This document shows, piece after piece, positions 1 to 64,000 of a stretch of DNA of 64,000 nt (positions within the stretch are counted from its first letter, which is position 1; every line of letters begins with the position of its first letter). The translations under genes and the position numbers were made by a program. The DNA is taken from the NCBI GenBank assembly GCA_026710905.1, contig JAPOQD010000059.1:2021-66020 (forward strand). The letters run 5' to 3'. The notes beneath the pieces were generated by a model. That model worked only from the letters and a program-made list of their open reading frames with translations. It made no database searches and had not been told where the DNA came from. The DNA comes from Halieaceae bacterium. Its GTDB lineage: Bacteria > Pseudomonadota > Gammaproteobacteria > Pseudomonadales > Halieaceae.

Positions 1-1277
1 TGCGAATACTTTATTTCATTTGGCACATTAAAATGGTTTTGATATGTTCTATATGCATGGCGTTCGACATCTATTTGCTCCGCATCGCCAGTCGAGTAAT
101 GGTGAGTTTTACGGTTTTCCGATGCACTTTCATTCACATATTTCTGCATATGCTCTTTCGCACCATCACTAAACGCAATATCAAAGTACTGATAAATATA
201 TTCAACTGTCCTCATTGGGTCTTTAACCAACTCTGTATATTGAATATTGCAAAGATCTGATTCGGAAAGAGTACCCGTTTCCAACCACTGTATTGGCTGG
301 TTTAAAACCATTGCATTCACATTTGCATTGGTTAAGTTGTCAAGCGCGTTCCCGATAAATGTGCGATCACTGCGCCCCCACATCATTGTACCGAGTAGAC
401 TTACTGATGAAGAAAGTGCTCTGACCGGATCACGATGCGGCCAGATAAAACCGACATCAGGGAAAACCTCCATTATTTGCGGCATGTGCATCAAGCAAAT
501 GGGCGATTTCATGATCCAGTGCTTGCGCGGATTTCTCCACTGCAGCAGTTTTAGAATTTTTTTTTCATACTCATATAACTGTAAGGGATTTTGCTGCTGC
601 AAGTACTGTGCGTAGGTAGGCGATTGACCGCCGAATGCCATCAACCAGGGTGATTGAAACAACAGGGAATGAAGCTGTATGCATTCAGTCGCCGCCGTTG
701 CGCTGAAATCATGCATAGACGTCAGTTCCGGGGTAACCAGGCTGGTTAAATTGGTAATCGCTTCCGCCTTTTGAATACGCGGGTCTGTTGTGTAGGTATC
801 TTTTTCCGGCGGTGGACAGGGAAACATCAACTCCCAGGTTAATGTCGTACCGTTTCCAGGGTCGGCCGACAATATATTTTGCAGCAGCGTGGTACCGGAT
901 CGCCCCTGCCCAACGATGTAGAGTGGTTTAATGATCTCTTCATCGTGAATTTCAGGGTGCAGTTTGTAGGTTGCCTCGATCTGTAAACGTGCCTCAAGGT
1001 AAACGAGGAGATCGGTCCTGGTGAGCAATCTGCCGGTTAGATTCAGTTCGGACTCATCATCAAGCGCCTTGGTAAATATTTGAAAAGGCTCGTACCAGTT
1101 CTCGTTGCCAAAATCACTTAGACCTGTGGACTCTTCAGCCGCCTTGATCAGTGATTTTTCATCGAGCGGAACGACTTTTTTGAGATCCATACAACGGCCC
1201 ATTTCGTTAACGCGGGCCACCCATTCCGGTCTCGATGCCGGCCTCCATTGTCTCTTTCGATCAAACTCAGTAGTCAT
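1..1277 (-). CDS. sulfotransferase family protein (C-terminus runs off the left window edge)
   Basis: Absent from the ORF track because it has no stop inside the window. I checked every codon of this minus frame from 1277 down to 1 by hand and found no stop. Translation MTTEFDRKRQWRPASRPEWVARVNEMGRCMDLKKVVPLDEKSLIKAAEESTGLSDFG...EIIKPLYIVGQGRSGTTLLQNIL has the PAPS-binding GxxRSGTTLL loop. Alternative starts at 1202 and 1190. Confidence 0.75.
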   Translation of the reverse strand, partial: MTTEFDRKRQWRPASRPEWVARVNEMGRCMDLKKVVPLDEKSLIKAAEESTGLSDFGNENWYEPFQIFTKALDDESELNLTGRLLTRTDLLVYLEARLQIEATYKLHPEIHDEEIIKPLYIVGQGRSGTTLLQNILSADPGNGTTLTWELMFPCPPPEKDTYTTDPRIQKAEAITNLTSLVTPELTSMHDFSATAATECIQLHSLLFQSPWLMAFGGQSPTYAQYLQQQNPLQLYEYEKKILKLLQWRNPRKHWIMKSPICLMHMPQIMEVFPDVGFIWPHRDPVRALSSSVSLLGTMMWGRSDRTFIGNALDNLTNANVNAMVLNQPIQWLETGTLSESDLCNIQYTELVKDPMRTVEYIYQYFDIAFSDGAKEHMQKYVNESASENRKTHHYSTGDAEQIDVERHAYRTYQNHFNVPNEIKYS

Positions 1278-1374
1278 ACGATTTCTAAGGTTTGTTGTTG
1301 GATAATGGCTTCTATTATGGACATTATGACACATAATCGCTCCACCAGATTCGTCGTCCGCAACCAGCGACGGT

Positions 1375-1762
1375 GGACCGCACAGCTCCTCTACTATCTT
1401 CTTCACCCGGCGGGTGGAGACGCCCTGAACATACATCTCCGCGATGGATAGAAGCAGCGCCCGCTCTGATCGCAGGCCTTTCTCCAGGCTCTGGGGGTAG
1501 AACTCACAATCCCGGGTTTGCGGCACCTTCAGTGGCAGTGCCCCGAGGCGGGTTTTGACCGTCTTGTCCTTGAAAAACCGTTGGCGTAGCCAGAGCGGCT
1601 ATCCGAGCGCTCGTAGGGCCGGGCCCCCAGGTACCCACTGCGCTCGGCAACCATTGCTGTGTTTACCAGCACGGTAACCGCCTCTGCGAGACCATCAAAT
1701 CCATTGTCCTTGAGCAGTTCCACTGCATCGTAAATAGCACCATCCTGTACAGGCTGAGCCAT
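1375..1762 (-). mobile_element. IS256-family transposase remnant (N-terminal ~130 aa only, frameshifted)
   Basis: MAQPVQDGAIYDAVELLKDNGFDGLAEAVTVLVNTAMVAERSGYLGARPYERSDSRSGYANGF, then after a frame change near the A5/T5 run at ~1573-1577: FKDKTVKTRLGALPLKVPQTRDCEFYPQSLEKGLRSERALLLSIAEMYVQGVSTRRVKKIVEELCG. These are hallmark IS256/mutator-type motifs. Similarity stops after ELCG, and no DDE domain follows. Confidence 0.7.
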
Positions 1763-1908
1763 CTTGTGTTTCCTCTCGTTTTTAATTCGCAAAATCACGT
1801 TCGAAAGGATAACCGGGTGGCTCAGCTCATCAAAACCACCGGAAAATTACAGAAAGAATGGTGCACTACCGCCGAGGGTCGCCAATGAAGGCAGCGCTCG
1901 ATACACAA

Positions 1909-2706
1909 CTACTCGAGCGCCTCGGTGTCTTTTCCCACGTTCTTCACGAAGGGAATTCGCATGCCCCCATCAAGACGGATAATCGAGCCATTGAGATAGT
2001 CGTTCTCACAAATCTGCCGCACCAGCTCCCCGAATTCCCGGGGGGTGCCCACGCGCTGCAGGCCGGGCACCGAGGAGGCGATCAGCTCGTAGGTGGCCTC
2101 ATTGGCGCCGCTGCGGAACATCTCCGTATCGATACCCCCAGGGGCAATGGTCATCACGCGAATCCCGTAGCTGCTCAGCTCCCGGGCCAGGCTCAGGCAG
2201 AGCCCGTTTACTGCAGCCTTCGAGGCCACGTAGCTGGCGCCGACAACGCCGTCGAGCGCGCCGATGGAAGAGACGTTGATGATCAAACCGCGCAGTCCAT
2301 TCTCCAGGGGTTCGGCCCTGCTCAGACGTTCAGCGAAAGCCTGGTTGGTGTAGAGCGTACCCATTACATTGATATCGATGATTTCCCGCAAAGCGGCCTT
2401 TGATGAGGCTTGCCCCCGGCCTGACAGCAGAGGGAGCATGTGACCGATCGCGGCGGCGTGTAGCAGTATCCTCGGCGCTCCCCATTGTTCTCCGATGCTG
2501 TCGAATACTGACTCGAGTGACTCGGGGTCCGATACGTCGCATGGGTAGGCACTGGCGCCGAGCCTTGATGCGGTTGCCTCAAGCACTGCCTTGCGCCGGC
2601 CGAGCAGGCAGGTGTGCACGCCCTGCTCAGCAAGAACTGCGGCTGCTCCGGCACCCATTCCCGAGCCACCGCCAGTGATCACAGCTGTTGCGCCATGCAA
2701 TATCAT
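1909..2706 (-). CDS. short-chain dehydrogenase/reductase (SDR)
   Basis: 265-aa ORF. N-terminal TGGGSGMG dinucleotide-binding motif and classical SDR layout (NVSS...YxASK). Confidence 0.9.
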   Translation of the reverse strand: MILHGATAVITGGGSGMGAGAAAVLAEQGVHTCLLGRRKAVLEATASRLGASAYPCDVSDPESLESVFDSIGEQWGAPRILLHAAAIGHMLPLLSGRGQASSKAALREIIDINVMGTLYTNQAFAERLSRAEPLENGLRGLIINVSSIGALDGVVGASYVASKAAVNGLCLSLARELSSYGIRVMTIAPGGIDTEMFRSGANEATYELIASSVPGLQRVGTPREFGELVRQICENDYLNGSIIRLDGGMRIPFVKNVGKDTEALE

Positions 2707-2725
2707 TGGCCTGAAATCTTTTATG

Positions 2726-2739
2726 TAGACATCTGTTAA
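2726..2739 (+). promoter_or_regulatory. candidate TetR-type operator, TAGACATCTGTTAA
   Basis: Lies in the divergent region between the SDR (start 2706, minus) and the NTF2-like gene (2829, plus). Followed by TTATATAATT, as at site 4443. Confidence 0.5.
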
Positions 2740-2828
2740 TTATATAATTACATGTTGCTTCAGTCTGTGTCAAATGCTAGGCTTCCCTGACGCAAACTGT
2801 TCGATGCAAGCGCGAGGAGGACATAAAA

Positions 2829-3335
2829 ATGCCTGGGGACGAACTTCACGTACTGGTCGATCGCAGTGAAATTAGCCAGATGATCTGCCGGCTGGCGCTG
2901 GGCATGGACCTGCGTGACCGGGAAATGTTCCAGTCCTGCTGGGCCGATGAGTTCTATCTATCGGTACCACCTCTGGCGGGCGACGCTGTGCCCTTGGAGG
3001 GCAATATGCGTGCCGAGGAGCACGCGCGCAACGTTATTGCGATGCTGTCCGAGTTCACCGCAACGCAGCACGTTCTGGCCAACCACCTGATCGATGTGGA
3101 GGGTGACACCGCAAACTGTTGCGCGTACCTGATTGGCACCCACACCCTGGCCGGCGTGGAGGACGGTGATCCTATCCAAACCATCGGTGCCCGCTATGAT
3201 TTCCAGTGCAACCGCACTCCTCAGGGGTGGAAGATCACCAATATGAAGTGGACCCGGTACTGGAGTACGGGCAACGGCGGCCTCTGGGATATTGTTGGTA
3301 AGCGGGTCGCGGCAAAGGCAGAAGCTGAGTCCTGA
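2829..3335 (+). CDS. NTF2/SnoaL-like fold protein
   Basis: 168 aa. The pattern LVDRSEISQMICRLALGMDLRD...W.DEF is typical of SnoaL_4/NTF2-like proteins. AGGAGG sits upstream of the ATG. Confidence 0.7.
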   Translation: MPGDELHVLVDRSEISQMICRLALGMDLRDREMFQSCWADEFYLSVPPLAGDAVPLEGNMRAEEHARNVIAMLSEFTATQHVLANHLIDVEGDTANCCAYLIGTHTLAGVEDGDPIQTIGARYDFQCNRTPQGWKITNMKWTRYWSTGNGGLWDIVGKRVAAKAEAES

Positions 3336-3557
3336 ATTGCTGGTGTGTTTCATCTACGTGTGAGGTAATTATGAGAGCCTGGAGATCCACGGTCAGCACC
3401 GATTTTTCGGGACTGAGCCTCACCGGGTGTTCCCCGCGCGCGCCCGCAAGAGGGGAGGCGCAGCTGCGGCTCAAGGCGGCAGCCCTCAATAGCGCGGGAT
3501 GATAATAGTGCTCGGAGCTTCCGAGCCTGTTAATTGCTCCAAATCAAGTATATAATC

Positions 3558-3571
3558 TAGACATGTGATGA
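3558..3571 (+). promoter_or_regulatory. candidate TetR-type operator, TAGACATGTGATGA (autoregulatory position)
   Basis: Immediately follows a TATAAT hexamer (3551-3556) and lies 47 nt upstream of the TetR gene start at 3618. Confidence 0.55.
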
Positions 3572-3617
3572 ATATTTCAACTTCACTGTCTGATCACCGC
3601 CAACAGGAGCAAGGATA

Positions 3618-4214
3618 ATGGCCGAAAAGCGTTCTTCCCTTCGCAGCCAGCAACGGGAGTTTACCCGGGCTCGCTTCATTGATGCTGGTCTGGAAACCTT
3701 CGAGGAAGTCGGCTTTCACGATGCGACCATCGATATGATTACCAAGCGGGCGGGGGCAAACCGTTCCACCTTTTACCTGCATTTCAAGGACAAGACCGAC
3801 CTGATGTTGGCCGCCAACGAGCGGATTTCTCCCGAGCGTAAGGATACCATGCGCATGATCAACGAAATGGATGACCCGAGTTTCAAGGTGTTCCGCGCCT
3901 GGATTGATCGCATGGCCAGAGATTGGGAGGAGGACCACAAGATCTACGAGGCAATCGTGCAGGCGCAGTTGACTGAGCCCAGCATCGCGCAGAAGAACTA
4001 CGAGGTCGTGTGTGATGACCTCACCGGTTACCTGTCCCGGTTCAAGGGTAAGAAACGCGATGAGGCTGCCAATCGGCTGCAGATGTTCATGATGCAGTTT
4101 GAAATGTTTTTCTACACCACCATCTGCGAGTGTGCCGAGACACCGTCGTCACTGGCCCTGGATACCCTGGCTGACCTGGGTCTTTACACGCTCTTTTACA
4201 AGACGCGGAATTGA
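3618..4214 (+). CDS. TetR/AcrR family transcriptional regulator (paralog A)
   Basis: 198 aa. N-terminal HTH FTRARFIDAGLETFEEVGFHDATIDMITKRAGANRSTFYLHFKDKTDL. Aligns end to end with the TetR at 13798-14388. Confidence 0.9.
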   Translation: MAEKRSSLRSQQREFTRARFIDAGLETFEEVGFHDATIDMITKRAGANRSTFYLHFKDKTDLMLAANERISPERKDTMRMINEMDDPSFKVFRAWIDRMARDWEEDHKIYEAIVQAQLTEPSIAQKNYEVVCDDLTGYLSRFKGKKRDEAANRLQMFMMQFEMFFYTTICECAETPSSLALDTLADLGLYTLFYKTRN

Positions 4215-4442
4215 ACTCCAGGGGGAAGTACCTTTCCCCACTTCAGAAACTGGAAGAAAAAGCCTGGTAGTAAGCGGCGAAGCGATCACGAATCTCGGTG
4301 TGGGAAGGACCGTAGCGCTTTAGGGAATACACATGATCGCCGTACTTCATCGCCGGGTTATCACGCTCCCATTGCACGCAAGACGCTGTCAGTAGATTGG
4401 TAGTAAGTACCGGGTAGGGCATTTCTTCTCTTCGCAATACGC

Positions 4443-4456
4443 TAGACATGTGTTGA
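4443..4456 (+). promoter_or_regulatory. candidate TetR-type operator, TAGACATGTGTTGA
   Basis: Upstream of the GST-like gene. The 16-mer TAGACATGTGTTGATT is identical to the one at 5772. The second half-site contains a -35-like TTGATT. Confidence 0.6.
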
Positions 4457-4516
4457 TTATATAATTCAGTGTATAATAAGTCGTTGTCAAGGGCACGTAC
4501 CAGGTCGAAGCCGACC

Positions 4517-5449
4517 GTGAATGAACTAATACTGCACCACTACAACGCCTCGGCCTTTTCAGAAAAGATTCGCAGAATCATGGCTTACAAAGGGCTGGGC
4601 TGGCGCTCAGTGTTGCAGCCAGACGTCATGCCGAAGCCGCACTTGACCCCGCTTACTGGCGGCTACCGGCTGGTCCCGGTGTTGCAGGTGGGTGCGGACC
4701 TGTTCTGCGATTCCAGGTCGATCGCCCGGCGCCTGGAGCGTCTGCAGCCGCAACCGCCATTGTTTTCCGGGTCGGCAGTTGCTGCAGAGCGTGCGCTGTG
4801 TCTGTGGGGCGAGTCCATCTTCTTTTCACTGGTGACAATTGGCCTTGCCAAGGGTGTGTTCTCGCCACCCTCGGATGTATTTTCCGAGGACTTCATTGCC
4901 GATCGGCAGAAGATGTCGGGGCCGGGCTTCAAACCGGATGTGGCGAAGCGGTTCATCGATTGGCGCCTGACGCAACTGAGAGCGCACTTGAACGTGCTGG
5001 ACAAACACATGGCAGATGGGCGGCCTTACCTGCTGGGTGACAACTGCGGGATTGCAGATTTTTCCGTCTACCACCCCCTGTGGTCGCTGGCGTTGCAGGG
5101 TACCGAACATGAACTGCTCCCCTTTCACCACACCTCCGCCTGGCTGAGACGCATGCGTGAATTCGGACAGGGGCAGCGCTCGGAACTCGATGGTGAGTCT
5201 GCGCTGGTGCTCGCTGCGGAATCCAGGCCAGTCGAAGTCCCGGAGACAGCACCGGAACACCTTGTCGGGCTGACTATCGGTGACCTCGTGAAAGTCAGGC
5301 ATGAGGCGTACGACGGCGGCGCAGTGATCGGCACCCTGGTCTGGGCCGATGAGAATGACTTCGCCATTTATCGAGTGGATGAGCGGGCGGCCGACCTGCA
5401 TATTTATTTTCCCAAGGAGGGTTTTACCGCCTCTCGCACGACGGGCTGA
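4517..5449 (+). CDS. glutathione S-transferase family protein with extra C-terminal domain
   Basis: ORF track gives 4469-5449. The thioredoxin-like GST N-domain is LILHHYNASAFSEKIRRIMAYKGLGWRSV...LVPVLQVGADLFCDSRSIARRLE. I prefer the GTG at 4517 because the operator/TATAAT region overlaps 4469. The start is uncertain. Confidence 0.72.
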   Translation: MNELILHHYNASAFSEKIRRIMAYKGLGWRSVLQPDVMPKPHLTPLTGGYRLVPVLQVGADLFCDSRSIARRLERLQPQPPLFSGSAVAAERALCLWGESIFFSLVTIGLAKGVFSPPSDVFSEDFIADRQKMSGPGFKPDVAKRFIDWRLTQLRAHLNVLDKHMADGRPYLLGDNCGIADFSVYHPLWSLALQGTEHELLPFHHTSAWLRRMREFGQGQRSELDGESALVLAAESRPVEVPETAPEHLVGLTIGDLVKVRHEAYDGGAVIGTLVWADENDFAIYRVDERAADLHIYFPKEGFTASRTTG

Positions 5450-5771
5450 ATCGCGGTGCCCGCGGTTGCAGCCCCAAGCCTTCCCGCGACCATGGCTGAG
5501 CATATTTAGATCTCACCGGCAAAGTGGCCTTCTCACTGAGAAGGAAGCCCGGTTGGCGGGCCAGGGCAATGAACTGGAATTTGCGCAGGCACCTTTCGAG
5601 GCCTGGATGGCAAGGCTCCACCATAGATCTGGGAATAAACGGTGGCAGCCAGGCGTTCTGAGTTCTTCAAAACGGTGCTATCTGGGGTCGACTAACGAGG
5701 TAGATCGCATCAGATTCACTCTAACCGTTAGATGCGTTGACAATGATTTCACGACCCGGTATTGTTTTAAG

Positions 5772-5785
5772 TAGACATGTGTTGA
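5772..5785 (+). promoter_or_regulatory. candidate TetR-type operator, TAGACATGTGTTGA
   Basis: Lies 65 nt upstream of the small ORF that precedes Rieske oxygenase 1. Same sequence as site 4443. Confidence 0.6.
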
Positions 5786-5849
5786 TTTACAGGATGTGCG
5801 TATTGTCTGGAAATATATCCTGCAAATTGCCGGTACAGGAGAGTGGTGC

Positions 5850-6179
5850 ATGAACCTTCCCGAGCAGTTTTCAGATCTGGAAATCTACCTTGATAAGTGG
5901 GATCTGCCAGACTTCAATTCACGTTACGCGGCGCGCTTGGACTCTTCCATGGAGGAACTCACCAATTTTTATTCCGTCATGTTGGCGCGGGCAGATGACA
6001 TCAAGAGCTATCTCGACGCAAAGGCATTCAGCGACTACCAGGACACGGAAAAACGATTGGCGCGATTGATGTTTGCCATGGGTGTGGTGGGCCCCGCGGT
6101 GGATATTTTCAGGAGCGCCGTGGTCCCGGACAGCGGCGCGTCCAACTTCGAAATGGTCCTCGACATTGAATTAAGCTGA
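5850..6179 (+). CDS. small conserved protein of unknown function (Rieske-associated, copy 1)
   Basis: GGAGAG SD, then MNLPEQFSDLEIYLDKW...YAARLDSSMEELTNFYSVM...IKSYLDAKAFSDY...VVPDS. Clear paralog of 18496-18840 (LPEQFSEL...YAARVSSTMDEMQEFYDAI...IKQYLDSKDFAEY...KVPDS), which also sits directly 5' of a Rieske gene. Confidence 0.6.
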   Translation: MNLPEQFSDLEIYLDKWDLPDFNSRYAARLDSSMEELTNFYSVMLARADDIKSYLDAKAFSDYQDTEKRLARLMFAMGVVGPAVDIFRSAVVPDSGASNFEMVLDIELS

Positions 6180-6196
6180 TAACGAGGAGAACCGCT

Positions 6197-7486
6197 ATGC
6201 CAAAGCAGCCTCAGTGCCCGCCCGAAGACCAGATTATTGCCGGTGGTGGCGCCTACGACCAGAGACACTATGAAGATCATCCCGATCTCGGTACAGGGCT
6301 GATCAGTTATGAGCATGCTATTTCGCCTCGCAGTTTTGAACTGGAGCGCGAGGCGATTTTTCGTCGCGCCTGGCTGAATGTGGGCCACGAGCTGCGCTTG
6401 CCCAAAGTAGGAAGTTACTTCACCAAGGAATTCGAAATCCTGAATACGTCCATAATTGTTGTCCGCGGTAAGGACCAGGCAATTCGCGCCTTTCACAATG
6501 TGTGCCCCCACCGGGGTAACAAGCTGGTGTGGGAGGATCATCCCGCCAAGGAAACATACGGCAAGGCTATGGCCTTTTTCTGTAAATACCACGGCCTTGG
6601 ATTCGGCCTGGATGGGAATATGGAGGTACTCAGGGATCCCGACAATTGGTTTGGCTCCCAGGGCTGTGACCTGCACCTGGTAGAGGTGCAGGTCGAACTG
6701 TGGAACGGCTATATATTCGTTAACTTCAATCCCGGCGGGCCACCGCAGAGTCTGCGCGAGTACATGGGGGAACACATCTGGTCTGCACTGGACGATGTTC
6801 CGGTGGAACTCTTTACCGAGCAGGTACTGGGAAAGGGGGAAATCAACAGCAACTGGAAAACGCTGCACGACGCATTTTCCGAGGCGTGGCATGGCTCGGT
6901 GCTGCACAGTGAGACCATGGTCAATATGCGCAATGTGGTGTTTCGCGCACCGCCGTCCCGCTTCGACGGACCGCACCGTACCGCCGTGGCCTGTGGCACC
7001 GTGCCCGAAGGGGTCTATACGTTCGATATCGAGCGGGTGTCCAGATCGTCGGTCACCGGAACGCAGATTCCGCCCGCACAGAAGATTGACCCGCCGCGTG
7101 CGGCATTCGGGTCCGGGCAGCAGGATTGGGTAGCCGTGACATTTACCGTGTTTCCCAACTTCCAATTGCAGATCTATGCACCGGGGTGGATCAACACCTA
7201 CAACTACTGGCCCCTGGCCCATAACCGGATGCGGTTCGAGATAAACCAGTATTTTCAGCCCGCCCGGAATTTCTCTGAGTTGTTCTCCCAGAAGACCGGT
7301 ACCGGGATCGTCCTGGACAATGTACTGCAGGATCTGGGAACCCTGGAGGCGACCCAGCGGGGGCTGGAGTCGCGAGTTTACGAGGAGTATCCACTGATCG
7401 ATGAAGAGCACAATATCCGGCATTTCCACAAGGAGATCGATAAATGGATCCGGGCTTACGAAGAGGGCATCGAGGCGAACGCCTGA
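6197..7486 (+). CDS. Rieske [2Fe-2S] non-heme-iron oxygenase, alpha subunit (copy 1)
   Basis: 429 aa. Rieske ligands CPHRGNKL...FCKYHG. Catalytic-domain iron motif NWKTLHDAFSEAWHGSVLH. Confidence 0.9.
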   Translation: MPKQPQCPPEDQIIAGGGAYDQRHYEDHPDLGTGLISYEHAISPRSFELEREAIFRRAWLNVGHELRLPKVGSYFTKEFEILNTSIIVVRGKDQAIRAFHNVCPHRGNKLVWEDHPAKETYGKAMAFFCKYHGLGFGLDGNMEVLRDPDNWFGSQGCDLHLVEVQVELWNGYIFVNFNPGGPPQSLREYMGEHIWSALDDVPVELFTEQVLGKGEINSNWKTLHDAFSEAWHGSVLHSETMVNMRNVVFRAPPSRFDGPHRTAVACGTVPEGVYTFDIERVSRSSVTGTQIPPAQKIDPPRAAFGSGQQDWVAVTFTVFPNFQLQIYAPGWINTYNYWPLAHNRMRFEINQYFQPARNFSELFSQKTGTGIVLDNVLQDLGTLEATQRGLESRVYEEYPLIDEEHNIRHFHKEIDKWIRAYEEGIEANA

Positions 7487-7533
7487 AATTCGATGTGAAG
7501 GACAAATTCAGGCTACTCCGTTAACAGTACGCG

Positions 7534-7740
7534 GTGCCTTGTAAGGACTACAGTATGGACAATTCAGCTACGCTCGCTGACACCGGCACCACACGGAATC
7601 CCTTCGACAGCTACGCTTACATGCGGAATCAGGATCCGGTGCACTTCGACCAACAACTGGGCGCCTGTCTCATCACCCGCTATGAAGATGTGCAGCAGGC
7701 TATGACTTCGGCCCAGGAAGGAGAGCAGGCAAGTGAGTAG
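7534..7740 (+). pseudogene. cytochrome P450 N-terminal remnant (~60 aa)
   Basis: NPFDSYAYMRNQDPVHFDQQLGACLITRYEDVQQAM matches the N-terminus of the intact P450 at 16246-17508 (YPYEYYEKMRREAPVYFDEGLQAWLVTRYEDIQQAA). It stops after ~68 codons, where the next SDR gene starts. No heme-binding region. Confidence 0.6.
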
Positions 7741-8485
7741 CTTTGAATCCAAAGTCGCCCTGATTACCGGCGGTGGCACCGGGATCGGTCGGGCCACCGC
7801 ACTGCGGCTTGCTCAGCAAGGCTGTCGGGTGCTGGTGTGCGGCAGGCGTGAAGCACCCCTCAAGGCGGTCGCCGACAGGCATCCTGAAACCATTTCCTAC
7901 GTAACCATGGATCTTGCTTCGGGCCTGGACCGCAGCGCGGCCTTGGGGGCCGCAATTGACCGCTATGGGCGCCTCGATTTTCTCGTCAACAACGCTGCGA
8001 TCGAGGTGACGGCGCTATTTGCCGATCACACCCCTCAGCAGATCATCGATCTCGTCGAGGTGGACCTGACTGCGCCCATGTTGCTGATCCATGAGGCGTT
8101 GCCGCACCTGATCTCCAGCCGGGGTGGCATTGTTAACGTCAGTTCGGCTGCCGCTCGTTACCAGGGAATGCCGCCCGCCTTACTGGCGCCCTATTCGGCG
8201 GCGAAGGCCGGTTTGAATCAATTGACCCGAGTGCTCGCCACCGAGCTGGGGCCGGATGGCGTTCGTGTCAATGCGGTAGCGCCAGGGCTCACAGATACCG
8301 AGATCGCCCGTGAGGCCTTCGACAATCCCGGGCTGGTGAAAATGTTGAGCGATAGTACACCGTTGCAACGCGTGGGACAGCCCGATGATATTGCGAGCGT
8401 CATCGTCTTTCTGTTGAGTGAGGAAGCGGGGTGGGTGACTGGTCAGATTGTCGATGCGACCGGCGGTTTCTGGTTATCGCAATGA
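7733..8485 (+). CDS. short-chain dehydrogenase/reductase (SDR)
   Basis: 250 aa. GTG start with AGGAGA SD. TGGGTGIG, NNAA and YSAAK motifs. Confidence 0.9.
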   Translation: MSSFESKVALITGGGTGIGRATALRLAQQGCRVLVCGRREAPLKAVADRHPETISYVTMDLASGLDRSAALGAAIDRYGRLDFLVNNAAIEVTALFADHTPQQIIDLVEVDLTAPMLLIHEALPHLISSRGGIVNVSSAAARYQGMPPALLAPYSAAKAGLNQLTRVLATELGPDGVRVNAVAPGLTDTEIAREAFDNPGLVKMLSDSTPLQRVGQPDDIASVIVFLLSEEAGWVTGQIVDATGGFWLSQ

Positions 8486-8585
8486 GCGCTGTACTCGGTT
8501 GGGATACAGCAGGCAGGATGGACGTGCGGCTTGTTACAGCTTGCAGTTGGCTTGACAAAACAACAACGATCATATATCGTTTAAA

Positions 8586-8599
8586 ACAACATATGTCTA
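8586..8599 (-). promoter_or_regulatory. candidate TetR-type operator, plus-strand ACAACATATGTCTA (= TAGACATATGTTGT)
   Basis: In the 220-nt gap before the ferredoxin gene. The 18-mer AAAACAACATATGTCTAT is identical to the one at 14456-14473. Confidence 0.55.
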
Positions 8600-8704
8600 T
8601 AGTAGCACTGTGTGTCGTTTATGATATTTAGCGGCGTGGTTTCCGGAAGGGTGCTAACACCGGAACTTTGATTGCGACTGTCAGATAGGGAGTGGCGCAT
8701 ATCT

Positions 8705-9028
8705 ATGGTCAAGATGAAATATATTGAATTCAGTGGCGCCGAGCATGTAGTAGAGGTGAAACCTGGTACGAGCCTCATGGAGGCGGCGCGTATGAACAAT
8801 GTACCGGGTATCCTGGCCGACTGCGGGGGTGCCTGCGCCTGTGCTACCTGCCATGTCATGGTTGAGCCCGAATGGCGAGACCGTATTCCAGCGATTTCGG
8901 ACGAAGAAGAAGTCATGCTCGAATTCGGGCTGGAAGAGCGCACGGAGGGGAGCCGTTTGTCCTGCCAGATTCCGGCGACCGAGGAGTTGAACTTGATCGT
9001 GCTGCGATTGCCGGAATCTCAAACCTGA
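8705..9028 (+). CDS. [2Fe-2S] ferredoxin, adrenodoxin/putidaredoxin type
   Basis: MVKMKYIEFSGAEHVVEVKPGTSLMEAA...ADCGGACACATCHV...SRLSCQI. This Cys pattern is typical of P450-type ferredoxins. The ORF track start at 8672 is probably too long. Confidence 0.85.
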   Translation: MVKMKYIEFSGAEHVVEVKPGTSLMEAARMNNVPGILADCGGACACATCHVMVEPEWRDRIPAISDEEEVMLEFGLEERTEGSRLSCQIPATEELNLIVLRLPESQT

Positions 9029-9079
9029 GCCATGCGCCCTGAACGACTTTCATGAAAGGTAGTAGAAGGGATACTGATA

Positions 9080-9925
9080 ATGACAGGTAGTTTGAATGGC
9101 AAAGTCGCTATCGTTACCGGTGGCGCCTCCGGGATTGGCAAGGCCACCGTTGAACTGTTCGTGGCAGAGGGTGCTCGTGTTGTGATCGCGGACCTGCAGG
9201 AACAGCGGGGCGAAGCACTGGCATCTTCGCTGGGGGATACGGTGAGCTTCAAGCATACCAATGTCGCCCAGCCCGATAGCGTCGACGATGTCGTCAACTT
9301 CGCCGTCGACACCTATGGCGACCTGGACATCATGTACAACAATGCTGGAGTGAGCGGGGCGGAAGGCTCATCCTGTTTCCTGGACAACGACCTGGCCACC
9401 TTCGACAAGGTAATGGCCGTGGATTTGCTGGGTCCAATGCTTGGTGCAAGGGCTGCGGGAAGATACATGGTGGAGCAGGGCAAGGGCGTTATCCTGAATA
9501 CCGCCTCCATTGGCGGCAGCTACCCCGGTTACGGGGTGCCGGACTACCGGGCGGCGAAGGCGGGCGTTATCGCCTTCACCCGCTCGCTGGCCATTGAACT
9601 GGGGCCTTCCGGCGTGCGGGTCAACTCGATTTCGCCGGGTCCGACGAAAACCGAAATAATCGCAATGGATGTTGAAATGAACGAGGAGATCAAGGATAAG
9701 ATTCTCAACGCGTCCATTGATGCCATGATTGGCATGCAGGTTCTAAAGCAGGTTGGTGAAGCACGGGATATCGCCGAGGCGGCGTTGTTCCTCGCCAGCG
9801 ACAGGGCTCGACAGATCACCGGTATCGATCTGGTGGTGGACGCGGGTGCGTCACTGGGAGATACCGTGAATCGGCAGGCGGTCATGGAAGAGGCGTTCGC
9901 CGGGATACTGCAGGGCCAGGCCTGA
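9080..9925 (+). CDS. short-chain dehydrogenase/reductase (SDR)
   Basis: 281 aa. TGGASGIG, NNAG and YRAAK motifs. Confidence 0.9.
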   Translation: MTGSLNGKVAIVTGGASGIGKATVELFVAEGARVVIADLQEQRGEALASSLGDTVSFKHTNVAQPDSVDDVVNFAVDTYGDLDIMYNNAGVSGAEGSSCFLDNDLATFDKVMAVDLLGPMLGARAAGRYMVEQGKGVILNTASIGGSYPGYGVPDYRAAKAGVIAFTRSLAIELGPSGVRVNSISPGPTKTEIIAMDVEMNEEIKDKILNASIDAMIGMQVLKQVGEARDIAEAALFLASDRARQITGIDLVVDAGASLGDTVNRQAVMEEAFAGILQGQA

Positions 9926-9995
9926 TACACATCGCACCCGGAACTTACAGATTTTTTGTTGGGTGGCGATCAAATTTCTAATGGGAGTGTGATGA

Positions 9996-10871
9996 ATGCA
10001 AACGAGAACGATTACCTACTATAGCGATGGTGATGTGGTGGTCGGCGACCTGCACCTGCCGGACGACTTTGATGAACAGAAACAGTACCCGGTTATTCTG
10101 CAATGCCAGGGTTTTACCGGCATTCGCAAAATGGTGCAGCCGGTATTTGCTGAGTACTTCGTCAATGCCGGATTCCTGGCGCTCGCCATCGACTACCGCG
10201 GCTGGGGCGACAGCGGAGGTGAACGAGGCCGAATGGCGCCCTTCGAGCAGGTGGAGGACTGTCGCAACGGGTTTTCCTGGCTGGAGGCGCAACCCTTCGT
10301 TGACGACAATCGCATGGGCCAGTTCGGTGCCAGTTTCGGTGCATTGATCACCAGTTATACGATGGCCCTGGACAACCGCGTACAGGCTGGCGTGGCTACC
10401 GGTGGCGTCGCCGATGGTTACGAGGCCATTACCAACCAGCGCACCCCGGAACAGATGGCCGAGTGGGAAGCGAAAATGGCCGAGGCGCGGCGCAAGCGCG
10501 TTCTGACCAATGAGGTCGATCGCTGTTTGACTGTTCTTGATCTGTTCATTGATCCCGACAGCCGCTCATGGGAGCCGGAGATGTGGGAGGCCGTGCCCGC
10601 CTGGCACAACTGGATGGGTTTCGATTCCATGGCGCGGGTGGTGGATTTCCGGCCCATCGATGTGGCTCATCGTATCGATAATCCGATCGCCTACTTTCTC
10701 GCCGAGAAGGATATCGTGGGCGACCCGGACAGCTTTCGGGCACTGTACGAGGCCACCAAGGCCCCCAAGAAGCTCTACACTTATGACTGTGGCCACTACG
10801 ACTGGTACGAGGGTGAGTACCTTGACAAAACCATGAAGGATGCCAGTGAATTCTTTCTAGAGCACATTTAG
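9996..10871 (+). CDS. alpha/beta hydrolase
   Basis: 291 aa. Nucleophile elbow GASFG and a DYRGWGDSGG segment. Dienelactone-hydrolase-like architecture. Confidence 0.8.
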   Translation: MQTRTITYYSDGDVVVGDLHLPDDFDEQKQYPVILQCQGFTGIRKMVQPVFAEYFVNAGFLALAIDYRGWGDSGGERGRMAPFEQVEDCRNGFSWLEAQPFVDDNRMGQFGASFGALITSYTMALDNRVQAGVATGGVADGYEAITNQRTPEQMAEWEAKMAEARRKRVLTNEVDRCLTVLDLFIDPDSRSWEPEMWEAVPAWHNWMGFDSMARVVDFRPIDVAHRIDNPIAYFLAEKDIVGDPDSFRALYEATKAPKKLYTYDCGHYDWYEGEYLDKTMKDASEFFLEHI

Positions 10872-10889
10872 GCTTGGATACCAGGAGGA

Positions 10890-11315
10890 GTGGTGGTGAG
10901 TGAGCAACTGAGCAATGCGGAAATCACCCGCAAGGTCATCGACCTGGTTTCCAACTATGAATTCGACCAAATCGGCCCATATATTCACGAGGATATCGTG
11001 ATGGAGGCGCCTTACCAGGCGTTTTTCAATGGGCCCATGCGGCGTGGTAAGGACCTTTTCATGACGGGAATGGGTTTCGTTCCCGATGTTTTCAAGACAT
11101 TCGAGCTCAATATCCACGAGTTGTACGATTGCCCCGACCAGGATGTGGTCGTCTTCGAGCAGACCAGTATGGGTATCTTCGCCGCCAATGGCGGCGCCTA
11201 CCAGAACCGCTATATCATGGTGTTTGCTTTCCGGGATGGTCAAATCGTGCTTTGGCGGGAGTTTTTCAATCCCGAGATTATGAATGCCGGCATGCTGTTC
11301 ATGCTGGATGGATAG
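10890..11315 (+). CDS. NTF2/SnoaL-like (ketosteroid-isomerase-fold) protein
   Basis: 141 aa. AGGAGG SD. The C-terminal YQNRYIMVFAFRDGQIVLWREFFNP is shared with the paralog at 53511-53885 (YQNRYVFVFRFKGNKILRWREYLNP). Confidence 0.7.
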   Translation: MVVSEQLSNAEITRKVIDLVSNYEFDQIGPYIHEDIVMEAPYQAFFNGPMRRGKDLFMTGMGFVPDVFKTFELNIHELYDCPDQDVVVFEQTSMGIFAANGGAYQNRYIMVFAFRDGQIVLWREFFNPEIMNAGMLFMLDG

Positions 11316-11321
11316 CTCCTG

Positions 11322-12500
11322 GTGGCCGATGAGCTTCAGGACATACTGCAGGCGCATTTTTCAGCGCTCGAGGTTGCTGCCGATAATTTCTGCCTGAATT
11401 GGCCGGATGACGACGGTGAACGGCAGCTCCTCGAGGGCTTCAGACAGACGATACGGTTGGCGGGCGCCGGCCACCTGCTGCACCTTGAGGCGGAACCGGC
11501 CAACCCGCTGCTGATCAAGATGCAATCGCTGCTGCGACAGATGATGCTGCCCTCTGTGGACGCGGTCTACCACCACGCGCGGCTGCACGGTGACTACAGC
11601 TATCGCTTGCACGGCAATCGGGGGACGGCGCATGTCTTCCAGGTCGCAATCTACCAGGGCAGCAGTGCCAGGTACCCGGATTTTCAGCTCACTTATGATC
11701 TGGACAGTATTGACAGTGAATTGCTCGCAGCCGGGGAAGACATCGACTTCATCCTGAGTGCCGGCCCGAGGTCCGATCTGGGGGATCGCTGGATACCCAT
11801 ACCGGCGGCAGACAGCGAAATTCACATCAGGCAGTATTACTACGACTGGGATACGGAGCAACCAGGTAGCCTGATGATCGAGCGCGAGGGCTGCACGTAT
11901 CCTACCGCAACGACAGCTCCGGCGGACTTCCGGGACCGGATCGACCGGCTTAACAGTTGGATCGTGAACCAGTCGAATCTCGCCAGACAATATGTTCAAT
12001 CGTTCCTCGATGCCGATTCGGCCCACCTGCCGGCAATTTCCATTCCCGGCGCCTTCGAGGGCACCCGCTACCTGAACGGTCACTACCGTTGCGGGCCGGA
12101 TGAGGCAGTTATCCTGGAAGCACCTGTTCCCGATGCGCTGTACTGGGGATTTCAACTCAGCAACCTGTCCTGGGAAGCGCTGGATTACTACCAGCGCCAG
12201 ACATCTCTAAACGGCCACCAGGCATTGGTCGACGAGGACGGTGTGTTTCGGGCGGTAATCAGTCACCAGGACCCGGGTATTGCCAATTGGCTCGATGCAG
12301 GGGGCCGCACCCTGGGCCTGATATCGGGTCGCTACTTCAAGGCGCACACGGTCGAAGACCCACGCTTGAAACGGGTACCCCTCGCCGAACTCTCCGCGCA
12401 CCTGCCCGCCGCTACTGCCAGGGTGACACCCCGGCAGCGCTCGGATCAGTTGCGACAACGCCTGTGGTCAGCCCATCGACGTCAGTGCAGCGACCAGTGA
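11322..12500 (+). CDS. hypothetical protein (resembles DUF1214-type proteins from memory)
   Basis: 392-aa ORF, coding-like and tightly packed behind the previous gene. The YHHARLHGDYSYRLHGNRGTAHVFQVAIY...IHIRQYYYDWDTE pattern recalls the DUF1214 family. The family call is low confidence. Confidence 0.55.
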   Translation: MADELQDILQAHFSALEVAADNFCLNWPDDDGERQLLEGFRQTIRLAGAGHLLHLEAEPANPLLIKMQSLLRQMMLPSVDAVYHHARLHGDYSYRLHGNRGTAHVFQVAIYQGSSARYPDFQLTYDLDSIDSELLAAGEDIDFILSAGPRSDLGDRWIPIPAADSEIHIRQYYYDWDTEQPGSLMIEREGCTYPTATTAPADFRDRIDRLNSWIVNQSNLARQYVQSFLDADSAHLPAISIPGAFEGTRYLNGHYRCGPDEAVILEAPVPDALYWGFQLSNLSWEALDYYQRQTSLNGHQALVDEDGVFRAVISHQDPGIANWLDAGGRTLGLISGRYFKAHTVEDPRLKRVPLAELSAHLPAATARVTPRQRSDQLRQRLWSAHRRQCSDQ

Positions 12501-12609
12501 TGACTGGTTTACGATTTAATCCGTAGTCAAAGGGCTGGGATCAATGTTCCAGGGGTTGACCAACGCGGGAGAATTGAGCGCCGTGCCGGGAAAGCCCGGG
12601 GGATAGAAA

Positions 12610-13146
12610 ATGCCAATGGAAGCCAATCAGACCATCGTTCAGAATGCCTACGTGGTTACCGATATCCACCAGGCCATAGAGCACTGGCACCGAACTCTGG
12701 GTGTCGGGCCCTTTTACCTGGTGGAAAATGCACCGCTGCAGACGGTGTACCGGGGTCAACCGGTCACCCTGGAGCTTTCGGTGGCGATGGTGCAGTCAGG
12801 CGAGCTCAATATCGAGTTGATCCAGCAGCTGAACGACGTACCCTCCACCTACCGTGAAGTCTACCCGGCGGGATCGGGGGGCTTTCATCACGTCTGCATC
12901 ATTGCGGATGATTATGATGGGGAAGTGGAACGGTACCGGGTACAGGGGTTTGAGTCCTCCCTCGAGGCCGATATGGGCGGCTATCGCGGCATTTACCTGG
13001 ATGCGCGGGACGCCATCGGTTGCCATATCGAAGTGGTAGAAGACGGCCCCGGCATTCGAGGTACCTATGAAAAGATTCGTCGCGGGGCGGCAGAATGGGA
13101 TGGGTCCCGCTTGATTCGCCCGCTTTACCCCTTGCAGGAGGAGTGA
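12610..13146 (+). CDS. VOC (glyoxalase/extradiol dioxygenase) family protein
   Basis: 178 aa. Pattern VVTDIHQAIEHW...LGVGPF...IELIQ...GGFHHVCI. Confidence 0.75.
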   Translation: MPMEANQTIVQNAYVVTDIHQAIEHWHRTLGVGPFYLVENAPLQTVYRGQPVTLELSVAMVQSGELNIELIQQLNDVPSTYREVYPAGSGGFHHVCIIADDYDGEVERYRVQGFESSLEADMGGYRGIYLDARDAIGCHIEVVEDGPGIRGTYEKIRRGAAEWDGSRLIRPLYPLQEE

Positions 13147-13158
13147 GTGCACGCATAA

Positions 13159-13345
13159 GAAGTTGTGCGCCAGTTCTGCAGCAGGGTCTCCCTTAGAGAC
13201 CCCACGGCAATAGCCAGTCTCCTGCACGATGATATTGAGTTCATGAACGTGGGGCTGGACAATAGACTGATGCCATAATGATCGTCGATCAGTCGGTCCT
13301 CACCGGCCGCAATGATGCAGTTCTTGCTCACGGCAAAAATTGTCT
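13159..13345 (+). pseudogene. SnoaL-like gene remnant
   Basis: A 39-codon frame, EVVRQFCSRVSLRDPTAIASLLHDDIEFMNVGLDNRLMP*, is a typical SnoaL N-terminus. A shifted frame continues MIVDQSVLTGRNDAVLAHGKN and then runs into the ferredoxin promoter. Confidence 0.4.
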
Positions 13346-13351
13346 ATATAA

Positions 13352-13365
13352 TAGACTGGTGTCTA
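13352..13365. promoter_or_regulatory. candidate TetR-type operator, TAGACTGGTGTCTA
   Basis: Near-perfect palindrome, preceded by TGTCTATATAATAGAC (13341-13356), which adds another half-site and a TATAAT box. Lies 54 nt upstream of ferredoxin 2. Confidence 0.55.
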
Positions 13366-13418
13366 TTGTTTGCTTTGGTTCCCGACACCACTGACCTTAA
13401 TCCATCGGAGTTCTATCA

Positions 13419-13712
13419 TTGAGCAGTGATCAGGTCGTACCGGAGTCGGTTGTATTCTGTCGTGGCCGTGCGAAAACCCGGGTGGTGTATTATCGGGGGG
13501 AAACGCTATTGGAAACCGCCCGACGGTCTAATATCTCACTGTCGTCAAGTTGCGAAAACGGTGATTGCGGTACCTGCATGGTCGAACTGCTGAAGGGCCA
13601 GGTTTACATGCGGCAGAACAATGCACTGGATGAAACGGATCTTGAGCAGGGCAGTGTACTCGCTTGTCAGGCGGTACCCGTTTCCGACTCCATTGAGGTA
13701 GAAATCTACTGA
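13419..13712 (+). CDS. [2Fe-2S] ferredoxin, plant/oxygenase-reductase type
   Basis: 97 aa with a TTG start per the ORF track. Cluster motif SSCENGDCGTCMVELL...VLACQA. Confidence 0.8.
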   Translation: MSSDQVVPESVVFCRGRAKTRVVYYRGETLLETARRSNISLSSSCENGDCGTCMVELLKGQVYMRQNNALDETDLEQGSVLACQAVPVSDSIEVEIY

Positions 13713-13797
13713 ATGACACAGCGAATAATCCGCTGTATCAGGTCGATCTGGTACGGCTGAGCGCTCGTTGGGCCGCACTTATTCGGCATGCAGGGGC

Positions 13798-14388
13798 TCA
13801 GGCTGTTCTGTTGAACAGCGCGTAGTAGCCAAGTTTCGCCAGGGAGTCCAGGACCGCTGGCCCGGGTTTGTTCAAGCTGACGCATATCGTCGTATAGAAA
13901 TACCGTTCGAACTGCATCAGGAACATTACCGCCCGGGAGGCACCGTCTTCCCGCTCCGTTGCCTTGAAGCGGTTGAGGTACGGGGTCAGGAACCCGAGCT
14001 TCTGATCGTAGGCGACCTTGGCGTAGCGTGGCTCGGTGAGCTGGGCGTACATGATAGCGCCATAGACTTCCCGATTATCTACCCACAACTGAGCCAGGAA
14101 ATCGATCCAGCGGCGGAACTCGACGTAATCTGGTTCGATCATGTTATTGATGCGCTCGAATACTGCGTCACCGCTGGGAACGAGTTGTTCATGGGCGGCC
14201 AGGAGCAGGTCAACCTTGTCCTTGAAATGCAGGTAGAACGTAGATCGATTGGCACCGGCATTGCGCGTGATCATGTCGATGGTAGCGTTTTCGAAGCCGA
14301 CCTCCTTGAACTCTTCCAGGGCTGCGTTGATAAAGCGGGCGCGGGTGAATTCCCTTTGCTGGTTGCGGAGTGACCCTGTGGTTTCCAT
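13798..14388 (-). CDS. TetR/AcrR family transcriptional regulator (paralog B)
   Basis: 196 aa. The HTH FTRARFINAALEEFKEVGFENATIDMITRNAGANRSTFYLHFKDKVDL is almost superimposable on paralog A. Confidence 0.9.
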   Translation of the reverse strand: METTGSLRNQQREFTRARFINAALEEFKEVGFENATIDMITRNAGANRSTFYLHFKDKVDLLLAAHEQLVPSGDAVFERINNMIEPDYVEFRRWIDFLAQLWVDNREVYGAIMYAQLTEPRYAKVAYDQKLGFLTPYLNRFKATEREDGASRAVMFLMQFERYFYTTICVSLNKPGPAVLDSLAKLGYYALFNRTA

Positions 14389-14457
14389 ATGTGCCCCCTT
14401 GCCTGGAGCGGTCGTCTTGTTGCTCTCAAGGCTTTAGTGTAACATGAATCTTTAAAA

Positions 14458-14471
14458 ACAACATATGTCTA
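14458..14471 (-). promoter_or_regulatory. candidate TetR-type operator, plus-strand ACAACATATGTCTA
   Basis: In the 99-nt divergent region between TetR paralog B (start 14388) and the SDR at 14488. Confidence 0.6.
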
Positions 14472-14487
14472 TTTGGAGGTCGGGTGA

Positions 14488-15321
14488 ATGGCGAAGTTTC
14501 TCGATGGCAAGGTAGCGGTGATCACAGGTGCCGCACGTGGCATGGGCGAGGCGACTGCGAGGCGCTTTGTTGAAGAGGGCGCTCGGGTGGTGCTGGCGGA
14601 CGTGCTGGACGAGCAGGGGGAGGCTGTGGCGCAGAGTCTGGGTAGCGCGGCGCAGTTCCGCCACACCGACGTAACACAGCCCGGTGAGGTGCAGTCGCTG
14701 GTGGATGCGGCGGTGGAGACCTTTGGCGGCCTGGACATTATGTTCAGTAACGCCGGCACTATGGGCACTATGCAACCGAACTTCCTGGAGGAGGACTTTC
14801 ATTCCTTCCAGAAAACCGTGGAGATCAACCTGCTGGGCCCGCTGCTGGGCGCCAGCTGCGCGGGCCGTTACATGGCGCGCAGCGGCGGCGGTAGTATTCT
14901 CACTACCGCGTCCAGTTCCTCGCTGTATGGTGGCTACGGCATCATTCCATACCGCGCTACCAAGGCAGGAGTGGTGGGTATGACCAAGTCGCTGGCGGTT
15001 GAGTTGGGCAAGTACGGCATTCGGGTGAATTGCATTTCGCCTGGGCCCACCCGCACCCCCATGACGGCGGCGATGGAGGGCGTACCCGAAGATCGGCTAG
15101 AGGAACTGGCGGATATTGCGATGGAATGTATGCGCGGCAGAATGCCCCTGGGGCGGCTGGGGATGCCGGAGGATATTGCCAATGCGGCCGTGTTCCTGGC
15201 CAGTGACCTAGCGGCCCAGATCACGGGCGTGGATCTCGCGGTTGATGGCGGCGAAACCCTGGGGAATATGGAAAATACCGCGGAAGTCATTCAACAGCGC
15301 ATAATGGAGGTCTTGGGTTGA
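14488..15321 (+). CDS. short-chain dehydrogenase/reductase (SDR)
   Basis: 277 aa. TGAARGMG, SNAG and YRATK motifs. Confidence 0.9.
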   Translation: MAKFLDGKVAVITGAARGMGEATARRFVEEGARVVLADVLDEQGEAVAQSLGSAAQFRHTDVTQPGEVQSLVDAAVETFGGLDIMFSNAGTMGTMQPNFLEEDFHSFQKTVEINLLGPLLGASCAGRYMARSGGGSILTTASSSSLYGGYGIIPYRATKAGVVGMTKSLAVELGKYGIRVNCISPGPTRTPMTAAMEGVPEDRLEELADIAMECMRGRMPLGRLGMPEDIANAAVFLASDLAAQITGVDLAVDGGETLGNMENTAEVIQQRIMEVLG

Positions 15322-15349
15322 TCACCGAAATACTGCGGAGATACCCGGC

Positions 15350-16162
15350 GTGGGTATATTGAGTGACAAAGTCGCAATCGTCACGGGCGGAGCGTCCGGC
15401 ATCGGCCGGGCCACTGCCCTGAAGATGGCCGCTGAAGGAGCCTCGGTCGTTATAGGCGATATCAATAGCGAGGGTTCTGACACGGTGGTGGACGCGATTT
15501 CCGGTGCTGGGGGCATCGCGTCGTCTGTGCCTACCGATGTCTCCAGGCCCGATCAGGTTGAGCACCTGATCCGCGAGGCAGTTTCCCGCTACGGCAAACT
15601 GCATGTGCTGTGCAATAACGCCGCAGATCTGTCTCTCCTGCAGTACGACGGGGACTTCCTACAAACCGACATCGACACCTGGGACCGGACCTACGCGGCC
15701 GATCTTCGCTCAGTAATGGTGGCCTGTAAGTACGCGCTGCCGCATTTGCTGGAGAGCGGGGGCGCCATCGTCAATGTTTCATCGGTGGACGGCATATCGG
15801 GCGACAACACCCGTTTTGCCTATGCGGCGGCCAAGGCCGGGATCAATATCCTCACCCAGTGTACGGCCACCACCTATGGTCAGCAGGGTGTTTGCTGTAA
15901 CGCTGTACTGCCCGGGCTGGTGCTGTCGCCAGGGGCACTGGAGACATTCTCCCGTGAACCGGAAATCAAGGCGGCCTTTGAAGACAACGTGCTGACCCCG
16001 CACCTGGGCACACCGGAAGAAGTGGCCGCGGTGATCGTGTTTCTCGCCAGCGAGGCCGCGTCTTATATCAACGGGCAGTTGATTCAGGTGGACGGTGGCT
16101 TATTGAGCCACGTGCCCCACCTGGCCCAGGTCGGCCACCATTTCGCCAAGCTGGGAGAGTAA
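15350..16162 (+). CDS. short-chain dehydrogenase/reductase (SDR)
   Basis: 270 aa with a GTG start. TGGASGIG, NNAA and YAAAK motifs. Confidence 0.9.
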   Translation: MGILSDKVAIVTGGASGIGRATALKMAAEGASVVIGDINSEGSDTVVDAISGAGGIASSVPTDVSRPDQVEHLIREAVSRYGKLHVLCNNAADLSLLQYDGDFLQTDIDTWDRTYAADLRSVMVACKYALPHLLESGGAIVNVSSVDGISGDNTRFAYAAAKAGINILTQCTATTYGQQGVCCNAVLPGLVLSPGALETFSREPEIKAAFEDNVLTPHLGTPEEVAAVIVFLASEAASYINGQLIQVDGGLLSHVPHLAQVGHHFAKLGE

Positions 16163-16245
16163 ATACGGGGGCAGTTTACGTAATTCCAACTCGATCTCAG
16201 TCGACTTCAGACTCTCAGTGGAATCAGGTAAATTGCCCCCGAATT

Positions 16246-17508
16246 TTAACTCGCAACCCGGAACCGGACCGGCAGACTGGCAGGGCCCCGCAGCATCAGG
16301 GTTGCATCCAGCTCCAGGTCCTCGGGATTGCCGCTAAGCTCGAGACTGTCGAACCGCTCCAGTAGTTCACGGAATGCGCATTTCATTTCCATACGTGCCA
16401 GCATATTGCCCACACAGCGGTGAATCCCGGCGCCGAAAGCGGCGTGCGTTCCTGCATTCTTGCGCTCGAGATCGAACTGCCCGGCATTGGTAAACTTGTC
16501 TTCGTCGTAGTTTGCCGAACCCCAGCAGAGAAAGACGCTGGAGCCTTCGGGGATGGTCACTCCGCCAATTTCACACTCGCGCTTCGCGAATCGCGGCAAT
16601 TGGGGCACGACGGTCTGATGGCGCAGGGTTTCTTCCACGAATCGCTGAATCAATTTGCCCCCGTCAGGAGCGAATTTCAATCGCTGAAACATTTCGGGAT
16701 TGCTGGCGAGGTGGTATAAACCCCAGGCGATCCCGTTGCGGGTGGTATCCACGCCACCGGCCACAACAACCAGGCACATGGGCATCAGCTCTTCCGGGGT
16801 CAGATGTGGATTCTCGTCGTCTTCGATACGGGCATGCACCAGGTGAGAGATCAGGTCGTCTCCGGGATCTTTTCTGCGTGCCTCAATCGCATCCATGACA
16901 AAAGCCTGCAGCGCCATCACGTGGCGCGCATGCACATAGGCCTGTTCCCGGGTGATACCCATGGAAATCTGGGCTACCGCGGAATCTGCCCACTGGCCCA
17001 TCTCCTGTATACGATCGCGGGGAAAATTGAGCAGGTCGCAGACGGTCATGATGGGAATCGGCATGGCGTACTCGGCCAGCAGGTCTGCCTCGCCGCGGTG
17101 AACAAATGTTTCCATCGCATCCCGCGCGATACTGCGTATATGGTCTTCCATACCGGCCACCGTCTTTGCATCAAAGGCGCCGTTTAGCAGGCGCCGGCGG
17201 CGGGTGTGGAGTGGTGGGTCAACCTGGACGGTATTGCTGATGATGTGGGGCCCGTAACCCTCTTGCCGCATCATTTCATCGATCTCGTCCTGCCACTCCG
17301 GTCTGACAACCTGGTCGAAACCCAGAGCGTTGGATAACTCATCCGTCATGCGAGCCGCCTGTTGAATATCCTCGTAGCGGGTTACCAGCCAGGCCTGCAG
17401 GCCCTCGTCGAAATATACCGGGGCCTCCCGGCGCATCTTCTCGTAGTACTCGTAGGGGTAGTCCAGAACCGCCGGGTCCGTCAAGGAATAGCCTGAAAGC
17501 GAAGCCAT
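16246..17508 (-). CDS. cytochrome P450
   Basis: 420 aa. Heme-thiolate loop FGAGIHRCVGNMLA, I-helix AGGVDTT and ETLR (ExxR) motif. Confidence 0.92.
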   Translation of the reverse strand: MASLSGYSLTDPAVLDYPYEYYEKMRREAPVYFDEGLQAWLVTRYEDIQQAARMTDELSNALGFDQVVRPEWQDEIDEMMRQEGYGPHIISNTVQVDPPLHTRRRRLLNGAFDAKTVAGMEDHIRSIARDAMETFVHRGEADLLAEYAMPIPIMTVCDLLNFPRDRIQEMGQWADSAVAQISMGITREQAYVHARHVMALQAFVMDAIEARRKDPGDDLISHLVHARIEDDENPHLTPEELMPMCLVVVAGGVDTTRNGIAWGLYHLASNPEMFQRLKFAPDGGKLIQRFVEETLRHQTVVPQLPRFAKRECEIGGVTIPEGSSVFLCWGSANYDEDKFTNAGQFDLERKNAGTHAAFGAGIHRCVGNMLARMEMKCAFRELLERFDSLELSGNPEDLELDATLMLRGPASLPVRFRVAS

Positions 17509-17591
17509 GTTTTGTCTCTGACCTTGTCTGATGCAAAGCAGTATCTACAATTAGATATTGACATAAGCTCATGAGACATGCAAACATAAAA

Positions 17592-17605
17592 ACAACAAGT
17601 GTCTA
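17592..17605 (-). promoter_or_regulatory. candidate TetR-type operator, plus-strand ACAACAAGTGTCTA
   Basis: In the divergent region between the P450 (start 17508) and the enoyl-CoA hydratase (17636). Confidence 0.55.
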
Positions 17606-17635
17606 TGAAGCCATTGTGTTCTCAGGTCGCGGCGC

Positions 17636-18478
17636 GTGCACACTCAGGGCGAGAAGATACCGCTGGAGATACAGGTGGATTATTCGGGGTATTCCAACAT
17701 TGTCATCGAATTGCACGATGATGGCGTGCTACTGGCCACCCTCAACCGGCCGGAGCGCCTCAATGCACTCGATGCTGACCTGCTGGCAGAGATCAGCCAA
17801 CTGTGTTTGATGTTGGCCGATGACACTGCCGTAAAGGTAGTGGTTATCACCGGGGCCGGCCAGGCCTTCTCAGTGGGCGGCGATATCGACCTGATCGGGC
17901 AGTTCAACGAAGACCTTGAGCAGTCGGTCGAGTCCAGCGTGCACTACACGACGGTATTGCGGCGCCTGATGGACCTGAACAAGCCGGTAATTGCCGCCGT
18001 CAACGGCGATATCCTCGGTGGCGGTCTGGGCCTGGCCCTGATGTGCGATGTAATTTTCATGGCACGCGAGGCCAGGTTGATGTGCGCGTCCCAACTACAG
18101 ATTAACGCGCTGCCTGCACCGGATGTGTTTCTGTGGCCGGCACTGGGTGTCAGTGCGGCGAAGGCGAAGTATCACCTGTTCCAATCCAGCATAATCGACG
18201 CCGCCGAGGCGGATCAGATCGGGCTGGTCAGTGCGGTGACCGACGCTGCTTCGCTGATGGAGGAAGCGTTGGATTATGCGCATCAACTGGCAACTCGGGA
18301 TCCCCTGATGCTGAGCTGGACCAAGCGGGCAGTGAGCTACAACCTGCGCAGCGCCTCCCCCCTGCTGGACGAATGGCTTGCGCTGGAGGCCCTGTCCTTC
18401 GGCCGCGATTCGGTAAAAGATGGTTTGACGAATATGCGCAAGGTAATAGGGCGGGAGCCCGGAGACGATCACCGATGA
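17636..18478 (+). CDS. enoyl-CoA hydratase/isomerase (crotonase) family protein
   Basis: 280 aa. LATLNRPERLNALD...VVVITGAGQAFSVGGD...AAVNGDILGGGLGLAL. Confidence 0.85.
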   Translation: MHTQGEKIPLEIQVDYSGYSNIVIELHDDGVLLATLNRPERLNALDADLLAEISQLCLMLADDTAVKVVVITGAGQAFSVGGDIDLIGQFNEDLEQSVESSVHYTTVLRRLMDLNKPVIAAVNGDILGGGLGLALMCDVIFMAREARLMCASQLQINALPAPDVFLWPALGVSAAKAKYHLFQSSIIDAAEADQIGLVSAVTDAASLMEEALDYAHQLATRDPLMLSWTKRAVSYNLRSASPLLDEWLALEALSFGRDSVKDGLTNMRKVIGREPGDDHR

Positions 18479-18495
18479 TAGTGGAGGAATCCTGA

Positions 18496-18840
18496 ATGTC
18501 AGAACGCAACGGAGCAGTATTGCCCGAACAATTTTCCGAGCTGAATCCCTTTGTTGCCCGCTGGAACAACCGGGGAATGCAAAATCAGTACGCGGCCCGC
18601 GTCAGTAGCACCATGGACGAGATGCAGGAATTCTATGATGCGATCAAGCCGCATATCCCGGAGATCAAGCAGTACCTGGACAGCAAAGACTTCGCCGAAT
18701 ACAGCGAGGCAGACCGAACTCTTGGCAGCCTGGTGTTTGCCTGGGTGCCGGTCGCAGAGTCGGTCGAGGTGTTCAAGCAACCGAAAGTACCCGATTCCAA
18801 AATGTACTGGGACATTGTCGACGAGCCGCAGTGTTTTTGA
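18496..18840 (+). CDS. small conserved protein of unknown function (Rieske-associated, copy 2)
   Basis: 114 aa. GGAGG SD. Paralog of 5850-6179 and again directly 5' of a Rieske alpha subunit. Confidence 0.6.
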   Translation: MSERNGAVLPEQFSELNPFVARWNNRGMQNQYAARVSSTMDEMQEFYDAIKPHIPEIKQYLDSKDFAEYSEADRTLGSLVFAWVPVAESVEVFKQPKVPDSKMYWDIVDEPQCF

Positions 18841-18899
18841 TTCTGTCCCGATTGGAACCCATGCAAACAGTTAACGCGATTAACGGTGAGGAACAATAG

Positions 18900-20177
18900 A
18901 TGAGCGACCAACCTATTTTCAAGAGCGGCCGTCCGGATGAGGGCTGGACCGCGATGTACGGATTGACTGATGAACTGGTCAGCTACGAGGACATGATTTC
19001 ACCCGAGTTCTTCGAGCTTGAACGCGAGGCGATTTTTCGGCCTGCCTGGCATTACGTCGGTCGTGTCGACCGCGTACCAAAACCGGGGATGTATTTCACG
19101 AAGGAGATCGAGGTTCTCAAGGCGTCGATCCTCGTGGCCCGTGATGATGCACAAGATGTTCGCGTATATCACAATGTGTGCCCGCACCGTGGCAACAAGC
19201 TGATGTGGGAAGCGGATGCATCGAAGGAGGTTTCGGGGCGGTGCAAAACCTTCCACTGCAAGTTTCACGGTATCCAGTACGATACCGGCGGCAAGGTTGC
19301 GCTGCTGACGGAAAAAGAGGCCTGGCTGGGAAACCAGGGCAAGGAACTGGCGCTGGCCGAGGTACCATTTGAGGTGTGGAACGGTTTTATCTTTGTCAAC
19401 CTGAACCCGGGCGGCCCGAAGGAGAGCCTGCGCGAATTCCTGGGGGAGAAGTATTATTCCGGGTTTGACGGCTACCCGTTCGAAACGTGCTCGGAGCGCT
19501 ATTTCTTCCGCGCCAACGCCAAGGCCAACTGGAAGACAATGATCGACGGATTTTCCGAGACCTACCATGCCGCCACTACTCACGCGCTGCCATTCGCAAC
19601 CCAACCTTCGGAGAATTTGTTGATGGGTGCCGAACATTTCGGGATTGAGGGGCGTCAGCGCATGATGATCTACCAGGATTGGGGGGAGATCATTAATTTC
19701 GATTACGAAGGGCTGACCCGGGGGTTCGGCACGGGGCCGCGTATCGAGTTTCCGAAGGAACTGAAGAACCTGCCGCTGATATCGAACCCCACCCAGATCG
19801 ATAACTGGGGCAGCGTATCCCATAAGATCTGGCCGCAGATGTTTCTGCAGCACTATAACCCCGGTTGGTATCTCACCTACATGATGTGGCCACTGGCCTA
19901 CAATGAGATGCGTTTCGAGGTTGAAATATTCATGCCCGAACCCCGCAATTTCAGCGATGCCCTGGCACAAAAGGCGAGTCTGTTCATGTTCCTGGACGCA
20001 GCTCTACAGGATTTCAGCCTGCTCGAGGCGACGCAGATGGGGCTGGAGACCCGCGCATTCAATCAGTACCCGCTGACCGACCAGGAGATTCTGGTGCGCG
20101 CCTTTCACAAGGAAGTCTACCAGGTGGTGGAAGACTACAAGCGCGAGCGCGGGGCGGAGATCATTGGCCGCTCTTGA
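18900..20177 (+). CDS. Rieske [2Fe-2S] non-heme-iron oxygenase, alpha subunit (copy 2)
   Basis: 425 aa. CPHRGNKL...HCKFHG and NWKTMIDGFSETYHAATTH. Paralog of 6197-7486. Confidence 0.9.
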   Translation: MSDQPIFKSGRPDEGWTAMYGLTDELVSYEDMISPEFFELEREAIFRPAWHYVGRVDRVPKPGMYFTKEIEVLKASILVARDDAQDVRVYHNVCPHRGNKLMWEADASKEVSGRCKTFHCKFHGIQYDTGGKVALLTEKEAWLGNQGKELALAEVPFEVWNGFIFVNLNPGGPKESLREFLGEKYYSGFDGYPFETCSERYFFRANAKANWKTMIDGFSETYHAATTHALPFATQPSENLLMGAEHFGIEGRQRMMIYQDWGEIINFDYEGLTRGFGTGPRIEFPKELKNLPLISNPTQIDNWGSVSHKIWPQMFLQHYNPGWYLTYMMWPLAYNEMRFEVEIFMPEPRNFSDALAQKASLFMFLDAALQDFSLLEATQMGLETRAFNQYPLTDQEILVRAFHKEVYQVVEDYKRERGAEIIGRS

Positions 20178-20183
20178 GGCTCT

Positions 20184-21899
20184 ATGGAAACACTGCAGGA
20201 TGTGGTCGCCGGTGCTGATGCGACGATTTTGCACCGGTTCTGCCGGCTGGCTTCCAGCGCCGGGCATCGTCCTTGCATCTACTACGGTGAAGATGACAGC
20301 TCGATAGATTACTCAGGGTTCGACCGATTGACCAATGGGCTTGCCAATGCTCTGAGGGCACAGGGTATAAGCCGTGGCGATCGGATTTCCGTGTTTACTT
20401 CGAGTGCCCTGATGTCGGCAATCGCCATGTTTGGTATATGGAAGGCCGGTGCGGTCTACTGTCCAGTCAATGCCAGGCTGAAGGGCGATATTCTCGGGTG
20501 CATCCTTGCCGATACCGACCCGGCGCTATTACTTACCGACCGGGTATTGCAGCCGGAATTGACAAGGTCTGTGCCCGGGTTCTCCGCACAATCCATCGCC
20601 CGGATTGTTAGTTCCCGGCTAGCCGGAGACCTTGAACCTGGTCCGGCGCCTGCTGGTCATCCGCCCACAGGCGATGACCTGGACTTCGTGTCGCTGCCGT
20701 TATGCAATGATGAGCCTGTTGAACTGTGTGCGGCAGCTGCGGATCTGGCCAGTATCATCTATACCTCGGGAACCACCGGTGACCCGAAAGGGGTAATGCA
20801 GACTCATGGCTGGCTGAAAGGCCTTTGCAGTTCCCTGGGTGTGTGGACCCACTACCATGACGTGGTGTATTGCGACCTGCCAATGCACCACATCGGCGGG
20901 GCGCTTTCGATGTTTTGTCGTGGGATATGGAGTGGCGCCTCAATTGCCCTGTGGGATCGCTTCAGTCCCAAGGAGTTCTGGGAGCGCATTCGAGTCAGTG
21001 GCGCCAGTATCGTGCTGTTGATCGACGTGATGGTCAGTTGGATTTTGACACAACCCGAATCGGGAGAGGATCGGAATAACAGCCTGGCAAAGGTGCATAT
21101 GCAGCCCCTGCCGATCAATCATCGTGAGATTGCACGGCGATTTGGTTTCGATTTCGTGATCGTGGGTTACGGCTCGTCGGAACTCGGCAACGCGTTTACC
21201 GGTTTCGTTGACGAATTCCCCGATTCCCAGGCCACCCCGGAGGACTTGTGGCGCGGTTATTCCAAACCAGAGTTGATAGCGCGCTTGCAGGCGGTATTTG
21301 GAGAACATGTCTACGCGCGAGCGCCCGGCGAGGTACCCGCTGGCTACATGGGTGTGCCCACCGGCAGTTACCACCCGTCAGTACGGGATGAACAGGATGA
21401 GGAAGTGCCCTTCGGTGTGGATGGCCAACTGGCCCTGGAGCCCCTCGAGCATGAGCAATTTTTTTCCGGATACCTCAACAAGCCTGAAAAGACGGCGCAG
21501 GCTGTCAGAAACGGGCGCTTCTACAGCGCCGATATCGTGGTGAGGGATGCAAACGGCCTCTTTTGCTTCCGAGACAGGCAGGAAGGTTTTATTCGCGTAC
21601 GCGGGGAGAATGTGTCAGCGGCCAGCATCGAAGCGGACTTGAGCAGGAATCCCCAGGTGGCTCAATGTGCGGTTTTTTCTGTACCCGCACGGGAAGGCAA
21701 TGAAGATGATATCGCTGCTTTTGTCGTCGCCGGAGCGGGTGTTTCACTGGGTTCGAAGGAATTTGAACGATGGATTCAAGAACACCTTCCCAAATTCATG
21801 TGGCCTCGCCATGTTCGCTTTGTTGAGGAAATCCCAGTGACTCCCACCATGAAGGTGGAGAAGTACAAACTGCGCGAGGAACTACTGCGAGAGCTGTGA
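20184..21899 (+). CDS. AMP-dependent synthetase/ligase (acyl-CoA synthetase)
   Basis: 571 aa. AMP-binding motif IIYTSGTTGDPKGV. The C-terminal PVTPTMKVEKYKLR is typical of the ANL family. Confidence 0.9.
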   Translation: METLQDVVAGADATILHRFCRLASSAGHRPCIYYGEDDSSIDYSGFDRLTNGLANALRAQGISRGDRISVFTSSALMSAIAMFGIWKAGAVYCPVNARLKGDILGCILADTDPALLLTDRVLQPELTRSVPGFSAQSIARIVSSRLAGDLEPGPAPAGHPPTGDDLDFVSLPLCNDEPVELCAAAADLASIIYTSGTTGDPKGVMQTHGWLKGLCSSLGVWTHYHDVVYCDLPMHHIGGALSMFCRGIWSGASIALWDRFSPKEFWERIRVSGASIVLLIDVMVSWILTQPESGEDRNNSLAKVHMQPLPINHREIARRFGFDFVIVGYGSSELGNAFTGFVDEFPDSQATPEDLWRGYSKPELIARLQAVFGEHVYARAPGEVPAGYMGVPTGSYHPSVRDEQDEEVPFGVDGQLALEPLEHEQFFSGYLNKPEKTAQAVRNGRFYSADIVVRDANGLFCFRDRQEGFIRVRGENVSAASIEADLSRNPQVAQCAVFSVPAREGNEDDIAAFVVAGAGVSLGSKEFERWIQEHLPKFMWPRHVRFVEEIPVTPTMKVEKYKLREELLREL

Positions 21900-22032
21900 A
21901 AAGCGTTTTCCACATCAGACGCCTTAGCCAGGCCGATCTGGAGCAGGTGGATTCATCACTGGTTGCGGGCCGGATGCTGGACGCGTATTGGGTATCACCC
22001 CGGCGCAGCGCGACGCCATCTACAAGAATCTT

Positions 22033-23058
22033 TTAGTTGTTTCGATGCGAGAGGGTGTCTCTCACCCTGGGTAATACCCTCTGTGCCAGCAGTTCGATTC
22101 GCCGGGAGCCGGAATCGGTTGATTCACCGGGAAATTGTGCCCAGAAGTGCATATCACGGATCTGCGGAAACGCTTCGAACTGGGCCAGGATGTTCTCAAC
22201 CGCCTGATCTGGAGTCCAGAATTGGTAGAATCCCTGCGTTACCGCATCTTCCGGGGTCTGGAACCGCGGTGCCCCGTCTCCACCGCCAAAGGCGCCCATC
22301 TCCAGGTAACCGTTCATCTGGTGAAGCAGGTGAGGACCCAGCATGTGCGCCTCCTGTTCGGGATCCTCCGAGACAATCCCCCAGCTTCCAGCGTAGATGC
22401 TGGCACTGTCCCGGGTCCTGCCCTGGGCTGCTACCGCGTCAATATAGTCTTCCTGCCCTACCCCCCCGGACGAGAGGAAACCGTCGCTGATGCGTGCCGC
22501 CCGCGCGGTGGCAGGTGGTGAAATAGCGCCCATGAGTACCTTGATGGCCTGCTCGGGCGCAGGCAGCACCGGGATATTGTCGACCTGGAATCGCTTGCCC
22601 TGGAAATTGACCGGTTCCCCTGTCCAGGCCTGGCGGATAATGGCCACAGCCTCTTCCATCAGGCTGGGTCGATGCTTGAGCGATCGACCAAAGGCGCGGT
22701 ACTCCGCTTCCACGTAGCCGGCCCCGACACCGAGATCGAAACGCCCACCGGTGAGCAGGGAGAGGGCGGCCACGTCCTCGGCCAACCGTATCGGGTGATA
22801 AAGGGGCAACAGGATCAGGTTGGTACCTATACGCATGGTCCGGGTGCCGGCGCCGATCGCGCTGGCAATAACCAGCGGCGAGGGGCAGTAGCCGTCGTCG
22901 CTGAAGTGATGCTCGGTGAGCCATACCGAATCGATACCCAGTTGCTCTGCCCAGCTGATCTGCTCCAGCGAGGACCGGTACAAGGACTCGAACGGTCGCG
23001 CCCAGGGCGCAGGATTGCGGAAATCGTACCAGATGCCGAAATTGACCTGTGCGGACAC
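22033..23058 (-). CDS. LLM-class (luciferase-like) flavin-dependent oxidoreductase
   Basis: 341 aa. LGIDSVWLTEHHFSDDGYCPSPLVIASAIGAGTRTMRIGTNLILLPLYHPIRLAEDVA...GRFDLGVGAGY. Confidence 0.88.
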   Translation of the reverse strand: MSAQVNFGIWYDFRNPAPWARPFESLYRSSLEQISWAEQLGIDSVWLTEHHFSDDGYCPSPLVIASAIGAGTRTMRIGTNLILLPLYHPIRLAEDVAALSLLTGGRFDLGVGAGYVEAEYRAFGRSLKHRPSLMEEAVAIIRQAWTGEPVNFQGKRFQVDNIPVLPAPEQAIKVLMGAISPPATARAARISDGFLSSGGVGQEDYIDAVAAQGRTRDSASIYAGSWGIVSEDPEQEAHMLGPHLLHQMNGYLEMGAFGGGDGAPRFQTPEDAVTQGFYQFWTPDQAVENILAQFEAFPQIRDMHFWAQFPGESTDSGSRRIELLAQRVLPRVRDTLSHRNN

Positions 23059-23104
23059 GTGCTTTACCCCCCCTGAAAACCATTGTTCTTGGGTGATGAT
23101 GCGG

Positions 23105-23133
23105 TTGACATGAGTTTAAAACACATATATCGT
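23105..23133 (+). promoter_or_regulatory. sigma70-like promoter candidate for P450 copy 2
   Basis: TTGACA (23105-23110), a 17-nt spacer, then TATCGT (23128-23133). The predicted transcription start falls on the operator at 23139. Confidence 0.4.
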
Positions 23134-23138
23134 AAAAA

Positions 23139-23152
23139 TCAACGCATGTCTA
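23139..23152 (-). promoter_or_regulatory. candidate TetR-type operator, plus-strand TCAACGCATGTCTA
   Basis: In the divergent region between the LLM oxidoreductase (start 23058) and the P450 (23178). Confidence 0.55.
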
Positions 23153-23177
23153 CTTATGATTTTATGAGGGGGATTTC

Positions 23178-24401
23178 ATGACTATCGCCAGTAGCTTCCG
23201 GCCGGTGGGCGCGCCTTACGACGACGTGTACTCGGTACTCCGCAAATCCCGCGAGGAGGAACCGGTATTCTATTCCGAGGAGCTGCAGAGCTGGGTGGTC
23301 ACCCGCTACGACGATATCATGGACATGCTCAATGATCCGACCTTCACCAATGAGGGAACCCTGAGTGGCTTCAACTACGAACCGGAAACCGAAGCCATAC
23401 TCTCCAGCGGCATCAACTGGAACCAGACGGCGCACATCAATGGTGTGGAGGGCGCGGAGCACAGCCGATTCAAAAAGATTCTCCTGCCCATCCTGTCACC
23501 CAAGCGGCAGCGCGGATTGGAACCGATGGTGCGTGAAATTGCCGTTGACCTGATTGAGGGCTTCAGGGATAAGGGTAGCTGTGAATTCATCAACGAGTTT
23601 GCCTACCTGCTGCCGATCCTGACCATGTTCCGCTTCATCGGGTTCAACGAGCAGGAAGATGACCTGGAACAACTGGCGAAGTGGAGCGGTAGCACCTTCA
23701 AAATGTGGCTGACCCCTATGGATGCGGAGGAACAGAAGGAGTGTGCACAGCAGGCGGTGAATTACCAGCGCTACATCCGCGACAAACTTGATGATCGCCG
23801 TCGCAATCCCCGGGACGACCTGATGACCGAAATGGTCACGGCCATGGACCGCGGCGAAATCGACCTCAGTGAAGATGAACTGGTACTCATGTATATCTTT
23901 ACCTTTATTGGCGCGGGCCACGAGACGACGATGGCTCAACTGGGGAATGCCCTGTACCAGTTGCTGAAGGAGCCGGAGCGCTGGCAGTTTCTGTTGGAGA
24001 ACCTGGACAATGTCGATGATGTGGTAGAGGAGAGCATCCGCTACGATGGTTCAGTCCTGTGCTGGTACCGTCGCGTCGCTGAAGATACCGAGTTCAAGGG
24101 CTTTCAGCTGAAACAGGGGCAATTCGTGGTTATGGCATTCGGCTCCGGTAACCACGATGAGTGCCGGTTCGAGGATGCGGAATCCTATTGTCCCGTGAGA
24201 GCCAATCGGGAACGGCCCTTGACCTTCAGCCGCGGGCGTCATTTCTGCCTCGGCGCACCCCTGGCCAGGCTCGAAGTGCAGGTCGCCCTGCAGGAACTGG
24301 CTCAGCGCCTGCCCGGGATTCGCCTGACCCCCGGGCAACAGATCAGCATGGCGCCGTCTGTGGCCACCCGGGCGATCGAGCGCCTGGAAGTGGAGTGGTA
24401 A
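23178..24401 (+). CDS. cytochrome P450
   Basis: 407 aa. FSRGRHFCLGAPLA heme loop, I-helix GAGHETT and ESIR (ExxR) motif. Confidence 0.92.
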   Translation: MTIASSFRPVGAPYDDVYSVLRKSREEEPVFYSEELQSWVVTRYDDIMDMLNDPTFTNEGTLSGFNYEPETEAILSSGINWNQTAHINGVEGAEHSRFKKILLPILSPKRQRGLEPMVREIAVDLIEGFRDKGSCEFINEFAYLLPILTMFRFIGFNEQEDDLEQLAKWSGSTFKMWLTPMDAEEQKECAQQAVNYQRYIRDKLDDRRRNPRDDLMTEMVTAMDRGEIDLSEDELVLMYIFTFIGAGHETTMAQLGNALYQLLKEPERWQFLLENLDNVDDVVEESIRYDGSVLCWYRRVAEDTEFKGFQLKQGQFVVMAFGSGNHDECRFEDAESYCPVRANRERPLTFSRGRHFCLGAPLARLEVQVALQELAQRLPGIRLTPGQQISMAPSVATRAIERLEVEW

Positions 24402-24434
24402 AGCCGAAGTCACCGTGACACAAGAGCGATTTCC

Positions 24435-25568
24435 ATGACCGCAGATGTCCTGCAATCCCGTGAATTGCGCAGCCTGGTCAAGCCGGATCTGAGCCTGGAG
24501 TTGTCGCTGCACACGGTCTCAGTACCCGAACCGGGCGCGGATGAAGTGCTCGTGCGTATCGAGGGTGCGCCGATCAACCCGACCGATCTGGCCCTGCTGT
24601 TCGGCCCGGCGGACCTGTCATCGGCGATTTGTACCGGAACAGACAGTGAGCCGGTTGTGACGGCAGCCGTCCCTGAAAAGCTGAAGGGAGTGGTGCAGGC
24701 GCGAATCGGCGAGTCCCTGCCCGCCGGGTTTGAAGGGGCCGGCGTTGTGGTTGGGGCGGGTTCCTCCGCGGCGGCCCAAGACCTCCTTGGCAGAACTGTT
24801 GCCATGACCGGCGACGGGATGTTCAGCCAGTACCGTTGTGTACCCTGTCGGGCTGTCATGGTGATGGAGGAGGGAGTGACTCCGCGGGAAGCGGCCTCCA
24901 GTTTCGTCAACCCGATGACGGCGCTGAGCATGGTGGAGACCATGCGCATGGATGGGCACAGCGCCCTGGTGCATACTGCGGCGGCGTCCAACCTGGGTCA
25001 GATGCTGAACCGGATCTGCCTCAACGAGGGAATAGGGCTGGTGAATGTCGTCAGAAGCAGTGAGCAGGAAGCATTGCTGCGCGGCATGGGGGCCGAGCAC
25101 GTCGTGAACTCGACCGCAGACGATTTCAGGAAGCAGTTAACCGATACGATCGCCGCTACCGGCGCCACAGTAGCCTTCGATGCCACAGGCGGTGGGCGTC
25201 TCGGCAATACCATACTCAGTTGCATGGAGCGGGCGGCGGCGCGAGGGCAGCAGTTCAGCCGTTATGGTTCAGAGACGTTCAAGCAGTTATATGTCTACGG
25301 GCGGTTGGACCTGACCCCGATGCAGCTCACGGCCGCCTACGGGTTTGCCTGGGGTGTCAATGGCTGGCTGCTGTCCCATTTCATGGCGCGGGCCGGCGAT
25401 GAGTTGATTACGTCACTCAAGCAGAAAATCGGCCGTGAGATCCGCACCACCTTTGCCAGTCACTACGCGGGTGAGTTGTCACTGCAGGAGGCCTTGTCTC
25501 CCGAGCGTATTGCCGTGTACAGCCGGCGCGCTACCGGTAAGAAATACCTCATCAATCCGAACCGCTGA
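24435..25568 (+). CDS. medium-chain dehydrogenase/reductase, quinone-oxidoreductase-like
   Basis: 377 aa. GroES-like N-domain (VLVRIEGAPINPTD) and a Rossmann segment (ALVHTAAASNLG). No obvious zinc-ligand set. Confidence 0.78.
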   Translation: MTADVLQSRELRSLVKPDLSLELSLHTVSVPEPGADEVLVRIEGAPINPTDLALLFGPADLSSAICTGTDSEPVVTAAVPEKLKGVVQARIGESLPAGFEGAGVVVGAGSSAAAQDLLGRTVAMTGDGMFSQYRCVPCRAVMVMEEGVTPREAASSFVNPMTALSMVETMRMDGHSALVHTAAASNLGQMLNRICLNEGIGLVNVVRSSEQEALLRGMGAEHVVNSTADDFRKQLTDTIAATGATVAFDATGGGRLGNTILSCMERAAARGQQFSRYGSETFKQLYVYGRLDLTPMQLTAAYGFAWGVNGWLLSHFMARAGDELITSLKQKIGREIRTTFASHYAGELSLQEALSPERIAVYSRRATGKKYLINPNR

Positions 25569-25716
25569 TTACCGCGGCACTTTCTCTATTACTGGGCTAC
25601 TTGCTCAACTACTTCGTTCCCCGCCCATAGTCTTGGTTGCAAGCGGGCATTGGTGTGGTTCAAACACCACATTGCGGAGTATGGTGGGGGTCCCGATTTT
25701 ATCGTCGCTACGGGGG

Positions 25717-27408
25717 CTAGGGGGCCGCGACCCGCTGTGCCTGGTTCAACGCGGCGCGTGCCGCCCGGCGACCGGAAAACACAGTGTCGGCGATCGACAG
25801 GCCGCTGAAATTGGCGCCTGAGCAGATGCCCACGGCGGTCCGCCCCGCCGCGTAGAGCCCGTCGATGACCGACCCATCGGCCCGGGTAACGGCACCGGTA
25901 TCCTCTTCCACGGTCAGGCCACCGTAGGGCATGGAACCGGAAAAGCCGTACTTGTTCAGCAGCGACAGGTTGAACGCGTAGTAGGGGGGCCGGACCATGG
26001 GTGCAAGGTTGCTGGCTTGCTTGCCGAACTCCTGGTCATTGCCGGCGCTTGCCTGTGCGTTGTAATGGTTGATGGTATTGCACAATTGCCCTGCATTGAT
26101 GCCCAGCTTTCCGGCCAGCGCGGTCAGCGTTCGGCCGCGTCGGGTGCCACCGAACAGCAGGTTCATCAGGGCGGGCATGCCCCACCATGAAATAGCATTG
26201 CTCAGTGGCCAGACCATTTGTCGAAAGCCGCGCCAGAAGGTACTGCTATCCAGAATGACCCAGGCGTTGCCGCCCTCCTGGGCGAGTACCTTAAGTCCCA
26301 CGTGACCCAGGTAGGCATCCTCGTTAATCAGTCGTTTACCCTTGCTGTTGACGAGTACGCCCTTGACAAATTCTTCGGGTGGTGAAATGGCCTTGGTGAT
26401 AAATACACTGTCCATGTAGCCCAGGCCCCCTCCTGCACTGGTGCCCAGCTCGATGCCGCTGCCATCGCAGCCCATGGCGCCGCCGCGGACCAGCACTCTG
26501 GCGGCGGCGGTGATATCCGGACGATAGCGTCCATAGAAATCCAGATTGTAGTTGTATCCACCCGAGGCCAGGATCACACCCTTGCGGGCACGGATCCGCA
26601 ACAACTCCTGCGGCACGGAGGCTTCAAACTCGGCAGTATCGGCAATGTAGCCTTCAGCCTTGGCGCTGTTAAACGGTTTCATGGGGTCGACGCGCTTGTA
26701 CAGGGCGTCGTGTTGGCCGTGGCTGGACTCAGGTAGTTTTTGTACCTCGATGCCGACAACCCGACCCTGTTTATCGGTAAGCAGTCTTCTTGCGGGCGCG
26801 TGGGGTATCACTGTGACGCCTTTTTGGAGGGCGGACTGCTTGAGGGCGGCAAAGTAGTTTTTCCCACTCGGTCCTTTGCCGACGGTGCGGTGACCGCGGG
26901 GGGCCGGCCTGGCAACGTCGGGATGGAATTTTTCCATACCCGTGTAGTAAAGATGGTAACCATCGGGAGGATAGGCGATTCGCGCCGGGTAGTGGCTGGA
27001 ATCGAATTGCACACCGTGGCTCATCAACCAGTCGATGTTTTCGCCGCTGGTTTCGCAGAAGTGGCGCAATGTCGCCTCTTTGACCGGGCTGCCCTCGTAG
27101 GCAATGTACTTGAACATTTCCTCGGCGGTATCGTCGAAACCGGCCTCGGCTTGAATTCGTGTGCCACCGGCATAGATGACGCCGCCGCTGTTGGCGGTGG
27201 CCCCGCCGCCGGCAAAGCGATCCACGGCAATCACACTGGCGCCCATTTCCCGCGCCTGGAGCGCGGCGACGGCCCCGGCGCCGCCGAAACCCACGATAAT
27301 CAGGTCCGCCTCTTGATCCCAGTTCTCCGCTTCCGGTGTCTCAAGCGCCAGCGGCATCTGCACGTTGGCCGTAAACGCGGGAATCGACGGGCTTGTTGCT
27401 TCATTCAC
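25717..27408 (-). CDS. FAD-dependent oxidoreductase, 3-ketosteroid-delta1-dehydrogenase/fumarate-reductase-flavoprotein-like (copy 1)
   Basis: 563 aa. DLIIVGFGGAGAVAALQAREMGASVIAVDRFAGGGATANSGGVIYAGG. C-terminal GLYAAGRTAVG. Aligns end to end with 34097-35788. Confidence 0.85.
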   Translation of the reverse strand: MNEATSPSIPAFTANVQMPLALETPEAENWDQEADLIIVGFGGAGAVAALQAREMGASVIAVDRFAGGGATANSGGVIYAGGTRIQAEAGFDDTAEEMFKYIAYEGSPVKEATLRHFCETSGENIDWLMSHGVQFDSSHYPARIAYPPDGYHLYYTGMEKFHPDVARPAPRGHRTVGKGPSGKNYFAALKQSALQKGVTVIPHAPARRLLTDKQGRVVGIEVQKLPESSHGQHDALYKRVDPMKPFNSAKAEGYIADTAEFEASVPQELLRIRARKGVILASGGYNYNLDFYGRYRPDITAAARVLVRGGAMGCDGSGIELGTSAGGGLGYMDSVFITKAISPPEEFVKGVLVNSKGKRLINEDAYLGHVGLKVLAQEGGNAWVILDSSTFWRGFRQMVWPLSNAISWWGMPALMNLLFGGTRRGRTLTALAGKLGINAGQLCNTINHYNAQASAGNDQEFGKQASNLAPMVRPPYYAFNLSLLNKYGFSGSMPYGGLTVEEDTGAVTRADGSVIDGLYAAGRTAVGICSGANFSGLSIADTVFSGRRAARAALNQAQRVAAP

Positions 27409-27437
27409 GTTGGAGTTTCCTCTGTGGTCGAGCCGGC

Positions 27438-28181
27438 CTACCGGATTAACATACCGCCATCGGCGAGAATGGTGTGACCCACCACGAAGGCAGACAGGTC
27501 TGATGCCAGGAACAGGGCAATATTGGCGATGTCCTGGCTGGTCCCCAGGCGACCCAGGGGAATGCGCTCGATATTCGCTTCGGTTCGTCCCGGTTGTGAC
27601 AGTACCGGCCCGGTCATCTTGGTGAGGATAGGGCCTGGCGCGATGCCGTTGACCCGGATACCTTCCGCTGCCCAGGCCTCCCCCAGTGACTTGGTCAGGC
27701 TGGTGACGCCGGCCTTGGAAGCGGAGTAGGCGGGGATGCCCAGCGAGGGCTTGATGCCCCCCACCGAGTTGATCAGTACTACCTTGCCCCCGCTGGCCTT
27801 CAAAAACTCATAAAATTTCATACAGGTGGCCATGATACCGTTCAGGTTGACCTCCACCACCTCGCGGAAGTGGGCCGGGTCGTACTCCTTCTCCCAGGCA
27901 CAGGCGCCCTGGGACTGTACCAGGATGTCCAGGGTATCGCTCTGCACCCGGGCGTCGGCGATCGCTTGTAGATTCCCCAGGTCGACGCACTGGTAGTCCA
28001 GGCCCTCGAGATTCGATCCCTCCTCTGCCGCGTAATCCTCGCGGGAGGGCCGCGACCCCCAGACCTGTACCCGCGCCCCGGCATCCAGAAAACTGCGGGC
28101 AATGGCGTTACCGATACCGCTGGATCCGCCGGTGACAAGGACATTGCGGCCCGTGAAATCCAGCATCTTTTCCAAACTCAT
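27438..28181 (-). CDS. short-chain dehydrogenase/reductase (SDR)
   Basis: ORF track gives 27438-28247. I prefer M23 (28181; GAGGAG upstream; MSLEKMLDFTGRNVLVTGGSSGIG) because the 28247 start codon lies inside the operator at 28241-28254. The start is uncertain. Confidence 0.85.
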   Translation of the reverse strand: MSLEKMLDFTGRNVLVTGGSSGIGNAIARSFLDAGARVQVWGSRPSREDYAAEEGSNLEGLDYQCVDLGNLQAIADARVQSDTLDILVQSQGACAWEKEYDPAHFREVVEVNLNGIMATCMKFYEFLKASGGKVVLINSVGGIKPSLGIPAYSASKAGVTSLTKSLGEAWAAEGIRVNGIAPGPILTKMTGPVLSQPGRTEANIERIPLGRLGTSQDIANIALFLASDLSAFVVGHTILADGGMLIR

Positions 28182-28240
28182 GGCCGCAACATCGCTCCTC
28201 AGCAGGTCCCCGTGCTGCAACCGGTTCAGAATATCATAAA

Positions 28241-28254
28241 TAGACATCTGTTGA
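28241..28254 (+). promoter_or_regulatory. candidate TetR-type operator, TAGACATCTGTTGA
   Basis: Lies between the SDR/KstD-like operon (minus) and the BVMO (plus). The second half-site gives TTGACT as a -35 candidate. Confidence 0.6.
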
Positions 28255-28316
28255 CTATAAAGAATCGCGTTGTTAGTCTGGCTTTATGGGTATATCCATA
28301 CGGTAGGAGTAATCAA

Positions 28317-30161
28317 ATGAGCATGGACCCCGCCATCGAGGCGTTAATCGGCGAACATCCGTTCGATTCACAGGCCATTGCCGCCCGCTACGCCGAGGAG
28401 CGGGACAAGCGGATTAGACCCGACCACAACGAACAGTACATCGAAGTGAGGGCGGAATTTTCCAACTATAAGATCGACCCCAACGCGAACCCGGATTTCC
28501 AACGCGGTCCCCTGACTGACGAGGTCGAGGTGCTCATTATCGGGGCCGGTTACGGCGGCCTGCTCTGCGGCGCCCGTTTGCGAGAGGCGGGTTTCGAAGA
28601 CATCCGCATCATTGACAAGGCCAACGGCTTCGGTGGCACCTGGTACTGGAACCGCTACCCTGGCCTGCACTGTGACACGGAAGCTTACGTGTACATGCCG
28701 CTGCTGGAAGAAGTCGATTATATTCCCGCCCAGAAATATGCTTCGGGCAGTGAAATCCGCGCCCACTGCGAGAGCATCGCGCGCCATTACCGGCTGGACG
28801 AGGGCGCCTGCCTGCAGACCGCGGTGACAGCCCTGCACTGGAATGAAGATACTCAGCGCTGGCTGGTGTGTACCGACCGCGGCGATGAGATGACGGCGCA
28901 GTACGTACTGATGGCCCTGGGGCCGATGGATTGCGCCCGCCTGCCGGGCATTCCAGGTATAAACGAGTATCGGGGCCATACTTTCCATACCAGCCGCTGG
29001 GACTATGCCTACACCGGTGGCAACGACGAGGACTTCGCACTCACCGGTCTCGCCGACAAGCGGGTGGGCGTGGTGGGCACCGCGTGCACGGGGGTGCAGT
29101 GCATTCCACACCTGGCCCGTCACGCCAGGCACCTGTACGTGTTCCAGCGCACCCCTGCGGCGGTGGATGTGCGGGCGAATCGACCCACTGATCCGGAGTG
29201 GTCCGCCTCCCTCGAGCCCGGTTGGCAGGCCGAGCGCAGCGAGAACTTCAACCGTGTGGTCACCGGCGCCCCCACCGAAGTTGACCTGGTAAGAGACGGT
29301 TTCACCGAGGTGGGGCGCCTGCTCGACCCGACGGCGAGTTGGGCAGCCAATGTTCTGGGGCGGGAACTGACCGAGGAAGAGGGTAACTATATCAACCAGG
29401 TGATGGATGACAAGAAGATGGAACAGATCCGCGCCCGGGTGGATGATGTCGTCAATGACCCGGCAACGGCAGAAAGGCTGAAGCCCTGGCACCGGCGCTG
29501 GTGCAAACGCCCCGAGTTCAGTGATGACTACCTGCCGGTGTTCAACCAGGATAACGTGACCCTGGTGGACACGGCGAGCAAGGACATGCGTTTCACCGAC
29601 ACCGGCGCGGTAGTGGGCGACGAGGAATTTGAGCTGGAGTGTGTCATTTTCGCAACCGGCTACGAGGTGGGTACACCGTACACCCAGCGCACGGGTTACA
29701 CGATCACGGGTCGCGATGGCCTCACGCTCGGCGAGTATTGGAAAAAAGGGATGCGCACCATGAACGGCCTGCATATCCGCGGTTTTCCCAACTGCTTTTA
29801 CGTGGGACTGGGTCAGAACGCGGCAGCCACCAATTTCTGTTTCCTGCTCGATGAACAGTCGAAGCACGTGGCCTACATCCTCAGTGAGGCGAAACAGCGG
29901 GGTGTGCAGACCGTTGAGCCGACCGAACAGGCGGTGGAGGACTACCTGACGGAAGTTTCACCCCTGTCTTACGCCCAGTTGCAGTTCTGGAAGGATTGCA
30001 CCCCCAGCTATTTTAATGGAGAGGGCGACAGCGACAATCCCCACGGGTTTTTCGCCAACGTGCACCCCGGGGGCACGGTGGGATTCTACGATCAACTGCG
30101 GCAATGGCGCGAGGAGGGTAATCTCAAGGGGCTGGAACTGGACGGTCGCGAACTCAAGTAA
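28317..30161 (+). CDS. Baeyer-Villiger (type I flavin-containing) monooxygenase
   Basis: AGGAG SD, then MSMDPAIE.... Motifs IIGAGYGGL, FGGTWYWNRYPGLHCD and the BVMO fingerprint YRGHTFHTSRWD. The ORF track start at 28212 is probably too long. Confidence 0.9.
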   Translation: MSMDPAIEALIGEHPFDSQAIAARYAEERDKRIRPDHNEQYIEVRAEFSNYKIDPNANPDFQRGPLTDEVEVLIIGAGYGGLLCGARLREAGFEDIRIIDKANGFGGTWYWNRYPGLHCDTEAYVYMPLLEEVDYIPAQKYASGSEIRAHCESIARHYRLDEGACLQTAVTALHWNEDTQRWLVCTDRGDEMTAQYVLMALGPMDCARLPGIPGINEYRGHTFHTSRWDYAYTGGNDEDFALTGLADKRVGVVGTACTGVQCIPHLARHARHLYVFQRTPAAVDVRANRPTDPEWSASLEPGWQAERSENFNRVVTGAPTEVDLVRDGFTEVGRLLDPTASWAANVLGRELTEEEGNYINQVMDDKKMEQIRARVDDVVNDPATAERLKPWHRRWCKRPEFSDDYLPVFNQDNVTLVDTASKDMRFTDTGAVVGDEEFELECVIFATGYEVGTPYTQRTGYTITGRDGLTLGEYWKKGMRTMNGLHIRGFPNCFYVGLGQNAAATNFCFLLDEQSKHVAYILSEAKQRGVQTVEPTEQAVEDYLTEVSPLSYAQLQFWKDCTPSYFNGEGDSDNPHGFFANVHPGGTVGFYDQLRQWREEGNLKGLELDGRELK

Positions 30162-30177
30162 GCGTGAAGTGATGAGA

Positions 30178-30855
30178 TCATCTGCCTTCATCAGGCGTCA
30201 GCAGTGAGGCTGTTATCCCCAGCAGTGCTTCGTCAACTACCCTGGTCAGTGCGGGAGCAGGTTCCCTGGCAGCTAAAGCGTTGTCTCGTTCGAGCAGGTA
30301 TCCGTAAAATGTATAAGACTCCATAGTTAGTCGCCGTATCATGCTTGTCCGAGAGAGTCGGGTTAATGGATCGAGTAATTCAAGCAGTTCATGTAACGGA
30401 TCGTCGGCAGGCGGATTTATTGACGGGTGGCGCGCGTAACCGTAAGCGGGGTGTGCCAGAAAGCACATGAGGAATCGAGCGTAACTGTGATTGCGGTCAG
30501 CATCTACCTGTTCGGCAACGGAAAGATACAATATTTCCAGCAGCGTACGCAGATTACTGAGTAAATCCCGATCCCTCGCGAGTCGCAAAAGTTGTGCCCT
30601 TCTCTTTTTCTCTGAGCGAAGACGCATGCGGAAAATTGCGTTTATGAGGCCATCGAGGTTTTTAAAATAGTATTGCACGGCAGATTTATTGGCCTGCCCG
30701 GCAGAATATGCGATTTCGTTCAGGGCCACGCCATCGACTCCCTTCCTGGCAATCATGGATTCCCCCGTAGAGATCAAAGCACGTTCGGTCGGGGATTCAG
30801 GGCCTTCGATGTCCAAAATGCTGGTCAGCTTAAGGCGCTTGACTAATCTGGGCAT
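30178..30855 (-). CDS. TetR family transcriptional regulator (third, divergent type)
   Basis: 225 aa. HTH GESMIARKGVDGVALNEIAYSAGQANKSAVQYYFKNLDGL. Not closely related to paralogs A/B. Confidence 0.85.
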   Translation of the reverse strand: MPRLVKRLKLTSILDIEGPESPTERALISTGESMIARKGVDGVALNEIAYSAGQANKSAVQYYFKNLDGLINAIFRMRLRSEKKRRAQLLRLARDRDLLSNLRTLLEILYLSVAEQVDADRNHSYARFLMCFLAHPAYGYARHPSINPPADDPLHELLELLDPLTRLSRTSMIRRLTMESYTFYGYLLERDNALAAREPAPALTRVVDEALLGITASLLTPDEGR

Positions 30856-31068
30856 TTCCCTGGATTGCTCTTTACGAATGATTGGTTACAGAGACTATCA
30901 CTGTTGCGAGACGATAGTAGTTCATTCGTGGGGGAAGGGGTAGCACATACCAAGTGAGCAGCTTGTGAGATGTTGCACGCCTCAGTGCCTGGTACTGGGT
31001 GGCCTGCCTGTCTGAACGGGGCACACACAGAGAGATGCGTAGACGATTTGCCGAGCAAGCGAAAAGGC

Positions 31069-31082
31069 TAGACAAATGATGT
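31069..31082 (+). promoter_or_regulatory. candidate operator, TAGACAAATGATGT (weaker second half)
   Basis: In the 349-nt region between the third TetR and LuxE-like 1. Confidence 0.4.
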
Positions 31083-31087
31083 TTTGA

Positions 31088-31101
31088 TATGCTAGCGTCT
31101 A
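31088..31101 (-). promoter_or_regulatory. variant operator candidate, plus-strand TATGCTAGCGTCTA (= TAGACGCTAGCATA)
   Basis: Shares the 10-mer TAGACGCTAG with the site at 48107-48120. Followed by TATAAG. Confidence 0.35.
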
Positions 31102-31204
31102 TATAAGTAAAGCTACTTAATAATAAGCACCTGCACAGCCACGTACTGATGTGACAACCTGGTGGAATACAAGGTAAAAAGTAGAAGATAGCAGGGAGGT
31201 CGAG

Positions 31205-32617
31205 GTGTCAATTCACGAAGACGCGCTGAAAATGTGCAATAACCCGAAAGAATATTTCAATAATGATGGGTATAACGCGCACCATATGCCGCTAGAGGAA
31301 CTGCACGCGATGCAGCTGGCGGGCGCTCAGGCTCGTTTCTCAGCTCTGAGAGACCAGATACCGGTACTCCAATCTGTAGCAGATAATTTAGGAATCGACA
31401 AAGTCGACAGTTTCGAAGCAATTGGTCTACTGTTGTTTCCGCATACGATGTACAAGTCGTATCCCAGCTCATTTCTCGAAAAATCACGATTTACGGACCT
31501 CACCAAATGGCTGGACCGTCTTACTGCAGTTTCGATCTCGTCTCTTCCAGTAGGCGATTGCGAGACGATTGACGAATGGCTGGATGTTCTTGACGACGAA
31601 TCACAGCTCCGCGTGTTGCACTCCTCCGGCACGTCGGGGACCATGTCATTCCTGCCGCGAACAAAGCGTGAGTACGAAACATTCTTTGGTCTGACGCGTA
31701 TGTGTCTTCTGGAGGCATTGAAGGAAGAACTGCGTCCAGGGGATAACGACTTTTTTCATGTTATTTCATTGGGGTTCAGCACAGGGCGCAGTGGAGCTCT
31801 AAGGGCGCAGCAGGCCTTTAGAGAACAGCTCGCTGGGTCGGATGACCGTTACCATCCTTTGCACGATGTTCCCATGAGTTCCGATGTCATGTATATGGCG
31901 GCGCGCCTTCGCCGAGCGGAGGCCCGCGGAGAAATCGATAGTCTAGTGGTGAATCCCAAGATACGGGCCCGGCGGCAGGAGTTCGAAGAAACGCAGCGCA
32001 GCCTTGCACAATCCATACGGCGATTGTTCGATGAGGTAATCGCGGGTCTTATCGATCAGCGTGTGTTCATGGTTGGTATGTGGTCCCAGCTTCAGGCTGT
32101 GGCCGGCGAAGGCCTGGCGCGGGGGATCACCGAAGCCTTTGCGCCGGGGAGTATCGTTCAAGGGGGTGGCGGCGCCAAGGGCGCTGTTATGGAAGACGGC
32201 TGGGAGGACGATGTCAAGCGCTTCGCGGGTGTCCAGCGATTCATGAATACCTACGGCATGTCGGAATTAATGAGTGTGAATTACCTGTGCGAAGATGATC
32301 GTTTTCATCTGCAACCCTGGATTGTGCCTATGATTCTTGACCCGGATAGCAGTAAACCACTGCCCCGCGCGGGGGTGCAGACAGGGCGAGCAGGTTTCAT
32401 GGACCTGTTGGCGCAGACCTACTGGGGGGGATTTATCTCCGGCGATGAAGTTACTATTGACTGGTTGCCCTGTCGCTGTGGGCGTACATCGCCCAACCTG
32501 AAAAATGACATACGCCGCTTTAGTGACAAGCAGGGTGGGGACGACAAGATCAATTGCGCAGCCGCTGACGAGGCACACGGCGCTGCGATCAATTTTCTTG
32601 CCTCCGATTTGGGATAA
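31205..32617 (+). CDS. LuxE-like acyl-protein synthetase / PaaK-like adenylate-forming enzyme (copy 1)
   Basis: 470 aa. GTG start with GGGAGG SD. HSSGTSGTMSF (adenylation P-loop), QGGGGAKG, YGMSELMS, HLQPWIVPMILDPDS..PLPRAG.QTGRAGFMDL and CRCGRTSP. These match the LuxE pattern as I recall it (SSGTRG, GGGWK, PPW..A.DP). Confidence 0.75.
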   Translation: MSIHEDALKMCNNPKEYFNNDGYNAHHMPLEELHAMQLAGAQARFSALRDQIPVLQSVADNLGIDKVDSFEAIGLLLFPHTMYKSYPSSFLEKSRFTDLTKWLDRLTAVSISSLPVGDCETIDEWLDVLDDESQLRVLHSSGTSGTMSFLPRTKREYETFFGLTRMCLLEALKEELRPGDNDFFHVISLGFSTGRSGALRAQQAFREQLAGSDDRYHPLHDVPMSSDVMYMAARLRRAEARGEIDSLVVNPKIRARRQEFEETQRSLAQSIRRLFDEVIAGLIDQRVFMVGMWSQLQAVAGEGLARGITEAFAPGSIVQGGGGAKGAVMEDGWEDDVKRFAGVQRFMNTYGMSELMSVNYLCEDDRFHLQPWIVPMILDPDSSKPLPRAGVQTGRAGFMDLLAQTYWGGFISGDEVTIDWLPCRCGRTSPNLKNDIRRFSDKQGGDDKINCAAADEAHGAAINFLASDLG

Positions 32618-32631
32618 ACGGAAGGGTACTG

Positions 32632-34083
32632 ATGGCAACGATTACCGGTGCGGCTTTCATTCGCGGAGAGATATACAGCGATAGTCTTGTCACTTTTGGT
32701 GGTCGAGGGGGTGATGCTTCATTTCTTGCGCCGGATCCGATGAGCCTGCTTGATCACCTACCCCTGCGTGACCCGGGTGCGCTTCGAGATCTTTATGAAC
32801 TCAAATTCGACGATATTGTTGATTATCTGGTCGAGCTGGGCGAGGGGCTTGATTTATCGAAAAACGAGTTCGTGCAGGAAGCGCTGGAGCATTCCTATTT
32901 GATGACGGATATGACGCCTCCGCTTCTCCATCGTCAGTACAGTGAATTCCGCCATATTTTCAGGAGGGAGTTCGTGCGACAGATGGCTGATGTGCCCATC
33001 GGCATACCCTTGCTTGAGGATTGGCAGGAAGTGCAGCTCAGTGATGGACGGCTGGCGTCGATTCGGGCGATGGGTGCGCGCTCACTCCACATCGTTGCGG
33101 GAAACAGTCCGTTTGTTACCGCAATCACCATTGTTCGCAATGCGATTACTCGCAGCGATGCGATCATCAAGCTACCCTCTAACGATCCATTGACAGCATT
33201 GGCGATCGCTCGAACCATGGCTGACTTCGCACCGGATCACCCGTTGACGAAGCATTTATCAGTCGCGTACTGGAAAGGCGGGACCGAAGAGTTCGAGCAG
33301 CGGCTTTATCTGCCCAGCAACCTGGAAAAGATTGTTGCCTGGGGAGGTTTCGCATCCCTGAAACATGTGACTCGATACATCCATCCGGGTTTGGAACTCA
33401 TCTCGCTGGACCCCAAGCGTAGTGCCACAGTGATCGGTCAAGAAGCATTTGCGAGCGAGGCATCGATGCGGGAGGTTGCACGCCGTGCTGCATCGGATAT
33501 GGGTTCTCTCAATCAGTTGGGCTGTACTGCCGCCAGGGTCATCTATGTGGCTTGCGGGACAGGCATTGAAGGTGTGGTAAAGCTGAACCACCTCGGAGAA
33601 ATGATCTATGAAGCATTACTGGGTCTGCCGGGGTCGATCAGCTCCAAACCGAAGCGGTTTGACCCTGAATTGCGGGATAACATCCGCGTGTTGAAATCCT
33701 TTGAAGACTACTACACGGTCATTGGCGGCGAGGAGGACGAAGGCGCCGTCATAGTCTCTCATGCAGGTGAGCCCGTCGATTTTCATACTTCGCTGGCGGG
33801 CCGTGTCGCGAACCTGGTCCCGATAGACAAGCCACTGGACGCCCTCAGGGGAATGAGTGCCTATACACAGACAATCGGTATCTATCCTGAAGCGCTGAAG
33901 AGCGAACTACGGGATATTCTGCCGTTATACGGCGCCCAGCGGATGGTTTCCCTGGGTTATGCGAACACCGGCAATTCCTCGCTACCGCAGGATGCCATCG
34001 AGCCGACGCGACGGATGTGCAAGTGGATTGTTGACGAATCCTGTGATCCGGCGCGTATCCCTGCTCCCTGGCTGGAGAATTAG
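32632..34083 (+). CDS. LuxC-like acyl-CoA/acyl-protein reductase (copy 1)
   Basis: 483 aa. HIVAGNSPFVTAITIVRNAITRSDAIIKLPSNDPLTALAIARTMADFAPDHPLTKHLSVAYWKGG...IVAWGGFASLKHV...LISLDPKRS follows the LuxC consensus closely. Candidate catalytic Cys in NQLGCTAARVIYV. Confidence 0.8.
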   Translation: MATITGAAFIRGEIYSDSLVTFGGRGGDASFLAPDPMSLLDHLPLRDPGALRDLYELKFDDIVDYLVELGEGLDLSKNEFVQEALEHSYLMTDMTPPLLHRQYSEFRHIFRREFVRQMADVPIGIPLLEDWQEVQLSDGRLASIRAMGARSLHIVAGNSPFVTAITIVRNAITRSDAIIKLPSNDPLTALAIARTMADFAPDHPLTKHLSVAYWKGGTEEFEQRLYLPSNLEKIVAWGGFASLKHVTRYIHPGLELISLDPKRSATVIGQEAFASEASMREVARRAASDMGSLNQLGCTAARVIYVACGTGIEGVVKLNHLGEMIYEALLGLPGSISSKPKRFDPELRDNIRVLKSFEDYYTVIGGEEDEGAVIVSHAGEPVDFHTSLAGRVANLVPIDKPLDALRGMSAYTQTIGIYPEALKSELRDILPLYGAQRMVSLGYANTGNSSLPQDAIEPTRRMCKWIVDESCDPARIPAPWLEN

Positions 34084-34096
34084 AGGAGGATCGGGA

Positions 34097-35788
34097 ATGG
34101 AAAGAGAGGCTCGTAAGTACACGGCGAACATCGAAGATCTGCTGGTTGTTGACGAACCGGACAAGCTTGCGTGGCATGATCGAGCGAATCTGGTCGTTAT
34201 CGGATTCGGCGGCGCGGGCGTCGTGGCCTCCCTTCAAGCCCTGGAGCAGGGTGGTAGTGTAATCGCGGTGGACAGGTTTAGCGGCGGTGGGGCTACCGAA
34301 AAGAGCGGTGGAGTAGTGTACGCGGGTGGAACGCGCCATCAGCGCGATGCTGGGTTTGATGACACGGTTGAAGAGATGTTCAAGTATCTCTCCTATGAGG
34401 GAGTACCCGTTCGCGACGAAACTTTGCGACGTTTTTGCGAGACCAGCAACGAGAACATTGAGTGGCTGGAGGGGTTTGGCGTCCGATTCGGCTCCTCATA
34501 TTTCGAGGAACGTATATCCTACCCCCCCGAAGGGTATTTTCTCTACTATTCAGGCATGGAGAAGTTTCGCGGTGACCGCGCGAAGATTGTTCCGCGTGGG
34601 CATCGCACTCTGGGTAGAGGACCAACAGGACAGAACTACTTTGCGCCCCTGAAGGACGCGGCGCTGCGCAAGGGAGTTCGGTTGATCACGCATGCTCCCG
34701 CACGTCGTCTGGTCGTTGATTCTGTGGGGCGTGTTATCGGTGTGGAGATCCAGGTGATTCCCGAGGCGCATCGCGCCAGGCACGAGTCTCTGTACCAAAA
34801 AGTGGACCCCTATAAACTCGGTAGCGGCAGGGTCGCGGAAAAGGCGATTGCAGACTGCCGCGCTTTTGAGGAGAGCGTACCGACTGAACGACGATTGTTG
34901 AGGGCTGACCGCGGCGTGGTCCTTGCTGCGGGGGGCTACAATTACAACCTGGAACTATTCGCCAAGTACCGGCCTATCATCAAGGACGTGTATGGTGATA
35001 TTACCAGGGGCGGTTCCATGGGGTGCGATGGTAGCGGAATCGAACTCGGTATCAGTGCCGGCGGCGCACTGAGCCACATGGATCGCTTCTTTGTGACGAA
35101 GCCTCTATCACCACCACCGTCCTTTGTTCAAGGCGTCCTGGTCAATGCCGAAGGGCAGCGCTACATTGCAGAAGATGCTTATCTGGGTAACATTGGTTGC
35201 GCCACATCCGAGCAGAGCGGTCTGGGAACCGCCTGGTTGATACTCGACAATCGCATTTTCTGGAAAGGATTCCGGGAACTGATCTGGCCGCTTAAGAATG
35301 CTTTTTCCTGGTACGGTTTGCCCGCCATTTTAAACATATTCCTGGGCGGAACGAAACGCGCTCGATCCATTGTTGAACTCGCCTCTCGATGTGGTATCGA
35401 GGAAAGTGGGCTGGAACGCACTCTGTCAGAATTCAATGTGTGTGCGAAACAGCGTCTCGATACCGAGCATGGCAAGATGGCAATTCACTTAACGGCCCTG
35501 GAGAATCCTCCCTACTTTGCGCTCAATATGTCCCTGCGCAATAAGTGGTGCTTCTCGGGAGCGATGCCGTTTGGTGGATTGACCGTTGAAGAAGACACAG
35601 GTGTGGTCACGAGGGCCGATGGGTCGCTTGTTGAAGGCCTGTATGCAGCTGGACGTACAGCGCTGGGAGTCTGCTCCGAAAGCAATTTCAGTGGGCTCTC
35701 GATTGCAGACACCATTTTTTCCGGGCGTCGCGCGGCGAGTGCTGCACTCTCGTCAGGCGTTGTGCAAGCAGTACCTGAAGCGATTTGA
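34097..35788 (+). CDS. FAD-dependent oxidoreductase, KstD/fumarate-reductase-flavoprotein-like (copy 2)
   Basis: GGAGGA SD, then MEREARKY.... NLVVIGFGGAGVVASLQALEQGGSVIAVDRFSGGGATEKSGGVVYAGG. Paralog of 25717-27408. The ORF track start at 33959 overlaps LuxC and is probably too long. Confidence 0.85.
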   Translation: MEREARKYTANIEDLLVVDEPDKLAWHDRANLVVIGFGGAGVVASLQALEQGGSVIAVDRFSGGGATEKSGGVVYAGGTRHQRDAGFDDTVEEMFKYLSYEGVPVRDETLRRFCETSNENIEWLEGFGVRFGSSYFEERISYPPEGYFLYYSGMEKFRGDRAKIVPRGHRTLGRGPTGQNYFAPLKDAALRKGVRLITHAPARRLVVDSVGRVIGVEIQVIPEAHRARHESLYQKVDPYKLGSGRVAEKAIADCRAFEESVPTERRLLRADRGVVLAAGGYNYNLELFAKYRPIIKDVYGDITRGGSMGCDGSGIELGISAGGALSHMDRFFVTKPLSPPPSFVQGVLVNAEGQRYIAEDAYLGNIGCATSEQSGLGTAWLILDNRIFWKGFRELIWPLKNAFSWYGLPAILNIFLGGTKRARSIVELASRCGIEESGLERTLSEFNVCAKQRLDTEHGKMAIHLTALENPPYFALNMSLRNKWCFSGAMPFGGLTVEEDTGVVTRADGSLVEGLYAAGRTALGVCSESNFSGLSIADTIFSGRRAASAALSSGVVQAVPEAI

Positions 35789-35876
35789 AGGCCTCGCTTT
35801 TCGGCTGTGTGGAGCGCCCGCCCGAAATGATGTGGGGGTGCGAAAAGACCGTCTCGCAATATACGAGTAAACAATA

Positions 35877-35890
35877 TAGACATTTGTTGA
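35877..35890 (+). promoter_or_regulatory. candidate TetR-type operator, TAGACATTTGTTGA
   Basis: Lies 123 nt upstream of the TonB-dependent receptor start. Followed by TTTATATTGT. Confidence 0.55.
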
Positions 35891-36012
35891 TTTATATTGT
35901 AAGCTGCTATTGTTTAAGCAATACTACTTAAATAGTGTGATGCAACTTCAAATAACACGAGTCTAGCCAGCTGTTGGTTGGCAGTGATCTCAAGAATCCG
36001 GGAGTAATCTTT

Positions 36013-38400
36013 ATGAGTAGCAAGTACCTCGCCTTGAAATTGGGTCCCCTCATGATCCTGCTATCAAGTCTCGCTGTTGAGTCCGTTGCCACAGAGCTGG
36101 AGGAAGTCATCGTAACAGCGCGGAAACGTGCTGAATCGCTACAGGATGCACCCCTGGCAATTACAGCTCTGAGGATGGAGGACATTGAACGCTTTGGCTA
36201 TCGCGACCTGGAATCGGTCGCCGACCAGATGCCAGAGTTGATCATCAATGTCAACGCGGCGGCGACTGCCGGCGCTATCGCCCTGAGGGGTGTGTCATCA
36301 GGGACCTTCGGCTCAGATCTTGACCAGGCTGTGTCCAGGAATATCGATGGCGTAGTAATCAGCCGGGCCGTCTCGCTGGTGTCGGGGTTTCACGACTTAC
36401 AGCAGATCGAAGTGCTTAAGGGGCCGCAGGCGCTGTTCTGGGGTAAGAACAGTCCCGGAGGCATTATCAGCTTCACCACGGCGGACCCCGGTGAAGAGTT
36501 CGAAGCCGATGTTACCCTGGGCCACGAAACGGAAATGGAGCAAGCCTATGTTAGCGGCGTGCTTTCTGGCCCCATCAGCGATAACTGGGGTGCCAGGCTA
36601 GCTGTCAAGTACCTGGACCAGGAAGGTCATATGGATAACGAGGTAGAAGGAGAAAAGTGGAATCAATTGGAAGACATTGAAGACACCTTCTTGCGCTTCA
36701 CCTTGGTGGGTGACATTACAGACAAGCTCAGTGTCCGAGCTAAGTTGGCCTACAACGAGACTGATTCCAGCGGTAACTTTGGCGCTGCTCAGAGCTATTA
36801 TTGCCCGACTGCTCCAGCACCGGGTGATCAGTGTAAGCTGGATGACGATGTGCGCTCAGTCGGCGACCCAAGGGCTGCCGGCTACGGGCCCTGGGCGGAG
36901 TTCTATGCGGATGGCCAACCTTTTCAGGATCTTGAAAATACGCTGGCGAGCGTGGAGATAAACTACGACTTTGGCAACATGACGTTGAGCGCACTCACGG
37001 GCTGGAATGAGTGGGAGAGGGGCTTCTTGTCCATTGACCCCATCAGTGAAATTCCTGGTTTTATCAGCGGGAATGGGTACAAATATGACTCGATTTCGCA
37101 GGAGATTCGCCTCTCCAGCGAGCATGAGGGTCCATTTCAGTTCATGCTGGGGGCGTTCTGGCAGCAGGTGGATAGCGACGTGGTCGGCACGGGCTACTTC
37201 CACGATCCTTTTGTGCAGTTCACCAATCCTGGCAGATTGATCGATAAATCGCAGGATACCTTGTTCTGGTGGATCGGCACACAATCCGATGTCGCTACGG
37301 ATGCCTGGTCAGTGTTTTTGCAGGGTTCGTACGATATCACCGACACGCTCAATCTAGCCGTCGGGGTGCGCTATTCAGAGGAAGAAAAGGAAGCGAACAA
37401 ATTCCACAACACCTGCTATGCGCCCATTGTGTTTGGATCGTTCGAACCGATGACGGAAGACAATTGTATTCCGTTTCCTGCCCCGGGATATCAGGAGTGG
37501 GATGGCCTCGAATATGATGCGGATAATACATCACCGGAGGTTACGCTGACCTGGCAACCCCAAGACAACGTTACCTATTACGCTTCGTACAAGGAGGGAT
37601 TCAAGTCAGGTGGATTCAACCTCACCTTTACAATTACTGAAAACCCCATTTTTGACGAGGAAACGGTGGAGGGATTTGAGGCCGGCATAAAAGCGGAATT
37701 GTTGAATCGCCGCCTGCGTGTGGATTGGGCGCTTTACAGCTATGAGTACACTGATTTACAGGTATCAGCCTGGGATCCAGTAACCTCCCAGATCGACATT
37801 TTCAATGCCGCCGAAGCAACGGTCGAGGGAACGGAACTCGCCCTGACCTATATACCGGAGGCAGTAAGTGGCCTGACGCTTACGACTCAGATTGCTTACA
37901 ACAATGCGGAATACGACGAATTTGAAACACGCTGCTATGTCGGGCAAACAATCGCGGGGGGTTGTACGATTGGCCCGGATGATATGGGTGCATTTCAGGT
38001 GCAGGACCTTTCCGGGGATAAGCTGAATTACGCGCCGGAATTCGGCGCAACGTTTGCCGCCGTTTTCGAAGCTCCGCTAGGCAACACCAGCTTGAGCTAT
38101 AACCTGTCAGCAAGCGCAAACTATACCGATGAGTACATGGCGCACGACGCGTTCAACCCACAGGCGGTGATGACTGACGCCTGGCGCTACAACGCTTCTG
38201 CCCGCCTGTACGGGGCCGATAAGCGCTGGGAACTTGCCGTGATCGGCAGAAACCTCTCCGATGAGCGGCGAGTAACCTACACGCAGGAGGTAAGAGGCAC
38301 CGGATTTGGAACCGGCACAAATGATGGATTGTCGGCCAATTTGTCGGGCTGGGGATCCATGCCGCGCCAGATCGAGTTGCAGGCCACCTATCGATTCTGA
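36013..38400 (+). CDS. TonB-dependent outer-membrane receptor
   Basis: Signal peptide MSSKYLALKLGPLMILLSSLAVES, plug domain (EEVIVTARKRAESLQDAPLAITAL), a long beta-barrel and a C-terminal ...LQATYRF ending in Phe. Confidence 0.9.
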   Translation: MSSKYLALKLGPLMILLSSLAVESVATELEEVIVTARKRAESLQDAPLAITALRMEDIERFGYRDLESVADQMPELIINVNAAATAGAIALRGVSSGTFGSDLDQAVSRNIDGVVISRAVSLVSGFHDLQQIEVLKGPQALFWGKNSPGGIISFTTADPGEEFEADVTLGHETEMEQAYVSGVLSGPISDNWGARLAVKYLDQEGHMDNEVEGEKWNQLEDIEDTFLRFTLVGDITDKLSVRAKLAYNETDSSGNFGAAQSYYCPTAPAPGDQCKLDDDVRSVGDPRAAGYGPWAEFYADGQPFQDLENTLASVEINYDFGNMTLSALTGWNEWERGFLSIDPISEIPGFISGNGYKYDSISQEIRLSSEHEGPFQFMLGAFWQQVDSDVVGTGYFHDPFVQFTNPGRLIDKSQDTLFWWIGTQSDVATDAWSVFLQGSYDITDTLNLAVGVRYSEEEKEANKFHNTCYAPIVFGSFEPMTEDNCIPFPAPGYQEWDGLEYDADNTSPEVTLTWQPQDNVTYYASYKEGFKSGGFNLTFTITENPIFDEETVEGFEAGIKAELLNRRLRVDWALYSYEYTDLQVSAWDPVTSQIDIFNAAEATVEGTELALTYIPEAVSGLTLTTQIAYNNAEYDEFETRCYVGQTIAGGCTIGPDDMGAFQVQDLSGDKLNYAPEFGATFAAVFEAPLGNTSLSYNLSASANYTDEYMAHDAFNPQAVMTDAWRYNASARLYGADKRWELAVIGRNLSDERRVTYTQEVRGTGFGTGTNDGLSANLSGWGSMPRQIELQATYRF

Positions 38401-38419
38401 CGGTGGTAGTGCAGGCAGG

Positions 38420-38445
38420 GCACGGCTGTCATTTTAAGGCCGTGC
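38420..38445 (+). terminator. possible stem-loop terminator after the receptor gene
   Basis: GCACGGC-12 nt-GCCGTGC, 20 nt after the stop codon. There is no U-tract, so this is weak. Confidence 0.3.
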
Positions 38446-38581
38446 GCTGGCGAATTTGCGCAGGTTTCCAATAAGCAGGCAACAAAGTCAGGAAATCGGA
38501 ACGTCGGTGCAGCAGGCGCGCTTTACACTTTGTATTGCCGCCTTCTGATACTTCGCAGCGCAAGGCGCCAGGATACGTTCA

Positions 38582-40012
38582 ATGACCAGTTCAGTTGATT
38601 TGCGACGGGCACGCCAATTGGCGGATGATCCGGGGGTTTTTTTCGAAGGGAATTACACAAAGATGCAATCGATCGCCTGGGAGGATCTTTCAAAATTGCA
38701 TCTTGAGGCACTGAAAATCCGTTTTGAGGAAAAACGTGATGCAATTCCCATGCTTGAAAAACTGTCGAATCAGGCAAAGGTCGATACTCTCTCCACTATC
38801 GACGATGTTGTTCCTGTTCTGTTTGATCACACCACTTACAAGTCATACCCCAATGCACTTCTCGATTCAGGCCGATTTGACCAACTGACTCGCTGGTTGG
38901 ACAAGCTCACGACGCACGACCTGTCGGATGTGGACGCTTCGCATTGTGACAATATAGACAGTTGGATGGATGCCCTTGATAAACAGACCGACCTGAAAGT
39001 TGGCCACAGTTCCGGATCCACAGGCACCATGTCTTTCCTGCCTCGAGGCGCCGAGGAGTTGGACAAGTACATCAGGAACATGAAGATAGAGCTGTTCCAG
39101 GAATTTGGCAGCGATGAGGTCGTTCAGGACGAACCGCTCAATCTTCATGTGATCTATCCGTTTTTCAGACACGGCGCAAGTTCTCATATTCGGGCTCTCG
39201 AGTTCTGGGTGAAGCACTTTGCGGGGGATGAGGAGCGTTTGCACGTGCTTTATCCCAGAAGAATGAGCTCGGATGTGATGTATCTTTCTGCACGTATTCA
39301 GGCAGCCGCTGCGCGAGGCAATCTCGACAGCGTCAAACTCAGTGACGAGATGCGGGAGAGAATGAACGAGTTTCACAAACTGCAGAAAGAACTTCCCCAG
39401 TTACTGGAGAAGTATGTGGAAAATGAACTCAAGTCCTTTGCAGGTGAGCGTGTGTTGGCCACCGGCCCTTGGACGATCAACTGGGACATGGCCAAGATCG
39501 GCCTGGAGCGGGGAATGCGTAACATGTACAGCCCCGACTCGGTAGTATTGACAGGCGGCGGTACCAAGGGGCGTGAAGTACCGGAGGACTGGCGGGAGCC
39601 TATACGCGAATTCATCGGCTCCCGCCGTATTCAAGCCATGTATGGCATGACAGAGTGTATGGGGTCACACCTGCTGTGTGAGCACGAGAAGTACCATATT
39701 GCGCCTTGGATTATTCCTTATGTACTCGATCCCGACACCTGTACCCCGCTGCCAAGAACCGGCAGAGTTACCGGTCGTGCTGCGTTCTTTGACCTGACGG
39801 CGGAGGTGCTGTGGGGGGGGTTCATCACTGGCGACGAGGTCACGATAAACTGGGCCGCAAATTGCCCCTGTGGTAGAACCAGCCCCTATTTCGATTACAA
39901 GATTCAGCGCTACAAAGACATCAAAGGGGACGACAAAATCACCTGTGCCGCCAGTGCGGAGGCCCACGAAGAGGCCCTCAGTTTCCTGAACAGTTTTGGC
40001 ACAGGACGCTAG
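38582..40012 (+). CDS. LuxE-like acyl-protein synthetase / PaaK-like adenylate-forming enzyme (copy 2)
   Basis: 476 aa. HSSGSTGTMSF, TGGGTKG, YGMTECMGS, HIAPWIIPYVLDPDT..PLPRTG and CPCGRTSP. Paralog of 31205-32617. Confidence 0.75.
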   Translation: MTSSVDLRRARQLADDPGVFFEGNYTKMQSIAWEDLSKLHLEALKIRFEEKRDAIPMLEKLSNQAKVDTLSTIDDVVPVLFDHTTYKSYPNALLDSGRFDQLTRWLDKLTTHDLSDVDASHCDNIDSWMDALDKQTDLKVGHSSGSTGTMSFLPRGAEELDKYIRNMKIELFQEFGSDEVVQDEPLNLHVIYPFFRHGASSHIRALEFWVKHFAGDEERLHVLYPRRMSSDVMYLSARIQAAAARGNLDSVKLSDEMRERMNEFHKLQKELPQLLEKYVENELKSFAGERVLATGPWTINWDMAKIGLERGMRNMYSPDSVVLTGGGTKGREVPEDWREPIREFIGSRRIQAMYGMTECMGSHLLCEHEKYHIAPWIIPYVLDPDTCTPLPRTGRVTGRAAFFDLTAEVLWGGFITGDEVTINWAANCPCGRTSPYFDYKIQRYKDIKGDDKITCAASAEAHEEALSFLNSFGTGR

Positions 40013-40022
40013 GGGTACGAGT

Positions 40023-41495
40023 ATGAATACGGCAATTGCGCCGATGGTGATCCGCGGTAAGATCATTGAAGAGAATCTCATCGAGTTTGGTGGGCGGGCC
40101 CAAGGCTTCGTCTTCCGATCGCCTGATCCGCACGCCTACGTCGAAGAAATTGGTCTGACCAGCCCCGATGCACTGGCTGACCTCTATCAGCTCAGCTTTA
40201 CCGATATACTGGATTATCTGGAGGAACTCGGACAACGGCTGGTTCTCGAAGACAACCAGCATCTGCAACAGGCGTTCGAAGCGGCCTGCGCGACGGCGGC
40301 CATGACTCCCCCGTTATTGCGTGTTCAGTACGCTTCGATTCCGGCATTCCTTGGCAATCGAAAAGCGCTCATCGAGTCCGCGGAACAATCGATTGGAATT
40401 GCACACCTGGAAGGATGGGTGGAGGGATCAACCTGCACGGGGCATGCAACGCGCATACGCGCATTTGGCGCGCGGACCGTGCACGTCATTGCGGGTAATG
40501 CACCCTTACTGTCTGCCATGACGGTGGCGCGCAATGCAATGTTGCGCAGCGATGCAATCATTAAGCCGCCCTCTAATGACCCGCTGACTGCAGCTGCCAT
40601 CGGGCGCCAGATGGTGGAAATGGCGCCTGATCATCCGCTCACCAGGCATCTTTCGGTCGCTTACTGGAAGGGTGGCGACGAGGCCTTTGAAAGCAGGCTA
40701 TACCAACCCCGGAACGTGGAGAAAATCATCGCCTGGGGTGGCTTCGCGTCTGTGAAACACGTTACCAGATATATTCAACCCGGGTTGGAACTGATCTCGC
40801 TGGATCCGAAGAGCAGCGCTAGCATAATCGGCCCAGAGGCATTCGCCAGTGAAGAGACTCTTGCTGACGTTGCCCAGAAAGTAGCCGCCGATGTGGGGCT
40901 ACATAATCAACAAGGCTGTGTCAATGCGCGCGTGGTATATGTGTTATCCGGCACGGACGAACAAGGAATCAATCAATTGGAACGGTTGGGCAGGCTGGTC
41001 TATGAAAAGATCCAACAACTCAATCCGCAATTGAGCACCGTGGCGGAGCGGTACAGCCCAGAATTGAAAGCCCACGTCGATACGCTGAAGCTCGATGATG
41101 ATTGGTATTCCGTGATCGGGGGAGAGGACAAAGAGGGGGCCATCATTGTCTCCAGGCTTCCCGCACCTGTCGATTTCTCCGCTGCCCTGTGTGATCGCAC
41201 CGCTAACCTCGTGCCCATTGACTGCCTGGACGAGGCAATTGCGTTCGTGGATGCCTACACCCAGACTGTTGGCATCTACCCGGAAGCCTTAAAGCAGGAT
41301 CTGATGGACATACTGCCGCTTCATGGAGCGCAGCGGATTGTCTCACTGGGATATGCCACCCAGATGTCAAATGCCGCACCGCACGACGGACTGGAGCCGA
41401 TGCGGCGCATGTGCAAGTGGATTTTGGAAGAAAGTGCCGACCCGAGCACGGTGCCCCCATTCTGGAGCACGGCAGGTTTCAGCGGGACTATATGA
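40023..41495 (+). CDS. LuxC-like acyl-CoA/acyl-protein reductase (copy 2)
   Basis: HVIAGNAPLLSAMTVARNAMLRSDAIIKPPSNDPLTAAAIGRQMVEMAPDHPLTRHLSVAYWKGG...IIAWGGFASVKHV...LISLDPKSS and NQQGCVNARVVYV. Start taken at MNTAIAPMVIRGK. Confidence 0.8.
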   Translation: MNTAIAPMVIRGKIIEENLIEFGGRAQGFVFRSPDPHAYVEEIGLTSPDALADLYQLSFTDILDYLEELGQRLVLEDNQHLQQAFEAACATAAMTPPLLRVQYASIPAFLGNRKALIESAEQSIGIAHLEGWVEGSTCTGHATRIRAFGARTVHVIAGNAPLLSAMTVARNAMLRSDAIIKPPSNDPLTAAAIGRQMVEMAPDHPLTRHLSVAYWKGGDEAFESRLYQPRNVEKIIAWGGFASVKHVTRYIQPGLELISLDPKSSASIIGPEAFASEETLADVAQKVAADVGLHNQQGCVNARVVYVLSGTDEQGINQLERLGRLVYEKIQQLNPQLSTVAERYSPELKAHVDTLKLDDDWYSVIGGEDKEGAIIVSRLPAPVDFSAALCDRTANLVPIDCLDEAIAFVDAYTQTVGIYPEALKQDLMDILPLHGAQRIVSLGYATQMSNAAPHDGLEPMRRMCKWILEESADPSTVPPFWSTAGFSGTI

Positions 41496-41556
41496 CGGGT
41501 TGTTTCGCTACACCGAGTGTTACTGTCATGAGAACTATCAGTAGGAAGAAAGAGAA

Positions 41557-42591
41557 GTGAAATACAAACTGTTCGGCAAGAGTGGGCTCCGGGTGTCGGA
41601 GCTATGCCTGGGGGCCATGACCTTCGGAGATGGGGAGAGCTGGTTATCAGGGCGTGAAGAGAGCTTCAGGATTCTGAGTGCCTACGCCGAAGCTGGTGGA
41701 AACTATATCGATACTGCGAATATTTACGCGCATGGGCAGAGCGAGCAGATCGTTGGCGAATTCATCAGCTCAGATAGAGAACAATTCGTCATCGCCACCA
41801 AGTATACCCATGCCTTTCCGGGAACAGCCCCGGTAAATGGTGCCGGCAATCACCGCAAAAGCATGGTATCTGCGCTGGATAGTAGTCTCAAACGCCTCAA
41901 TACAGACTATATAGATATCTACTGGTTGCATCTGTGGGATTTCTTGACCCCGGTTGATGAAGTCATGCGTGCCCTGAACGATGCAGTAGCAGCGGGCAAA
42001 ATTCACTACATTGGATTCTCTGATGTGCCGGCCTGGATAGTCGTACAGGCTAACATGGTTGCTGAACGCCATGGTTGGAACCCGATTACAGGCCTTCAGT
42101 TGGAATACAGCCTGGTCCAGCGATCCATTGAGCGCGAACTCATTCCCATGGCGCGAGCGTTTGATATCAGCGTGAATGCCTGGTCGCCATTGTCTTCGGG
42201 AGTATTATCAGGAAAGTACACCCGGGGCAAAGAGGCAGATTTCAGGCGTGGTTCGGCTGGTTTTGATATCCATACACTGAATGACGAGAAACGGCTGATA
42301 GCCGAAGCTGTTGATGAAATCGCCGACGAGATCGGAATTTCTTCTGCTGCAGTAGCGCTGAGCTGGGTGCTGTGCAAGGGAACAATACCAATATTGGGCG
42401 CTCGAACCTCTGAACAGCTTGCCGACAATTTGACATGCCTCGATTGTAAGTTGACCGAAAAGCAGATTGCGAAACTGGACGAGATAAGTGCCATTGATTT
42501 TGGGCATCCCTACGACATGCTGGACAACCCCGGTGTTATTGCAGTGACCTATGGTGGTTTTCGGGAGCAAATCGATTTTCCGGCCGGTTGA
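41557..42591 (+). CDS. aldo/keto reductase
   Basis: 344 aa with a GTG start. MKYKLFGKSGLRVSELCLGAMTFG...NYIDTANIY...IDIYWLH. Confidence 0.9.
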   Translation: MKYKLFGKSGLRVSELCLGAMTFGDGESWLSGREESFRILSAYAEAGGNYIDTANIYAHGQSEQIVGEFISSDREQFVIATKYTHAFPGTAPVNGAGNHRKSMVSALDSSLKRLNTDYIDIYWLHLWDFLTPVDEVMRALNDAVAAGKIHYIGFSDVPAWIVVQANMVAERHGWNPITGLQLEYSLVQRSIERELIPMARAFDISVNAWSPLSSGVLSGKYTRGKEADFRRGSAGFDIHTLNDEKRLIAEAVDEIADEIGISSAAVALSWVLCKGTIPILGARTSEQLADNLTCLDCKLTEKQIAKLDEISAIDFGHPYDMLDNPGVIAVTYGGFREQIDFPAG

Positions 42592-42612
42592 TCCGCGACT
42601 CCGGGAGGAGAA

Positions 42613-43821
42613 ATGGCGGTAGCCCTCGATGGCGTAAGAGTGATAGAGCTGGGGCAGGAGATCCAGGGCCCCTATGCCACCCTGTTCCTGGCCGACATGG
42701 GCGCCGATGTGATTAAGGTGGAGAATCGTGAGGGCGGCGACCTGGCCCGGCAGATGACGGTGGGTCGCATTGCTGGCGAGGAGCTGCCCCACGGGGATTT
42801 CCAGCAGTATTTTTTCCTGCTGAACCGCGGCAAACGCAGCCTCACACTGGACCTCAAGCAGGAGCAAGGCAAGGAAATCCTGCTGCGCCTGCTGGACAGC
42901 GCCGACGTGCTGCTGACCAATTTCCGCCCCGGGGTGCTCGAACGGTTGGGCTTTTCCTACGACGACTTGTGTGAGCAATTTCCACGCCTGATCCATGCCA
43001 CCGCTTCTTCCTGGGGTCCGAAAGGGCCCTGGGCGACCCGGCCCAGCCGCGACATGCTGGCCCAGGCAGCGGCAGGCATCATGACCAAGACGGGTATGGA
43101 AGATCAGCCGCCGTTGCCCGCGGGTTTCGTTGCCGGCGACTATTCTGGAGCGGTATTCGCTGCCATGGGGATTCTCGCGGCGCTCTATGCCCGAGAGCAG
43201 ACCGGCAGTGGCCAGAAAGTGGATACTTCCATGTACGGCGCCCTGCTCGCGCTGCAACCCTGGGAGCTGATCCAGGCCTCGATTACAGGCAGGTAAAATC
43301 GCCGCGCCGGCCGCGGCCACCAGTTTCTGAACGGAGCCTGGGGCGCGTTCCAGACCAGCGACGGCTGGATCGCCATCGCCGGTATTGAAGACAGCCGCTG
43401 GCCCGGGTTCTGCGAGGCAATCAACCGCCCGGATCTGGTTGACGATCCCGACTACGACAAGGACAGCCGAAATTTCGCCGGGGAGCGGATTCACCAACTG
43501 CTGGACGAGGTGCTGTTGCAGCGCACCACCGATGAGTGGCTGGAATTGTTCCTGGCAGCGGACCTGTTTGTTACCGCCGTGGCTGATTACGACGACGTGC
43601 TCAATAGCGAGCAGGCCCTGGAGAACGGCTACATACGCTGGGCTGAGCATCCAGAGGTGGGTCGTTTCAAGATGGTAGGCCCCCCCGTCACGCTCAGTGA
43701 AACCCCCTTTGCCGAGGTGAAGCCCGCCCCGGTACTGGGTGAGCACACTGATGAGGTTTTGCGGGAACTTGGTTTCGATGAGGAGGCCATTGCCAAGCTG
43801 AAACAGTCTGGCATTGTCTGA
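42613..43821 (+). pseudogene. family III CoA-transferase (CaiB/BaiF type) interrupted by one in-frame TAA
   Basis: ORFs 42613-43296 and 43510-43821 are in the same frame. The only interruption is TAA at 43294-43296, and the frame is open from 43297 onward. It reads ...ITGR*NRRAGRGHQFLNGAWGAFQTSDGWIAIAGIEDSRWPGFCEAINRPDLVDDP..., which continues the family pattern. N-terminal LDGVRVIELGQEIQGPYATLFLADMGADVIKVE. Confidence 0.8.
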
Positions 43822-43910
43822 ACCTGACGGCAGCTGGTCGAATGAATTCGGCCAGGACGGCCGGTCTCTACCATAGAGCCTCGGCGGCCCCACCAAATTT
43901 CTTCGGCCAG

Positions 43911-44750
43911 TTACTCCTTCAGATAACTCTGCAGCGCCTGGCGTTGGGTTCTGGCCTGTGTATAGGGGCGCCCGGCGATGGCGCCACCGTCGATCACCAG
44001 GTCGCGCCCGGTGATGAAGCCCGCTTCATCCGAGGCCAGGAAAATCACTGCATTGGCGACGTCCTCCGGAGTACCTGCGCGGCCCAGCGGTTGGGCTTTC
44101 TTGAGGGCGCTGCGAACCTTGTCGGAGGTTGCATCCGCTGCGTCGCTATCCAGGCCGGCGCCACGGCCGAAGATACCCGTAGCGATCGCACCGGGAGAGA
44201 CGGTGTTGATGCGCACGCCGCTTTCTGCCAGTTCCAGGGCCACGCTTTTTGCGAGTTGTACCACCGCCGCCTTCAGGGCTGCATACAGGTGGCTGGTGGC
44301 GTAACCACCCAGTTGCGCAGCGACCGAGGCGTTGCTGACAATGGCGCCCGAGCCTTGCGCACACATCACGGGTGCGGCGTGCTTGATGCCGTAGAACACG
44401 CTGCGCAGCAGCAGCGCCACCGAGGCGTCGAAATCCTCCGACTCGATACCCGCGATGTCTCCCGGGGGCGCGGGCCCGCCGGCGTTGTTGAACAGGATAT
44501 CAAGTTTGCCGAATTGATCGCGCGCGCAATTCACCGCTTGCTGTACCTGGCCTTCCTCGGTGACGTCGACCTCCATGAACAGGGCGGCATCACCCAGCTG
44601 TGCCGCGATCTGTTCCCCCAGGGTTTTCCTGCGCCCGCACAGCACCACCGAGGCCCCCTCGGCGACCATTCGTTCGGCGGTACAACGGCCGATACCGCTG
44701 GTGGCCCCGGTGATAAGCGCTACCTTGCTCTGCAGGCGCTGGGTCGTCAT
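43911..44750 (-). CDS. short-chain dehydrogenase/reductase (SDR)
   Basis: 279 aa. TGATSGIG, NNAG and YAALK motifs. Confidence 0.9.
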   Translation of the reverse strand: MTTQRLQSKVALITGATSGIGRCTAERMVAEGASVVLCGRRKTLGEQIAAQLGDAALFMEVDVTEEGQVQQAVNCARDQFGKLDILFNNAGGPAPPGDIAGIESEDFDASVALLLRSVFYGIKHAAPVMCAQGSGAIVSNASVAAQLGGYATSHLYAALKAAVVQLAKSVALELAESGVRINTVSPGAIATGIFGRGAGLDSDAADATSDKVRSALKKAQPLGRAGTPEDVANAVIFLASDEAGFITGRDLVIDGGAIAGRPYTQARTQRQALQSYLKE

Positions 44751-44802
44751 TTCTGCTTCCCATCTCTTCGGCTCTCGTATAATATGTCACATATCTATAT
44801 AA

Positions 44803-44816
44803 TAGACAAACATCTA
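44803..44816 (+). promoter_or_regulatory. candidate operator, TAGACAAACATCTA
   Basis: In the divergent region between the SDR (start 44750) and the BKACE gene (44833). Preceded by TATATAA, as at other sites. Confidence 0.45.
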
Positions 44817-44832
44817 TTTGAAGGAGAATTTC

Positions 44833-45846
44833 ATGCCGAATATTTTCTGGGACAAAGTGCAGGAGAGTCTGGAATACTGCAAGCACAAGATGATCTGGCA
44901 CGCCTACGGCTATCCCAAGATCGCCGACCTGGAGTGCAGTTGTTTTCACGATGCGCCGATATCGGAGCCATGGGATATCGATCAGAAAATGGCCGTGTCG
45001 GTGGCCATTACCGGTTCGTTCTTCCGCCGTGAGGACAACCCGAACCAGCCGATAACCGACGAAGAGATCCGGGATTCGGCGCGGGAGGTGCTGCGGGCAG
45101 GCGCCAGCACCGTGCACATCCACGTGCGGGATCACAAGGAACATTTCATTCTATCCTGTGGGAAATTTCAGAATGTGATCACGCCTTTGAAGGAGGAATT
45201 TCCCGACCTGGCGGTGGATGGCTGTCTGGTGCCTGGCCTGTCGCGAGACTGGGAAGAAATGGTGAAGACCATCGATACCGGAATCTTCGATGCGGCACCG
45301 GTCAATTCTACCGCGGTGTTCGTTGGTGACTCACTGCTGGCAAAGCCGCCGGCGGTACTGCTGGAGAAAACCCGGTTGATCCAGGCGGCAGGCGGGGTTC
45401 CGGAAATCGCCGTGTACAACGATGCCGACATCTCCAACGCCGATCGCTACCTGTTGCGCAGTGGTTTGATCAAGCCCGGTGCGGTGTGGATCGTATTACC
45501 GGCACTTCCAGGCTGTGCCGTGATGGACAATCCGCGCCAGATGAGTGAAGGCCTGAACCGCATGGTCAACGCCATCCGCGACGTGGATCCCGAGGGCTTT
45601 ATAATGGTCTGTGCTGCGGGTCGGGCATCCATGCACCTGGCCACCCTGGCGGCTTCCATGGGGCTGCACATCCGCATCGGCATGGAGGATACTTACTACC
45701 TGTGGCCACACAGGAGCGACAAGATCGGCAGCAATCTGCAGTGTTTCGAGCTGGCGAAGATGTTGTCTGAGGTGGTGGGTCGTCCCATTGCCACCCGGGC
45801 GGAGTACCGGGAGATGATCGGCGCGCCCGTGGTGGCTACAGCATAG
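44833..45846 (+). CDS. beta-keto acid cleavage enzyme family protein (BKACE, DUF849)
   Basis: AAGGAG SD. PITDEEIRDSAREVLRAGASTVHIHVRD and C-terminal GLHIRIGMEDTYYLWP...IATRAEYREMIG match the 3-keto-5-aminohexanoate-cleavage-enzyme family signature as I recall it. Confidence 0.78.
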   Translation: MPNIFWDKVQESLEYCKHKMIWHAYGYPKIADLECSCFHDAPISEPWDIDQKMAVSVAITGSFFRREDNPNQPITDEEIRDSAREVLRAGASTVHIHVRDHKEHFILSCGKFQNVITPLKEEFPDLAVDGCLVPGLSRDWEEMVKTIDTGIFDAAPVNSTAVFVGDSLLAKPPAVLLEKTRLIQAAGGVPEIAVYNDADISNADRYLLRSGLIKPGAVWIVLPALPGCAVMDNPRQMSEGLNRMVNAIRDVDPEGFIMVCAAGRASMHLATLAASMGLHIRIGMEDTYYLWPHRSDKIGSNLQCFELAKMLSEVVGRPIATRAEYREMIGAPVVATA

Positions 45847-46005
45847 TTTCGAGGACGGCATCGCCATCTCGGAGGCCTGTGGAGGTAGCGTTATGGGTAG
45901 TAACGCGGCCTCAATCCTGTTGGAGGAAGTCGCCGCATCGGGTGCGGCCATGAACGGGGCTACCGCTCGTCTCTAACCGCGCTGCCTCAGCGTCAGGTCG
46001 CCGCC

Positions 46006-48021
46006 TCAGTCCTTGAGAGCGAACGCGATAATATGGTCACCCTTTGTTGTGCCGTAGTACGGGTGCCCACCGGCCATGATCACCATGTATTGGCGCCCGC
46101 CGGCGGCATAGGTCATGGGCGTGGACTGACCGCCCGCGGGCAGTTTCACTTCCCAGAGCTTCTGCCCGGTCTCGGTGTCGAAGGCCCGGAACTTGTCGTC
46201 AGCACTGGCGGCGATAAAAGCGAGACCGCCGCGCGTAACGATGGGCCCACCAGCCATCGGGGTGCCCATCTCCAGAGGCACCGGGATACCAATCTGCTGA
46301 TCCGCCAGGCGTTCCACGGAACCGAGTGGCACCTGCCACAGTACCTCCCCAGCCGCCAGGTCTACCGCCGACAACCGTCCCCAGGGCGGTTGTGTGCAGG
46401 GCGCGCCGAGGGGGGAAGTGAGGAAAAACAATTCCATCACATAGTCGGTGCCGTGCATGGGAAAGAACAGGTGCGCCCCAGAGCCCCGCTGCTCCAGATC
46501 GACCTGTTCCCGGGGTACCAGCCGGTGCACCTGGGCCATGTGCAGGGTCGGGGTAATCAGGATCCCGGTGCCGGGCACGATGGCGCCGCTGCCCCAGTTC
46601 ATGCCGCCGGCGGAGGCGGGCATGACGATGGTGCCCTGGGTACTGGGCGGCGTGTAAAGGCCCTCATTGCGCAAACCCTCGACGCTCTTTCTGCAGGCGT
46701 TGCGGTCCCAGAACGTAAATCCCCAGGCATCGTCGGGTCGCATGCCCTGCTGAACCAGGGCCAGCGTTGAGAAGGGTTGCGTGGGTGACAACCACTCGTC
46801 GGGATTGTCGGTGTTCTGGGGCACCGGGCGCTCCTCGATGGGCAGCAATGGTTCGCCAGTGAGCCGATTGAACACGAAGACCATGCCCTGCTTGGTGAGC
46901 AATACCACGGCGGGTACCTGCGCCCCATCGCGTTCGAGTTCGGTAAGTATGGGTTGCGCCGGCAGGTCATAATCCCACAGGTCGTGGTGCACCACCTGGA
47001 AATGCCAGCGCAGCTCGCCGGTATTACTGTCCAGCGCCACCAGGGAATCTGTGTAACGGTTCTCCCCGGGCCGGTAGCTGCCCACCAGGTCGGCGCTGGG
47101 GCTGGTGGTGGGTACGAACACCAGGTTGTTGTCCGGGTCGGCCGACAACAGGCTCCAGGCGTTGCCGGCGCCCACCAGTTCTGAGCTGTTGTTGCCCCAG
47201 GTTTGCGCCGCCGGATCATCCGCCTGCCGGGGAACCGGGTCGAAGGTCCACAAGAGTTCGCCGCTGCGGGCGTCGATCGCCCGGATCTTGCCGCTGGGTG
47301 CCTTAACGCTGACGTTATCCGCCAGGGTGGAACCGAACACTGCCACGTGACCAGCCATCGCCGGTGGCGAGTGGATCTGCACCTCGTCGTGAAAAACAAG
47401 GTTGGGGCCGGGGTTGAACTGCACCTCTCCGGGCGTACCGGCGGCGGCGCCGAAGTCCGGGCAGCGCTGCCCGTTGCGGGCATCGACGGCAAAGGCGCGC
47501 AGGTCCCCGGTTCCCCAGATGAGCCGGGTTCTACACAGAGCGTCGGGTGCTGCAGACTCATCGACATAAGTGGAAACACCCCGGCACTTGACGAAGGTGT
47601 GGCCAAAGGAGGAAAAGGAAACTGCGGGATCGAAGCTCCAGCGCTCCTCTCCCGTATTCGGGTCCAGAGCCAGGAGTCGTCCGCTGGGCGTGCAGGCCAC
47701 GAGTGTGTCCTCCACCAGCACCGGGGTAGACTGCCAGGGGTTGAAGGGCTGTTCCCCCGCCTCGATGGCCGCCAGTTCTCCGGCCTGGTAAACCCAGGCG
47801 ACCTCCAGGTCCTCCACATTGCTGCGATTGATCTGATCCAGCTCAGAATACCGCTCACCGCCATGGTTGTTACCATACTGGGGCCACTCGCTGTCGGCCA
47901 GTGGTTGCTCCGGGTTGGCGCGCTCGTAGGGCAGCATGTCGGGGCCTGAGTTCCAGTACAGGAGCCCAGCGGCGACCAGAAGCAGGATCGCGACAATCGC
48001 CAGATTTCGGGAGTGTGTCAT
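46006..48021 (-). CDS. PQQ-dependent dehydrogenase (glucose/quinate/shikimate-type quinoprotein), membrane-anchored
   Basis: 671 aa. One N-terminal TM helix (LAIVAILLLVAAGLLYW). EWPQYGNNHGGERYSELDQINRSNVEDLEVAWVY and repeated W-containing propeller blades. Confidence 0.88.
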   Translation of the reverse strand: MTHSRNLAIVAILLLVAAGLLYWNSGPDMLPYERANPEQPLADSEWPQYGNNHGGERYSELDQINRSNVEDLEVAWVYQAGELAAIEAGEQPFNPWQSTPVLVEDTLVACTPSGRLLALDPNTGEERWSFDPAVSFSSFGHTFVKCRGVSTYVDESAAPDALCRTRLIWGTGDLRAFAVDARNGQRCPDFGAAAGTPGEVQFNPGPNLVFHDEVQIHSPPAMAGHVAVFGSTLADNVSVKAPSGKIRAIDARSGELLWTFDPVPRQADDPAAQTWGNNSSELVGAGNAWSLLSADPDNNLVFVPTTSPSADLVGSYRPGENRYTDSLVALDSNTGELRWHFQVVHHDLWDYDLPAQPILTELERDGAQVPAVVLLTKQGMVFVFNRLTGEPLLPIEERPVPQNTDNPDEWLSPTQPFSTLALVQQGMRPDDAWGFTFWDRNACRKSVEGLRNEGLYTPPSTQGTIVMPASAGGMNWGSGAIVPGTGILITPTLHMAQVHRLVPREQVDLEQRGSGAHLFFPMHGTDYVMELFFLTSPLGAPCTQPPWGRLSAVDLAAGEVLWQVPLGSVERLADQQIGIPVPLEMGTPMAGGPIVTRGGLAFIAASADDKFRAFDTETGQKLWEVKLPAGGQSTPMTYAAGGRQYMVIMAGGHPYYGTTKGDHIIAFALKD

Positions 48022-48106
48022 TGCGTGCGCTCGGTTGCTGTATTGACCGATCGGACCGCCACCGGTTTTTGCTTGATAGCTGGAATGTTAACATGTATCT
48101 TATAAA

Positions 48107-48120
48107 ACGACTAGCGTCTA
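48107..48120 (-). promoter_or_regulatory. variant operator candidate, plus-strand ACGACTAGCGTCTA (= TAGACGCTAGTCGT)
   Basis: Lies 86 nt upstream of the PQQ dehydrogenase start (minus strand). Shares TAGACGCTAG with 31088-31101. Confidence 0.35.
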
Positions 48121-48136
48121 TTAAAGACCTTGAAGT

Positions 48137-48366
48137 TTGTCCGCAGTCGAAGATATACCGGAGATTGTCTGGGCCCCTGACGAGGCCCTGGTAACGGGGA
48201 GCAATCTACAGGCCTTCATGACCGTTACAGCGACATGGATGCCCTGTAGGAGGCGGCGGACCGGGATCCAGCCTGGTTCCGGGCCGCCCTGTTTGAGTAT
48301 GCGGATATCCGCTTTGACCGGGCCCAGTCCCAGGTGATGGAGCAGGCGCGGCCCATAGGAGAATAA
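48137..48366 (+). pseudogene. possible N-terminal remnant of an acetoacetyl-/acyl-CoA synthetase
   Basis: EDIPEIVWAPDEALVTGSNLQAFMT, then a frame change to YSDMDAL*EAADRDPAWFRAALFEYADIRFDRAQSQVMEQARPIGE*. This recalls the start of acetoacetyl-CoA synthetases. It has one frameshift and one in-frame stop and no downstream body. Confidence 0.35.
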
Positions 48367-48369
48367 TCC

Positions 48370-49275
48370 ATGTCGAATCAGGAACTGGAACAGGTGATTG
48401 AGAAAATCCGGGCATCCCGGGCGGGGTGGGACGAAAACACCAGCATGGAGACCATCCGCATCGACCTGGATGTGCTGGCTTGCTCCTTTGCTGGAGTCGC
48501 CGGCAGCACGGTGGATCAGCTGGATGCCAACGGTGTGCCTGCGGAATTCGTAGCCGCGCCCTCTGCCGGGAGTGATGGGGTGGTCCTGTACCTGCATGGG
48601 GGTGGCTTCGCCGTGCACTCGGCGAAATCGCACCGGCACCTGGCCCAGTGGATCTCCAACGCGGCGGGGGTACGGGTACTGGTAGTTGATTATCGACTGG
48701 TCCCCGAGCATCGTTTCCCGGCCCAACTGGAGGACGCCCGGGCGGCCTATGACTGGTTGCTGCAACGGGGTACGGATCCCGGCAAGCTGTGTATCGCGGG
48801 CGATTCCGCCGGCGGTGGCCTGGCGTTGGCGCTGACCGCTGTCCTGCGGGGCGCGGAGACCGCCCTGCCCGCCGGGGTTGCAACCGTTTCGGCCTGGGCG
48901 GATGCCCGCTGTGCCGGCAACAGCTACCGGGAGCTGGCCGACGTGGACCCGGTTGGGATCTACGATATGGCGCTCTCCATGGGTGCCGATTACGTGGGAG
49001 AGGGCGGCAACCTGGACGACCCGTATGCTTCACCGGTGCACCTGGACTACGCCGGGTTTCCGCCACTGTTGCTGCAGGTCGGCACCCGCGACATGTTCAT
49101 TGATGATTCACGTACCGTGGCGGCTGCCGCCAGGGCCGCGGGAGTGTCGGTACAACTCGATGAGTGGGCCGGGATGATTCACCAGTGGCCGATGTATGCT
49201 GCGGAACTGGAGGAGGGCCGACGCGCCATCGATGAGATGGGCGGGTTTATCCGGCGCTGTATCAGCGCGCGGTGA
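48370..49275 (+). CDS. alpha/beta hydrolase, hormone-sensitive-lipase-type esterase
   Basis: 301 aa. Oxyanion motif HGGGF and nucleophile elbow GDSAGGGLA. Confidence 0.88.
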   Translation: MSNQELEQVIEKIRASRAGWDENTSMETIRIDLDVLACSFAGVAGSTVDQLDANGVPAEFVAAPSAGSDGVVLYLHGGGFAVHSAKSHRHLAQWISNAAGVRVLVVDYRLVPEHRFPAQLEDARAAYDWLLQRGTDPGKLCIAGDSAGGGLALALTAVLRGAETALPAGVATVSAWADARCAGNSYRELADVDPVGIYDMALSMGADYVGEGGNLDDPYASPVHLDYAGFPPLLLQVGTRDMFIDDSRTVAAAARAAGVSVQLDEWAGMIHQWPMYAAELEEGRRAIDEMGGFIRRCISAR

Positions 49276-49303
49276 ATCTCCTGGACACAGCGGGTTAACG
49301 CTA

Positions 49304-50899
49304 ATGTCGGGATTACTCGAGCACGCGCGTATATCGCCGGAACAGGTTGCCTTTGCTATCGGCAACAACGAATTTGTCGAAACTTACGGTCAGTTGGAGC
49401 AGCGCTCGCGCCGGGTCGCCCACTGGTTGCGATCGCTGGGCCTGCAGCGAGGTGATAGCGTCGCCATCCTGTTGGGCAATGTCGAGCAGTTCTTCGATAT
49501 CTACTGGGCAACACAACGGATCGGTTTGTTCCTCACCCCCATCAACTGGCACCTGGGTACCGCCGAGGTTGAACACATTGTGGACAACTGTGGTGCTGAC
49601 TTATTGTTCGCGTCAGTCGCTACGGCCGACACCGCTGCCCCGGTAGCGGCCACACTGGCTAATCGCGTCGCGCGCTTCGTCTCGGTTGGGGGAGAGATTC
49701 CGGGCTATTCGAGCCTGGAGCGGGCGCTGCCCGGGATGCCTGAAGACATACCGTTACAGGACCAGCAGCCGGGCTCAGTGATGATCTACTCTTCCGGCAC
49801 CACCGGGCAACCCAAGGGCATCCGCAAACCGCTTCCCGACTGTGGTCTCGAGGACGAAGCCTTGTGGGAGGCGCAAACGCGTTTTATACGCCTGTTTGGA
49901 TTCCGCCCGGGCGACCGCTACCTGTGTCCGGCACCTCTCTACCACGCCGCCCCGATACGTTCCTGCGCCGCCATGCACTGTCTGGGGGGAACCGTGCACG
50001 TGATGCGCCGCTTCGATGCGGAGGAGGCCCTGCGGATCATTGCCGGTCAACAGATTCAGGTATCCCAGTGGGTGCCCACCCATTTCAAGCGCTTGCTGAC
50101 CCTGCCGGAGAGCGTGCGCCAGGGTTACGATGTGTCCAGCCTCAGGGTTGCGGTGCACGCCGCGGCGCCCTGCCCGCCACCACTTAAGCGGGCCATGATC
50201 GAGTGGTGGGGCGAAATCCTGACTGAGTACTACGCCGGTACCGAGGGGGGCGGCACTGTGATCGATTCCGCTGAATGGCTGGCCCACCCGGGGTCTGTTG
50301 GCCGGCCCTGGCAGGGCGTGGACCTGGGCATCCTGGACGGCGCCTTGCAACCGGTGACCTCGCCGCGTGAGCCGGGCGCGGTCTATTTCCGCGACAAGCT
50401 GGCAGGCAAGTTCGTCTACCATGGGGACGAGGAAAAAACCGCGGGGGTTTATCGCGGCGACTGGTTTACGCTCGGGGATATCGGCTACCTGGATGAAGAG
50501 GGGTACCTGTACCTGACCGATCGCCAGTCGAATCTGATCATCTCGGGTGGCGTCAACATTTATCCCCAGGAGGCTGAAAACTGCCTGCTGTCCCACCCCA
50601 AGGTTCTCGATGTGGCGGTGTTCGGCATTCCCTGCGAAGAAATGGGTGAGGCGGTACATGCCGTCATCATCCCCGCCCCGGGCTATCAGGCTGATGACGC
50701 CCTGCGGCGGGAGCTGGTTGCCTGGTGTCGAGAGCACATTGCCCATTACAAGGCGCCCAGATCCATCGATTTCGTCGATGAGTTACCCCGCACCGAGACC
50801 GGAAAACTCTTGAAGAGAAAGTTGCGGGCTGTGGTGGGGGAAGGCCGCGCCGAACTACTGGCTGCTGTTGCCGCACCGCCGTTTGGGGAGAACTCCTGA
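49304..50899 (+). CDS. AMP-dependent synthetase/ligase (acyl-CoA synthetase)
   Basis: Start at MSGLLEHARISPEQVAF. MIYSSGTTGQPKGI, GYLDEEGYLYLTDR and ETGKLLKRKLR. Confidence 0.9.
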   Translation: MSGLLEHARISPEQVAFAIGNNEFVETYGQLEQRSRRVAHWLRSLGLQRGDSVAILLGNVEQFFDIYWATQRIGLFLTPINWHLGTAEVEHIVDNCGADLLFASVATADTAAPVAATLANRVARFVSVGGEIPGYSSLERALPGMPEDIPLQDQQPGSVMIYSSGTTGQPKGIRKPLPDCGLEDEALWEAQTRFIRLFGFRPGDRYLCPAPLYHAAPIRSCAAMHCLGGTVHVMRRFDAEEALRIIAGQQIQVSQWVPTHFKRLLTLPESVRQGYDVSSLRVAVHAAAPCPPPLKRAMIEWWGEILTEYYAGTEGGGTVIDSAEWLAHPGSVGRPWQGVDLGILDGALQPVTSPREPGAVYFRDKLAGKFVYHGDEEKTAGVYRGDWFTLGDIGYLDEEGYLYLTDRQSNLIISGGVNIYPQEAENCLLSHPKVLDVAVFGIPCEEMGEAVHAVIIPAPGYQADDALRRELVAWCREHIAHYKAPRSIDFVDELPRTETGKLLKRKLRAVVGEGRAELLAAVAAPPFGENS

Positions 50900-50930
50900 A
50901 CCATTACGCCAGGCAAAGGGATCCGGAATA

Positions 50931-52145
50931 ATGAACGAATTCCGCAGCGGATGGCGCCTTCTCCTGGCGGGGCTGCTGGGTAACGCTCTGGGTGTGGGCG
51001 CGATCCTGTTTTACAGCATGTCCTCCTTCATGGTGCCCCTGGAGCAGGAATTCGGCTGGACCCGCACCGAGATGGGTGGCGCGATCAGCTGCCTGATGTT
51101 TGGCTGGATTCTGGTTATGCCGCTGCTGGGGCGAATCTGTGACCGCTACGGGCCCCGCAAACCGATCCTGATCTCGATTCCGCTACTGGCCCTGTTCATG
51201 GCCGGGCTGTCCCGGCTGCAGGGGGAACTGATGCTGCTCTACGGCCTGTTCACCGCCAGCGCCGTGTTTGGCAGCGGCACCCTGGGCGTGACCTATATCG
51301 CCGCGGTGTCGAAGCGCTTCGATCGGCACCGCGGCCTGGCTTACGGTATCACCCTGGCCGGCACGGGCATCAGTGCTTTTGTGCTGCCAATCGTGTTGAA
51401 TGAGCTGATCGGGGATTACGGTTGGCGCGTCGCCTGGCTGGTGCTCGCCGGGGTGGTCTTGTGCCAGTTTCCAATTGTCTGGCTGTGGATCCGCGACAAA
51501 GACGCAGCCACCGCTGGAACGATGCCTGCTGCCACTCCTGACTCTGTCGCTGGTCTTTCCCTCGGCGAGGTGCTGCGCGTGCGCGCGTTCTGGCTGCTGT
51601 CCTCCGCGTTCCTGCTGGTAGCCCTGGTGATGGCTGGCCTGTTGATTAACCTCATTCCCCTGTTACGGGAGATCGGGCTCAGCCCCCAGGCTGCGGCTTC
51701 CACCTCCGCCGGTGTGGGTATTGGCCTGTTGTTTGCCCGGGTTGCGGTCGGATTCCTGCTGGACCGCTTCCAGGCCCGCTACGTGGCGGTGGCCGCGTTC
51801 GGGGTGGCGGCGCTGGGCTGTCTGCTGCTGGCGGGGCAGCGTACCGAATTCGCGACATTCGCGGTGTTTGCCCTGGGCTTTACCTCGGGCGCCGAGTTGG
51901 ACCTGCTCGCCTATATGAGCGCGCGTTATTTCGGCCTGCGCGCCCACGCCACCGTGTATTCCATCGGCCTGAGTATCTTCTACTTCGGGGCCGTGCTTGC
52001 GCCCCTGCTGGTGGGTGGCCTGTACGACTACGTGGGGGACTATACTCTGGCCCTGGAACTCACGATCCTGTGCTGTATTGCCGCCAGCGTGCTGATCCTG
52101 CTGATGGGGCCCTATCCCAGGTTCGAACCGCCAACGGGTCATTGA
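50931..52145 (+). CDS. MFS transporter
   Basis: Start at MNEFRSGWRLLLAGLL. About 12 hydrophobic segments. GRICDRYGPRK loop motif between TM2 and TM3. Confidence 0.88.
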   Translation: MNEFRSGWRLLLAGLLGNALGVGAILFYSMSSFMVPLEQEFGWTRTEMGGAISCLMFGWILVMPLLGRICDRYGPRKPILISIPLLALFMAGLSRLQGELMLLYGLFTASAVFGSGTLGVTYIAAVSKRFDRHRGLAYGITLAGTGISAFVLPIVLNELIGDYGWRVAWLVLAGVVLCQFPIVWLWIRDKDAATAGTMPAATPDSVAGLSLGEVLRVRAFWLLSSAFLLVALVMAGLLINLIPLLREIGLSPQAAASTSAGVGIGLLFARVAVGFLLDRFQARYVAVAAFGVAALGCLLLAGQRTEFATFAVFALGFTSGAELDLLAYMSARYFGLRAHATVYSIGLSIFYFGAVLAPLLVGGLYDYVGDYTLALELTILCCIAASVLILLMGPYPRFEPPTGH

Positions 52146-52290
52146 GCGGTACAGTCGTCTCTCTTACCCACTTCGGCAAGGCCTCCTGGCGTTTACCCGG
52201 CTTCACCAGATCGAGCCAGTGTTGATCAGGCATTGTTCGCTTCCACGGCAAGAGTGATTGACAGTCGTCGTGATGACATATATCGTTATA

Positions 52291-52304
52291 ATAGACAATT
52301 GTCT
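52291..52304. promoter_or_regulatory. candidate TetR-type operator, perfect palindrome TAGACAATTGTCTA
   Basis: Overlaps TATAAT (52286-52291). A second adjacent site, ATACTATGTGTCTA, lies at 52304-52317. Lies 52 nt upstream of the VOC gene. Confidence 0.6.
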
Positions 52305-52355
52305 ATACTATGTGTCTATCATGCGTTACGCCAGCCCGCTAGAGGGGACCTCTGA

Positions 52356-52799
52356 ATGATTCTCGGGATTTATCACGTCAACATCAACGTCACAGACATC
52401 GAGCGATCCACTGAGTTCTATGGATTGCTGGGTTTTACAGTGGTGGACAGTTTCCATGAGCGTGGCACGCCCGGGCTGGACCGTGGGCTTGGCATGCCCT
52501 ACACCGATACCAGGGCGAGGTTCCTGGCCCTCGGCAACACACGCCACGAAACCGTGCTCGACCTGGTGGAATGGATTGAACCTGAGGCCAGTAAGCCGGA
52601 GATCCAGCTCAACCAGATCGGGATGCCCCGGCTGTGCCTGCGTGTCAAAGACCTTGATGGAGAGGTGGAACGGCTCAAATCACACGGAGTGGAGTTTGTA
52701 TCTGCTCCCCAGGTGATCGATACCCTGGAGCGCAAGCCCCGCTTCGTGCTGTTCCGCGACCCCGATGGAATTATCCTGGAACTGGTTGAACTGAACTGA
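52356..52799 (+). CDS. VOC (glyoxalase/bleomycin-resistance/dioxygenase) family protein
   Basis: 147 aa. ILGIYHVNINVTDIERSTEFYGLLGF...LFRDPDGIILELVE. Confidence 0.8.
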   Translation: MILGIYHVNINVTDIERSTEFYGLLGFTVVDSFHERGTPGLDRGLGMPYTDTRARFLALGNTRHETVLDLVEWIEPEASKPEIQLNQIGMPRLCLRVKDLDGEVERLKSHGVEFVSAPQVIDTLERKPRFVLFRDPDGIILELVELN

Positions 52800-52807
52800 G
52801 GTCTGCA

Positions 52808-53242
52808 ATGGATATTCAAAAATACATGCGGGCTCCCGATGTTGGGATGGGCGATGTGCTGGTCAAGGCCTCCGCGAGCCAGTGGATTCAAACTGATCCC
52901 GAAGGGAAGGCGTTCGTTAAAGTACTGTGGACCAGTCCGGATTCGGGCGGCTGGGCGGTACTGTTCAAGTGGTTGAAAGGCTATACCGCAGACGCTCACA
53001 AGCACCTGGGGGCGGTTCACGGCCTGGTCATGTCCGGCAAGCTGAAGGTTCGTGACCAGGTGATGGAAGCCGGCGACTACGTTTACGAGGCCAACGGCAT
53101 GCTCCACGAAGCCACTGTCGCACTGGAAGACACGGTGCACCTGAACATTGCCGACGGCCCCATCCTGTTTTTCCGTGACGGCGAATTCACTCACTACGTG
53201 GGTTGGGAACAGATGTACAAGCTGCAACATGGGGAGAAGTGA
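52808..53242 (+). CDS. cupin-domain protein (ChrR / dihydroxyacetophenone-dioxygenase-like)
   Basis: 144 aa. Cupin His cluster AHKHLGAVHGLVMSG...GDYVYE.NG.LHE. Confidence 0.65.
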   Translation: MDIQKYMRAPDVGMGDVLVKASASQWIQTDPEGKAFVKVLWTSPDSGGWAVLFKWLKGYTADAHKHLGAVHGLVMSGKLKVRDQVMEAGDYVYEANGMLHEATVALEDTVHLNIADGPILFFRDGEFTHYVGWEQMYKLQHGEK

Positions 53243-53283
53243 GCAGTTGCTCTGCAGTACGTTGGCGCAGACATGTCCGCCCT

Positions 53284-53511
53284 GGAGCTTTAGAGAATGA
53301 CCACTGCAGCCAGGAATTATGGGAGGCGCAGGACGCAGATCTGGTGTTCTCCCGCTATGAAATGACCTGGACCGGCAAGCAGACAGGACGCTCGGTGACC
53401 CAACCGGTGGTGGAGTTGAATCATTTTCGCGACGGCAAGCTAGCCCGGATGGAGGTTTTCATGTCGAATCTACAGGGCCTTATGGCCACCCTGGATGAGG
53501 AGAGCGGCTAG
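53284..53511 (+). pseudogene. NTF2/SnoaL-like gene, apparently 5'-truncated
   Basis: ELWEAQDADLVFSRYEMTWTGKQTGRSVTQPVVELNHFRDGKLARMEVFMSN is the C-terminal half of a SnoaL-like fold. There is no convincing N-terminal half between the cupin stop (53242) and this segment. The stop overlaps the GTG of the next gene. Confidence 0.35.
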
Positions 53512-53885
53512 TGGATTACATCGAAGTTTCTCACCAGGTGTTGGAGTGCATCTCTTCCCGCGAATTCGATACTCTGAGAACGCTCCTGGATAATGAGGCG
53601 ACGATGGAGTTGCCCTACGCCCCCGATGGCGTTCCTGCGCTTACGGAAGGTGCGGAAAATATCGTCGCAGCAGTGGCCTACGTAGAAGAACATTTCAGAG
53701 TGTTCAAGTTACAGCCTCATGAAGCCTATTTCTGCCGGGATAGCGAGACGGTTATCCTGGAGGCGACGAGCATGGGCGTGCGCAAACCCTCGGGCACGTA
53801 TCAGAACCGCTACGTTTTTGTATTCCGGTTCAAGGGCAATAAGATTCTGCGGTGGCGTGAGTACCTCAATCCACTTCAACTCTAG
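53511..53885 (+). CDS. NTF2/SnoaL-like protein
   Basis: 124 aa with a GTG start. Paralog of 10890-11315. Confidence 0.7.
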   Translation: MDYIEVSHQVLECISSREFDTLRTLLDNEATMELPYAPDGVPALTEGAENIVAAVAYVEEHFRVFKLQPHEAYFCRDSETVILEATSMGVRKPSGTYQNRYVFVFRFKGNKILRWREYLNPLQL

Positions 53886-54012
53886 AAATCGAGGCTTGTT
53901 GGTTTGCGCGTCAGGCCTCTATGTCGCGTGGTGCACATTTACGGCGTAAGCGAAAAAGAGGTTTTTTGTTGGATATCAAAAGGATAGGGCTGACTCGACA
54001 CCAAGCTGGGGG

Positions 54013-54050
54013 TGTGGTGGTCACAGGTTCAAATCCTGTCGTCCCGACCA
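54013..54050 (+). other. tRNA 3'-end fragment (T-arm, acceptor 3' strand, CCA); probable integration-site scar
   Basis: GGTGGTCACAGGTTCAAATCCTGTCGTCCCGACCA. T-stem ACAGG/CCTGT, T-loop TTCAAAT, then CGTCCCG-A-CCA. It resembles the 3' end of elongator tRNA-Met as I recall it. No complementary 5' acceptor strand (CGGGACG) and no anticodon stem lie upstream. Confidence 0.5.
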
Positions 54051-54098
54051 GTTAGGCTGATAGCGCAGATCGCACAACACGTAATTGTGTGGTGTGTT

Positions 54099-54245
54099 AT
54101 GGCTAAAATACCCGGGGTGGTGTCGAACAAGGGCGGCGCAGGCAAAACAACAATCACCTGTACCATGGGTTGCCGCCTGGCCAGACGTGGCCAGCGCGTA
54201 CTGCTGGTCGACGCCGCACACCAAACGAGGGATTGTCCGAGATAA
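54099..54245 (+). pseudogene. ParA/Soj-type partition ATPase, N-terminal 48-codon stub
   Basis: MAKIPGVVSNKGGAGKTTITCTMGCRLARRGQRVLLVDA has the deviant Walker A motif KGGxGKT. It stops after 48 codons. Confidence 0.6.
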
Positions 54246-54389
54246 GCTCAAGCCTGGCAGTCTGTCGGACTTGGGTCTGCCCTACTGCGGAACTGTCCAG
54301 TTTGGCGCCTTTACCACACCTCTTCTTTACACGAACCAATATTCTCCGTGGAATCGCTGAAAAAAGGACACAATTCAGACTTATCCCCG

Positions 54390-56156
54390 CTATAGAAGCT
54401 CTACTTTTGCAGTCTGGTCGAACAGGTTTAGCAGGAACGGGTTGGTGTAGATTCCCTTCGGATCGTATTTGTTCAACACCTCCTTGGTGCTGTCCCAGCT
54501 TCGCGGGGTGTGGGCAAAGGCTTGCGGAATCGTGTTGTGGAGATAGTCCTCATTGGTCCAGGCGCCCTCATCGGTATAAGCCCAACCCTTGGACCATTCG
54601 CAACGTACGCTTTCTACATCGTAGTTGTCCAAAAACCACTGTTCGATTTCTTGATAAAATTCGTTGCTATCGGGTTGTCCCGGGAAGGTGAGGATGTCGA
54701 ACCACACCGCAGTATCCACCCTTCCAGAGGCATTCGTGGATTTTGTCAATGCCGAAATTGAGGGTGGCTTCAGGTTACCGTCTACATGCAAATCAGTGAC
54801 ATCCTCAAGCCCGGTAACCCTGACTTCCACAGGGCCTGACATGGGATATTTATCGTCTTCACGGTAAGAATTAAGAAGACTATTGTATTTTTTCGCAAAT
54901 CTGCGGACAACAGTTCCGACCTTTCTTCTGGGTACGTGTACAACGTATCCGTTCGCGGTGACACGAAGGGTGCTGTCCTTTATGTAGACAAGCAGATTCC
55001 AGGCCGAGCTCCAAATATCGTAGGACTGATCATAGGGTGGGACCAGGCCCTTAAGCCCGCGAACGGTGAAGAGGTAAAAAGCTTCCGAGAAGAGCGGCAC
55101 CAACTCGGTATGGCCTTCCAATATTTTTTTGATATAGTCACTGATTTCCTGTGGCAGGCTGTCAGAAAATGGATAGTTGTACGGGTGATAGACAACTCTT
55201 GATCCCTCTGGTGGTTCCGGCGTATTTTCCCAGTATTTTAGCCAGGGCTTTTTCGTGTAGGGGTACCAGATGACTTCTACGCGTCCGTATTTGTCCAGCA
55301 GATTGGAGACGCAGAAAGGGCTGTTATTTCTATTGGCATCGAAGACATCTCGCCATTTAATGTCTGTACGGCTTACACAGCGCAGAAAATAGTTGGGGAC
55401 CACCTGCAGAACGACTTCGGTAATGATGGTGCGCCCGAGGTGGGCGAGCAGCGCATCGGCGTCGGGGTGGTTTCGTGAAAAGCTGGTGACGGCATAGGCT
55501 TCCTTGTCTTCGTCCCAAACCACAGCTTCAAAGGATAGCACCAGGTTGCTCATGCTACCGGCCAGATGTGGTGATTCGGTGGAACCATCGTAGGGTACGC
55601 CGGTGCCATGGGCATCTATGGCCAGCACGCCGCCAACGGATAATTGACCGGGCGCCGGAGTGTTCTGAAAGGCCCAGCCCAGATCCTCCAGGAAGAGATA
55701 GAGGTCTTCGACGGTGGCGCCTGTGCCGACTCTTACAGTGCCGTAGTCGGAGTGACTTTCTTCTATTGTCATACCGTCCAGTTTGGAGGTATCGACAAGA
55801 ACAACGTTATCGTCTGGCTTGGTGTCCTTGGTAATAACCAGGGGTGACCAACCATGCTTGTGCCCGAAGGGACGCAAGGTACGACCCGCAACCGAGGCCC
55901 AGTTCGCCAAAGTCACAATTTCTTCGGCGCTGGTGACTTCCGCGGCCAACATGCCGGGTACGGATATGCCCTCGGACCAGTTGGTGAAATTCACGATATG
56001 GAGGGTGGGAAGCTCCTGGGCGTTGGTCAGGATTGAACCGAATGGCAGGCTGGAGGCAGCTACCGTTGAGACAATGACAGCGGAAGAGTTCCCCAAAAAT
56101 TTGCGGCGGCTCAGCCCGTTTTCCTGTTGGTTACCAGATTTTTGCAATTTACTCAT
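54390..56156 (-). CDS. Tat-exported FAD-linked oxidase (VAO/PCMH fold), class II cholesterol-oxidase-like
   Basis: GGGAGA SD, then MSKLQKSGNQQENGLSRRKFLGNSSAV (twin-arginine motif SRRKFL). RPFGHKHGWSPL is the covalent-FAD His region typical of Brevibacterium-type cholesterol oxidase. C-terminal KYDPKGIYTNPFL. The family call is from recall. The ORF track start at 56297 is probably too long. Confidence 0.72.
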   Translation of the reverse strand: MSKLQKSGNQQENGLSRRKFLGNSSAVIVSTVAASSLPFGSILTNAQELPTLHIVNFTNWSEGISVPGMLAAEVTSAEEIVTLANWASVAGRTLRPFGHKHGWSPLVITKDTKPDDNVVLVDTSKLDGMTIEESHSDYGTVRVGTGATVEDLYLFLEDLGWAFQNTPAPGQLSVGGVLAIDAHGTGVPYDGSTESPHLAGSMSNLVLSFEAVVWDEDKEAYAVTSFSRNHPDADALLAHLGRTIITEVVLQVVPNYFLRCVSRTDIKWRDVFDANRNNSPFCVSNLLDKYGRVEVIWYPYTKKPWLKYWENTPEPPEGSRVVYHPYNYPFSDSLPQEISDYIKKILEGHTELVPLFSEAFYLFTVRGLKGLVPPYDQSYDIWSSAWNLLVYIKDSTLRVTANGYVVHVPRRKVGTVVRRFAKKYNSLLNSYREDDKYPMSGPVEVRVTGLEDVTDLHVDGNLKPPSISALTKSTNASGRVDTAVWFDILTFPGQPDSNEFYQEIEQWFLDNYDVESVRCEWSKGWAYTDEGAWTNEDYLHNTIPQAFAHTPRSWDSTKEVLNKYDPKGIYTNPFLLNLFDQTAKVELL

Positions 56157-56278
56157 CAGTTTTTCTCCCGAACAATAACTATGTGGATGGTCTGCCCTAT
56201 CAGTCACATGGTGTGAAACTAGCAAATGATTCAAGAAAATTATTGGACATAGCACGCAGATTGCGGTATGAGTTCGGC

Positions 56279-57322
56279 ATGGCAACTGCTTGGCCAAGTG
56301 GTGCCGACTCCGAGCGGCGCCACGCTGTGAAAACGGACATCAAGCTGGGGTTTGTGCTTTCGCCCAGCTTTACATTGCTTCCCTTTGCGGGTTTCCTGGA
56401 CACTCTGCGCCGTTTTACCGGTGAGGGCGGCCAGGGCCGTCAGACACACTGCAGGTGGGCGGTACTGGGCGCTGATCTGAAGCCCATCCAGTCAAGTTTA
56501 GGCGTGGCCATAGCCCCTTGGCGAACCTATGGTGACCCGGCGGAATTTGACTACATCGTTATCGTCGGTGGCCTCACCTCGGACTTCGGGCTCCATTCTC
56601 CGGAAACTTTCGACTTCCTACGGCTGGCAGCAAGTATGCGGGTTCCCGTCGTCGGGCTGGGTACGGGCAGCTTTGCCATGGCTGAGGCGGGACTATTGCG
56701 CGGTCGGCGATGCGCCGTGCATGTCCGGCATCGGGAGGAGTTCACCACGCTCTATCCCGAGGCCAGGATCATTCTTAACGATCTGTTCGTGTTCGACGAC
56801 GAGGCGATCACCTGTGTCGGCGGAGTGGCCGTCCTTGACTTGGCGATTGAACTCGTCATGCGGCAAAGCAATCGTGTGCGGGCGCTCGATGGCTTGGTGG
56901 ACCAGCCGGTCGATGAGCATCTCACCATCGGTCACCAGCCGAACATACCCTATGAGGAACTCCTGAACTGCGGAAGTTGGCGCGTTGAGCGGGCAGTTGG
57001 CCTGATGCAGAGCGACCTCTCGAAAAACGTGTCAATTCAATGCATTGCGCAGCGGCTGGGAACCAGCGTGAGCCAGCTCGAACGGGACTTCGCCAAGCAC
57101 TCGGAACTCCCTCCGGCAGTCGTTTGGCGCCGAATACGCCTCGGGCAAGCGAAACTGCTACTGCAGAACAGCCAATTCAGCGTCAGCGGTATAGCCCATG
57201 AATGCGGCTTCGCCGACAGTTCCCATCTGACCCGATGGTTCAAACGCGTGTTCGGGGAGACCCCCAGCGAATTCCGCCGGGCCAGGAAAACGAGCCAATC
57301 CGTAATCGACATGACGGAATAG
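56279..57322 (+). CDS. AraC-family regulator with DJ-1/PfpI-like (GlxA-type) N-domain
   Basis: IKLGFVLSPSFTLLPFAGFLDTLR...IVIVGGL N-domain. C-terminal HTH IAHECGFADSSHLTRWFKRVFGETPSEFRR. Divergent from the oxidase gene. Confidence 0.85.
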   Translation: MATAWPSGADSERRHAVKTDIKLGFVLSPSFTLLPFAGFLDTLRRFTGEGGQGRQTHCRWAVLGADLKPIQSSLGVAIAPWRTYGDPAEFDYIVIVGGLTSDFGLHSPETFDFLRLAASMRVPVVGLGTGSFAMAEAGLLRGRRCAVHVRHREEFTTLYPEARIILNDLFVFDDEAITCVGGVAVLDLAIELVMRQSNRVRALDGLVDQPVDEHLTIGHQPNIPYEELLNCGSWRVERAVGLMQSDLSKNVSIQCIAQRLGTSVSQLERDFAKHSELPPAVVWRRIRLGQAKLLLQNSQFSVSGIAHECGFADSSHLTRWFKRVFGETPSEFRRARKTSQSVIDMTE

Positions 57323-57825
57323 TGCTGCTTAGAATGCCGAGATGAAACCGGCGTACGGCACCGTACCATACTAGCGCAAATCCCGGTACGAATAGCAGGC
57401 TGCGCGATTCGCGATCCATTACTGCCAGGTTATTCAAAAATGACCTCGGATGAACTTGTGATTTGTCAGAAGCGTTTCCTATTTTCCATGGCGCTCGGGA
57501 TCGCTTCCGGTGAGGTGGTGTAGAGGGGACTGATTGTGAAACCGGCAAACCCTGAGAGAACGCTACGACTGTCTGGCAAGGCAGCAAAATGATAGGTTCC
57601 TGGTGCTGCTAGCCGGTGGCATGGTAAACCGCGAAAACATAACGGCAGGTTATAGGCACAATAATCACATCCCGCTTATTCCGATGGAAATCTGCGGTTA
57701 AGCTGCTCAGCAGTCAGGCTGATGCACTCTCCAGACTGTGTAGGAAAGAATGTCGTGCGAGCTTGGCGGGGCGCAGCAACCTGAAGAGAATTCTTGTGAC
57801 CTCCCCTTTTTTCGGGAAAAGGGCC

Positions 57826-58743
57826 ATGCCAGCGAGTCGTGAATTTCAGAACATGATCAAAATGATTCCACCGGGACTGAATGCGCCGGAGGACGATGTG
57901 GCCGCCGTACGCCAGAAGATGGCGTCCATGCATGGGCACCCGATTCAGAACGGTACCGAGGTATCCTATACGAATTGTGGTTCTGTAAAAGCTAAATGGC
58001 TGCAAGCGGCTGGAACCTCATCGGATCGACATGCCCTGTTTTGTCATGGTGGCGGCTTTGTCTCCTGTAACATGGATGACTACCTGTTTTACGGCGAGTA
58101 CATCTCCCGCTATTTCAATTGCCGGGTGTTGATTCCCGATTATCGCCTGGCCCCGGAAAGTCGCTTTCCCGCCGCCCTGGAAGACTGCTTCAGCGCTTAC
58201 GTGGCGATGCTGGATGAAGGAATTGATCCGGCGAGCATCCTCGTAACCGGTGATTCCTGCGGCGGTGGACTGGCGCTCGCCACCATGTTGAAGGCGCGTA
58301 CGGAGGGTCTGCCCCTGCCGGCCTGTTATGTGGGCACGACGGCTTGGTATGACCTGTTGTTGCGGGGAGATTCGGCTCGCAACCCCGGTGGCCCCGAACC
58401 CTTTATCACGCCGGGTTGGTACCGGGCACGGGTGGAGGATTACCTGGGTGGCGCCAATGCCGCCGATCCCCTGGCGTCCCCGGTCTATGCCGATTGTACC
58501 GGACTGCCCCCACTATTGTTGCAGGTGGGTGGCGCGGATATTACCCGAGACAGTGCGGTGGATATGGCGCGCGCGGCGGGCATGTGCGGTGTGGCGGTTG
58601 AGTTACAGATCTGGCCCGATATGTGCCACGGTTGGCATGGTCTGGTAAGCAGCGGAATTCCGGAAAGCCTGGCTGCCTGGGAATCGGCGGGCCGGTTTGT
58701 GGATGCCCATCTGGGGAAGCGTCCCTCGAATAAGCGGCGTTGA
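57826..58743 (+). CDS. alpha/beta hydrolase, hormone-sensitive-lipase-type esterase
   Basis: CHGGGF oxyanion motif and GDSCGGGLA nucleophile elbow. Paralog of 48370-49275. Confidence 0.88.
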   Translation: MPASREFQNMIKMIPPGLNAPEDDVAAVRQKMASMHGHPIQNGTEVSYTNCGSVKAKWLQAAGTSSDRHALFCHGGGFVSCNMDDYLFYGEYISRYFNCRVLIPDYRLAPESRFPAALEDCFSAYVAMLDEGIDPASILVTGDSCGGGLALATMLKARTEGLPLPACYVGTTAWYDLLLRGDSARNPGGPEPFITPGWYRARVEDYLGGANAADPLASPVYADCTGLPPLLLQVGGADITRDSAVDMARAAGMCGVAVELQIWPDMCHGWHGLVSSGIPESLAAWESAGRFVDAHLGKRPSNKRR

Positions 58744-58752
58744 GCGGGCTCG

Positions 58753-59655
58753 TCAGAGGGCTTGCTGTTCTTTGTTATAGTTTTCCTGGCAGTACTCCAC
58801 AAAGAACTCCAGGAAATTGCGTTCCTGCACACCCAGCCGTTCCTTGGACTGGAAGATGATGTACAGGGGCAGCGCGGGGAAATCGAACTCGTAGTCAAGC
58901 TTTACCAGGCGGCCCTGCTCAAGGGGTTTCCTGGCCATGTAGTAGGGCAGAATTGCGACCCCCATGCCGCGCTCTACGGCGTTGATGATCATGGTGTCGT
59001 CGTTGGCAGTGAGTTTGGTCTTGAGGTTGGTGGGCAGTTGCTCGTGCATCATCCACTTCATCCAGTGTTCCATGTTGTCGGTCCAGTAGCTGACAAACAA
59101 TTGCTGGTCGACAAAATCCTCCAGTTCCTTGGGAAGCTCATTGTTCTCGACATAATCCGGGGACGCGTAGAAAGCGTAGTGGGAGTCCATGGCCTTGCGG
59201 GCGATGGCTGAACTGTCCCGCAGGTCTCCCTCGCGAATATAGAGGTCGTAGTCCAGGCCGATGGAATCCTTGTAGTGGGTCTCCGCCTTGATCTTGTAGT
59301 TCAACCTGTTGCCAGCGGCCCCGTAGGCATCGATCACATCCAGGAGCACTGTGTGGGCGATGGGGATGGTGCAGGAGATTTTCAGGCGCCCGGTATCCGA
59401 GGCGACGGCGCGGCGCACCTCGCGCTGGGCGCTGTCGATGAGGCCGACAATTTCCTTGACCCGTTTGTAATACAGTTCGCCGGCATGGGTCAGCTTGATC
59501 TGCCGGGTGGAGCGGCGAAACAGCGTTACCTCCATGGACTTTTCCATACGGTCGATCTGCTTGCTCACCGCCGGCTGGGTGATGCCCAGGCTCTCGGCCG
59601 CCTTGCTGAAACTGCCGCATTCGACCACGGCCAGGAAAACTTCGAAATTGGTCAT
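58753..59655 (-). CDS. LysR-family transcriptional regulator
   Basis: MTNFEVFLAVVECGSFSKAAESLGITQPAVSKQIDRMEKSMEVTLFRR. Divergent from the SDR pair. Confidence 0.9.
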   Translation of the reverse strand: MTNFEVFLAVVECGSFSKAAESLGITQPAVSKQIDRMEKSMEVTLFRRSTRQIKLTHAGELYYKRVKEIVGLIDSAQREVRRAVASDTGRLKISCTIPIAHTVLLDVIDAYGAAGNRLNYKIKAETHYKDSIGLDYDLYIREGDLRDSSAIARKAMDSHYAFYASPDYVENNELPKELEDFVDQQLFVSYWTDNMEHWMKWMMHEQLPTNLKTKLTANDDTMIINAVERGMGVAILPYYMARKPLEQGRLVKLDYEFDFPALPLYIIFQSKERLGVQERNFLEFFVEYCQENYNKEQQAL

Positions 59656-59777
59656 AGCTCTGCTGCGCTCTTGTATGAGCATTTGTTATGGCTGCTATTT
59701 GATTCTTCCATTTACTCCGGCGCAAGTCGACACCTATTATGTACAGGCCTGAATAATCACATCGGGAGATTGTATCC

Positions 59778-60620
59778 ATGGCCGCAAAGATTGCGCTGGT
59801 AACCGGAGCCAGTCGCGGAATTGGCAAGGTTTGTGCCTTGGAACTGGCGCGAGCCGGTTACGATGTCGCGGTAGCTGCGCGGACCCTGCCCGAAGGCGAG
59901 GGTGAGGTGACCACCCCCTACGCCGATGATCTCAGGAAACTGGCCGTGGCCGGCAGCGTGGAGAAGACGGTTGAGGAGATTCGCGTTCTGGGCCGTGAGG
60001 CCCTGCCGCTGCGGCTCGACCTGCTGGATCGGAAATCCATCGAGGCGGCCTTTGAGCAACTGATCCGGACCTGGGGGCGGATCGACGTGCTGGTCAATAA
60101 CGGGGCCTACCAGGGGCCCGGATTGATGTACCGTTTCCTGGAACTGGAGGTGGAGCAACTGGAAACCTCCGTGGTGGCAAATTCTGTCAACCAGTTTCAT
60201 CTGACCCGGCTGGTGCTGCCGACCATGATCGAACAGGGTGGGGGCGCCGTATTCAATATGACATCCCATGCGGGTATGGTGCCGCCCCCTGCGCCCACCG
60301 GTGAGGGGGGCTGGGGTTATGCCCACGCCGCGGCGCAGGGGGCGTTCCACCGGATGGTAGGTGTCCTCAATGTCGAACATGGCAGGAACGGCATCCGCGC
60401 CTATAACCTGGAACCCGGGTTCACGAAGACCGAGGCCCTGGCCACGGTATTGGGCAATGACGATGGTGGGCTGGATATTCTCAACCTCGCCATTGAGCCC
60501 CAGGTTACCGCCGACGTGATGGCTTGGCTGGAAGCTCAGGACAGCGAGGGCAGGTATTGCGGTGATATCAGCACGCCGACGTTTTTTGCAGAGAACGATA
60601 TTTCCACGACTGAGAATTGA
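59778..60620 (+). CDS. short-chain dehydrogenase/reductase (SDR)
   Basis: 280 aa. TGASRGIG and NNGA motifs. Confidence 0.9.
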   Translation: MAAKIALVTGASRGIGKVCALELARAGYDVAVAARTLPEGEGEVTTPYADDLRKLAVAGSVEKTVEEIRVLGREALPLRLDLLDRKSIEAAFEQLIRTWGRIDVLVNNGAYQGPGLMYRFLELEVEQLETSVVANSVNQFHLTRLVLPTMIEQGGGAVFNMTSHAGMVPPPAPTGEGGWGYAHAAAQGAFHRMVGVLNVEHGRNGIRAYNLEPGFTKTEALATVLGNDDGGLDILNLAIEPQVTADVMAWLEAQDSEGRYCGDISTPTFFAENDISTTEN

Positions 60621-60653
60621 TTCTGACATCATTCATTTTTTGAGGGCATTGTC

Positions 60654-61409
60654 ATGAAAGAACTCGAATCGAAAGTCGCCATTGTCACCGGTGCGGGCCA
60701 GGGTGTGGGCCAGGGCATCGCATTCGCCCTGGCAGACCTGGGCGCCAGCGTGGTGTGTGTCGGGCGCACCCTGTCCAAGCTGGAAGACAGCGTGGCTGAG
60801 ATAGAGAGTCGGGGCGCAAAAGGTCTGGCGTTCAAGTGCGACGTCAATGACCTTGCCAGCCTGGAAGCCTGCGTGGCTGCGGCCGTGGAGACATTCGGCG
60901 GTGTCAATATCCTGGTGAACAACGCCCAGGAGGTACCCCTGGGTGCATTACACGAAGTCAGCGACGAGGCGTTTACCCGTGGTTTTACCTCCGGGCCCCT
61001 GGCCACCCATCGCCTGATGAAACTTTGTTATCCCTATTTAAAGGGTGATGGCTCGATCATCAACCTGGCCAGTACCGCGGGACGGCGTTGGGATATGTCC
61101 ACCTACGGCGCCTACGGCGCGGTCAAGGAAGCCATCCGCTGCCTGACCCGGGCTGCGGCCTGCGAGTGGGGCAAAGACAATATCCGCACCAATGTCATCC
61201 TGCCCCACGCCACATCCCCGGGCCTGAAATGGTGGATCGAAAACAAGCCCGAGGAAGCGGCTGAGTTCATGGCCAGCATTCCCATGCAGCGCATCGGCGA
61301 CTGCGAAGAGGACATCGGCCGGTTCGTGGCCCGCTTGTGTACAGCAGACTGCGGTTATGTGAACGGGCAGAGTATCGCCCTGGACGGCGGCCAGGGTTTC
61401 ATCGGCTAG
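60654..61409 (+). CDS. short-chain dehydrogenase/reductase (SDR)
   Basis: 251 aa. TGAGQGVG, NNAQ and YGAVK motifs. Confidence 0.9.
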   Translation: MKELESKVAIVTGAGQGVGQGIAFALADLGASVVCVGRTLSKLEDSVAEIESRGAKGLAFKCDVNDLASLEACVAAAVETFGGVNILVNNAQEVPLGALHEVSDEAFTRGFTSGPLATHRLMKLCYPYLKGDGSIINLASTAGRRWDMSTYGAYGAVKEAIRCLTRAAACEWGKDNIRTNVILPHATSPGLKWWIENKPEEAAEFMASIPMQRIGDCEEDIGRFVARLCTADCGYVNGQSIALDGGQGFIG

Positions 61410-61420
61410 GATTAGCCCGC

Positions 61421-61858
61421 ATGCCCCTGTCAGTAGAAACCGTTAAACCGGAGCGGCCCCTGAGAGTCAGTGATATCGAGGCGTGGGATCTGGAGGCCGA
61501 TGTGGTCGTGGTGGGCCTGGGCGGTGCGGGAGTATGCGCCGCCCTGGAGGCAGGCCGCGTCGGCGCCGAAGTGCTGGTGCTGGAAGCGGCCAGCGCAGGC
61601 GGCGGCACCACGGCCCTGGCCGGTGGGCAGATTTACTTGGGGGGCGGCACCTCGGTACAGGAGGCCTGTGGATTCGAGGATGATGCAGAGGAAATGTACA
61701 AGTACCTCGTGGCCGCCGCAGGTGACAACGCCGACAAGGACAAGATTCGGGTGTACTGCGAGACCAGCGTCGAGCACTTCAACTGGCTAGTGGAGCAGGG
61801 CCTCAGCTTTCGCAGTGAGTTCGTTGATCGCAAGTTGCCCATGTTGGGACAGCAGTGA
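61421..61858 (+). pseudogene. KstD-like FAD-dependent oxidoreductase, N-terminal ~145 aa only (copy 3, truncated)
   Basis: DVVVVGLGGAGVCAALEAGRVGAEVLVLEAASAGGGTTALAGGQIYLGGG...EEMYKYL...VEHFNWLVEQGLSF parallels the first quarter of 25717-27408 and 34097-35788. The frame ends at 61858, where unrelated AT-richer DNA begins. Confidence 0.7.
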
Positions 61859-62138
61859 CTGTAGCTGAAAAAAACGCTCGATTTTGTAGTGCCTCTTACT
61901 TACATTTTTCCAATGTGACGGTCTGTTAGCTCTGTCACTACTGAGTCTCGCTCCTACTCGTTTCCTACTGCATGACATCGCCCGATTCGGGCATTCAACT
62001 CAACGCATAATCACACCATCACATCCAGTGCCTGCAACGGATTGGCCCGCGCCTTTCGCTATGCTACCGTGTGATCCGTTTCCCGTTGGTGCACGCTCTG
62101 GTCTTAGACGGTTTATAGGCAATTAAGTAAGTTCGTGG

Positions 62139-62166
62139 TACAATTTCTGCGTTAATTCACAGAAAT
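62139..62166 (+). promoter_or_regulatory. promoter/operator candidate for the AbiEi gene
   Basis: Extended -10 TGgTACAAT (62136-62144) overlaps the inverted repeat ATTTCTG-N10-CAGAAAT (62143-62166), 9 nt before the ATG. Confidence 0.4.
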
Positions 62167-62174
62167 CGTGAACT

Positions 62175-62978
62175 ATGAAAAAACTTTCACACAACGCTGG
62201 GCTAGGTTTGGCCAACGAACTGATTGCCAACGGCAAGATTTATTTCACATTTAGCGACGCTCGGCGGCGACTGGGTCGGTCCGCTGCGGCTACAGGCAAC
62301 CTCCTGAAGCGCATGGAATCTGCGGGGCTAATCGATCGCGTACGCCGTGGCCACTACGTGGTTCGCCAACTTGGTGTGCTCGGCACACCGTCGGTGGCGG
62401 AGGAGGTTGCACTAGCCGTTGGCGCAGCATTTACCGGCACCCCTCATCGTATGGGCTATCGAACAGCACTGGATGAGCACGATCTGATCGTCCACCCTGC
62501 CCGATCAATCACTGTCGCAACGCCGAAGCAGGTCCGCACAAGGGCGCTGTCCGGCCGACCATTGCAGATAGTTAAGGAACCCGAATCTCATATCCTCATC
62601 GGGGCAATTCCGTGCGGCTCGACCTGGGTGTCCGATAGAGAAAGAGCTTTATTGGATGCAGCAACGCGACCCAAGTTGGTTGGCGGCTCCGCGGTACTCG
62701 CTGAGGCGATTGCAACAGCCGAAAACGAGATCGATGTTGACAAGCTCACGCATTACGCCAAGCAACTGAACTGGGCAGCCGCAATTCGCCGCATTGGTTC
62801 GATCGCCGATGCACTTGAATTGCAGAACTTGGCGAATCGAATAAGGCCACTTAAGCCCATCACCAGTGATCTAGACCTCGAGCCTGGTGTGACGCAGCCG
62901 CTCGCATGGAGAGACGCCCGATGGCGCGTGCGATGGCTGCAAGTTCCCGATGAACTGGCTAACGTGGTGCGACAATGA
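62175..62978 (+). CDS. abiEi: AbiEi-family (type IV toxin-antitoxin) antitoxin / transcriptional regulator
   Basis: 267 aa. N-terminal winged-helix LIANGKIYFTFSDARRRLGRSAAATGNLLKRMESAGLIDRVRRGHYVV is the typical AbiEi_4 pattern as I recall it. Confidence 0.65.
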   Translation: MKKLSHNAGLGLANELIANGKIYFTFSDARRRLGRSAAATGNLLKRMESAGLIDRVRRGHYVVRQLGVLGTPSVAEEVALAVGAAFTGTPHRMGYRTALDEHDLIVHPARSITVATPKQVRTRALSGRPLQIVKEPESHILIGAIPCGSTWVSDRERALLDAATRPKLVGGSAVLAEAIATAENEIDVDKLTHYAKQLNWAAAIRRIGSIADALELQNLANRIRPLKPITSDLDLEPGVTQPLAWRDARWRVRWLQVPDELANVVRQ

Positions 62979-62980
62979 TC

Positions 62981-63219
62981 ACCGTGGCATCCATTACCCA
63001 GCGCGCGGCCTGAAGGTTGAGGACATGGACAAAAGTGATTGGGTCTACCGCAAGTTGCGCAACTTTCGCGCCGGTATCGAGGCCGGGGTTTCCTGGCTGA
63101 AACGCGCCTATGGTCTGGCCCGCTGCACCTGGAAGGGTCTGTCGCACTTCAATGCCTATGTGTGGTCACAGGTGGTGGCGCACAATTTGTCTCTGTATGC
63201 ACGGTTGGTACCCATATGA
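62981..63219 (+). mobile_element. IS4/IS5-superfamily DDE transposase, C-terminal tail only
   Basis: YRKLRNFRAGIEAGVSWLKRAYGLARCTWKGLSHFNAYVWSQVVAHNLSLYARL fits the IS5-type C-terminus (R.R.E..F...KR.FG....RYKGL........A.NL). No upstream catalytic domain. Confidence 0.55.
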
Positions 63220-63712
63220 CAAGGTAAAGCCAAGGTAGTGGCAATGCGGGGTGGCGTCCTCGGGAACTGCCGTACCTGCATTGCGGTGAGAAGCGGAAAA
63301 ACCTGGCAAAACTGACCGGGAAATGAAAAAGTCAATCGACTGAATGATCGTCGACGGGTATACCTACCGGAAAGTTGAGAAAGACAGCTGAAAAATCAGT
63401 TGTTTATGGACGAACACCAATTAACATACTGATAAAAGGAGTATTTATGGATTCAGAGAGACGGTTTGACGCTGGCCTGTTCGGTGAGACTCGGGTTGAC
63501 TGTTGACTTGTTCCATACAAGCTTGCGCAGCAAATAGATCAAGGCTTCAAAGTCGCTCTCACTGCTCGCTTTCACCAATCTTTCTCGTTACATAGTCACT
63601 ACTTTGCGCCTCGAACGATAGGAGAAAGCACTTGTGATATCGGCTTTTCGCTAGCGTGAATTTCTACGGCGCAGGCTCCTGGCCCCGGTGAATACGAAAC
63701 CTGTTTGGAGAA

Positions 63713-63726
63713 TAGACAATGATGTA
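63713..63726 (+). promoter_or_regulatory. possible operator half-match, TAGACAATGATGTA
   Basis: Overlaps the ATG of the SMP-30-like gene. The first half-site is perfect and the second is weak. Confidence 0.3.
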
Positions 63727-64000
63727 TCAACTGAAAACCCTTACCAGTGACCCGGACTTTGGTGAGGGACCGCGCTGGCGCAATGACAAACTCTGGTTCT
63801 CTGATGTAAAGGCCGAAAAAGTCAAAACTGTCGACATCGATGGCAATGTAGAAGTTGTGCTGAACCATGTCGAAGGCCGGCCCAGCGGTTTGGGTTGGTT
63901 GCCCGACGACTCGATGGTAGTGGTATCCATGGATAAGCATCAGGTCATGAAGGTGGACAATGATGAGCTCACCATGCTGGCGGATACCTCCCATATTAGC
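63719..64000 (+). CDS. SMP-30/gluconolactonase/LRE-like protein (N-terminal part; runs off the right edge)
   Basis: Not in the ORF track because there is no stop in the window. GGAG SD, then MMYQLKTLTSDPDFGEGPRWRNDKLWFSDVKAEKVKTVDIDGNVEVVLNHVEGRPSGLGWLPDDSMVVVSM. I read 94 stop-free codons by hand. Confidence 0.7.
   Translation, partial: MMYQLKTLTSDPDFGEGPRWRNDKLWFSDVKAEKVKTVDIDGNVEVVLNHVEGRPSGLGWLPDDSMVVVSMDKHQVMKVDNDELTMLADTSHIS

Follow-up and report, generated by a model that had tools for sequence, protein, structure and literature searches.

A near-palindromic 14-mer on the promoters of a catabolic island in a Halieaceae bacterium: a predicted operator of a TetR-family clade

The TetR-family repressors of terpenoid catabolism include CamR (camDCAB, camphor catabolism, Pseudomonas putida CAM plasmid) and AtuR (acyclic terpene utilization). 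Other TetR proteins, such as FadR of Bacillus and Thermus, FasR, DesT, and PsrA, have CoA thioesters as ligands; the PsrA box is C/GAAAC-N2-4-GTTTG/C. KstR (Rv3574) of Mycobacterium and Rhodococcus is a TetR-family repressor of cholesterol catabolism that recognizes the operator TAGAAC-NN-GTTCTA, is autoregulated, and has 16 to 31 intergenic sites, of which many separate divergent genes and some are doubled (Kendall et al. 2007, PMC1995591).

We analyzed a 64,000-nucleotide stretch of a Halieaceae bacterium contig (the window), in which a 14-base near-palindrome, TAGACA-NN-TGTCTA, marks about 15 promoters across a 50-kb catabolic island rich in oxygenases. It shares the 14-bp 6-2-6 palindromic layout and the outer bases of the KstR operator. 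However, the inner bases are ACA/TGT here and AAC/GTT in KstR: the window core is TAGACAnnTGTCTA, where KstR has TnnAACnnGTTnnA. A sequence-only reading of this DNA had described just this likeness to the KstR box with a different sequence, accurately when set against the published operator (PMC1995591). It also did not recognize a described operator, and the 14-mers were not found in the literature searched. The resemblance to KstR extends to the intergenic placement of the sites, many between divergent genes and some doubled, to a TetR gene that is predicted to be autoregulated, and to oxygenase-, dehydrogenase-, and CoA-rich lipid catabolic targets; by consensus prediction, some sites would also overlap the promoter, as those of KstR do. 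Unlike in the KstR systems, the host is a gammaproteobacterium and the motif seems to serve two paralogous repressors.

Form and distribution of the motif

We located 13 strong and two weaker 14-mers (31069 and 48107) of the type TAGACA-NN-TGT(C/T)(T/G)A (Table 1). All 15 are intergenic, in a window with an intergenic share of 12.2%. Within the cluster, each of the eight divergent gaps has a site and none of the six convergent gaps does; the window beyond 53 kb has no sites. The 13 strong sites had been listed in the sequence-only reading, and they are in the sequence as written and intergenic as claimed, the sole coordinate error being the start of the perfect palindrome (52292, given as 52291). 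Its statement that most lie in divergent promoter regions was too strong, since this is true of six of the 13 strong sites and eight of all 15. Its three weaker copies fared unequally: 31069 is supported at 16.2 bits, 52304 (here 52305) is a weak second copy at 11.4 bits, and 63713, below 8 bits, is unsupported. Site 48107, which it missed, has the promoter architecture of the strong sites.

The motif is a 6-2-6 inverted repeat whose halves match perfectly at 52292 and also in distant relatives (TAGACATATGTCTA). In this genome, one half-site is in most cases degenerate, (T/A)(C/A)AACA. AT-rich TAWAA flanks are conserved around the 14-mer and are symmetric in the relatives.

Table 1. Candidate operator sites and regulator genes of the window
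Feature	Position	Strand	Location	Remarks
Candidate site TAGACATCTGTTAA	2726..2739		Divergent gap, SDR (1909-2706, -)/SnoaL_4 (2829-3335, +)	19.5 bits, relatives' PWM; predicted leftward promoter TTGACA-18-AATTAT (2773-2744) stops 4 nt short of site
Candidate site TAGACATGTGATGA	3558..3571		TetR-A promoter	Starts one base (C3557) past TATAAT (3551-3556); ATG 46 nt further on
Candidate site TAGACATGTGTTGA	4443..4456		Upstream of GST-like gene	Also predicted leftward promoter TTGACA-18-AATTAT (4490-4461), whose target sulfotransferase gene is a remnant here
Candidate site TAGACATGTGTTGA	5772..5785		Ahead of unknown-127aa/Rieske oxygenase genes	TAGACA half first; 6 nt downstream of TTGACA-17-TATTGT (5737-5765)
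Candidate site ACAACATATGTCTA	8586..8599		Ahead of Fer2-SDR-hydrolase-SnoaL operon	5 nt downstream of TTGACA-17-TATCGT (8552-8580)
Candidate site TAGACTGGTGTCTA	13352..13365		Ahead of Fer2 gene (13419-13712)	Additional TGTCTA half-site at 13341
Candidate site ACAACATATGTCTA	14458..14471		Divergent gap, TetR-B (-)/SDR (14488, +)	Kept in relative locus L044 (TetR-B ortholog, 93%)
Candidate site ACAACAAGTGTCTA	17592..17605		Divergent gap, P450 (-)/ECH (+)	TTGACA at 17558-17563
Candidate site TCAACGCATGTCTA	23139..23152		Divergent gap, LLM (-)/P450 (+)	5 nt downstream of TTGACA-17-TATCGT (23105-23133)
Candidate site TAGACATCTGTTGA	28241..28254		Divergent gap, SDR/FAD_binding_2 (-)/BVMO (+)	
Weaker candidate site TAGACAAATGATGT	31069..31082		Divergent gap, third TetR-like ORF (-)/LuxE-like/LuxC/FAD operon (+)	16.2 bits
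Candidate site TAGACATTTGTTGA	35877..35890		Ahead of TonB-dependent receptor gene	
Tandem pair	44784..44816		Divergent gap, SDR (-)/BKACE (+)	Weak 44784 and TAGACAAACATCTA at 44803, 19 bp apart; tandem recurs at orthologous place in relative loci L002 and L011
Weak tandem pair	48088..48120		Divergent gap, PQQ-ADH (-)/Abhydrolase_3 (+)	48088 and 48107 (ACGACTAGCGTCTA); 48107 is 5 nt downstream of TTGATA-17-TATCTT (48073-48101)
Perfect palindrome TAGACAATTGTCTA	52292..52318		Ahead of glyoxalase-cupin-SnoaL genes	5 nt downstream of TTGACA-17-TATCGT (52258-52286); weak second copy at 52305
TetR-A, 198 aa, candidate cognate repressor	3618-4214	+		Pfam TetR_N (PF00440) 1.2e-13, above cut-off
TetR-B, 196 aa, paralog of TetR-A	13798-14388	-		PF00440 7.9e-13, above cut-off
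TetR-C, third TetR-like ORF	30178-30855			Unrelated to TetR-A/B
AraC regulator	56183-57322			
LysR regulator	58753-59682			

The degenerate pattern gave six matches over both strands and none in 100 dinucleotide shuffles; these matches represent five positions, with the palindrome at 52292 counted on each strand. In an unbiased 6-mer census, TAGACA/TGTCTA ranked first among intergenic hexamers (17 observed versus 3.5 expected, z = 7.2), and just seven copies lie in the 56 kb of coding DNA. We then ran on the window a position weight matrix (PWM) trained solely on the sites of divergent relatives. At ≥14 bits, all 14 matches were intergenic, as were 16 of 17 at ≥12 bits, and at ≥10 bits we observed 19 matches versus a mean of 1.3 in shuffled intergenic DNA.

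Independent repeat detection also picked up the sites, which fall into repeat families D1, D2, D4, and D10. Since these 34-nt families contain the sites, and since palindromic sites could form hairpins (-8.4 kcal/mol at 13352 and -5.5 kcal/mol at 52292), we considered copies of a small REP- or MITE-like element or an RNA-level 5'-leader hairpin. Either would be exceedingly improbable. Likeness between copies is just 62 to 79% and stops within about 30 to 48 nt, terminal repeats and target duplications are absent, and copies occupy orthologous promoter positions despite diverged flanking DNA. Nine of 13 sites lack a stable RNA fold, with energies of 0 to -1.8 kcal/mol that do not improve on shuffled sequences. 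A REP/MITE-type repeat, with its defined ends, promoter-independent dispersal, and lack of positional conservation between species, was therefore rejected.

Position on predicted promoters

By consensus prediction, eight of the 15 sites lie 4 to 6 nt downstream of a sigma-70-type promoter (TTGACA-N17/18), and only in these eight is an upstream -35/-10 pair recognizable. Six sites aligned in one orientation have TTGACA 28 nt upstream; read on the plus strand, 5772 is preceded by a TTGACA of its own and 48107 by TTGATA. The ten best sigma-70-like matches within 60 kb include six that lie directly upstream of a site. A site placed 4 to 6 nt past the predicted -10 hexamer would cover the predicted start point. 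The TTGACA-17-TATCGT promoter predicted beside site 23139 had been noted in the sequence-only reading. Its proposal of a -35 element within the TGTTGA half is unsupported: the recognizable promoters lie upstream, and the site would roughly cover the start of transcription. At many sites, a second, weaker copy is located 19 bp upstream of the first, over the -10.

The fixed spacing from TTGACA and -10-like hexamers, together with an adjoining conserved TAWAA that reads TATAAT in several sites, could also suggest that the block is itself a core promoter element, recognized by an alternative sigma factor or acting as an unusual discriminator or initial-transcribed sequence, and not a repressor site. 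We regard this as very improbable. Both orientations of the site relative to the predicted promoter occur (5772 versus 8586), which fits a dimeric DNA-binding protein, and the motif of divergent relatives is perfectly palindromic, its flanks being symmetric as well. The two blocks are 2 nt apart, as opposed to the 16 to 18 nt and single orientation of two-block sigma-70-family (including ECF) promoters, and an alternative-sigma promoter was rejected on these grounds. Furthermore, housekeeping promoters in relatives (L003 1-7000) lack the motif, as do the part of the window past 53 kb and the homologous clusters that have another TetR.

Co-occurrence with a TetR clade

TetR-A and TetR-B are 55% identical with a near-identical helix-turn-helix (HTH), and the motif at the predicted recognition helix, NRSTFYLHFKDK, is invariant in all 24 aligned family members. 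The AlphaFold2 (AF2) model of TetR-A (pLDDT 89) is all-helical with a two-domain TetR fold that includes a predicted C-terminal ligand and dimerization domain, and all 50 matches listed by Foldseek against the PDB are TetR-family proteins. Each gene has a site in its own promoter, 3558 for TetR-A and 14458 for TetR-B. The sequence-only reading had listed these two TetR proteins and missed TetR-C.

Orthologs of TetR-A/B were found only in uncultured marine gammaproteobacterial metagenome-assembled genomes. The motif lies in intergenic DNA upstream of most of them and before the same gene types. In aligned upstream regions of 13 TetR orthologs (61 to 98% protein identity), no block other than the TAGAC half-site is invariant, and the second half of these autoregulatory sites is poorly conserved. 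In the relatives' five loci with gene calls, every match of ≥12 bits is intergenic, and such matches precede Fer2, P450, TonB-receptor, glyoxalase, and TetR genes. Because the relatives were retrieved via the TetR gene, this forward co-occurrence test is partly circular. The reverse test is the only independent one and rests on three loci: the homologous catabolic clusters of Sinimarinibacterium flocculans and two other contigs have essentially no motif, use a different TetR (TetR_C_24), and have no TetR-A/B homolog. These data support that the motif travels with the TetR-A/B clade and not with the catabolic genes.

Binding by TetR-A/B is itself predicted, and the window encodes three further regulators, so the operator might be real but bound by TetR-C, AraC, LysR, or a factor encoded outside the window. 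We consider this quite unlikely. The relatives' motif-bearing loci encode homologs of none of these three, none of which has a strong site in its own promoter, TetR-C being near the weak 31069 only, and AraC and LysR are located beyond 53 kb, where sites are absent. By contrast, TetR-A/B orthologs have an upstream site in almost all of the relatives examined.

Proposed regulon and its relation to known repressors

Taken together, we believe that the 14-mer is probably the operator of a small uncharacterized TetR-family clade, represented here by TetR-A and TetR-B, with a local regulon. This agrees with the single operator for many promoters of a large local TetR-type regulon put forward earlier, which stood up to each computational test applied. 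The analysis itself establishes the motif, its statistics, its constant placement on predicted promoters, its conservation, and its association with the TetR clade; from these data we infer protein binding, repression, a ligand, and a two-dimer arrangement. A repressor dimer would bind TAGACA-NN-TGTCTA, which at the recognizable promoters starts 4 to 6 nt past the -10 hexamer and at the TetR-A promoter one base past TATAAT; this placement implies coverage from about -3 to +12. Once bound, the repressor would prevent open-complex formation or escape from the promoter. The weaker second copy 19 bp upstream suggests two dimers per promoter, and the sites at both repressor genes imply that these would be autoregulated. 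A pathway substrate or intermediate binding the C-terminal domain presumably lifts repression, most likely of a terpenoid- or steroid-like class or a CoA thioester of such a molecule. This would put an end to repression. Its loss would activate some 15 transcription units with about 45 genes between 1.9 and 53.9 kb, a regulon size stated for the 50-kb island alone.

A CoA thioester is plausible because the regulon includes two CoA ligases, a CoA transferase, and an enoyl-CoA hydratase. Acyl-CoA-responsive TetR proteins are among the best Foldseek matches (FadR of B. halodurans at rank 1, FasR, SaFadR-DNA, and DesT-DNA), and FadR of Bacillus/Thermus, FasR, DesT, and PsrA likewise control multi-operator lipid catabolism regulons. 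However, they share just 15 to 20% identity with the TetR-A model (TM 0.5 to 0.65), NCBIfam scores are far under the family cut-offs (PsrA, 26.7 bits versus 300; FadR, 33 bits versus 200), and the PsrA box is unlike the window motif. In the CamR and AtuR systems, as here, TetR adjoins P450, [2Fe-2S] ferredoxin, SDR, luciferase-like and flavin Baeyer-Villiger monooxygenase, and CoA ligase genes, with the operator in overlapping or divergent promoters. CamR has one operator region as opposed to about 15 here, and neither protein has a detectable specific sequence relationship to TetR-A/B.

KstR (3mnl) is not a TetR-A ortholog (Foldseek rank 17, 16% identity, TM about 0.6) and is absent from the 60 best PDB sequence matches, which span the HTH alone. 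With a nonorthologous repressor and a different operator core, membership in the KstR regulon was rejected. Markers of the 9,10-seco steroid pathway (KshA, HsaA-D, and KstD) were not recognized with models that are not pathway-specific. For KstD-like FAD_binding_2 proteins, the NCBIfam matches are PRK07121-type models and not KstD equivalogs, and the Rieske proteins of the window carry Ring_hydroxyl_A domains. A cholesterol-oxidase-like gene is located outside the site-bearing region.

The regulon is a new prediction for uncultured marine bacteria, with an operator that was not found in the literature searched. A more speculative model, which we hold to be possible but unlikely, is that TetR-A and TetR-B, whose predicted recognition helices are the same, jointly use a single operator set, either as homodimers or perhaps as heterodimers. 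Two different ligands would then gate, through the same DNA sites, the approximately 45-gene terpenoid/sterol-type island of these uncultured marine Gammaproteobacteria (Pseudomonadales in the GTDB sense, with Halieaceae-type lineages among them). If true, the system would be a functional counterpart, in Gammaproteobacteria, of actinobacterial KstR/KstR2, of independent origin and converged on a TAGA...TCTA 6-2-6 box.

Reality and placement of the motif

All 13 strong sites that the sequence-only reading had listed for the 14-mer TAGACA-NN-TGTCTA were present in the sequence as quoted, the only slip being the start of the perfect palindrome, which lies at 52292 rather than 52291. The degenerate pattern of that reading, TAGACANNTGTYKA, gave six matches over the two strands, at five positions (the 52292 palindrome is counted twice), and none in 100 dinucleotide-preserving shuffles. 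Using a gene map built from Pfam matches on long open reading frames (ORFs), we found 12.2% of the window to be intergenic. In a census of all hexamers, TAGACA/TGTCTA showed the strongest intergenic over-representation (17 observed versus 3.5 expected, z = 7.2), with only 7 in 56 kb of coding DNA.

To avoid circularity, a weight matrix was built from 24 sites of divergent relatives only and then used to scan the window. In line with the claim that the sites are intergenic, all 14 matches of at least 14 bits and 16 of the 17 of at least 12 bits lay between genes. Intergenic DNA held 19 matches of at least 10 bits, against a mean of 1.3 in shuffled intergenic DNA. Among the weaker copies proposed earlier, 31069 was upheld (16.2 bits), 52304/52305 stood as a weak second copy, and 63713 found no support. 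A further weak site at 48107, absent from the earlier list, has the promoter architecture of the strong sites. The only coding match of at least 12 bits, TAGACAACTCTTGA at 55189 (13.1 bits), is probably due to chance; it falls inside a cholesterol-oxidase-like gene (Chol_subst-bind, 2e-100) just beyond the site-bearing region, adjoining an AraC/DJ-1 regulator.

A repeat search blind to the motif returned the sites as its top families D1 (7 copies, 34 nt), D2, D4, and D10. That they are a mobile repeat of the MITE or REP type is nevertheless unlikely: copies resemble each other (62-79% identity) over no more than about 30-48 nt, lack defined ends, and keep their positions in genomes that have diverged.

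Between 1.9 and 53 kb, 15 of the 23 gaps of at least 40 bp able to hold a promoter carry a site, as do all eight divergent gaps and none of the six convergent gaps of this interval. Outside it, none of eight gaps does. This confinement implies that the motif marks a bounded island, a catabolic gene cluster rich in oxygenases, and not the entire window. The statement that most sites lie in divergent promoter regions was too strong, the actual share being about half. A third FAD_binding_2 gene (KstD-like) is cut off after about 170 aa, and an AbiEi antitoxin-like gene comes next; together they look like an island edge or an insertion.

Promoter geometry of the site

With the sites aligned so that TGTCTA formed the 3' half, conservation spanned about 30 nt and read ACAt-tATCnT-tATAA-(T/A)(C/A)AACAnATGTCTA-t. 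In six sites, a perfect TTGACA precedes the 14-mer by exactly 28 nt. When 60 kb was scanned for consensus promoters, six of the ten best sigma-70-like matches (10/12 positions) ended 4-6 nt before a site, which would place the operator at about -3 to +12 in the promoters predicted there. Site 17592 has a TTGACA at 17558 and a poor -10. In the TetR-A promoter, TATAAT (3551-3556) is followed by one base (C3557) and then the site; the other TetR orthologs have a -10-like hexamer, TACATT, ending 3 nt ahead of TAGACA. None of these promoter data supported the suggestion that the TGTTGA half serves as a -35 element.

Predicted promoters, genes, and gene remnants of the window
Feature	Position	Strand	Details
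Predicted promoter	5737-5765	+	TTGACA-17-TATTGT; site 5772
Predicted promoter	8552-8580	+	TTGACA-17-TATCGT; site 8586
Predicted promoter	23105-23133	+	TTGACA-17-TATCGT; site 23139
Predicted promoter	52258-52286	+	TTGACA-17-TATCGT; site 52292
Predicted promoter	2773-2744	-	TTGACA-18-AATTAT; site 2726
Predicted promoter	4490-4461	-	TTGACA-18-AATTAT; site 4443
Predicted promoter, 9/12 match	48073-48101		TTGATA-17-TATCTT; 5 nt before weak site 48107
TetR-A	3618-4214	+	candidate repressor
TetR-B	13798-14388	-	candidate repressor
TetR-like ORF	30178-30855	-	225 aa, divergent
Hydrolase	9996-10871		291 aa, search query
Fused ORF	3-1526		sulfotransferase and Mutator-transposase fragment, in frame
Sulfotransferase remnant	4215-4425	-	
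LuxE-like/LuxC module	31205-34083		
LuxE-like/LuxC module	38582-41495		
CoA-transferase, family III, split	42613-43296 and 43510-43821	+	two frames
Cholesterol-oxidase-like gene	54390-56297	-	
FAD_binding_2 gene no. 3 (KstD-like)	61337-61858	+	truncated
AbiEi antitoxin-like gene	62175-62978		

The half facing the promoter is TAGACA at 5772 and the degenerate half at 8586 and most other sites. This implies that the element is functional either way, which fits a dimeric protein and not a directional promoter element. An alternative-sigma promoter is likewise unlikely, given conserved blocks only 2 nt apart, use of the site in both orientations, and absence of the motif from housekeeping promoters. 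An RNA hairpin at the sites is also improbable, as the best fold of 9 of the 13 is no more stable than -1.8 kcal/mol. The promoter scan ruled out a leftward reading of 5772, which has a TTGACA-17-TATTGT of its own pointing rightward.

Many sites have a weaker second copy 19 bp toward the promoter, overlying the -10 (mean matrix score of -5 at this offset versus about -20 at others). Clear tandems occur at 44784/44803 and 48088/48107, and the 19-bp spacing recurs at the orthologous Fer2/SDR gap of two relatives (L002 and L011). These second copies hint that two repressor dimers may bind each promoter.

Candidate repressors and what the motif follows

TetR-A and TetR-B both carry a TetR_N domain (Pfam) and are paralogs, with 55% identity over their full length and nearly identical N-terminal DNA-binding regions. 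At the predicted recognition helix, the motif N-R-S-T-F-Y-L-H-F-K-D-K does not vary among 24 aligned family members, and the promoter region of each gene contains a site (3558 for TetR-A, 14458 for TetR-B). The family is very small: a search of 5.8 billion proteins returned only 31, and among 1.84 billion only three 50%-identity cluster representatives had E < 1e-30, the next scoring sharply lower at about 36% identity. The AF2 model (pLDDT 89) shows a standard TetR fold. Its nearest solved structures in Foldseek are generic (TM 0.5-0.65, 15-20% identity), many being acyl-CoA sensors (FadR, FasR, DesT), with KstR at rank 17. Sequence matches in PDB and NCBIfam reached little past the N-terminal DNA-binding region, the NCBIfam scores being far under the family cut-offs. 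The similarity seen in PDB, NCBIfam, and Foldseek was only that of a generic TetR and pointed to no particular ligand. In an 87% relative (L004), a TetR-A-type gene (162-755) and a TetR-B-type gene (1128-1715) are tandem neighbors, with sites upstream of the first and between the two; this arrangement suggests that the pair was born of tandem duplication.

Orthologs (50-98% identity) occur only in metagenome-assembled genomes (MAGs) labelled Pseudomonadales, Halieaceae, Candidatus Azophilus, Alteromonadaceae, or unclassified Gammaproteobacteria/Pseudomonadota. Conservation of the motif in relatives, which the operator proposal called for, was borne out in nearly all ortholog loci. Most have a matrix match in intergenic DNA upstream of the TetR gene, usually 43-46 nt ahead of the start codon, and when the 120 nt preceding 13 orthologs were aligned, TAGAC was the sole invariant block. 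The more distant relatives have TAGACATATGTCTA in perfect form, flanked symmetrically by TAAA and TTTA; this implies that the AT-rich flank belongs to the operator and is not merely a -10 box. In the five loci with gene calls (L001, L002, L003, L044, and L046), every match of at least 12 bits is intergenic, and the genes downstream are Fer2, P450, TonB-receptor, glyoxalase, SDR, BKACE-side, and TetR genes. Matches occur at 0.18 per kb in relatives versus about 0.05 in 29 unrelated TetR loci that the same search had retrieved, where most of the matches came from AT-rich genomes.

Because these relatives had been retrieved via the TetR gene, we made an additional search with a conserved island enzyme, the 291-aa hydrolase. 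Its homologs at 51-62% identity sit in three clearly homologous catabolic clusters (L047 to L049), which contain BKACE, PQQ-ADH, LLM, Abhydrolase_3, CoA ligase, Rieske, two Fer2, SnoaL, SDR, BVMO, and P450 genes. In these clusters we found a different, longer TetR (~250 aa, TetR_C_24 type), no TetR-A/B homolog, and essentially no motif (0-1 marginal match per 20 kb). The motif thus tracks the TetR-A/B clade and not the enzymes, which is the strongest computational argument available that this clade would supply the binder. Binding by a different regulator is less likely and has no support: in relatives, the loci that bear the motif lack counterparts of the window's TetR-like ORF at 30178, AraC, and LysR. 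The three clusters represent regulator replacement on a conserved pathway. One of them is on a contig of the cultured Sinimarinibacterium flocculans, in which the pathway could be studied.

The third TetR-like ORF was not in the list of the sequence-only reading. It scores 20.7 bits for Pfam TetR_N, under the cut-off, and its PDB matches are nearly all annotated as TetR-family or generic transcriptional regulators. The GC content around it is low (51.5%), and a LuxE-like/LuxC/FAD operon is transcribed divergently from it. The ORF probably has an operator of its own.

Predicted regulon and comparison with KstR

The predicted targets comprise about 15 transcription units, roughly 45 genes, within the island. 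Among them are several SDRs, two P450s, the alpha subunits of two Rieske oxygenases, and two [2Fe-2S] ferredoxins, as well as a PtlE-like BVMO, a luciferase-like monooxygenase (LLM), and two KstD-like PRK07121 flavoproteins. There are also an enoyl-CoA hydratase, two CoA ligases, a split CoA-transferase, and two LuxE-like/LuxC pairs, and further an aldo-keto reductase, BKACE, a PQQ alcohol dehydrogenase, and steryl-acetyl-hydrolase-like esterases. SnoaL-like and glyoxalase-fold proteins, a TonB-dependent receptor, and an MFS transporter make up the remainder. A longest-ORF call (6035-7429, minus strand) over a Rieske gene was replaced by Pfam-supported calls. The combination of predicted targets points to oxidation of an alicyclic lipid of the terpenoid or steroid kind. 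P450, ferredoxin, SDR, LLM, BVMO, and CoA ligase together recall the camphor pathway, which is likewise TetR controlled (CamR). Marine steroid degradation by related lineages (Halieaceae, Cellvibrionales) is documented in sponges and seawater (PMC5790920).

Several genes are duplicated or look damaged. The operator and leftward promoter at 4443-4490 drive an intact sulfotransferase in L003 (10626-11798), whose TetR is 98% identical. The promoter scan assigns this promoter to the sulfotransferase gene, of which the window keeps only a remnant: the first 50-70 nt or so align with L003, and then the likeness is gone. The fused ORF at 3-1526 suggests a local rearrangement. The CoA-transferase pieces cover the N-terminal 214 and C-terminal 78 of 366 profile positions and reflect a frameshift, a pseudogene, or an assembly error. 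The duplicated module of LuxE-like adenylating enzyme and LuxC acyl-CoA reductase retains 71-78% DNA similarity (repeat families D5 and D8), one copy lying downstream of the TonB-dependent receptor gene.

Among described systems, the KstR regulon comes closest. [quoted passage not shown] The two systems are alike in working, but the inner half-site bases differ and the repressors are not orthologous, and the system described here is not a KstR regulon member. In the literature searched, with incomplete coverage, we found none of the 14-mers, only noise for the half-sites together with TetR, and no mention of a regulator of such a catabolic cluster.

Taken together, the motif is real and the original interpretation was essentially right. 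For uncultured marine Gammaproteobacteria, comparative genomics yields a well-supported prediction: a new operator of the TetR type and its regulon. Within this prediction, binding and repression are inferred. The design of a TetR repressor, many operators, and a catabolic island is well known, making this a further example and no new mechanism. If confirmed, it would map the regulon of a large oxygenase island, not otherwise annotated, in marine Gammaproteobacteria known only from MAGs. The motif could then delimit pathway genes in metagenomes, and the repressor with its operator could be used as a biosensor or to help identify the substrate.

Follow-up and report, generated by a model that had tools for sequence, protein, structure and literature searches.

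Extent and organization of the cassette

The 64-kb stretch of Halieaceae DNA analysed here (64,000 nucleotides, referred to below as the window) contains a cassette of about 12.4 kb and eight genes, extending from a TetR-family regulator to an aldo/keto reductase (30162–42612), that is set between two adjacent genes of the sponge bacterium's large catabolic island. The explanation that we favour, and that taken as a whole we regard as reasonably probable, is that a foreign cassette was inserted at this site, that it serves in the import and reduction of an organic acid, and that it brought its operator-bearing promoters along.

The gene content and order given in the initial annotation, with a divergent TetR gene and eight genes on the other strand from 31205 to 43821, were reproduced and are compiled in Table 1, and the limits of the unit, given there as 30178–43821, were redrawn. 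The last of these eight genes, which encodes a CoA-transferase, resembles the flanking genes in GC3 (0.749) and is to be counted with the host flank. The left junction is covered without differences by an independent sponge-metagenome contig (29772–30781). Using corrected start codons for the flavoprotein (34097), the receptor (36013) and LuxC2 (40023), the intergenic gaps from LuxE1 through the CoA-transferase measure 14, 13, 224, 181, 10, 61 and 21 nt. Three transcription units are apparent in the cassette, namely the TetR gene opposite LuxE1-LuxC1-flavoprotein, the TonB-dependent receptor, and LuxE2-LuxC2-aldo/keto reductase, the last of which continues into the host CoA-transferase.

Table 1. 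Positions of the cassette genes, junctions and operator copies in the window.
Feature	Position	Strand	Remarks
Left junction	30162–30177		16-nt spacer, host Baeyer-Villiger monooxygenase (BVMO) stop (30159–30161) to cassette TetR stop
TetR-family regulator, 225 aa	30178–30855	-	divergent from LuxE1
Weak operator copy	31069–31085	+	136 nt upstream of LuxE1 start; 18.5 bits (matrix 31067)
LuxE-like acyl-protein synthetase 1 (LuxE1), 470 aa	31205–32617	+	PaaK/LuxE-type adenylating enzyme
LuxC-like acyl-thioester reductase 1 (LuxC1), 483 aa	32632–34083	+	PF05893; 14 nt after LuxE1
FAD flavoprotein	34097–35788	+	FAD_binding_2; 3-ketosteroid delta4-(5alpha)-dehydrogenase/fumarate-reductase type
Strong operator copy	35877–35893	+	136 nt upstream of receptor start codon; 30.9 bits (matrix 35875), strong as any
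TonB-dependent outer-membrane receptor, 795 aa	36013–38400	+	from ATG 36013; plug and barrel domains
LuxE-like acyl-protein synthetase 2 (LuxE2), 476 aa	38582–40012	+	39% identical to copy 1
LuxC-like reductase 2 (LuxC2)	40023–41495	+	PF05893; likely ATG 10 nt after LuxE2 stop
Aldo/keto reductase, 344 aa	41557–42591	+	PF00248, 255 bits; final cassette gene
Right junction	42592–42612		21-nt spacer with ribosome-binding site of host CoA-transferase
Family III CoA-transferase, host flank	42613–43821	+	not cassette; interrupted by TAA 43294–43296

The BVMO and CoA-transferase genes that flank the cassette are part of a conserved, TetR-operator-controlled catabolic island of this sponge-associated gammaproteobacterium, which encodes P450s, Rieske oxygenases, the BVMO, esterases, a cholesterol-oxidase-type enzyme, a PQQ-ADH and a BKACE. 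The CoA-transferase gene, 85% identical and syntenic in the relative L166, contains a single in-frame stop codon that the initial annotation missed, and the two resulting ORFs cover positions 1–214 and 289–366 of the Pfam CoA_transf_3 model; apart from this interruption the domain is complete. The orthologues have Glu at this position, and in three sponge metagenome runs the codon reads GAA (G at 43294).

Composition and the empty site

The eight cassette genes have GC3 values of 0.52–0.63 (mean 0.586; 0.518 for TetR and 0.551 for the aldo/keto reductase) compared with 0.713±0.048 for the 37 other genes, only three of which fall within the cassette range. The contrast is significant per gene (Mann-Whitney p=6e-5) and for a run of eight genes (permutation P=3e-5), and it is largely confined to the third codon position, with GC3 lower by 0.13 and GC1+2 almost unchanged. 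In 1-kb windows the G+C content is 0.51–0.57 in the block and 0.59–0.65 in the immediate flanks, so that the lower G+C noted initially is real, whereas the hand counts on which it was based (40–60% against 60–75%) exaggerate the contrast. The tetranucleotide signature, proposed as a further check, deviates in the block only modestly (r of 0.74–0.82 versus 0.80–0.90). The switch in composition on the right side lies at the junction itself.

A comparison with L166 shows the corresponding site without the block. This relative is colinear with 11 flank genes on both sides of the cassette at 69–88% identity, and only 12 nt lie between the stop of its monooxygenase gene and the start of its CoA-transferase gene, with no block in this interval. 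The low-GC3 run is exactly the indel relative to L166, which supports the initial suggestion of a different origin and later insertion; the block is absent as a unit with its flanks colinear in this one relative, on which the empty site rests. The closest relatives of the cassette (L001, L163, L164 and L002; 60–75% identity) have other flanks and lie on contigs with a cassette-like G+C of 0.53–0.54 and GC3 of 0.56–0.66, while host-type relatives have a G+C of 0.62–0.66. These observations point to a cassette of foreign, lower-G+C origin that was inserted precisely between the BVMO stop codon and the CoA-transferase start codon. No integrase, IS or other mobility gene was found in or beside the cassette, nor any tRNA gene, nor terminal repeats of at least 10 nt at its ends; an exact loss of the block on the way to L166 is a remote alternative.

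The LuxE-like and LuxC-like pairs

Neither LuxE-like gene matches a Pfam or NCBIfam model at threshold; with the Pfam LuxE model (PF04443), copy 1 stays at 16.9 bits, short of the 24.9 required, and copy 2 gives no match. The top PDB match of the LuxE-like profile is LuxE (7xc6_E, E=3.8e-5), with the catalytic Lys238 of LuxE aligned to K325 of the LuxE-like protein (GGGxK motif). This lysine does not vary in alignments A2 and A4, R438 is likewise invariant, and LuxE2 has the same invariant motifs (alignments A1, A2 and A4). The predicted fold of LuxE1 (AF2, pLDDT 86.7) matches PaaK-family ligases, and the top Foldseek matches are PaaK1, PaaK2, BT_0428 and other CoA ligases with E values of about 1e-12, LuxE being absent from the top 50. 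The CxCGR motif at residues 423–426 aligns to approximately residue 320 of PaaK and is followed by about 45 residues as opposed to about 110 in PaaK, and therefore the ANL C-terminal subdomain is missing, as it is in LuxE, where a short flexible C-terminal motif with the acyl-carrying cysteine takes its place (PMC9157457). The tail of LuxE1 (GDDKIxCAA) bears a cysteine, C451, that shows no substitution among 77 sequences and, down to 25% identity, is retained by at least 90% of members; in the model, residues 440–470 have a pLDDT of about 55 and residues 449–453, around Cys 451, fall below 50. The name LuxE used in the initial annotation has no backing from the Pfam and NCBIfam models, although the catalytic lysine, the missing subdomain and the cysteine-bearing tail are features shared with LuxE.

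The LuxC-like proteins, of which LuxC2 is 53% identical to LuxC1, are recognized by PF05893 with 113.6 bits (LuxC1) and 135 bits (LuxC2) against a cut-off of 21, and match LuxC (7xc6_A) with E=2e-23. The catalytic cysteine, Cys296 of P. phosphoreum LuxC (numbering from PMC9157457), is aligned to Cys299. The NCBIfam equivalog model for LuxC of bioluminescence (NF052251) gives scores of 116 and 136 bits, far from its cut-off of 750.

The LuxE-like gene adjoins a gene for a LuxC-family reductase in 73 of the 79 genomes and, within the cassette, is separated from it by 10–14 nt, and this strict pairing and spacing suggest that the two proteins form a complex. The commonest neighbours across the 79 loci are SDRs and P450s, then acyl-CoA ligases and enoyl-CoA hydratases. 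Directly after the pair, L002, L003, L024, L026, L028 and the Pseudomonas locus L078 have an aldo/keto reductase or a Zn-ADH; in L002, the 72% identical orthologue of LuxC2 is directly followed by a 72% identical orthologue of the cassette aldo/keto reductase. This recurrence makes the onward step from aldehyde to alcohol, as initially proposed, plausible.

The receptor and the flavoprotein

The receptor scores above the cut-offs of both PF07715 and PF00593 and begins with a signal peptide followed by a TonB-box-like EEVIVTA motif, with no signalling-domain extension seen between the two. Its scores with the NCBIfam siderophore, haem and B12 models are far below cut-off (97 bits versus 223.5 for the siderophore subfamily TIGR01783), and its matches to solved structures in the PDB cover the plug only. 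The best Fur-box match before the gene, 11 of 19 positions, equals background, and a scan of the 64-kb window found no siderophore or iron genes, in agreement with the initial annotation. These findings render plausible its reading of the block as a unit for uptake with acid activation and reduction, not for iron. Strictly taken, its description as PUL-style does not hold: the receptor reaches 32.7 bits with the SusC model TIGR04056, whose cut-off is 368.25, and no SusD-like ORF was found, and therefore the cassette is not a Bacteroidota-type PUL. Genes for an inner-membrane transporter or for TonB-ExbBD were not found in the cassette.

The closest relatives of the receptor are 75% and 70% identical and lie in syntenic contigs; the next, from Halieaceae and sphingomonads, are at most 39% identical. 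The adjacency of flavoprotein and receptor is found in L163 and L164 at 74–75% identity, and the order flavoprotein-receptor-LuxE is kept in relatives. A TonB-dependent receptor lies directly beside a LuxE/LuxC-like pair in six loci (L003, L016, L043, L044, L057 and L163), and the pair-adjacent receptors of other genomes are just 23–32% identical to that of the cassette. Since TonB-dependent receptors are abundant in these taxa, the adjacency is enriched only moderately.

The flavoprotein scores 554 bits with NCBIfam PRK07121.1-4 (cut-off 466) and has a host paralogue, encoded at 25717–27408, to which it is 58% identical. The best solved relative of both is the 3-ketosteroid delta4-(5alpha)-dehydrogenase of Rhodococcus jostii (4AT0; E=3e-46 for the cassette protein). 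Neither a KshA-type Rieske enzyme nor any other gene of the canonical 9,10-seco steroid set was recognised, and the matches of the island's Rieske, P450 and BVMO proteins are generic or terpenoid-like.

Regulation of the cassette

The cassette TetR matches TetR_N with E=3.7e-4 and 20.7 bits, under the gathering score of 24. It is of a different type from the two other regulators in the window, TetR_A and TetR_B, as had been stated at the outset, being unrelated to them (E=0.04), whereas they are 55% identical to each other. In L001 and L002, orthologues with 59–60% identity to the cassette TetR are placed divergently in the same way.

For the operator TAGACAnnTGTTGnTTT, 12 occurrences were counted in the window where 0.78 would be expected. 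With a scoring matrix built solely from sites outside the block, the two copies listed in Table 1 were recovered, as initially reported, and the scan found no further sites in the block. The weak copy lies within a promoter module of about 55 nt common to the LuxE1 and receptor promoters, and alignment of both window promoters with those of L001 and L002 reveals the same architecture. Palindromic versions of the operator are found at the same place in L163 (position 1754) and L164 (position 2245), and in all the same operator type stands upstream of the receptor or LuxE1 in L163, L164 and L002, with the L001 copy degenerate. The same operator is also native at orthologous positions in L166. 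The presence of the operator upstream of the receptor and LuxE1 in relatives of the cassette means that it probably arrived with the cassette, so that the initial proposal of a cassette wired into the regulon afterwards is probably wrong. If both operator-bearing promoters came with the cassette, the resident TetR_A or TetR_B would be able to control it; the assignment of these regulators to the operator is putative.

Proposed pathway and alternative explanations

In our proposal, the cassette probably serves to import a bulky organic acid whose reduction yields the aldehyde and the alcohol. The substrate, a bulky carboxylic acid that is probably hydrophobic and alicyclic or lipid-like, would pass the outer membrane through the receptor. 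Each LuxE-like enzyme would then adenylate the carboxylate with ATP and hold the acyl group as a thioester on its C-terminal tail cysteine. The LuxC-like partner, which is translationally coupled, could receive the acyl group from this tail on its own catalytic cysteine and reduce it to the aldehyde with NAD(P)H. The aldehyde may be taken on to the alcohol by the aldo/keto reductase or may enter the island's oxygenases, and a 3-oxo ring may be desaturated by the flavoprotein. A reduction from acid to alcohol is energetically odd for catabolism, and this counts against the proposal.

The structural matches of the LuxE-like proteins to CoA ligases would also fit ordinary PaaK-type acyl-CoA ligases that, with the LuxC-like proteins as acyl-CoA reductases, achieve the same net reaction through a free CoA thioester, and LuxC itself is able to reduce acyl-CoA in vitro (bioRxiv 10.1101/2025.08.11.669332). 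We consider this arrangement unlikely, as the C-terminal subdomain with which PaaK carries out thioesterification is replaced by a short LuxE-like tail with a near-invariant cysteine, and as the strict gene pairing and close spacing suggest a complex. Rather unlikely, too, is an anabolic or storage role, in which imported or free fatty acids would be converted to fatty aldehydes and alcohols for wax esters, ether lipids or signals. The canonical LuxCE product is indeed a fatty aldehyde (PMC12041015), the trio of genes for acid, aldehyde and alcohol is recurrent, and an alkyl sulfatase is found next door in L078; however, no wax-ester synthase or lipid-biosynthesis gene is present among the scanned ORFs of the window, the neighbours listed above for the 79 loci are of other kinds, and the cassette is placed in a repressor-controlled catabolic island and itself encodes a steroid-type ring dehydrogenase.

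The origin and the receptor admit other readings as well. That the island contained the block from the outset and L166 lost it by deletion, with the low GC3 reflecting local selection or expression level, would accord with an empty site seen in a single relative, with ends devoid of mobility genes and repeats, and with LuxC1 being 67% identical to its counterparts in L003 and L021, two loci of high G+C, a figure similar to the 61–69% of the flank genes. We judge this improbable, because the deletion must have taken exactly eight low-GC3 genes and left a 12-nt spacer with a ribosome-binding site, because GC1+2 hardly moves while GC3 falls, and because the nearest relatives of the cassette share its low GC3 but not its flanks. 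A receptor for iron siderophores or haem that lies among the enzymes by chance is very improbable. Among NCBIfam models and PDB entries, the cassette receptor scores best with siderophore, pesticin or colicin receptors, and some database sources label its relatives 'iron complex outermembrane receptor'; these matches are nonetheless well under the cut-off and limited to a generic plug, neither a Fur box, nor iron genes in the window, nor a signalling-domain extension was seen, a catabolic operator lies upstream, and relatives keep the gene order around it.

Comparison with known systems

The cassette can be set beside several known systems. With the LuxC-LuxE fatty-acid reductase of luminous bacteria (7XC6) the pairs have in common the adjacent genes, the lack of an ANL C-terminal subdomain, a short flexible tail that bears a cysteine, the catalytic lysine (K238 of LuxE, K325 here) and an ALDH-superfamily thioester reductase that keeps its catalytic cysteine. 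They differ in the length of the LuxE-like proteins, to which insertions in the N-domain add about 100 aa, in the failure of these proteins to reach the PF04443 cut-off, and in the tail motif, which is GDDK(I/L)xCA here and TRxxKGCxLS in LuxE. Furthermore, the pair is duplicated and set with a TonB-dependent receptor, a TetR and catabolic enzymes, and no luxA, luxB or luxD was found in the cassette. A lux operon was considered and rejected, the sole luciferase-like monooxygenase in the window (22033–23058) scoring 77 bits against a luciferase alpha cut-off of 600. The PaaK-family CoA ligases (PaaK1/2, BT_0428 and ClxA) are the best structural match of the LuxE-like N-terminal domain and share its P-loop SSGTSG, YGMxE and CxCGR motifs, but PaaK keeps its C-terminal subdomain and uses CoA.

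Proteobacterial catabolic loci with TonB-dependent receptors include the CUT loci of Xanthomonas and that of the lignin-aromatic receptor DdvT of Sphingobium. As in these loci, the receptor shares both location and regulation with cytoplasmic enzymes that would act on an organic substrate other than iron compounds, whereas the partner enzymes of the cassette appear reductive, leading from acid to aldehyde to alcohol. Carboxylic acid reductase (CAR) is a single polypeptide with adenylation, carrier and reductase domains that converts an acid to the aldehyde in an ATP- and NADPH-dependent manner. The proposed net reaction, from free acid to aldehyde, is the same, but the cassette would divide the work between two proteins, its reductase belongs to the ALDH/LuxC type and not to the SDR type, and the acyl group would be carried by the cysteine tail, no phosphopantetheine carrier domain having been detected in the cassette proteins. 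The conserved pairs are probably an unannotated LuxE/LuxC-like carboxylic-acid reductase.

Gene content of the cassette and the surrounding island

The cassette occupies 12.4 kb of the window (30162–42612) and comprises eight genes, from a TetR-like regulator to an aldo/keto reductase (AKR), with two LuxE-like/LuxC-like pairs that flank a flavoprotein and a TonB-dependent receptor. Spacing inside each pair is 10–14 nt, and identity is 39% between the LuxE-like proteins (LuxE1 and LuxE2) and 53% between the LuxC-like ones. The remainder of the 64-kb window is a single large catabolic island. Its oxygenases are two P450s, two Rieske oxygenase alpha subunits, a Baeyer-Villiger monooxygenase (BVMO) and a luciferase-like monooxygenase, and they are accompanied by a second flavoprotein of the cassette type, many short-chain dehydrogenases (SDRs), two acyl-CoA ligases, three alpha/beta-hydrolases (two of the Abhydrolase_3 esterase type), a PQQ dehydrogenase, a beta-keto-acid cleavage enzyme (BKACE), an MFS transporter, a cholesterol-oxidase-type enzyme and regulators of the TetR, AraC and LysR families. 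The DNA of the window is present in seven sponge-metagenome runs, at a depth of 2–4x in the four runs examined; no RNA runs containing the locus were found.

Two conserved ORFs of the island have no Pfam match, and homologues of the second lie beside the same neighbours in two related contigs (69% identical in L166, 35% in L021). The island appears to be disrupted at its right end: an FAD_binding_2 gene there is cut short after about 173 aa and is followed by an AbiEi-type gene and a short ORF that, judged by eye only, resembles a transposase C-terminus.

Features of the cassette and of the island around it, in window coordinates
Feature	Position	Strand	Remarks
TetR-like gene	30178–30855	minus	divergent from the eight plus-strand genes
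LuxE-like 1	31205–32617	plus
LuxC-like 1	32632–34083	plus
FAD flavoprotein	33959–35788	plus	ORF; likely start 34097
TonB-dependent receptor	35974–38400	plus	ORF; in-frame ATG 36013
LuxE-like 2	38582–40012	plus
LuxC-like 2	40023–41495	plus	likely start 40023
Aldo/keto reductase	41557–42591	plus
Family III CoA-transferase	42613–43821	plus	host flank
TetR_A	3618–4214
TetR_B	13798–14388
Flavoprotein, host copy	25717–27408
Cholesterol-oxidase-type gene	54390–56297
ORF without Pfam match	11322–12500		392 aa
ORF without Pfam match	52499–53230		243 aa
Truncated FAD_binding_2 gene	61337–61858
AbiEi-type antitoxin/regulator gene	62175–62978
Short ORF	62950–63219
Operator, LuxE1	31069 (~31067–31069)		cassette
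Operator, receptor	35877 (~35875–35877)		cassette
Operators/palindromes outside the cassette	2726, 3558, 4443, 5772, 8583, 13347, 14455, 17589, 23136, 28241, 44798, 48102, 52289
Longer module, about 34 nt	8571–8604, 14443–14476, 17577–17610, 23124–23157, 52277–52310, 2726–2754		contains operator

Composition and the empty site

The eight cassette genes have GC3 values of 0.52–0.63 (mean 0.586), compared with 0.713±0.048 for the 37 other genes of the window, just three of which (one acyl-CoA ligase, the cholesterol-oxidase-type gene and AbiEi) fall within the cassette range. An eight-gene run of such low GC3 arose in 3 of 100,000 permutations. GC1+2 is nearly equal in the cassette and the other genes, and the contrast therefore sits in silent sites rather than in protein composition. 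In 1-kb windows, G+C is 0.51–0.57 in the block and 0.59–0.65 just outside, so the contrast counted by hand for the initial annotation was too large. The tetranucleotide profile of the cassette deviates mildly, and a two-group clustering of codon usage (RSCU) separated only the cassette TetR, its seven other genes staying with the rest. The most deviant tetranucleotides in the window (r 0.61–0.65), exceeding those of the cassette, are at 52000–58000, a stretch that includes the low-GC3 (0.59) cholesterol-oxidase-type gene and may be a second foreign segment.

The compositional distinctness proposed for the block holds for these eight genes, and its right boundary has to be moved, since the CoA-transferase that had been counted as a member has a GC3 of 0.749, groups with the right flank and belongs to the host. 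A single in-frame TAA at 43294–43296 splits this gene into two ORFs. The corresponding residue 228 is Glu in the orthologues from L166 and L021, and in three sponge runs the sole contigs over 43294 read G, giving GAA, and also carry a synonymous A>C at 43291. The TAA is therefore a nonsense variant of the assembled strain or an assembly error, and the CoA-transferase is probably functional in the population.

Relatives of the insertion site were found by a search with the flanking PQQ dehydrogenase; a metagenome scan with the BVMO of the host left flank gave a best match of 56% identity, without synteny, and was therefore useless for this purpose. L166, a 538-kb contig with a G+C of 0.625 that bears a close PQQ dehydrogenase relative, is colinear with the window flanks across eleven genes at 69–88% amino-acid identity: flavoprotein, SDR and monooxygenase to the left of the site, and CoA-transferase, SDR, BKACE, PQQ dehydrogenase, esterase, acyl-CoA ligase, MFS transporter and a gene of unknown function to the right. 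In L166, 12 nt separate the monooxygenase stop from the CoA-transferase start, with no cassette between them, which places the indel at 30162–42612 of the window, in exact coincidence with the low-GC3 run. The junctions are tight (16 nt left, 21 nt right), and neither terminal repeats nor a tRNA nor mobility genes were found at them. The left junction is crossed without difference by an independent sponge contig.

We read the cassette as inserted in the lineage of the window. A precise deletion of the block from L166, the single empty-site relative, is the less likely origin of the 12-nt junction, and the other four PQQ dehydrogenase relatives (L167–L170) are rearranged around the PQQ gene and so say nothing on the matter. 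Composition, the empty site and comparative synteny together back the central idea of the initial annotation, that of a self-contained foreign unit for uptake and acid reduction inserted in the regulon.

Four read joints, 27729>44477, 28664>29133, 29173>29418 and 30046>32863, were considered as deletions and rejected, since on one side each has only 21–30 matching letters. Contigs of 23–128x depth gave the first three, compared with 2–4x for this organism, and all four are regarded as cross-matches with motifs conserved in other organisms. In L167–L170 the gene directly preceding the PQQ dehydrogenase encodes a TonB-dependent receptor of about 815 aa (at about 7375–9870); the one compared, that of L167, is 33% identical to the cassette receptor. 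Unlike these host-lineage relatives, the window has no receptor upstream of its PQQ dehydrogenase.

The operator and its regulators

The window contains 12 copies of the operator, TAGACAnnTGTTGnTTT with palindromic variants TAGAYnnnnRTCTA, where 0.78 would be expected; every copy is intergenic, and nearly every intergenic region has one. With a matrix built from sites outside the cassette, the receptor operator scored 30.9 bits and the LuxE1 operator 18.5 bits, and no operator was found upstream of LuxE2, in agreement with the initial description of one main and one weak site in the block. Both cassette operators lie 136 nt upstream of the respective start codon, and the two promoters have in common a module of about 55 nt that is also found upstream of LuxE1 in two contigs with cassette homologues (L001 and L002).

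Among relatives of the cassette, operator palindromes precede the receptor in L163 and L164 and LuxE1 in L002; about 2.35 Mb of unrelated loci contained one other match. L166 has operators at positions orthologous to window sites, such as AAATAGACACCTGTTGACTATAAAGAA at the SDR/monooxygenase promoter, as does L167. The host lineage thus has this system natively, and relatives of the cassette carry it too. Most likely the cassette arrived operator-compatible and was not, as first suggested, partly wired into the regulon after its arrival. The candidate binders of the operator are presumably TetR_A and TetR_B, paralogues with 55% identity; the cassette TetR is unrelated to both and, as first described, of another type.

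Many operator copies lie within a longer module of about 34 nt that ends in ...GATATATG or ...CATG, with an ATG exactly 27–29 nt after the TAGACA start; in several cases this ATG is not an annotated gene start. A second shared promoter element, CTACTTAA, was too weak to claim, and a promoter/terminator scan gave no more sites than shuffled controls.

Relatives of the cassette genes

The nearest homologues of the cassette genes are 60–75% identical and lie on short contigs with a G+C of 0.53–0.54 and GC3 of 0.56–0.66. The closest relative is represented by L001 and L163, which come from one sample and together contain SDR/TetR-LuxE1-LuxC1 and FAD-TBDR-LuxE-LuxC (TBDR, TonB-dependent receptor), in the gene order of the window and with a different left flank. 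TetR, LuxE1, LuxC1, the flavoprotein and the receptor are orthologous at 60–75% identity. The pair that follows the receptor in L163 (4383–6603) is not orthologous to window 38582–41495; on sequence comparison it is another paralogue swapped in, because its identities are merely 44% (LuxE) and 57% (LuxC). In L164, LuxC1-FAD-TBDR is followed by a TetR_A-like gene, and in L002, LuxC2-AKR is followed after a gap by TetR-LuxE1-LuxC1. These arrangements show that sub-modules are shuffled between organisms. The TetR orthologue of L002 (4375–5006) was matched in two pieces (49% and 59% identity) among fragmented gene calls and is probably frameshifted.

Two loci of high G+C, L003 and L021 (the latter from a Stellaceae MAG), contain a LuxE/LuxC pair with 53% and 67% identity, linked to homologues (47–69%) of window flank genes: SDR, BKACE, CoA-transferase, hydrolase, SnoaL and P450. 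The pair is therefore a regular companion of such islands. A trio of CoA-transferase, SDR and BKACE lies near LuxE/LuxC pairs in these distant genomes (L021 3908–7203; L003 15472–20728) and in the window (42613–43821 and 43911–45846), which suggests a pathway for free beta-hydroxy/beta-keto acids alongside the acid reductase.

The LuxE-like and LuxC-like proteins

The LuxC-like protein is a clear member of the Pfam LuxC family, falls far under the NCBI equivalog cut-off, and aligns with a solved LuxC (7xc6_A, E=2e-23), the catalytic cysteine included. The LuxE-like protein reached no curated Pfam or NCBIfam model at threshold, and its homologues are labelled "hypothetical" almost throughout. 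LuxE (7xc6_E) is nevertheless the top PDB match of a profile of 77 LuxE-like sequences (E=3.8e-5), and its catalytic Lys 238 aligns with an invariant lysine in a GGGxKG motif (K325, LuxE1 numbering). In the AlphaFold model (pLDDT 86.7, pTM 0.87) the N-domain resembles PaaK-family ligases. The chain ends about 45 residues past the CxCGR motif, where PaaK has about 110 more residues, and thus lacks the ANL C-terminal subdomain, an absence that is a hallmark of LuxE (PMC9157457). The label LuxE given initially is thus based on architecture and remote homology; no family model matched the protein at threshold.

The chain closes with a tail, modelled at low confidence, that carries the motif GDDK(I/L)xCA. 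The tail cysteine, C451, is invariant in the 77 sequences and is retained by 90% or more of members with identities as low as 25%; R438 and K325 are conserved together with it. At 50% clustering, about 1,330 representatives of the family were found (353 at E≤1e-30), and they occur in Actinomycetota, Alpha-, Beta- and Gammaproteobacteria and Acidobacteriota. A LuxC-like gene follows the LuxE-like gene in 73 of 79 GTDB loci, with hosts that include Mycobacterium, Streptosporangium, Streptomyces, sphingomonads, Pseudomonas, Paraburkholderia, Porticoccaceae and others; SDRs (36 loci) and P450s (28 loci) are the genes most often found nearby. Downstream of the pair lies an AKR in the window cassette and in L002, L024, L026 and L028, and a zinc-dependent alcohol dehydrogenase in L003 and in a Pseudomonas locus, L078. 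The latter (Pseudomonas sp. NUPR-001, 6972–15212) consists of an alkyl sulfatase and a TetR gene, both on the minus strand, LuxE-like, LuxC-like and Zn-alcohol dehydrogenase genes, and then an IS integrase gene. The TetRs beside the pair in L078 and L003 were considered as orthologues of the cassette TetR and are not orthologous.

The receptor, the flavoprotein and the candidate substrate

The receptor combines a plug and a barrel domain with a TonB-box-like motif. No siderophore, haem or B12 model came near its cut-off, matches to solved receptors cover the plug only, and no Fur box was found upstream, all of which argues against a role in iron uptake, in line with the initial annotation. Apart from the two syntenic relatives (75% and 70%), the nearest proteins do not exceed 39% identity and come from Halieaceae, Parahaliea and sphingomonads. 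A TonB-dependent receptor directly adjoins the LuxE/LuxC pair in six other loci (L003, L016, L043, L044, L057 and L163); in L044, from Sphingobium jiangsuense DSM 26189, the order is PQQ-TBDR-LuxE-LuxC. The association is suggestive, because such receptors elsewhere are just 23–32% identical to that of the cassette. The best solved relative of the flavoprotein, which is 58% identical to the host copy, is a 3-ketosteroid delta4-(5alpha)-dehydrogenase (4at0, E=3e-46), and no canonical steroid-core genes were recognised elsewhere in the island. Candidate substrates are alicyclic, steroid- or terpenoid-like, or lipid acids.

Proposed function and significance

In the proposed order of reactions, an imported acid would be processed by a self-acylating synthetase, then by a thioester reductase and finally by an aldehyde reductase, a mechanism that we infer with good support. 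Tentatively, and with the balance still somewhat against it, we put forward a broader proposal: that the LuxE-like and LuxC-like proteins form a widespread, undescribed class of two-protein carboxylic-acid reductases in which the acyl group would be borne by a cysteine of the synthetase tail instead of by CoA or phosphopantetheine, and which would serve catabolism by reducing imported, hard-to-oxidise acids. Such reductases would pass from one catabolic island to another among marine and sponge-associated bacteria in the form of plug-in cassettes, which in the present case include a receptor and promoters with operators. Searches of the literature yielded nothing relevant on LuxC/LuxE homologues in catabolic or TonB contexts.

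If this chemistry is true, LuxCE-type acid reduction would not be peculiar to bioluminescence and would constitute a general, modular route from free acid to aldehyde or alcohol in catabolic gene clusters, the synthetase half of which is now invisible to Pfam and NCBIfam. For biocatalysis it would offer a CoA- and carrier-independent alternative to single-polypeptide carboxylic acid reductases, and the compact L078 module, in a cultured genus, is tractable for functional work; Sphingobium jiangsuense DSM 26189 and a Sphingopyxis strain are further cultured carriers. For genome evolution, the locus presents a clean, datable insertion of a cassette into an operon, pre-equipped with the operator of the host regulon, and with regard to sponge symbiosis it suggests that a lipid, steroid or terpenoid acid of host or community origin is imported. 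The main interest of the locus is the unannotated LuxE-like family.

Follow-up and report, generated by a model that had tools for sequence, protein, structure and literature searches.

Two LuxE/LuxC-type gene pairs in a catabolic island of a Halieaceae bacterium as putative two-component carboxylic acid reductases

A catabolic island of a marine Halieaceae bacterium carries two diverged gene pairs that we read, with somewhat better than even confidence, as encoding two-component carboxylic acid reductases that are paralogous to each other and resemble LuxE/LuxC, with a mechanism that we infer by comparison with the luminescence enzymes. The pairs lie in a 64,000-nt stretch of contig JAPOQD010000059.1 (assembly GCA_026710905.1), hereafter called the window. 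In each pair, a gene for a LuxE-like truncated adenylate-forming enzyme, a putative acyl-protein synthetase (E), precedes a gene for an acyl-thioester reductase of the LuxC family (C). The first pair comprises E1 (31205..32617, plus strand, 470 aa) and C1 (32632..34083, plus strand, 483 aa), and the second E2 (38582..40012, plus strand, 476 aa) and C2 (40023..41495, plus strand, 490 aa counted from ATG, with the frame also open from a TTG at 39996). All four open reading frames were present as listed in the initial annotation, and the three neighbors that it had named were confirmed as well: a FAD-binding flavoprotein (FAD_binding_2) of the KstD/fumarate-reductase class (34097..35788, plus strand; PF00890, 120.8 bits; NF005511, 554 bits against a cut-off of 466), a TonB-dependent outer-membrane receptor with plug and beta-barrel domains that is a putative substrate importer (35974..38400, plus strand), and an aldo/keto reductase (AKR; 41557..42591, plus strand; PF00248, 255 bits) that putatively carries out an aldehyde-to-alcohol step after pair 2.

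By BLASTP, E1 and E2 share 39% identity over 463 aa (E=2e-123) and C1 and C2 share 53% over 481 aa, in agreement with the earlier description of the pairs as diverged copies of one two-gene unit. The motifs on which that description was built all appear in the alignments, namely, HSSGTSGTMSF/HSSGSTGTMSF, GGGAKG/GGGTKG, YGMSE/YGMTE, PWIVP..LDPD, and DDKINCAA/DDKITCAA (E1/E2) for the E proteins and H(I/V)(V/I)AGN, RSDAIIK.PSNDPLTA, PDHPLT(K/R)HLSVAYWKGG, AWGGFAS.KHV, LISLDPK, and NQ.GC for the C proteins. The two pairs are old copies and not a recent tandem duplication; they fall in different sublineages. Both pairs and the reductase were also found, at ~70% identity and in another order, on an unrelated metagenome contig.

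The C proteins are clearly placed by their sequences as members of the LuxC family that are not orthologues of the luminescence enzyme. Both exceeded the cut-off of 21 bits for PF05893 by a wide margin (113.6 bits for C1 and 135.1 bits for C2), covering 400 of 401 model positions, and neither matched the aldehyde dehydrogenase model PF00171 at E<=0.01. Furthermore, C2 and the LuxC structure 7xc6_A aligned end to end (residues 57-470 of C2, E=9.1e-33), with the Cys of the C2 motif NQQGC falling at the position where LuxC has its acylated Cys (DQQAC of 7xc6_A). This predicted catalytic residue is Cys299 in C2 and Cys298 in C1 (NQLGC), the latter being kept in 78/78 C relatives. The proposal that the second gene of each pair encodes a LuxC-family reductase with a conserved Cys, rather than an ordinary aldehyde dehydrogenase, was thus upheld. 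In contrast, C1 and C2 reached only 116 and 136 bits with the LuxC orthologue model NF052251 (an NCBIfam equivalog), whose cut-off is 750.

For the E proteins, the initial annotation held in part: adenylate-forming character was supported, whereas membership in the LuxE family by HMM was not. E1 scored 16.9 bits with PF04443 (LuxE) against a cut-off of 24.9, E2 gave no LuxE match and only an AMP-binding match at 16 bits, and no curated Pfam or NCBIfam model, including those for PaaK, was matched at threshold by either protein. Among 32 family members, weak matches to AMP-binding and to LuxE were found in 13 and 6, respectively. At E<=1e-30, the ANL family around E1 and E2 comprises ~350 clusters (50% identity) and lacks annotation, and the E component is annotated as "hypothetical protein." Their membership in LuxE is consequently not fully supported, resting on architecture and partnership and not on the HMM test.

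That architecture is the LuxE build, with no C-terminal ANL subdomain, a GGGxK Lys, and a flexible tail that carries a Cys. The AlphaFold2 (AF2) model of E1 (pLDDT 85.8) stops after the last core strands and continues past residue 433 as a helix, a disordered loop (tail residues 444-454, pLDDT <50), and a helix, with no C-terminal alpha/beta subdomain. Beyond the last aligned core strand, E proteins have 40-50 residues and LuxE has 38, compared to 100-155 in PaaK-type ligases, and the E chain ends ~20 residues past a hinge-like DD(K) motif. When a profile of 32 E homologues was compared with the PDB, LuxE was the best match (7xc6_E, E=3.5e-4), and the GGGaK of the profile aligned with the GGGWK of LuxE, whose Lys is the essential K238 (PMC9157457); ClxA has AGE at this place. 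The corresponding residue of E1, K325 in GGGAKG, is conserved in 87/87 E proteins, while R438 and the tail Cys451 are each found in 86/87; the P-loop spans S141-G145. As suggested previously, the C-terminal Cys is placed as in LuxE: in a small MAFFT alignment, whose LuxE side consists of five fragments found with a 140-aa LuxE fragment, the tail Cys of E1 and E2 shares a column with Cys364 of the LuxE K-G-C-A-L motif. The E proteins nevertheless differ from LuxE in being ~100 residues longer (~40 extra N-terminal residues plus an insertion of 50-60 residues), in carrying an invariant Cys/His/Cys/Cys set that is absent from Photobacterium LuxE, and in falling under the LuxE HMM thresholds.

The best Foldseek matches of E1 were PaaK1/PaaK2 (2y27; E=1e-10, TM 0.53-0.57), LuxE being absent from the top 50, and the closest solved folds for the E N-terminal domain were PaaK1 (2y27) and ClxA (9s3l), which have the P-loop and YGxTE in common with it. 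E could be an ordinary PaaK-type acid:CoA ligase, and C a CoA-dependent enzyme, namely, an acyl-CoA reductase or a CoA-acylating aldehyde dehydrogenase that works in the oxidative direction and supplies beta-oxidation. We consider this unlikely, even if the weak AMP-binding matches in the family, the acceptance of acyl-CoA in vitro by LuxC itself (PMC9157457), and the presence of beta-oxidation-type genes and a PQQ alcohol dehydrogenase in the island are compatible with it. PaaK enzymes keep the C-terminal subdomain, with its A10 lysine and thioester-forming conformation, and transfer the acyl group to CoA or an amine, whereas E lacks this subdomain, has no PaaK, Pfam, or NCBIfam match at threshold, and combines an invariant tail Cys with a loop Lys, both features of LuxE. 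Moreover, the island already contains two full-length AMP-binding CoA ligases (20184-21899 and 49196-50899), and the commonest downstream partner of the pairs, an Ahr-like Zn-dependent alcohol dehydrogenase (Zn-ADH), is a known type of NADPH-dependent aldehyde reductase, pointing to the reductive direction. ClxA, the second-best PDB match of the E profile (E=1.2e-3), shares CxCG and C..H residues with E, which would suit an amide- or ester-forming ligase resembling the PaaK-type enzymes ClxA and NatL2, with C associated on some other basis. This appears very improbable, since it would explain neither the loss of the C-terminal subdomain nor why E is almost always paired with, and co-varies with, a reductase of the LuxC family.

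The extent of this pairing emerged from neighborhood counts based on HMM searches across all open reading frames of the loci. A C gene directly followed E on the same strand in 68/81 evaluable cases from Actinobacteria and Proteobacteria and lay within 6 kb of E in 80/86, and the E and C distance matrices were correlated (Mantel r=0.915). The unit is widespread and not tied to luminescence, occurring in several recurring contexts in at least 195 species, with carriers among Pseudomonas, Paraburkholderia, Mycobacterium, Streptomyces relatives, sphingomonads, and marine gammaproteobacteria. Culturable carriers include Pseudomonas serbica and P. nicosulfuronedens, whose locus has the arrangement TetR-4HBT-FeADH | E-C-ZnADH. 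For 66 pairs, the gene after C encoded an Ahr-like Zn-ADH (18), a P450 (10), an APH (9), or an SDR (7), the APH gene normally being followed by an SDR. An AKR gene occupied this position in Halieaceae pair 2 and in locus L090, which keeps the C2-AKR adjacency at 72%/72% identity. SDRs and ADHs are common in any degradative island, so the nearness of such genes to the pairs is weak evidence. The survey that had been proposed for TonB receptors and KstD-like genes found a TonB-dependent receptor adjoining the pair in nine other cases (e.g., L010, L024, L050, and L051) and a homologue of the 34097-35788 flavoprotein, 64% identical, near the pair of L010. A TetR gene was located within 6 kb of E in 35/86 cases from other genomes.

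Comparison with the lux system brings out both the likeness and the distance. LuxE-LuxC of Photobacterium phosphoreum (7xc6) likewise consists of two proteins, with a reductase of the same Pfam family and the same active-site Cys, and LuxE lacks the ANL C-terminal subdomain as E does; the Halieaceae locus, however, has the order E then C, and its scanned open reading frames include neither LuxA/B nor LuxD. The absence of luciferase noted initially is correct for LuxA/LuxB but not for the wider family, as a luciferase-like monooxygenase (LLM) gene (PF00296, 183 bits) is located 8 kb upstream at 22033-23058 on the minus strand. This gene was rejected as LuxA/LuxB, since its score with the NCBIfam model for luciferase alpha was 77 bits and the cut-off is 600. 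As had been stated, LuxD-type genes were absent from the scanned open reading frames of the window. The surroundings are catabolic, and the substrate is probably other than myristate. Further lux-like candidates were set aside: LLM-E-C loci of actinobacteria were dropped as ancestral lux operons, their LLMs being TIGR03857 F420-dependent oxidoreductases (329-372 bits, cut-off 218), and the E family is distinct from the "lux-like" mel2 locus of M. marinum and from "LuxE-like" FadD genes in M. avium paratuberculosis.

Pairs of luxE and luxC without luciferase have been annotated in flagellin glycosylation islands of Aeromonas and Enterobacteriaceae (PMC7874193, PMC4875605), also in the order E then C, and the Halieaceae pairs are a variant of such pairs. 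The flagellin-island genes are annotated as luxE/luxC and accompany ACP, ketoreductase, and glycosyltransferase genes, while the Halieaceae E is annotated as hypothetical and has catabolic neighbors. The composition of the locus is hence less unprecedented than first thought, given the Aeromonas pairs and the number of species with the unit. Our literature search found no paper on what the E family, or such a unit in a catabolic locus, does. Pairs of Streptosporangium, Streptomyces, Kribbella, and Frankia are flanked by an iterative type I PKS (KS-AT-DH-KR-ACP) on one side and a P450 on the other. This arrangement, together with the ACP genes of the Aeromonas islands, would suit a biosynthetic unit making an aldehyde or alcohol building block, for example a fatty alcohol that goes into wax esters, a lipid decoration, or a secondary metabolite. 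For the Halieaceae pairs this seems quite doubtful: the scanned open reading frames of the window, where the neighbors are of catabolic type, revealed no PKS, ACP, wax synthase, or glycosyltransferase, and genes of similar, catabolic type surround the pairs of the nearest relatives, L010 and L090. Besides the TonB receptor and TetR, the island includes a PtlE-like Baeyer-Villiger monooxygenase (BVMO; 28317-30161), P450s, Rieske oxygenases, esterases, CoA ligases, and a paralogue of the 34097-35788 flavoprotein (58% identical; 25717-27408, minus strand).

Under the two-component reductase reading, E would bind a carboxylic acid and ATP and form an acyl-adenylate on its ANL core, with the GGGxK loop Lys (K325) substituting for the absent lysine of the C-terminal domain. 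The acyl group would then pass to the Cys of E's own flexible C-terminal tail (Cys451 in E1), which would swing into the partner C protein and deliver it to Cys298 (C1) or Cys299 (C2), and reduction of this thioester with NADPH would release the free aldehyde. The AKR encoded directly downstream probably reduces the aldehyde of pair 2 to the alcohol, and the aldehyde of pair 1 would be handed to a neighboring redox enzyme. The acids are probably bulky and hydrophobic and imported by the TonB-dependent receptor. Besides the subthreshold LuxE scores and the PaaK-like fold of E, two further points speak against this scheme: spending ATP and NADPH on acid reduction is unusual in a degradative island, and the tail Cys of E could serve some other role. 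Thermodynamics, by an estimate and not a computed value, led us to reject a reverse reaction in which the pair oxidizes an aldehyde and gains ATP.

One speculative idea, to which we give a small chance of being right, is that the unit provides a reductive activation through which bacteria remove carboxyl carbons out of reach of beta-oxidation or decarboxylation, such as those attached to a quaternary or ring carbon in terpenoid, steroid, or naphthenic acids. The aldehyde, and not the acid, would be the substrate for oxidative C-C cleavage by a neighboring oxygenase, through P450 deformylation or through a Baeyer-Villiger oxidation in which a BVMO or luciferase-like monooxygenase yields a formate ester. 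Such activation would account for the recurrence of an ATP- and NADPH-costly step in catabolic islands beside P450s and, here, beside a PtlE-like BVMO. Three P450s were compared with solved structures, one of them encoded in the window at a distance of 7 kb from E1 and the others adjoining E-C pairs elsewhere; their nearest matches were generic (CYP125-like, P450cin, PikC, and others) and gave no substrate clue.

The proposed net reaction, acid plus ATP and NADPH to aldehyde through an enzyme-bound thioester, is that of the carboxylic acid reductases (CARs; A-PCP-R), such as Nocardia Car and Mycobacterium FadD9. A CAR unites its phosphopantetheine arm and its SDR-type reductase domain in a single polypeptide, whereas the E-C pair has a protein Cys as its proposed carrier and an ALDH-fold reductase; no PP-binding or NAD_binding_4 domain was matched in the E or C proteins. 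Engineered hosts combine CARs with aldehyde reductases of the Ahr/AKR type. If the proposed mechanism is true, the pairs would represent a second, phosphopantetheine-free route from acid to aldehyde that is common outside luminous bacteria and a compact two-protein alternative to CARs for biocatalysis; a family of ~350 sequence clusters would gain a function, and the question would arise why degradative and polyketide loci spend ATP and NADPH on acid reduction. TabE of the pathway to tambjamine BE-18591, an acyl-ACP reductase that stands alone and is found in the LuxC cluster of its authors' sequence network (bioRxiv 10.1101/2025.08.11.669332), resembles the C proteins in making an aldehyde from a thioester outside luminescence, but it is ATP-independent, uses an ACP/CoA thioester, and has no LuxE-like partner.

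The island is probably TetR-controlled and made for terpenoid- or steroid-like substrates. A TetR-family regulator gene (30178..30855, minus strand) is divergent from E1; its product scored 20.7 bits with PF00440 against a cut-off of 24 (E=3.7e-4) and gave several NCBIfam TetR-type matches. Scans for promoters and terminators returned no more sites than shuffled sequence. The TetR/E1 intergenic region contains an inverted repeat, TAAGTA-N4-TACTTA (31104..31119), which is a candidate operator only, being short and possibly due to chance. E1 starts with a GTG codon, preceded 6 nt upstream by GGGAGG.

The two gene pairs reported in the initial annotation were found at exactly the claimed coordinates, with all four genes on the forward strand. 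In each, a LuxE-like adenylate-forming gene, E1 (31205-32617) or E2 (38582-40012), is followed by a LuxC-family reductase gene, C1 (32632-34083) or C2 (40023-41495), and every motif quoted for these proteins was seen in the E1/E2 and C1/C2 alignments. E1 and E2 are 39% identical over 463 aligned residues, and C1 and C2 are 53% identical over 481. Seven co-directional genes span 31205-42591, namely, E1, C1, a FAD_binding_2 flavoprotein, a TonB-dependent receptor (TBDR), E2, C2, and an aldo/keto reductase (AKR), with a TetR gene oriented divergently from E1. The TetR/E1 intergenic region carries an inverted repeat, TAAGTA-N4-TACTTA (31104-31119), 86 nt 5' of the E1 start, which is a possible candidate operator or, given its short length, a chance occurrence. 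Right after the AKR, a family III CoA-transferase gene (42613-43821, forward strand) contains a single in-frame TAA (43294-43296), past which the reading frame stays open to a normal terminus; the gene may have decayed to a pseudogene, or the stop may come from a mistake in assembly.

C1 and C2 matched the whole Pfam LuxC model with 114 and 135 bits (cut-off 21), and neither matched the ordinary aldehyde dehydrogenase family in the Pfam search. Alignment of C2 with the solved Photobacterium LuxC (7xc6, chain A; E=9e-33) showed that the Cys of its NQQGC motif coincides with the LuxC acylation Cys, a position kept in 78/78 C homologues collected. Against the NCBIfam model of true LuxC orthologues, with its cut-off of 750 bits, both proteins scored far too low (116 and 136). 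The HMM searches thus bore out the proposed family membership for the C proteins and left the E proteins below threshold: E1 reached 16.9 bits against Pfam LuxE (cut-off 24.9), E2 gave only a marginal AMP-binding match, and weak matches among 32 E-family members were to AMP-binding (13) or LuxE (6).

Among PDB sequences, the E-family profile matched LuxE best (7xc6, chain E; E=3.5e-4), with the PaaK-type ligase ClxA ranking lower, and Foldseek placed the AlphaFold model (pLDDT 85.8) closest to PaaK1 and PaaK2 (E=1e-10, TM 0.53-0.57). Despite these PaaK-like nearest folds, the E architecture, as read from alignment and model, is of the LuxE type. Only 40-50 residues follow the last aligned core strand, compared with 38 in LuxE and 100-155 in PaaK-type enzymes, and after residue 433 the model contains a helix, a disordered loop (444-454, pLDDT <50), a helix, and nothing else. 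The GGGxK loop of E lines up with GGGWK of LuxE, in which Lys238 is essential and substitutes for the absent C-terminal-domain lysine (PMC9157457). The E tail Cys (DDKI.CAA) shares an alignment column with the Cys of LuxE ..KGCAL.., and the preceding Arg is aligned too. Among 87 E proteins, K325 is conserved in all, and R438 and Cys451 in 86 each (E1 numbering). Residues C362, H368, C423, and C425 of E1 (window about 32288-32479), invariant in 86-87 of the 87, resemble a Cys3His metal site. ClxA (9s3l) and the LuxE-family metagenome fragment P0273 (PCPCGR) share them, whereas in Photobacterium LuxE an Asp aligns with the first Cys and in the Photorhabdus-type fragment P0271 the CxC is missing.

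The nearest known system to the E-C unit is the LuxE-LuxC fatty acid reductase, and we chose a relay of this type as the mechanism. The data establish that C belongs to the LuxC family, that E has a LuxE-type build with conserved residues, and that the two genes are coupled; the chemistry, direction, and substrate of the relay are inferred. E would adenylate an acid and transfer it to its own tail Cys, from which the acyl group would pass to the Cys of C; NADPH would reduce the C-bound acyl group to the aldehyde, and a neighbouring reductase, the AKR for E2-C2, would convert this to the alcohol. The main rival, in which E is a PaaK-like CoA ligase and C a CoA-dependent reductase or dehydrogenase, is weakened by the absence of the C-terminal subdomain from E and by the ordinary CoA ligases already encoded in the same island.

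In a representative library, the E family comprises 348 clusters (50% identity) at E<=1e-30, a number that rises to 857 with E<=1e-10, and it was confirmed in 195 stretches from a collection with one genome per species. Carriers include Mycobacterium, Streptosporangium, Streptomyces, Kribbella, and Frankia, as well as Pseudomonas, Paraburkholderia, Massilia, sphingomonads, Porticoccaceae, and Spongiibacteraceae. The annotation is almost always 'hypothetical protein', as it is for the Halieaceae MAG protein that is 100% identical to E1. Using our own family HMMs on all ORFs of 80 loci, we found C directly 3' of E on the same strand in 68/81 evaluable cases and within 6 kb in 80/86. The E and C distance matrices are strongly correlated (Mantel r=0.915), and the pair is therefore inherited as a unit. 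Pairs of luxE and luxC without luciferase were annotated earlier in flagellin glycosylation islands (PMC7874193), and TabE, a stand-alone LuxC relative, was recently characterised (bioRxiv 10.1101/2025.08.11.669332); full-text literature searches turned up no account of the E family, nor of an E-C unit in a catabolic or PKS locus. The unit combines familiar component chemistry with an unrecognised family and with new contexts.

These contexts recur by lineage. Pseudomonas and Burkholderiales carry TetR, a 4HBT thioesterase, and Fe-ADH beside E-C-Zn-ADH, whose Zn-ADH is of the Ahr-like type known to reduce aldehydes with NADPH. Sphingomonads have TetR and P450 beside E-C-SDR-ECH-ACAD-ACAD. In marine gammaproteobacteria the order is TonB receptor-E-C, and genes for PQQ-ADH, Zn-ADH, or AKR lie close by. 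Actinobacteria show TetR beside (F420-type LLM) E-C-APH/EcKL-SDR, LLM denoting a luciferase-like monooxygenase, and in Streptosporangium and its relatives an iterative type I PKS is followed by E, C, and a P450. Across 66 pairs, the gene right after C was Zn-ADH (18), P450 (10), APH (9), SDR (7), TBDR (2), PQQ-ADH, FAD protein, or AKR (1 each), or unclassified (17). In actinobacterial loci such as L007, L008, L017, L018, and L020, E-C is followed by genes for an APH/EcKL-type kinase and an SDR and is flanked by TIGR03857 F420-dependent LLM oxidoreductases; since the kinase follows an acid-to-alcohol module, this order suggests that the alcohol product is phosphorylated. The compact four-gene PKS set (Streptosporangium, Kribbella, Frankia; L004, L027, L028, L031, L037, L043, L054, L082) encodes a KS-AT-DH-KR-ACP PKS of 1982 aa, and a released polyketide acid may be the substrate reduced by the adjacent pair. 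In marine gammaproteobacterial MAGs (L024, L040, L053, and L089; Porticoccaceae, Ca. Azophilus, Azotimanducaceae), a locus holds two or three E genes, with arrangements such as E-E tandems and C-E-E.

The two pairs in the window are old paralogues. E1 and C1 cluster with L010, L011, and L029. E2 falls among further copies from marine gammaproteobacteria, and C2 among those of the Pseudomonas/Paraburkholderia type. Both pairs and the AKR (41557-42591) seem to be part of one pathway, because an unrelated metagenome contig (L090) carries, in a different order, orthologues of C2 (72%), AKR (72%), E1 (69%), and C1 (71%).

Scanning the rest of the window confirmed a catabolic island around the pairs, and a large one. 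It encodes two Rieske oxygenase alpha subunits, two P450s, about nine SDRs, two full-length CoA ligases, an enoyl-CoA hydratase, two Abhydrolase_3 esterases, a BKACE enzyme, and a PQQ alcohol dehydrogenase. Next to the TetR gene lies one for a type I Baeyer-Villiger monooxygenase (28317-30161, forward strand), whose best match, the pentalenolactone D synthase PtlE, scored 704 bits (cut-off 1100). This catabolic content points to terpenoid- or steroid-like substrates. Sterol-like ones are hinted at by three KstD-class flavoprotein genes, one truncated, and by a VAO-type, cholesterol-oxidase-like flavoprotein (54390-56297, reverse strand) whose substrate-binding domain matched PF09129 with 336 bits. 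The claim that no luciferase is present holds for LuxA, but 8 kb upstream of E1 there is an LLM-family gene (22033-23058, reverse strand; PF00296, 183 bits), which is below every NCBIfam subfamily cut-off and was ruled out as LuxA (77 versus 600 bits). G+C is 0.515-0.549 over the E-C segment (30001-42000) and 0.60-0.64 in the flanks (24-30 kb, 44-52 kb), a difference suggesting that this segment arrived independently of the remaining island. A truncated FAD_binding_2 gene that retains just the N-terminal part (61337-61858, forward strand) is followed by an AbiEi-type antitoxin/regulator (62175-62978, forward strand), and this region (61337-62978) may mark the island edge.
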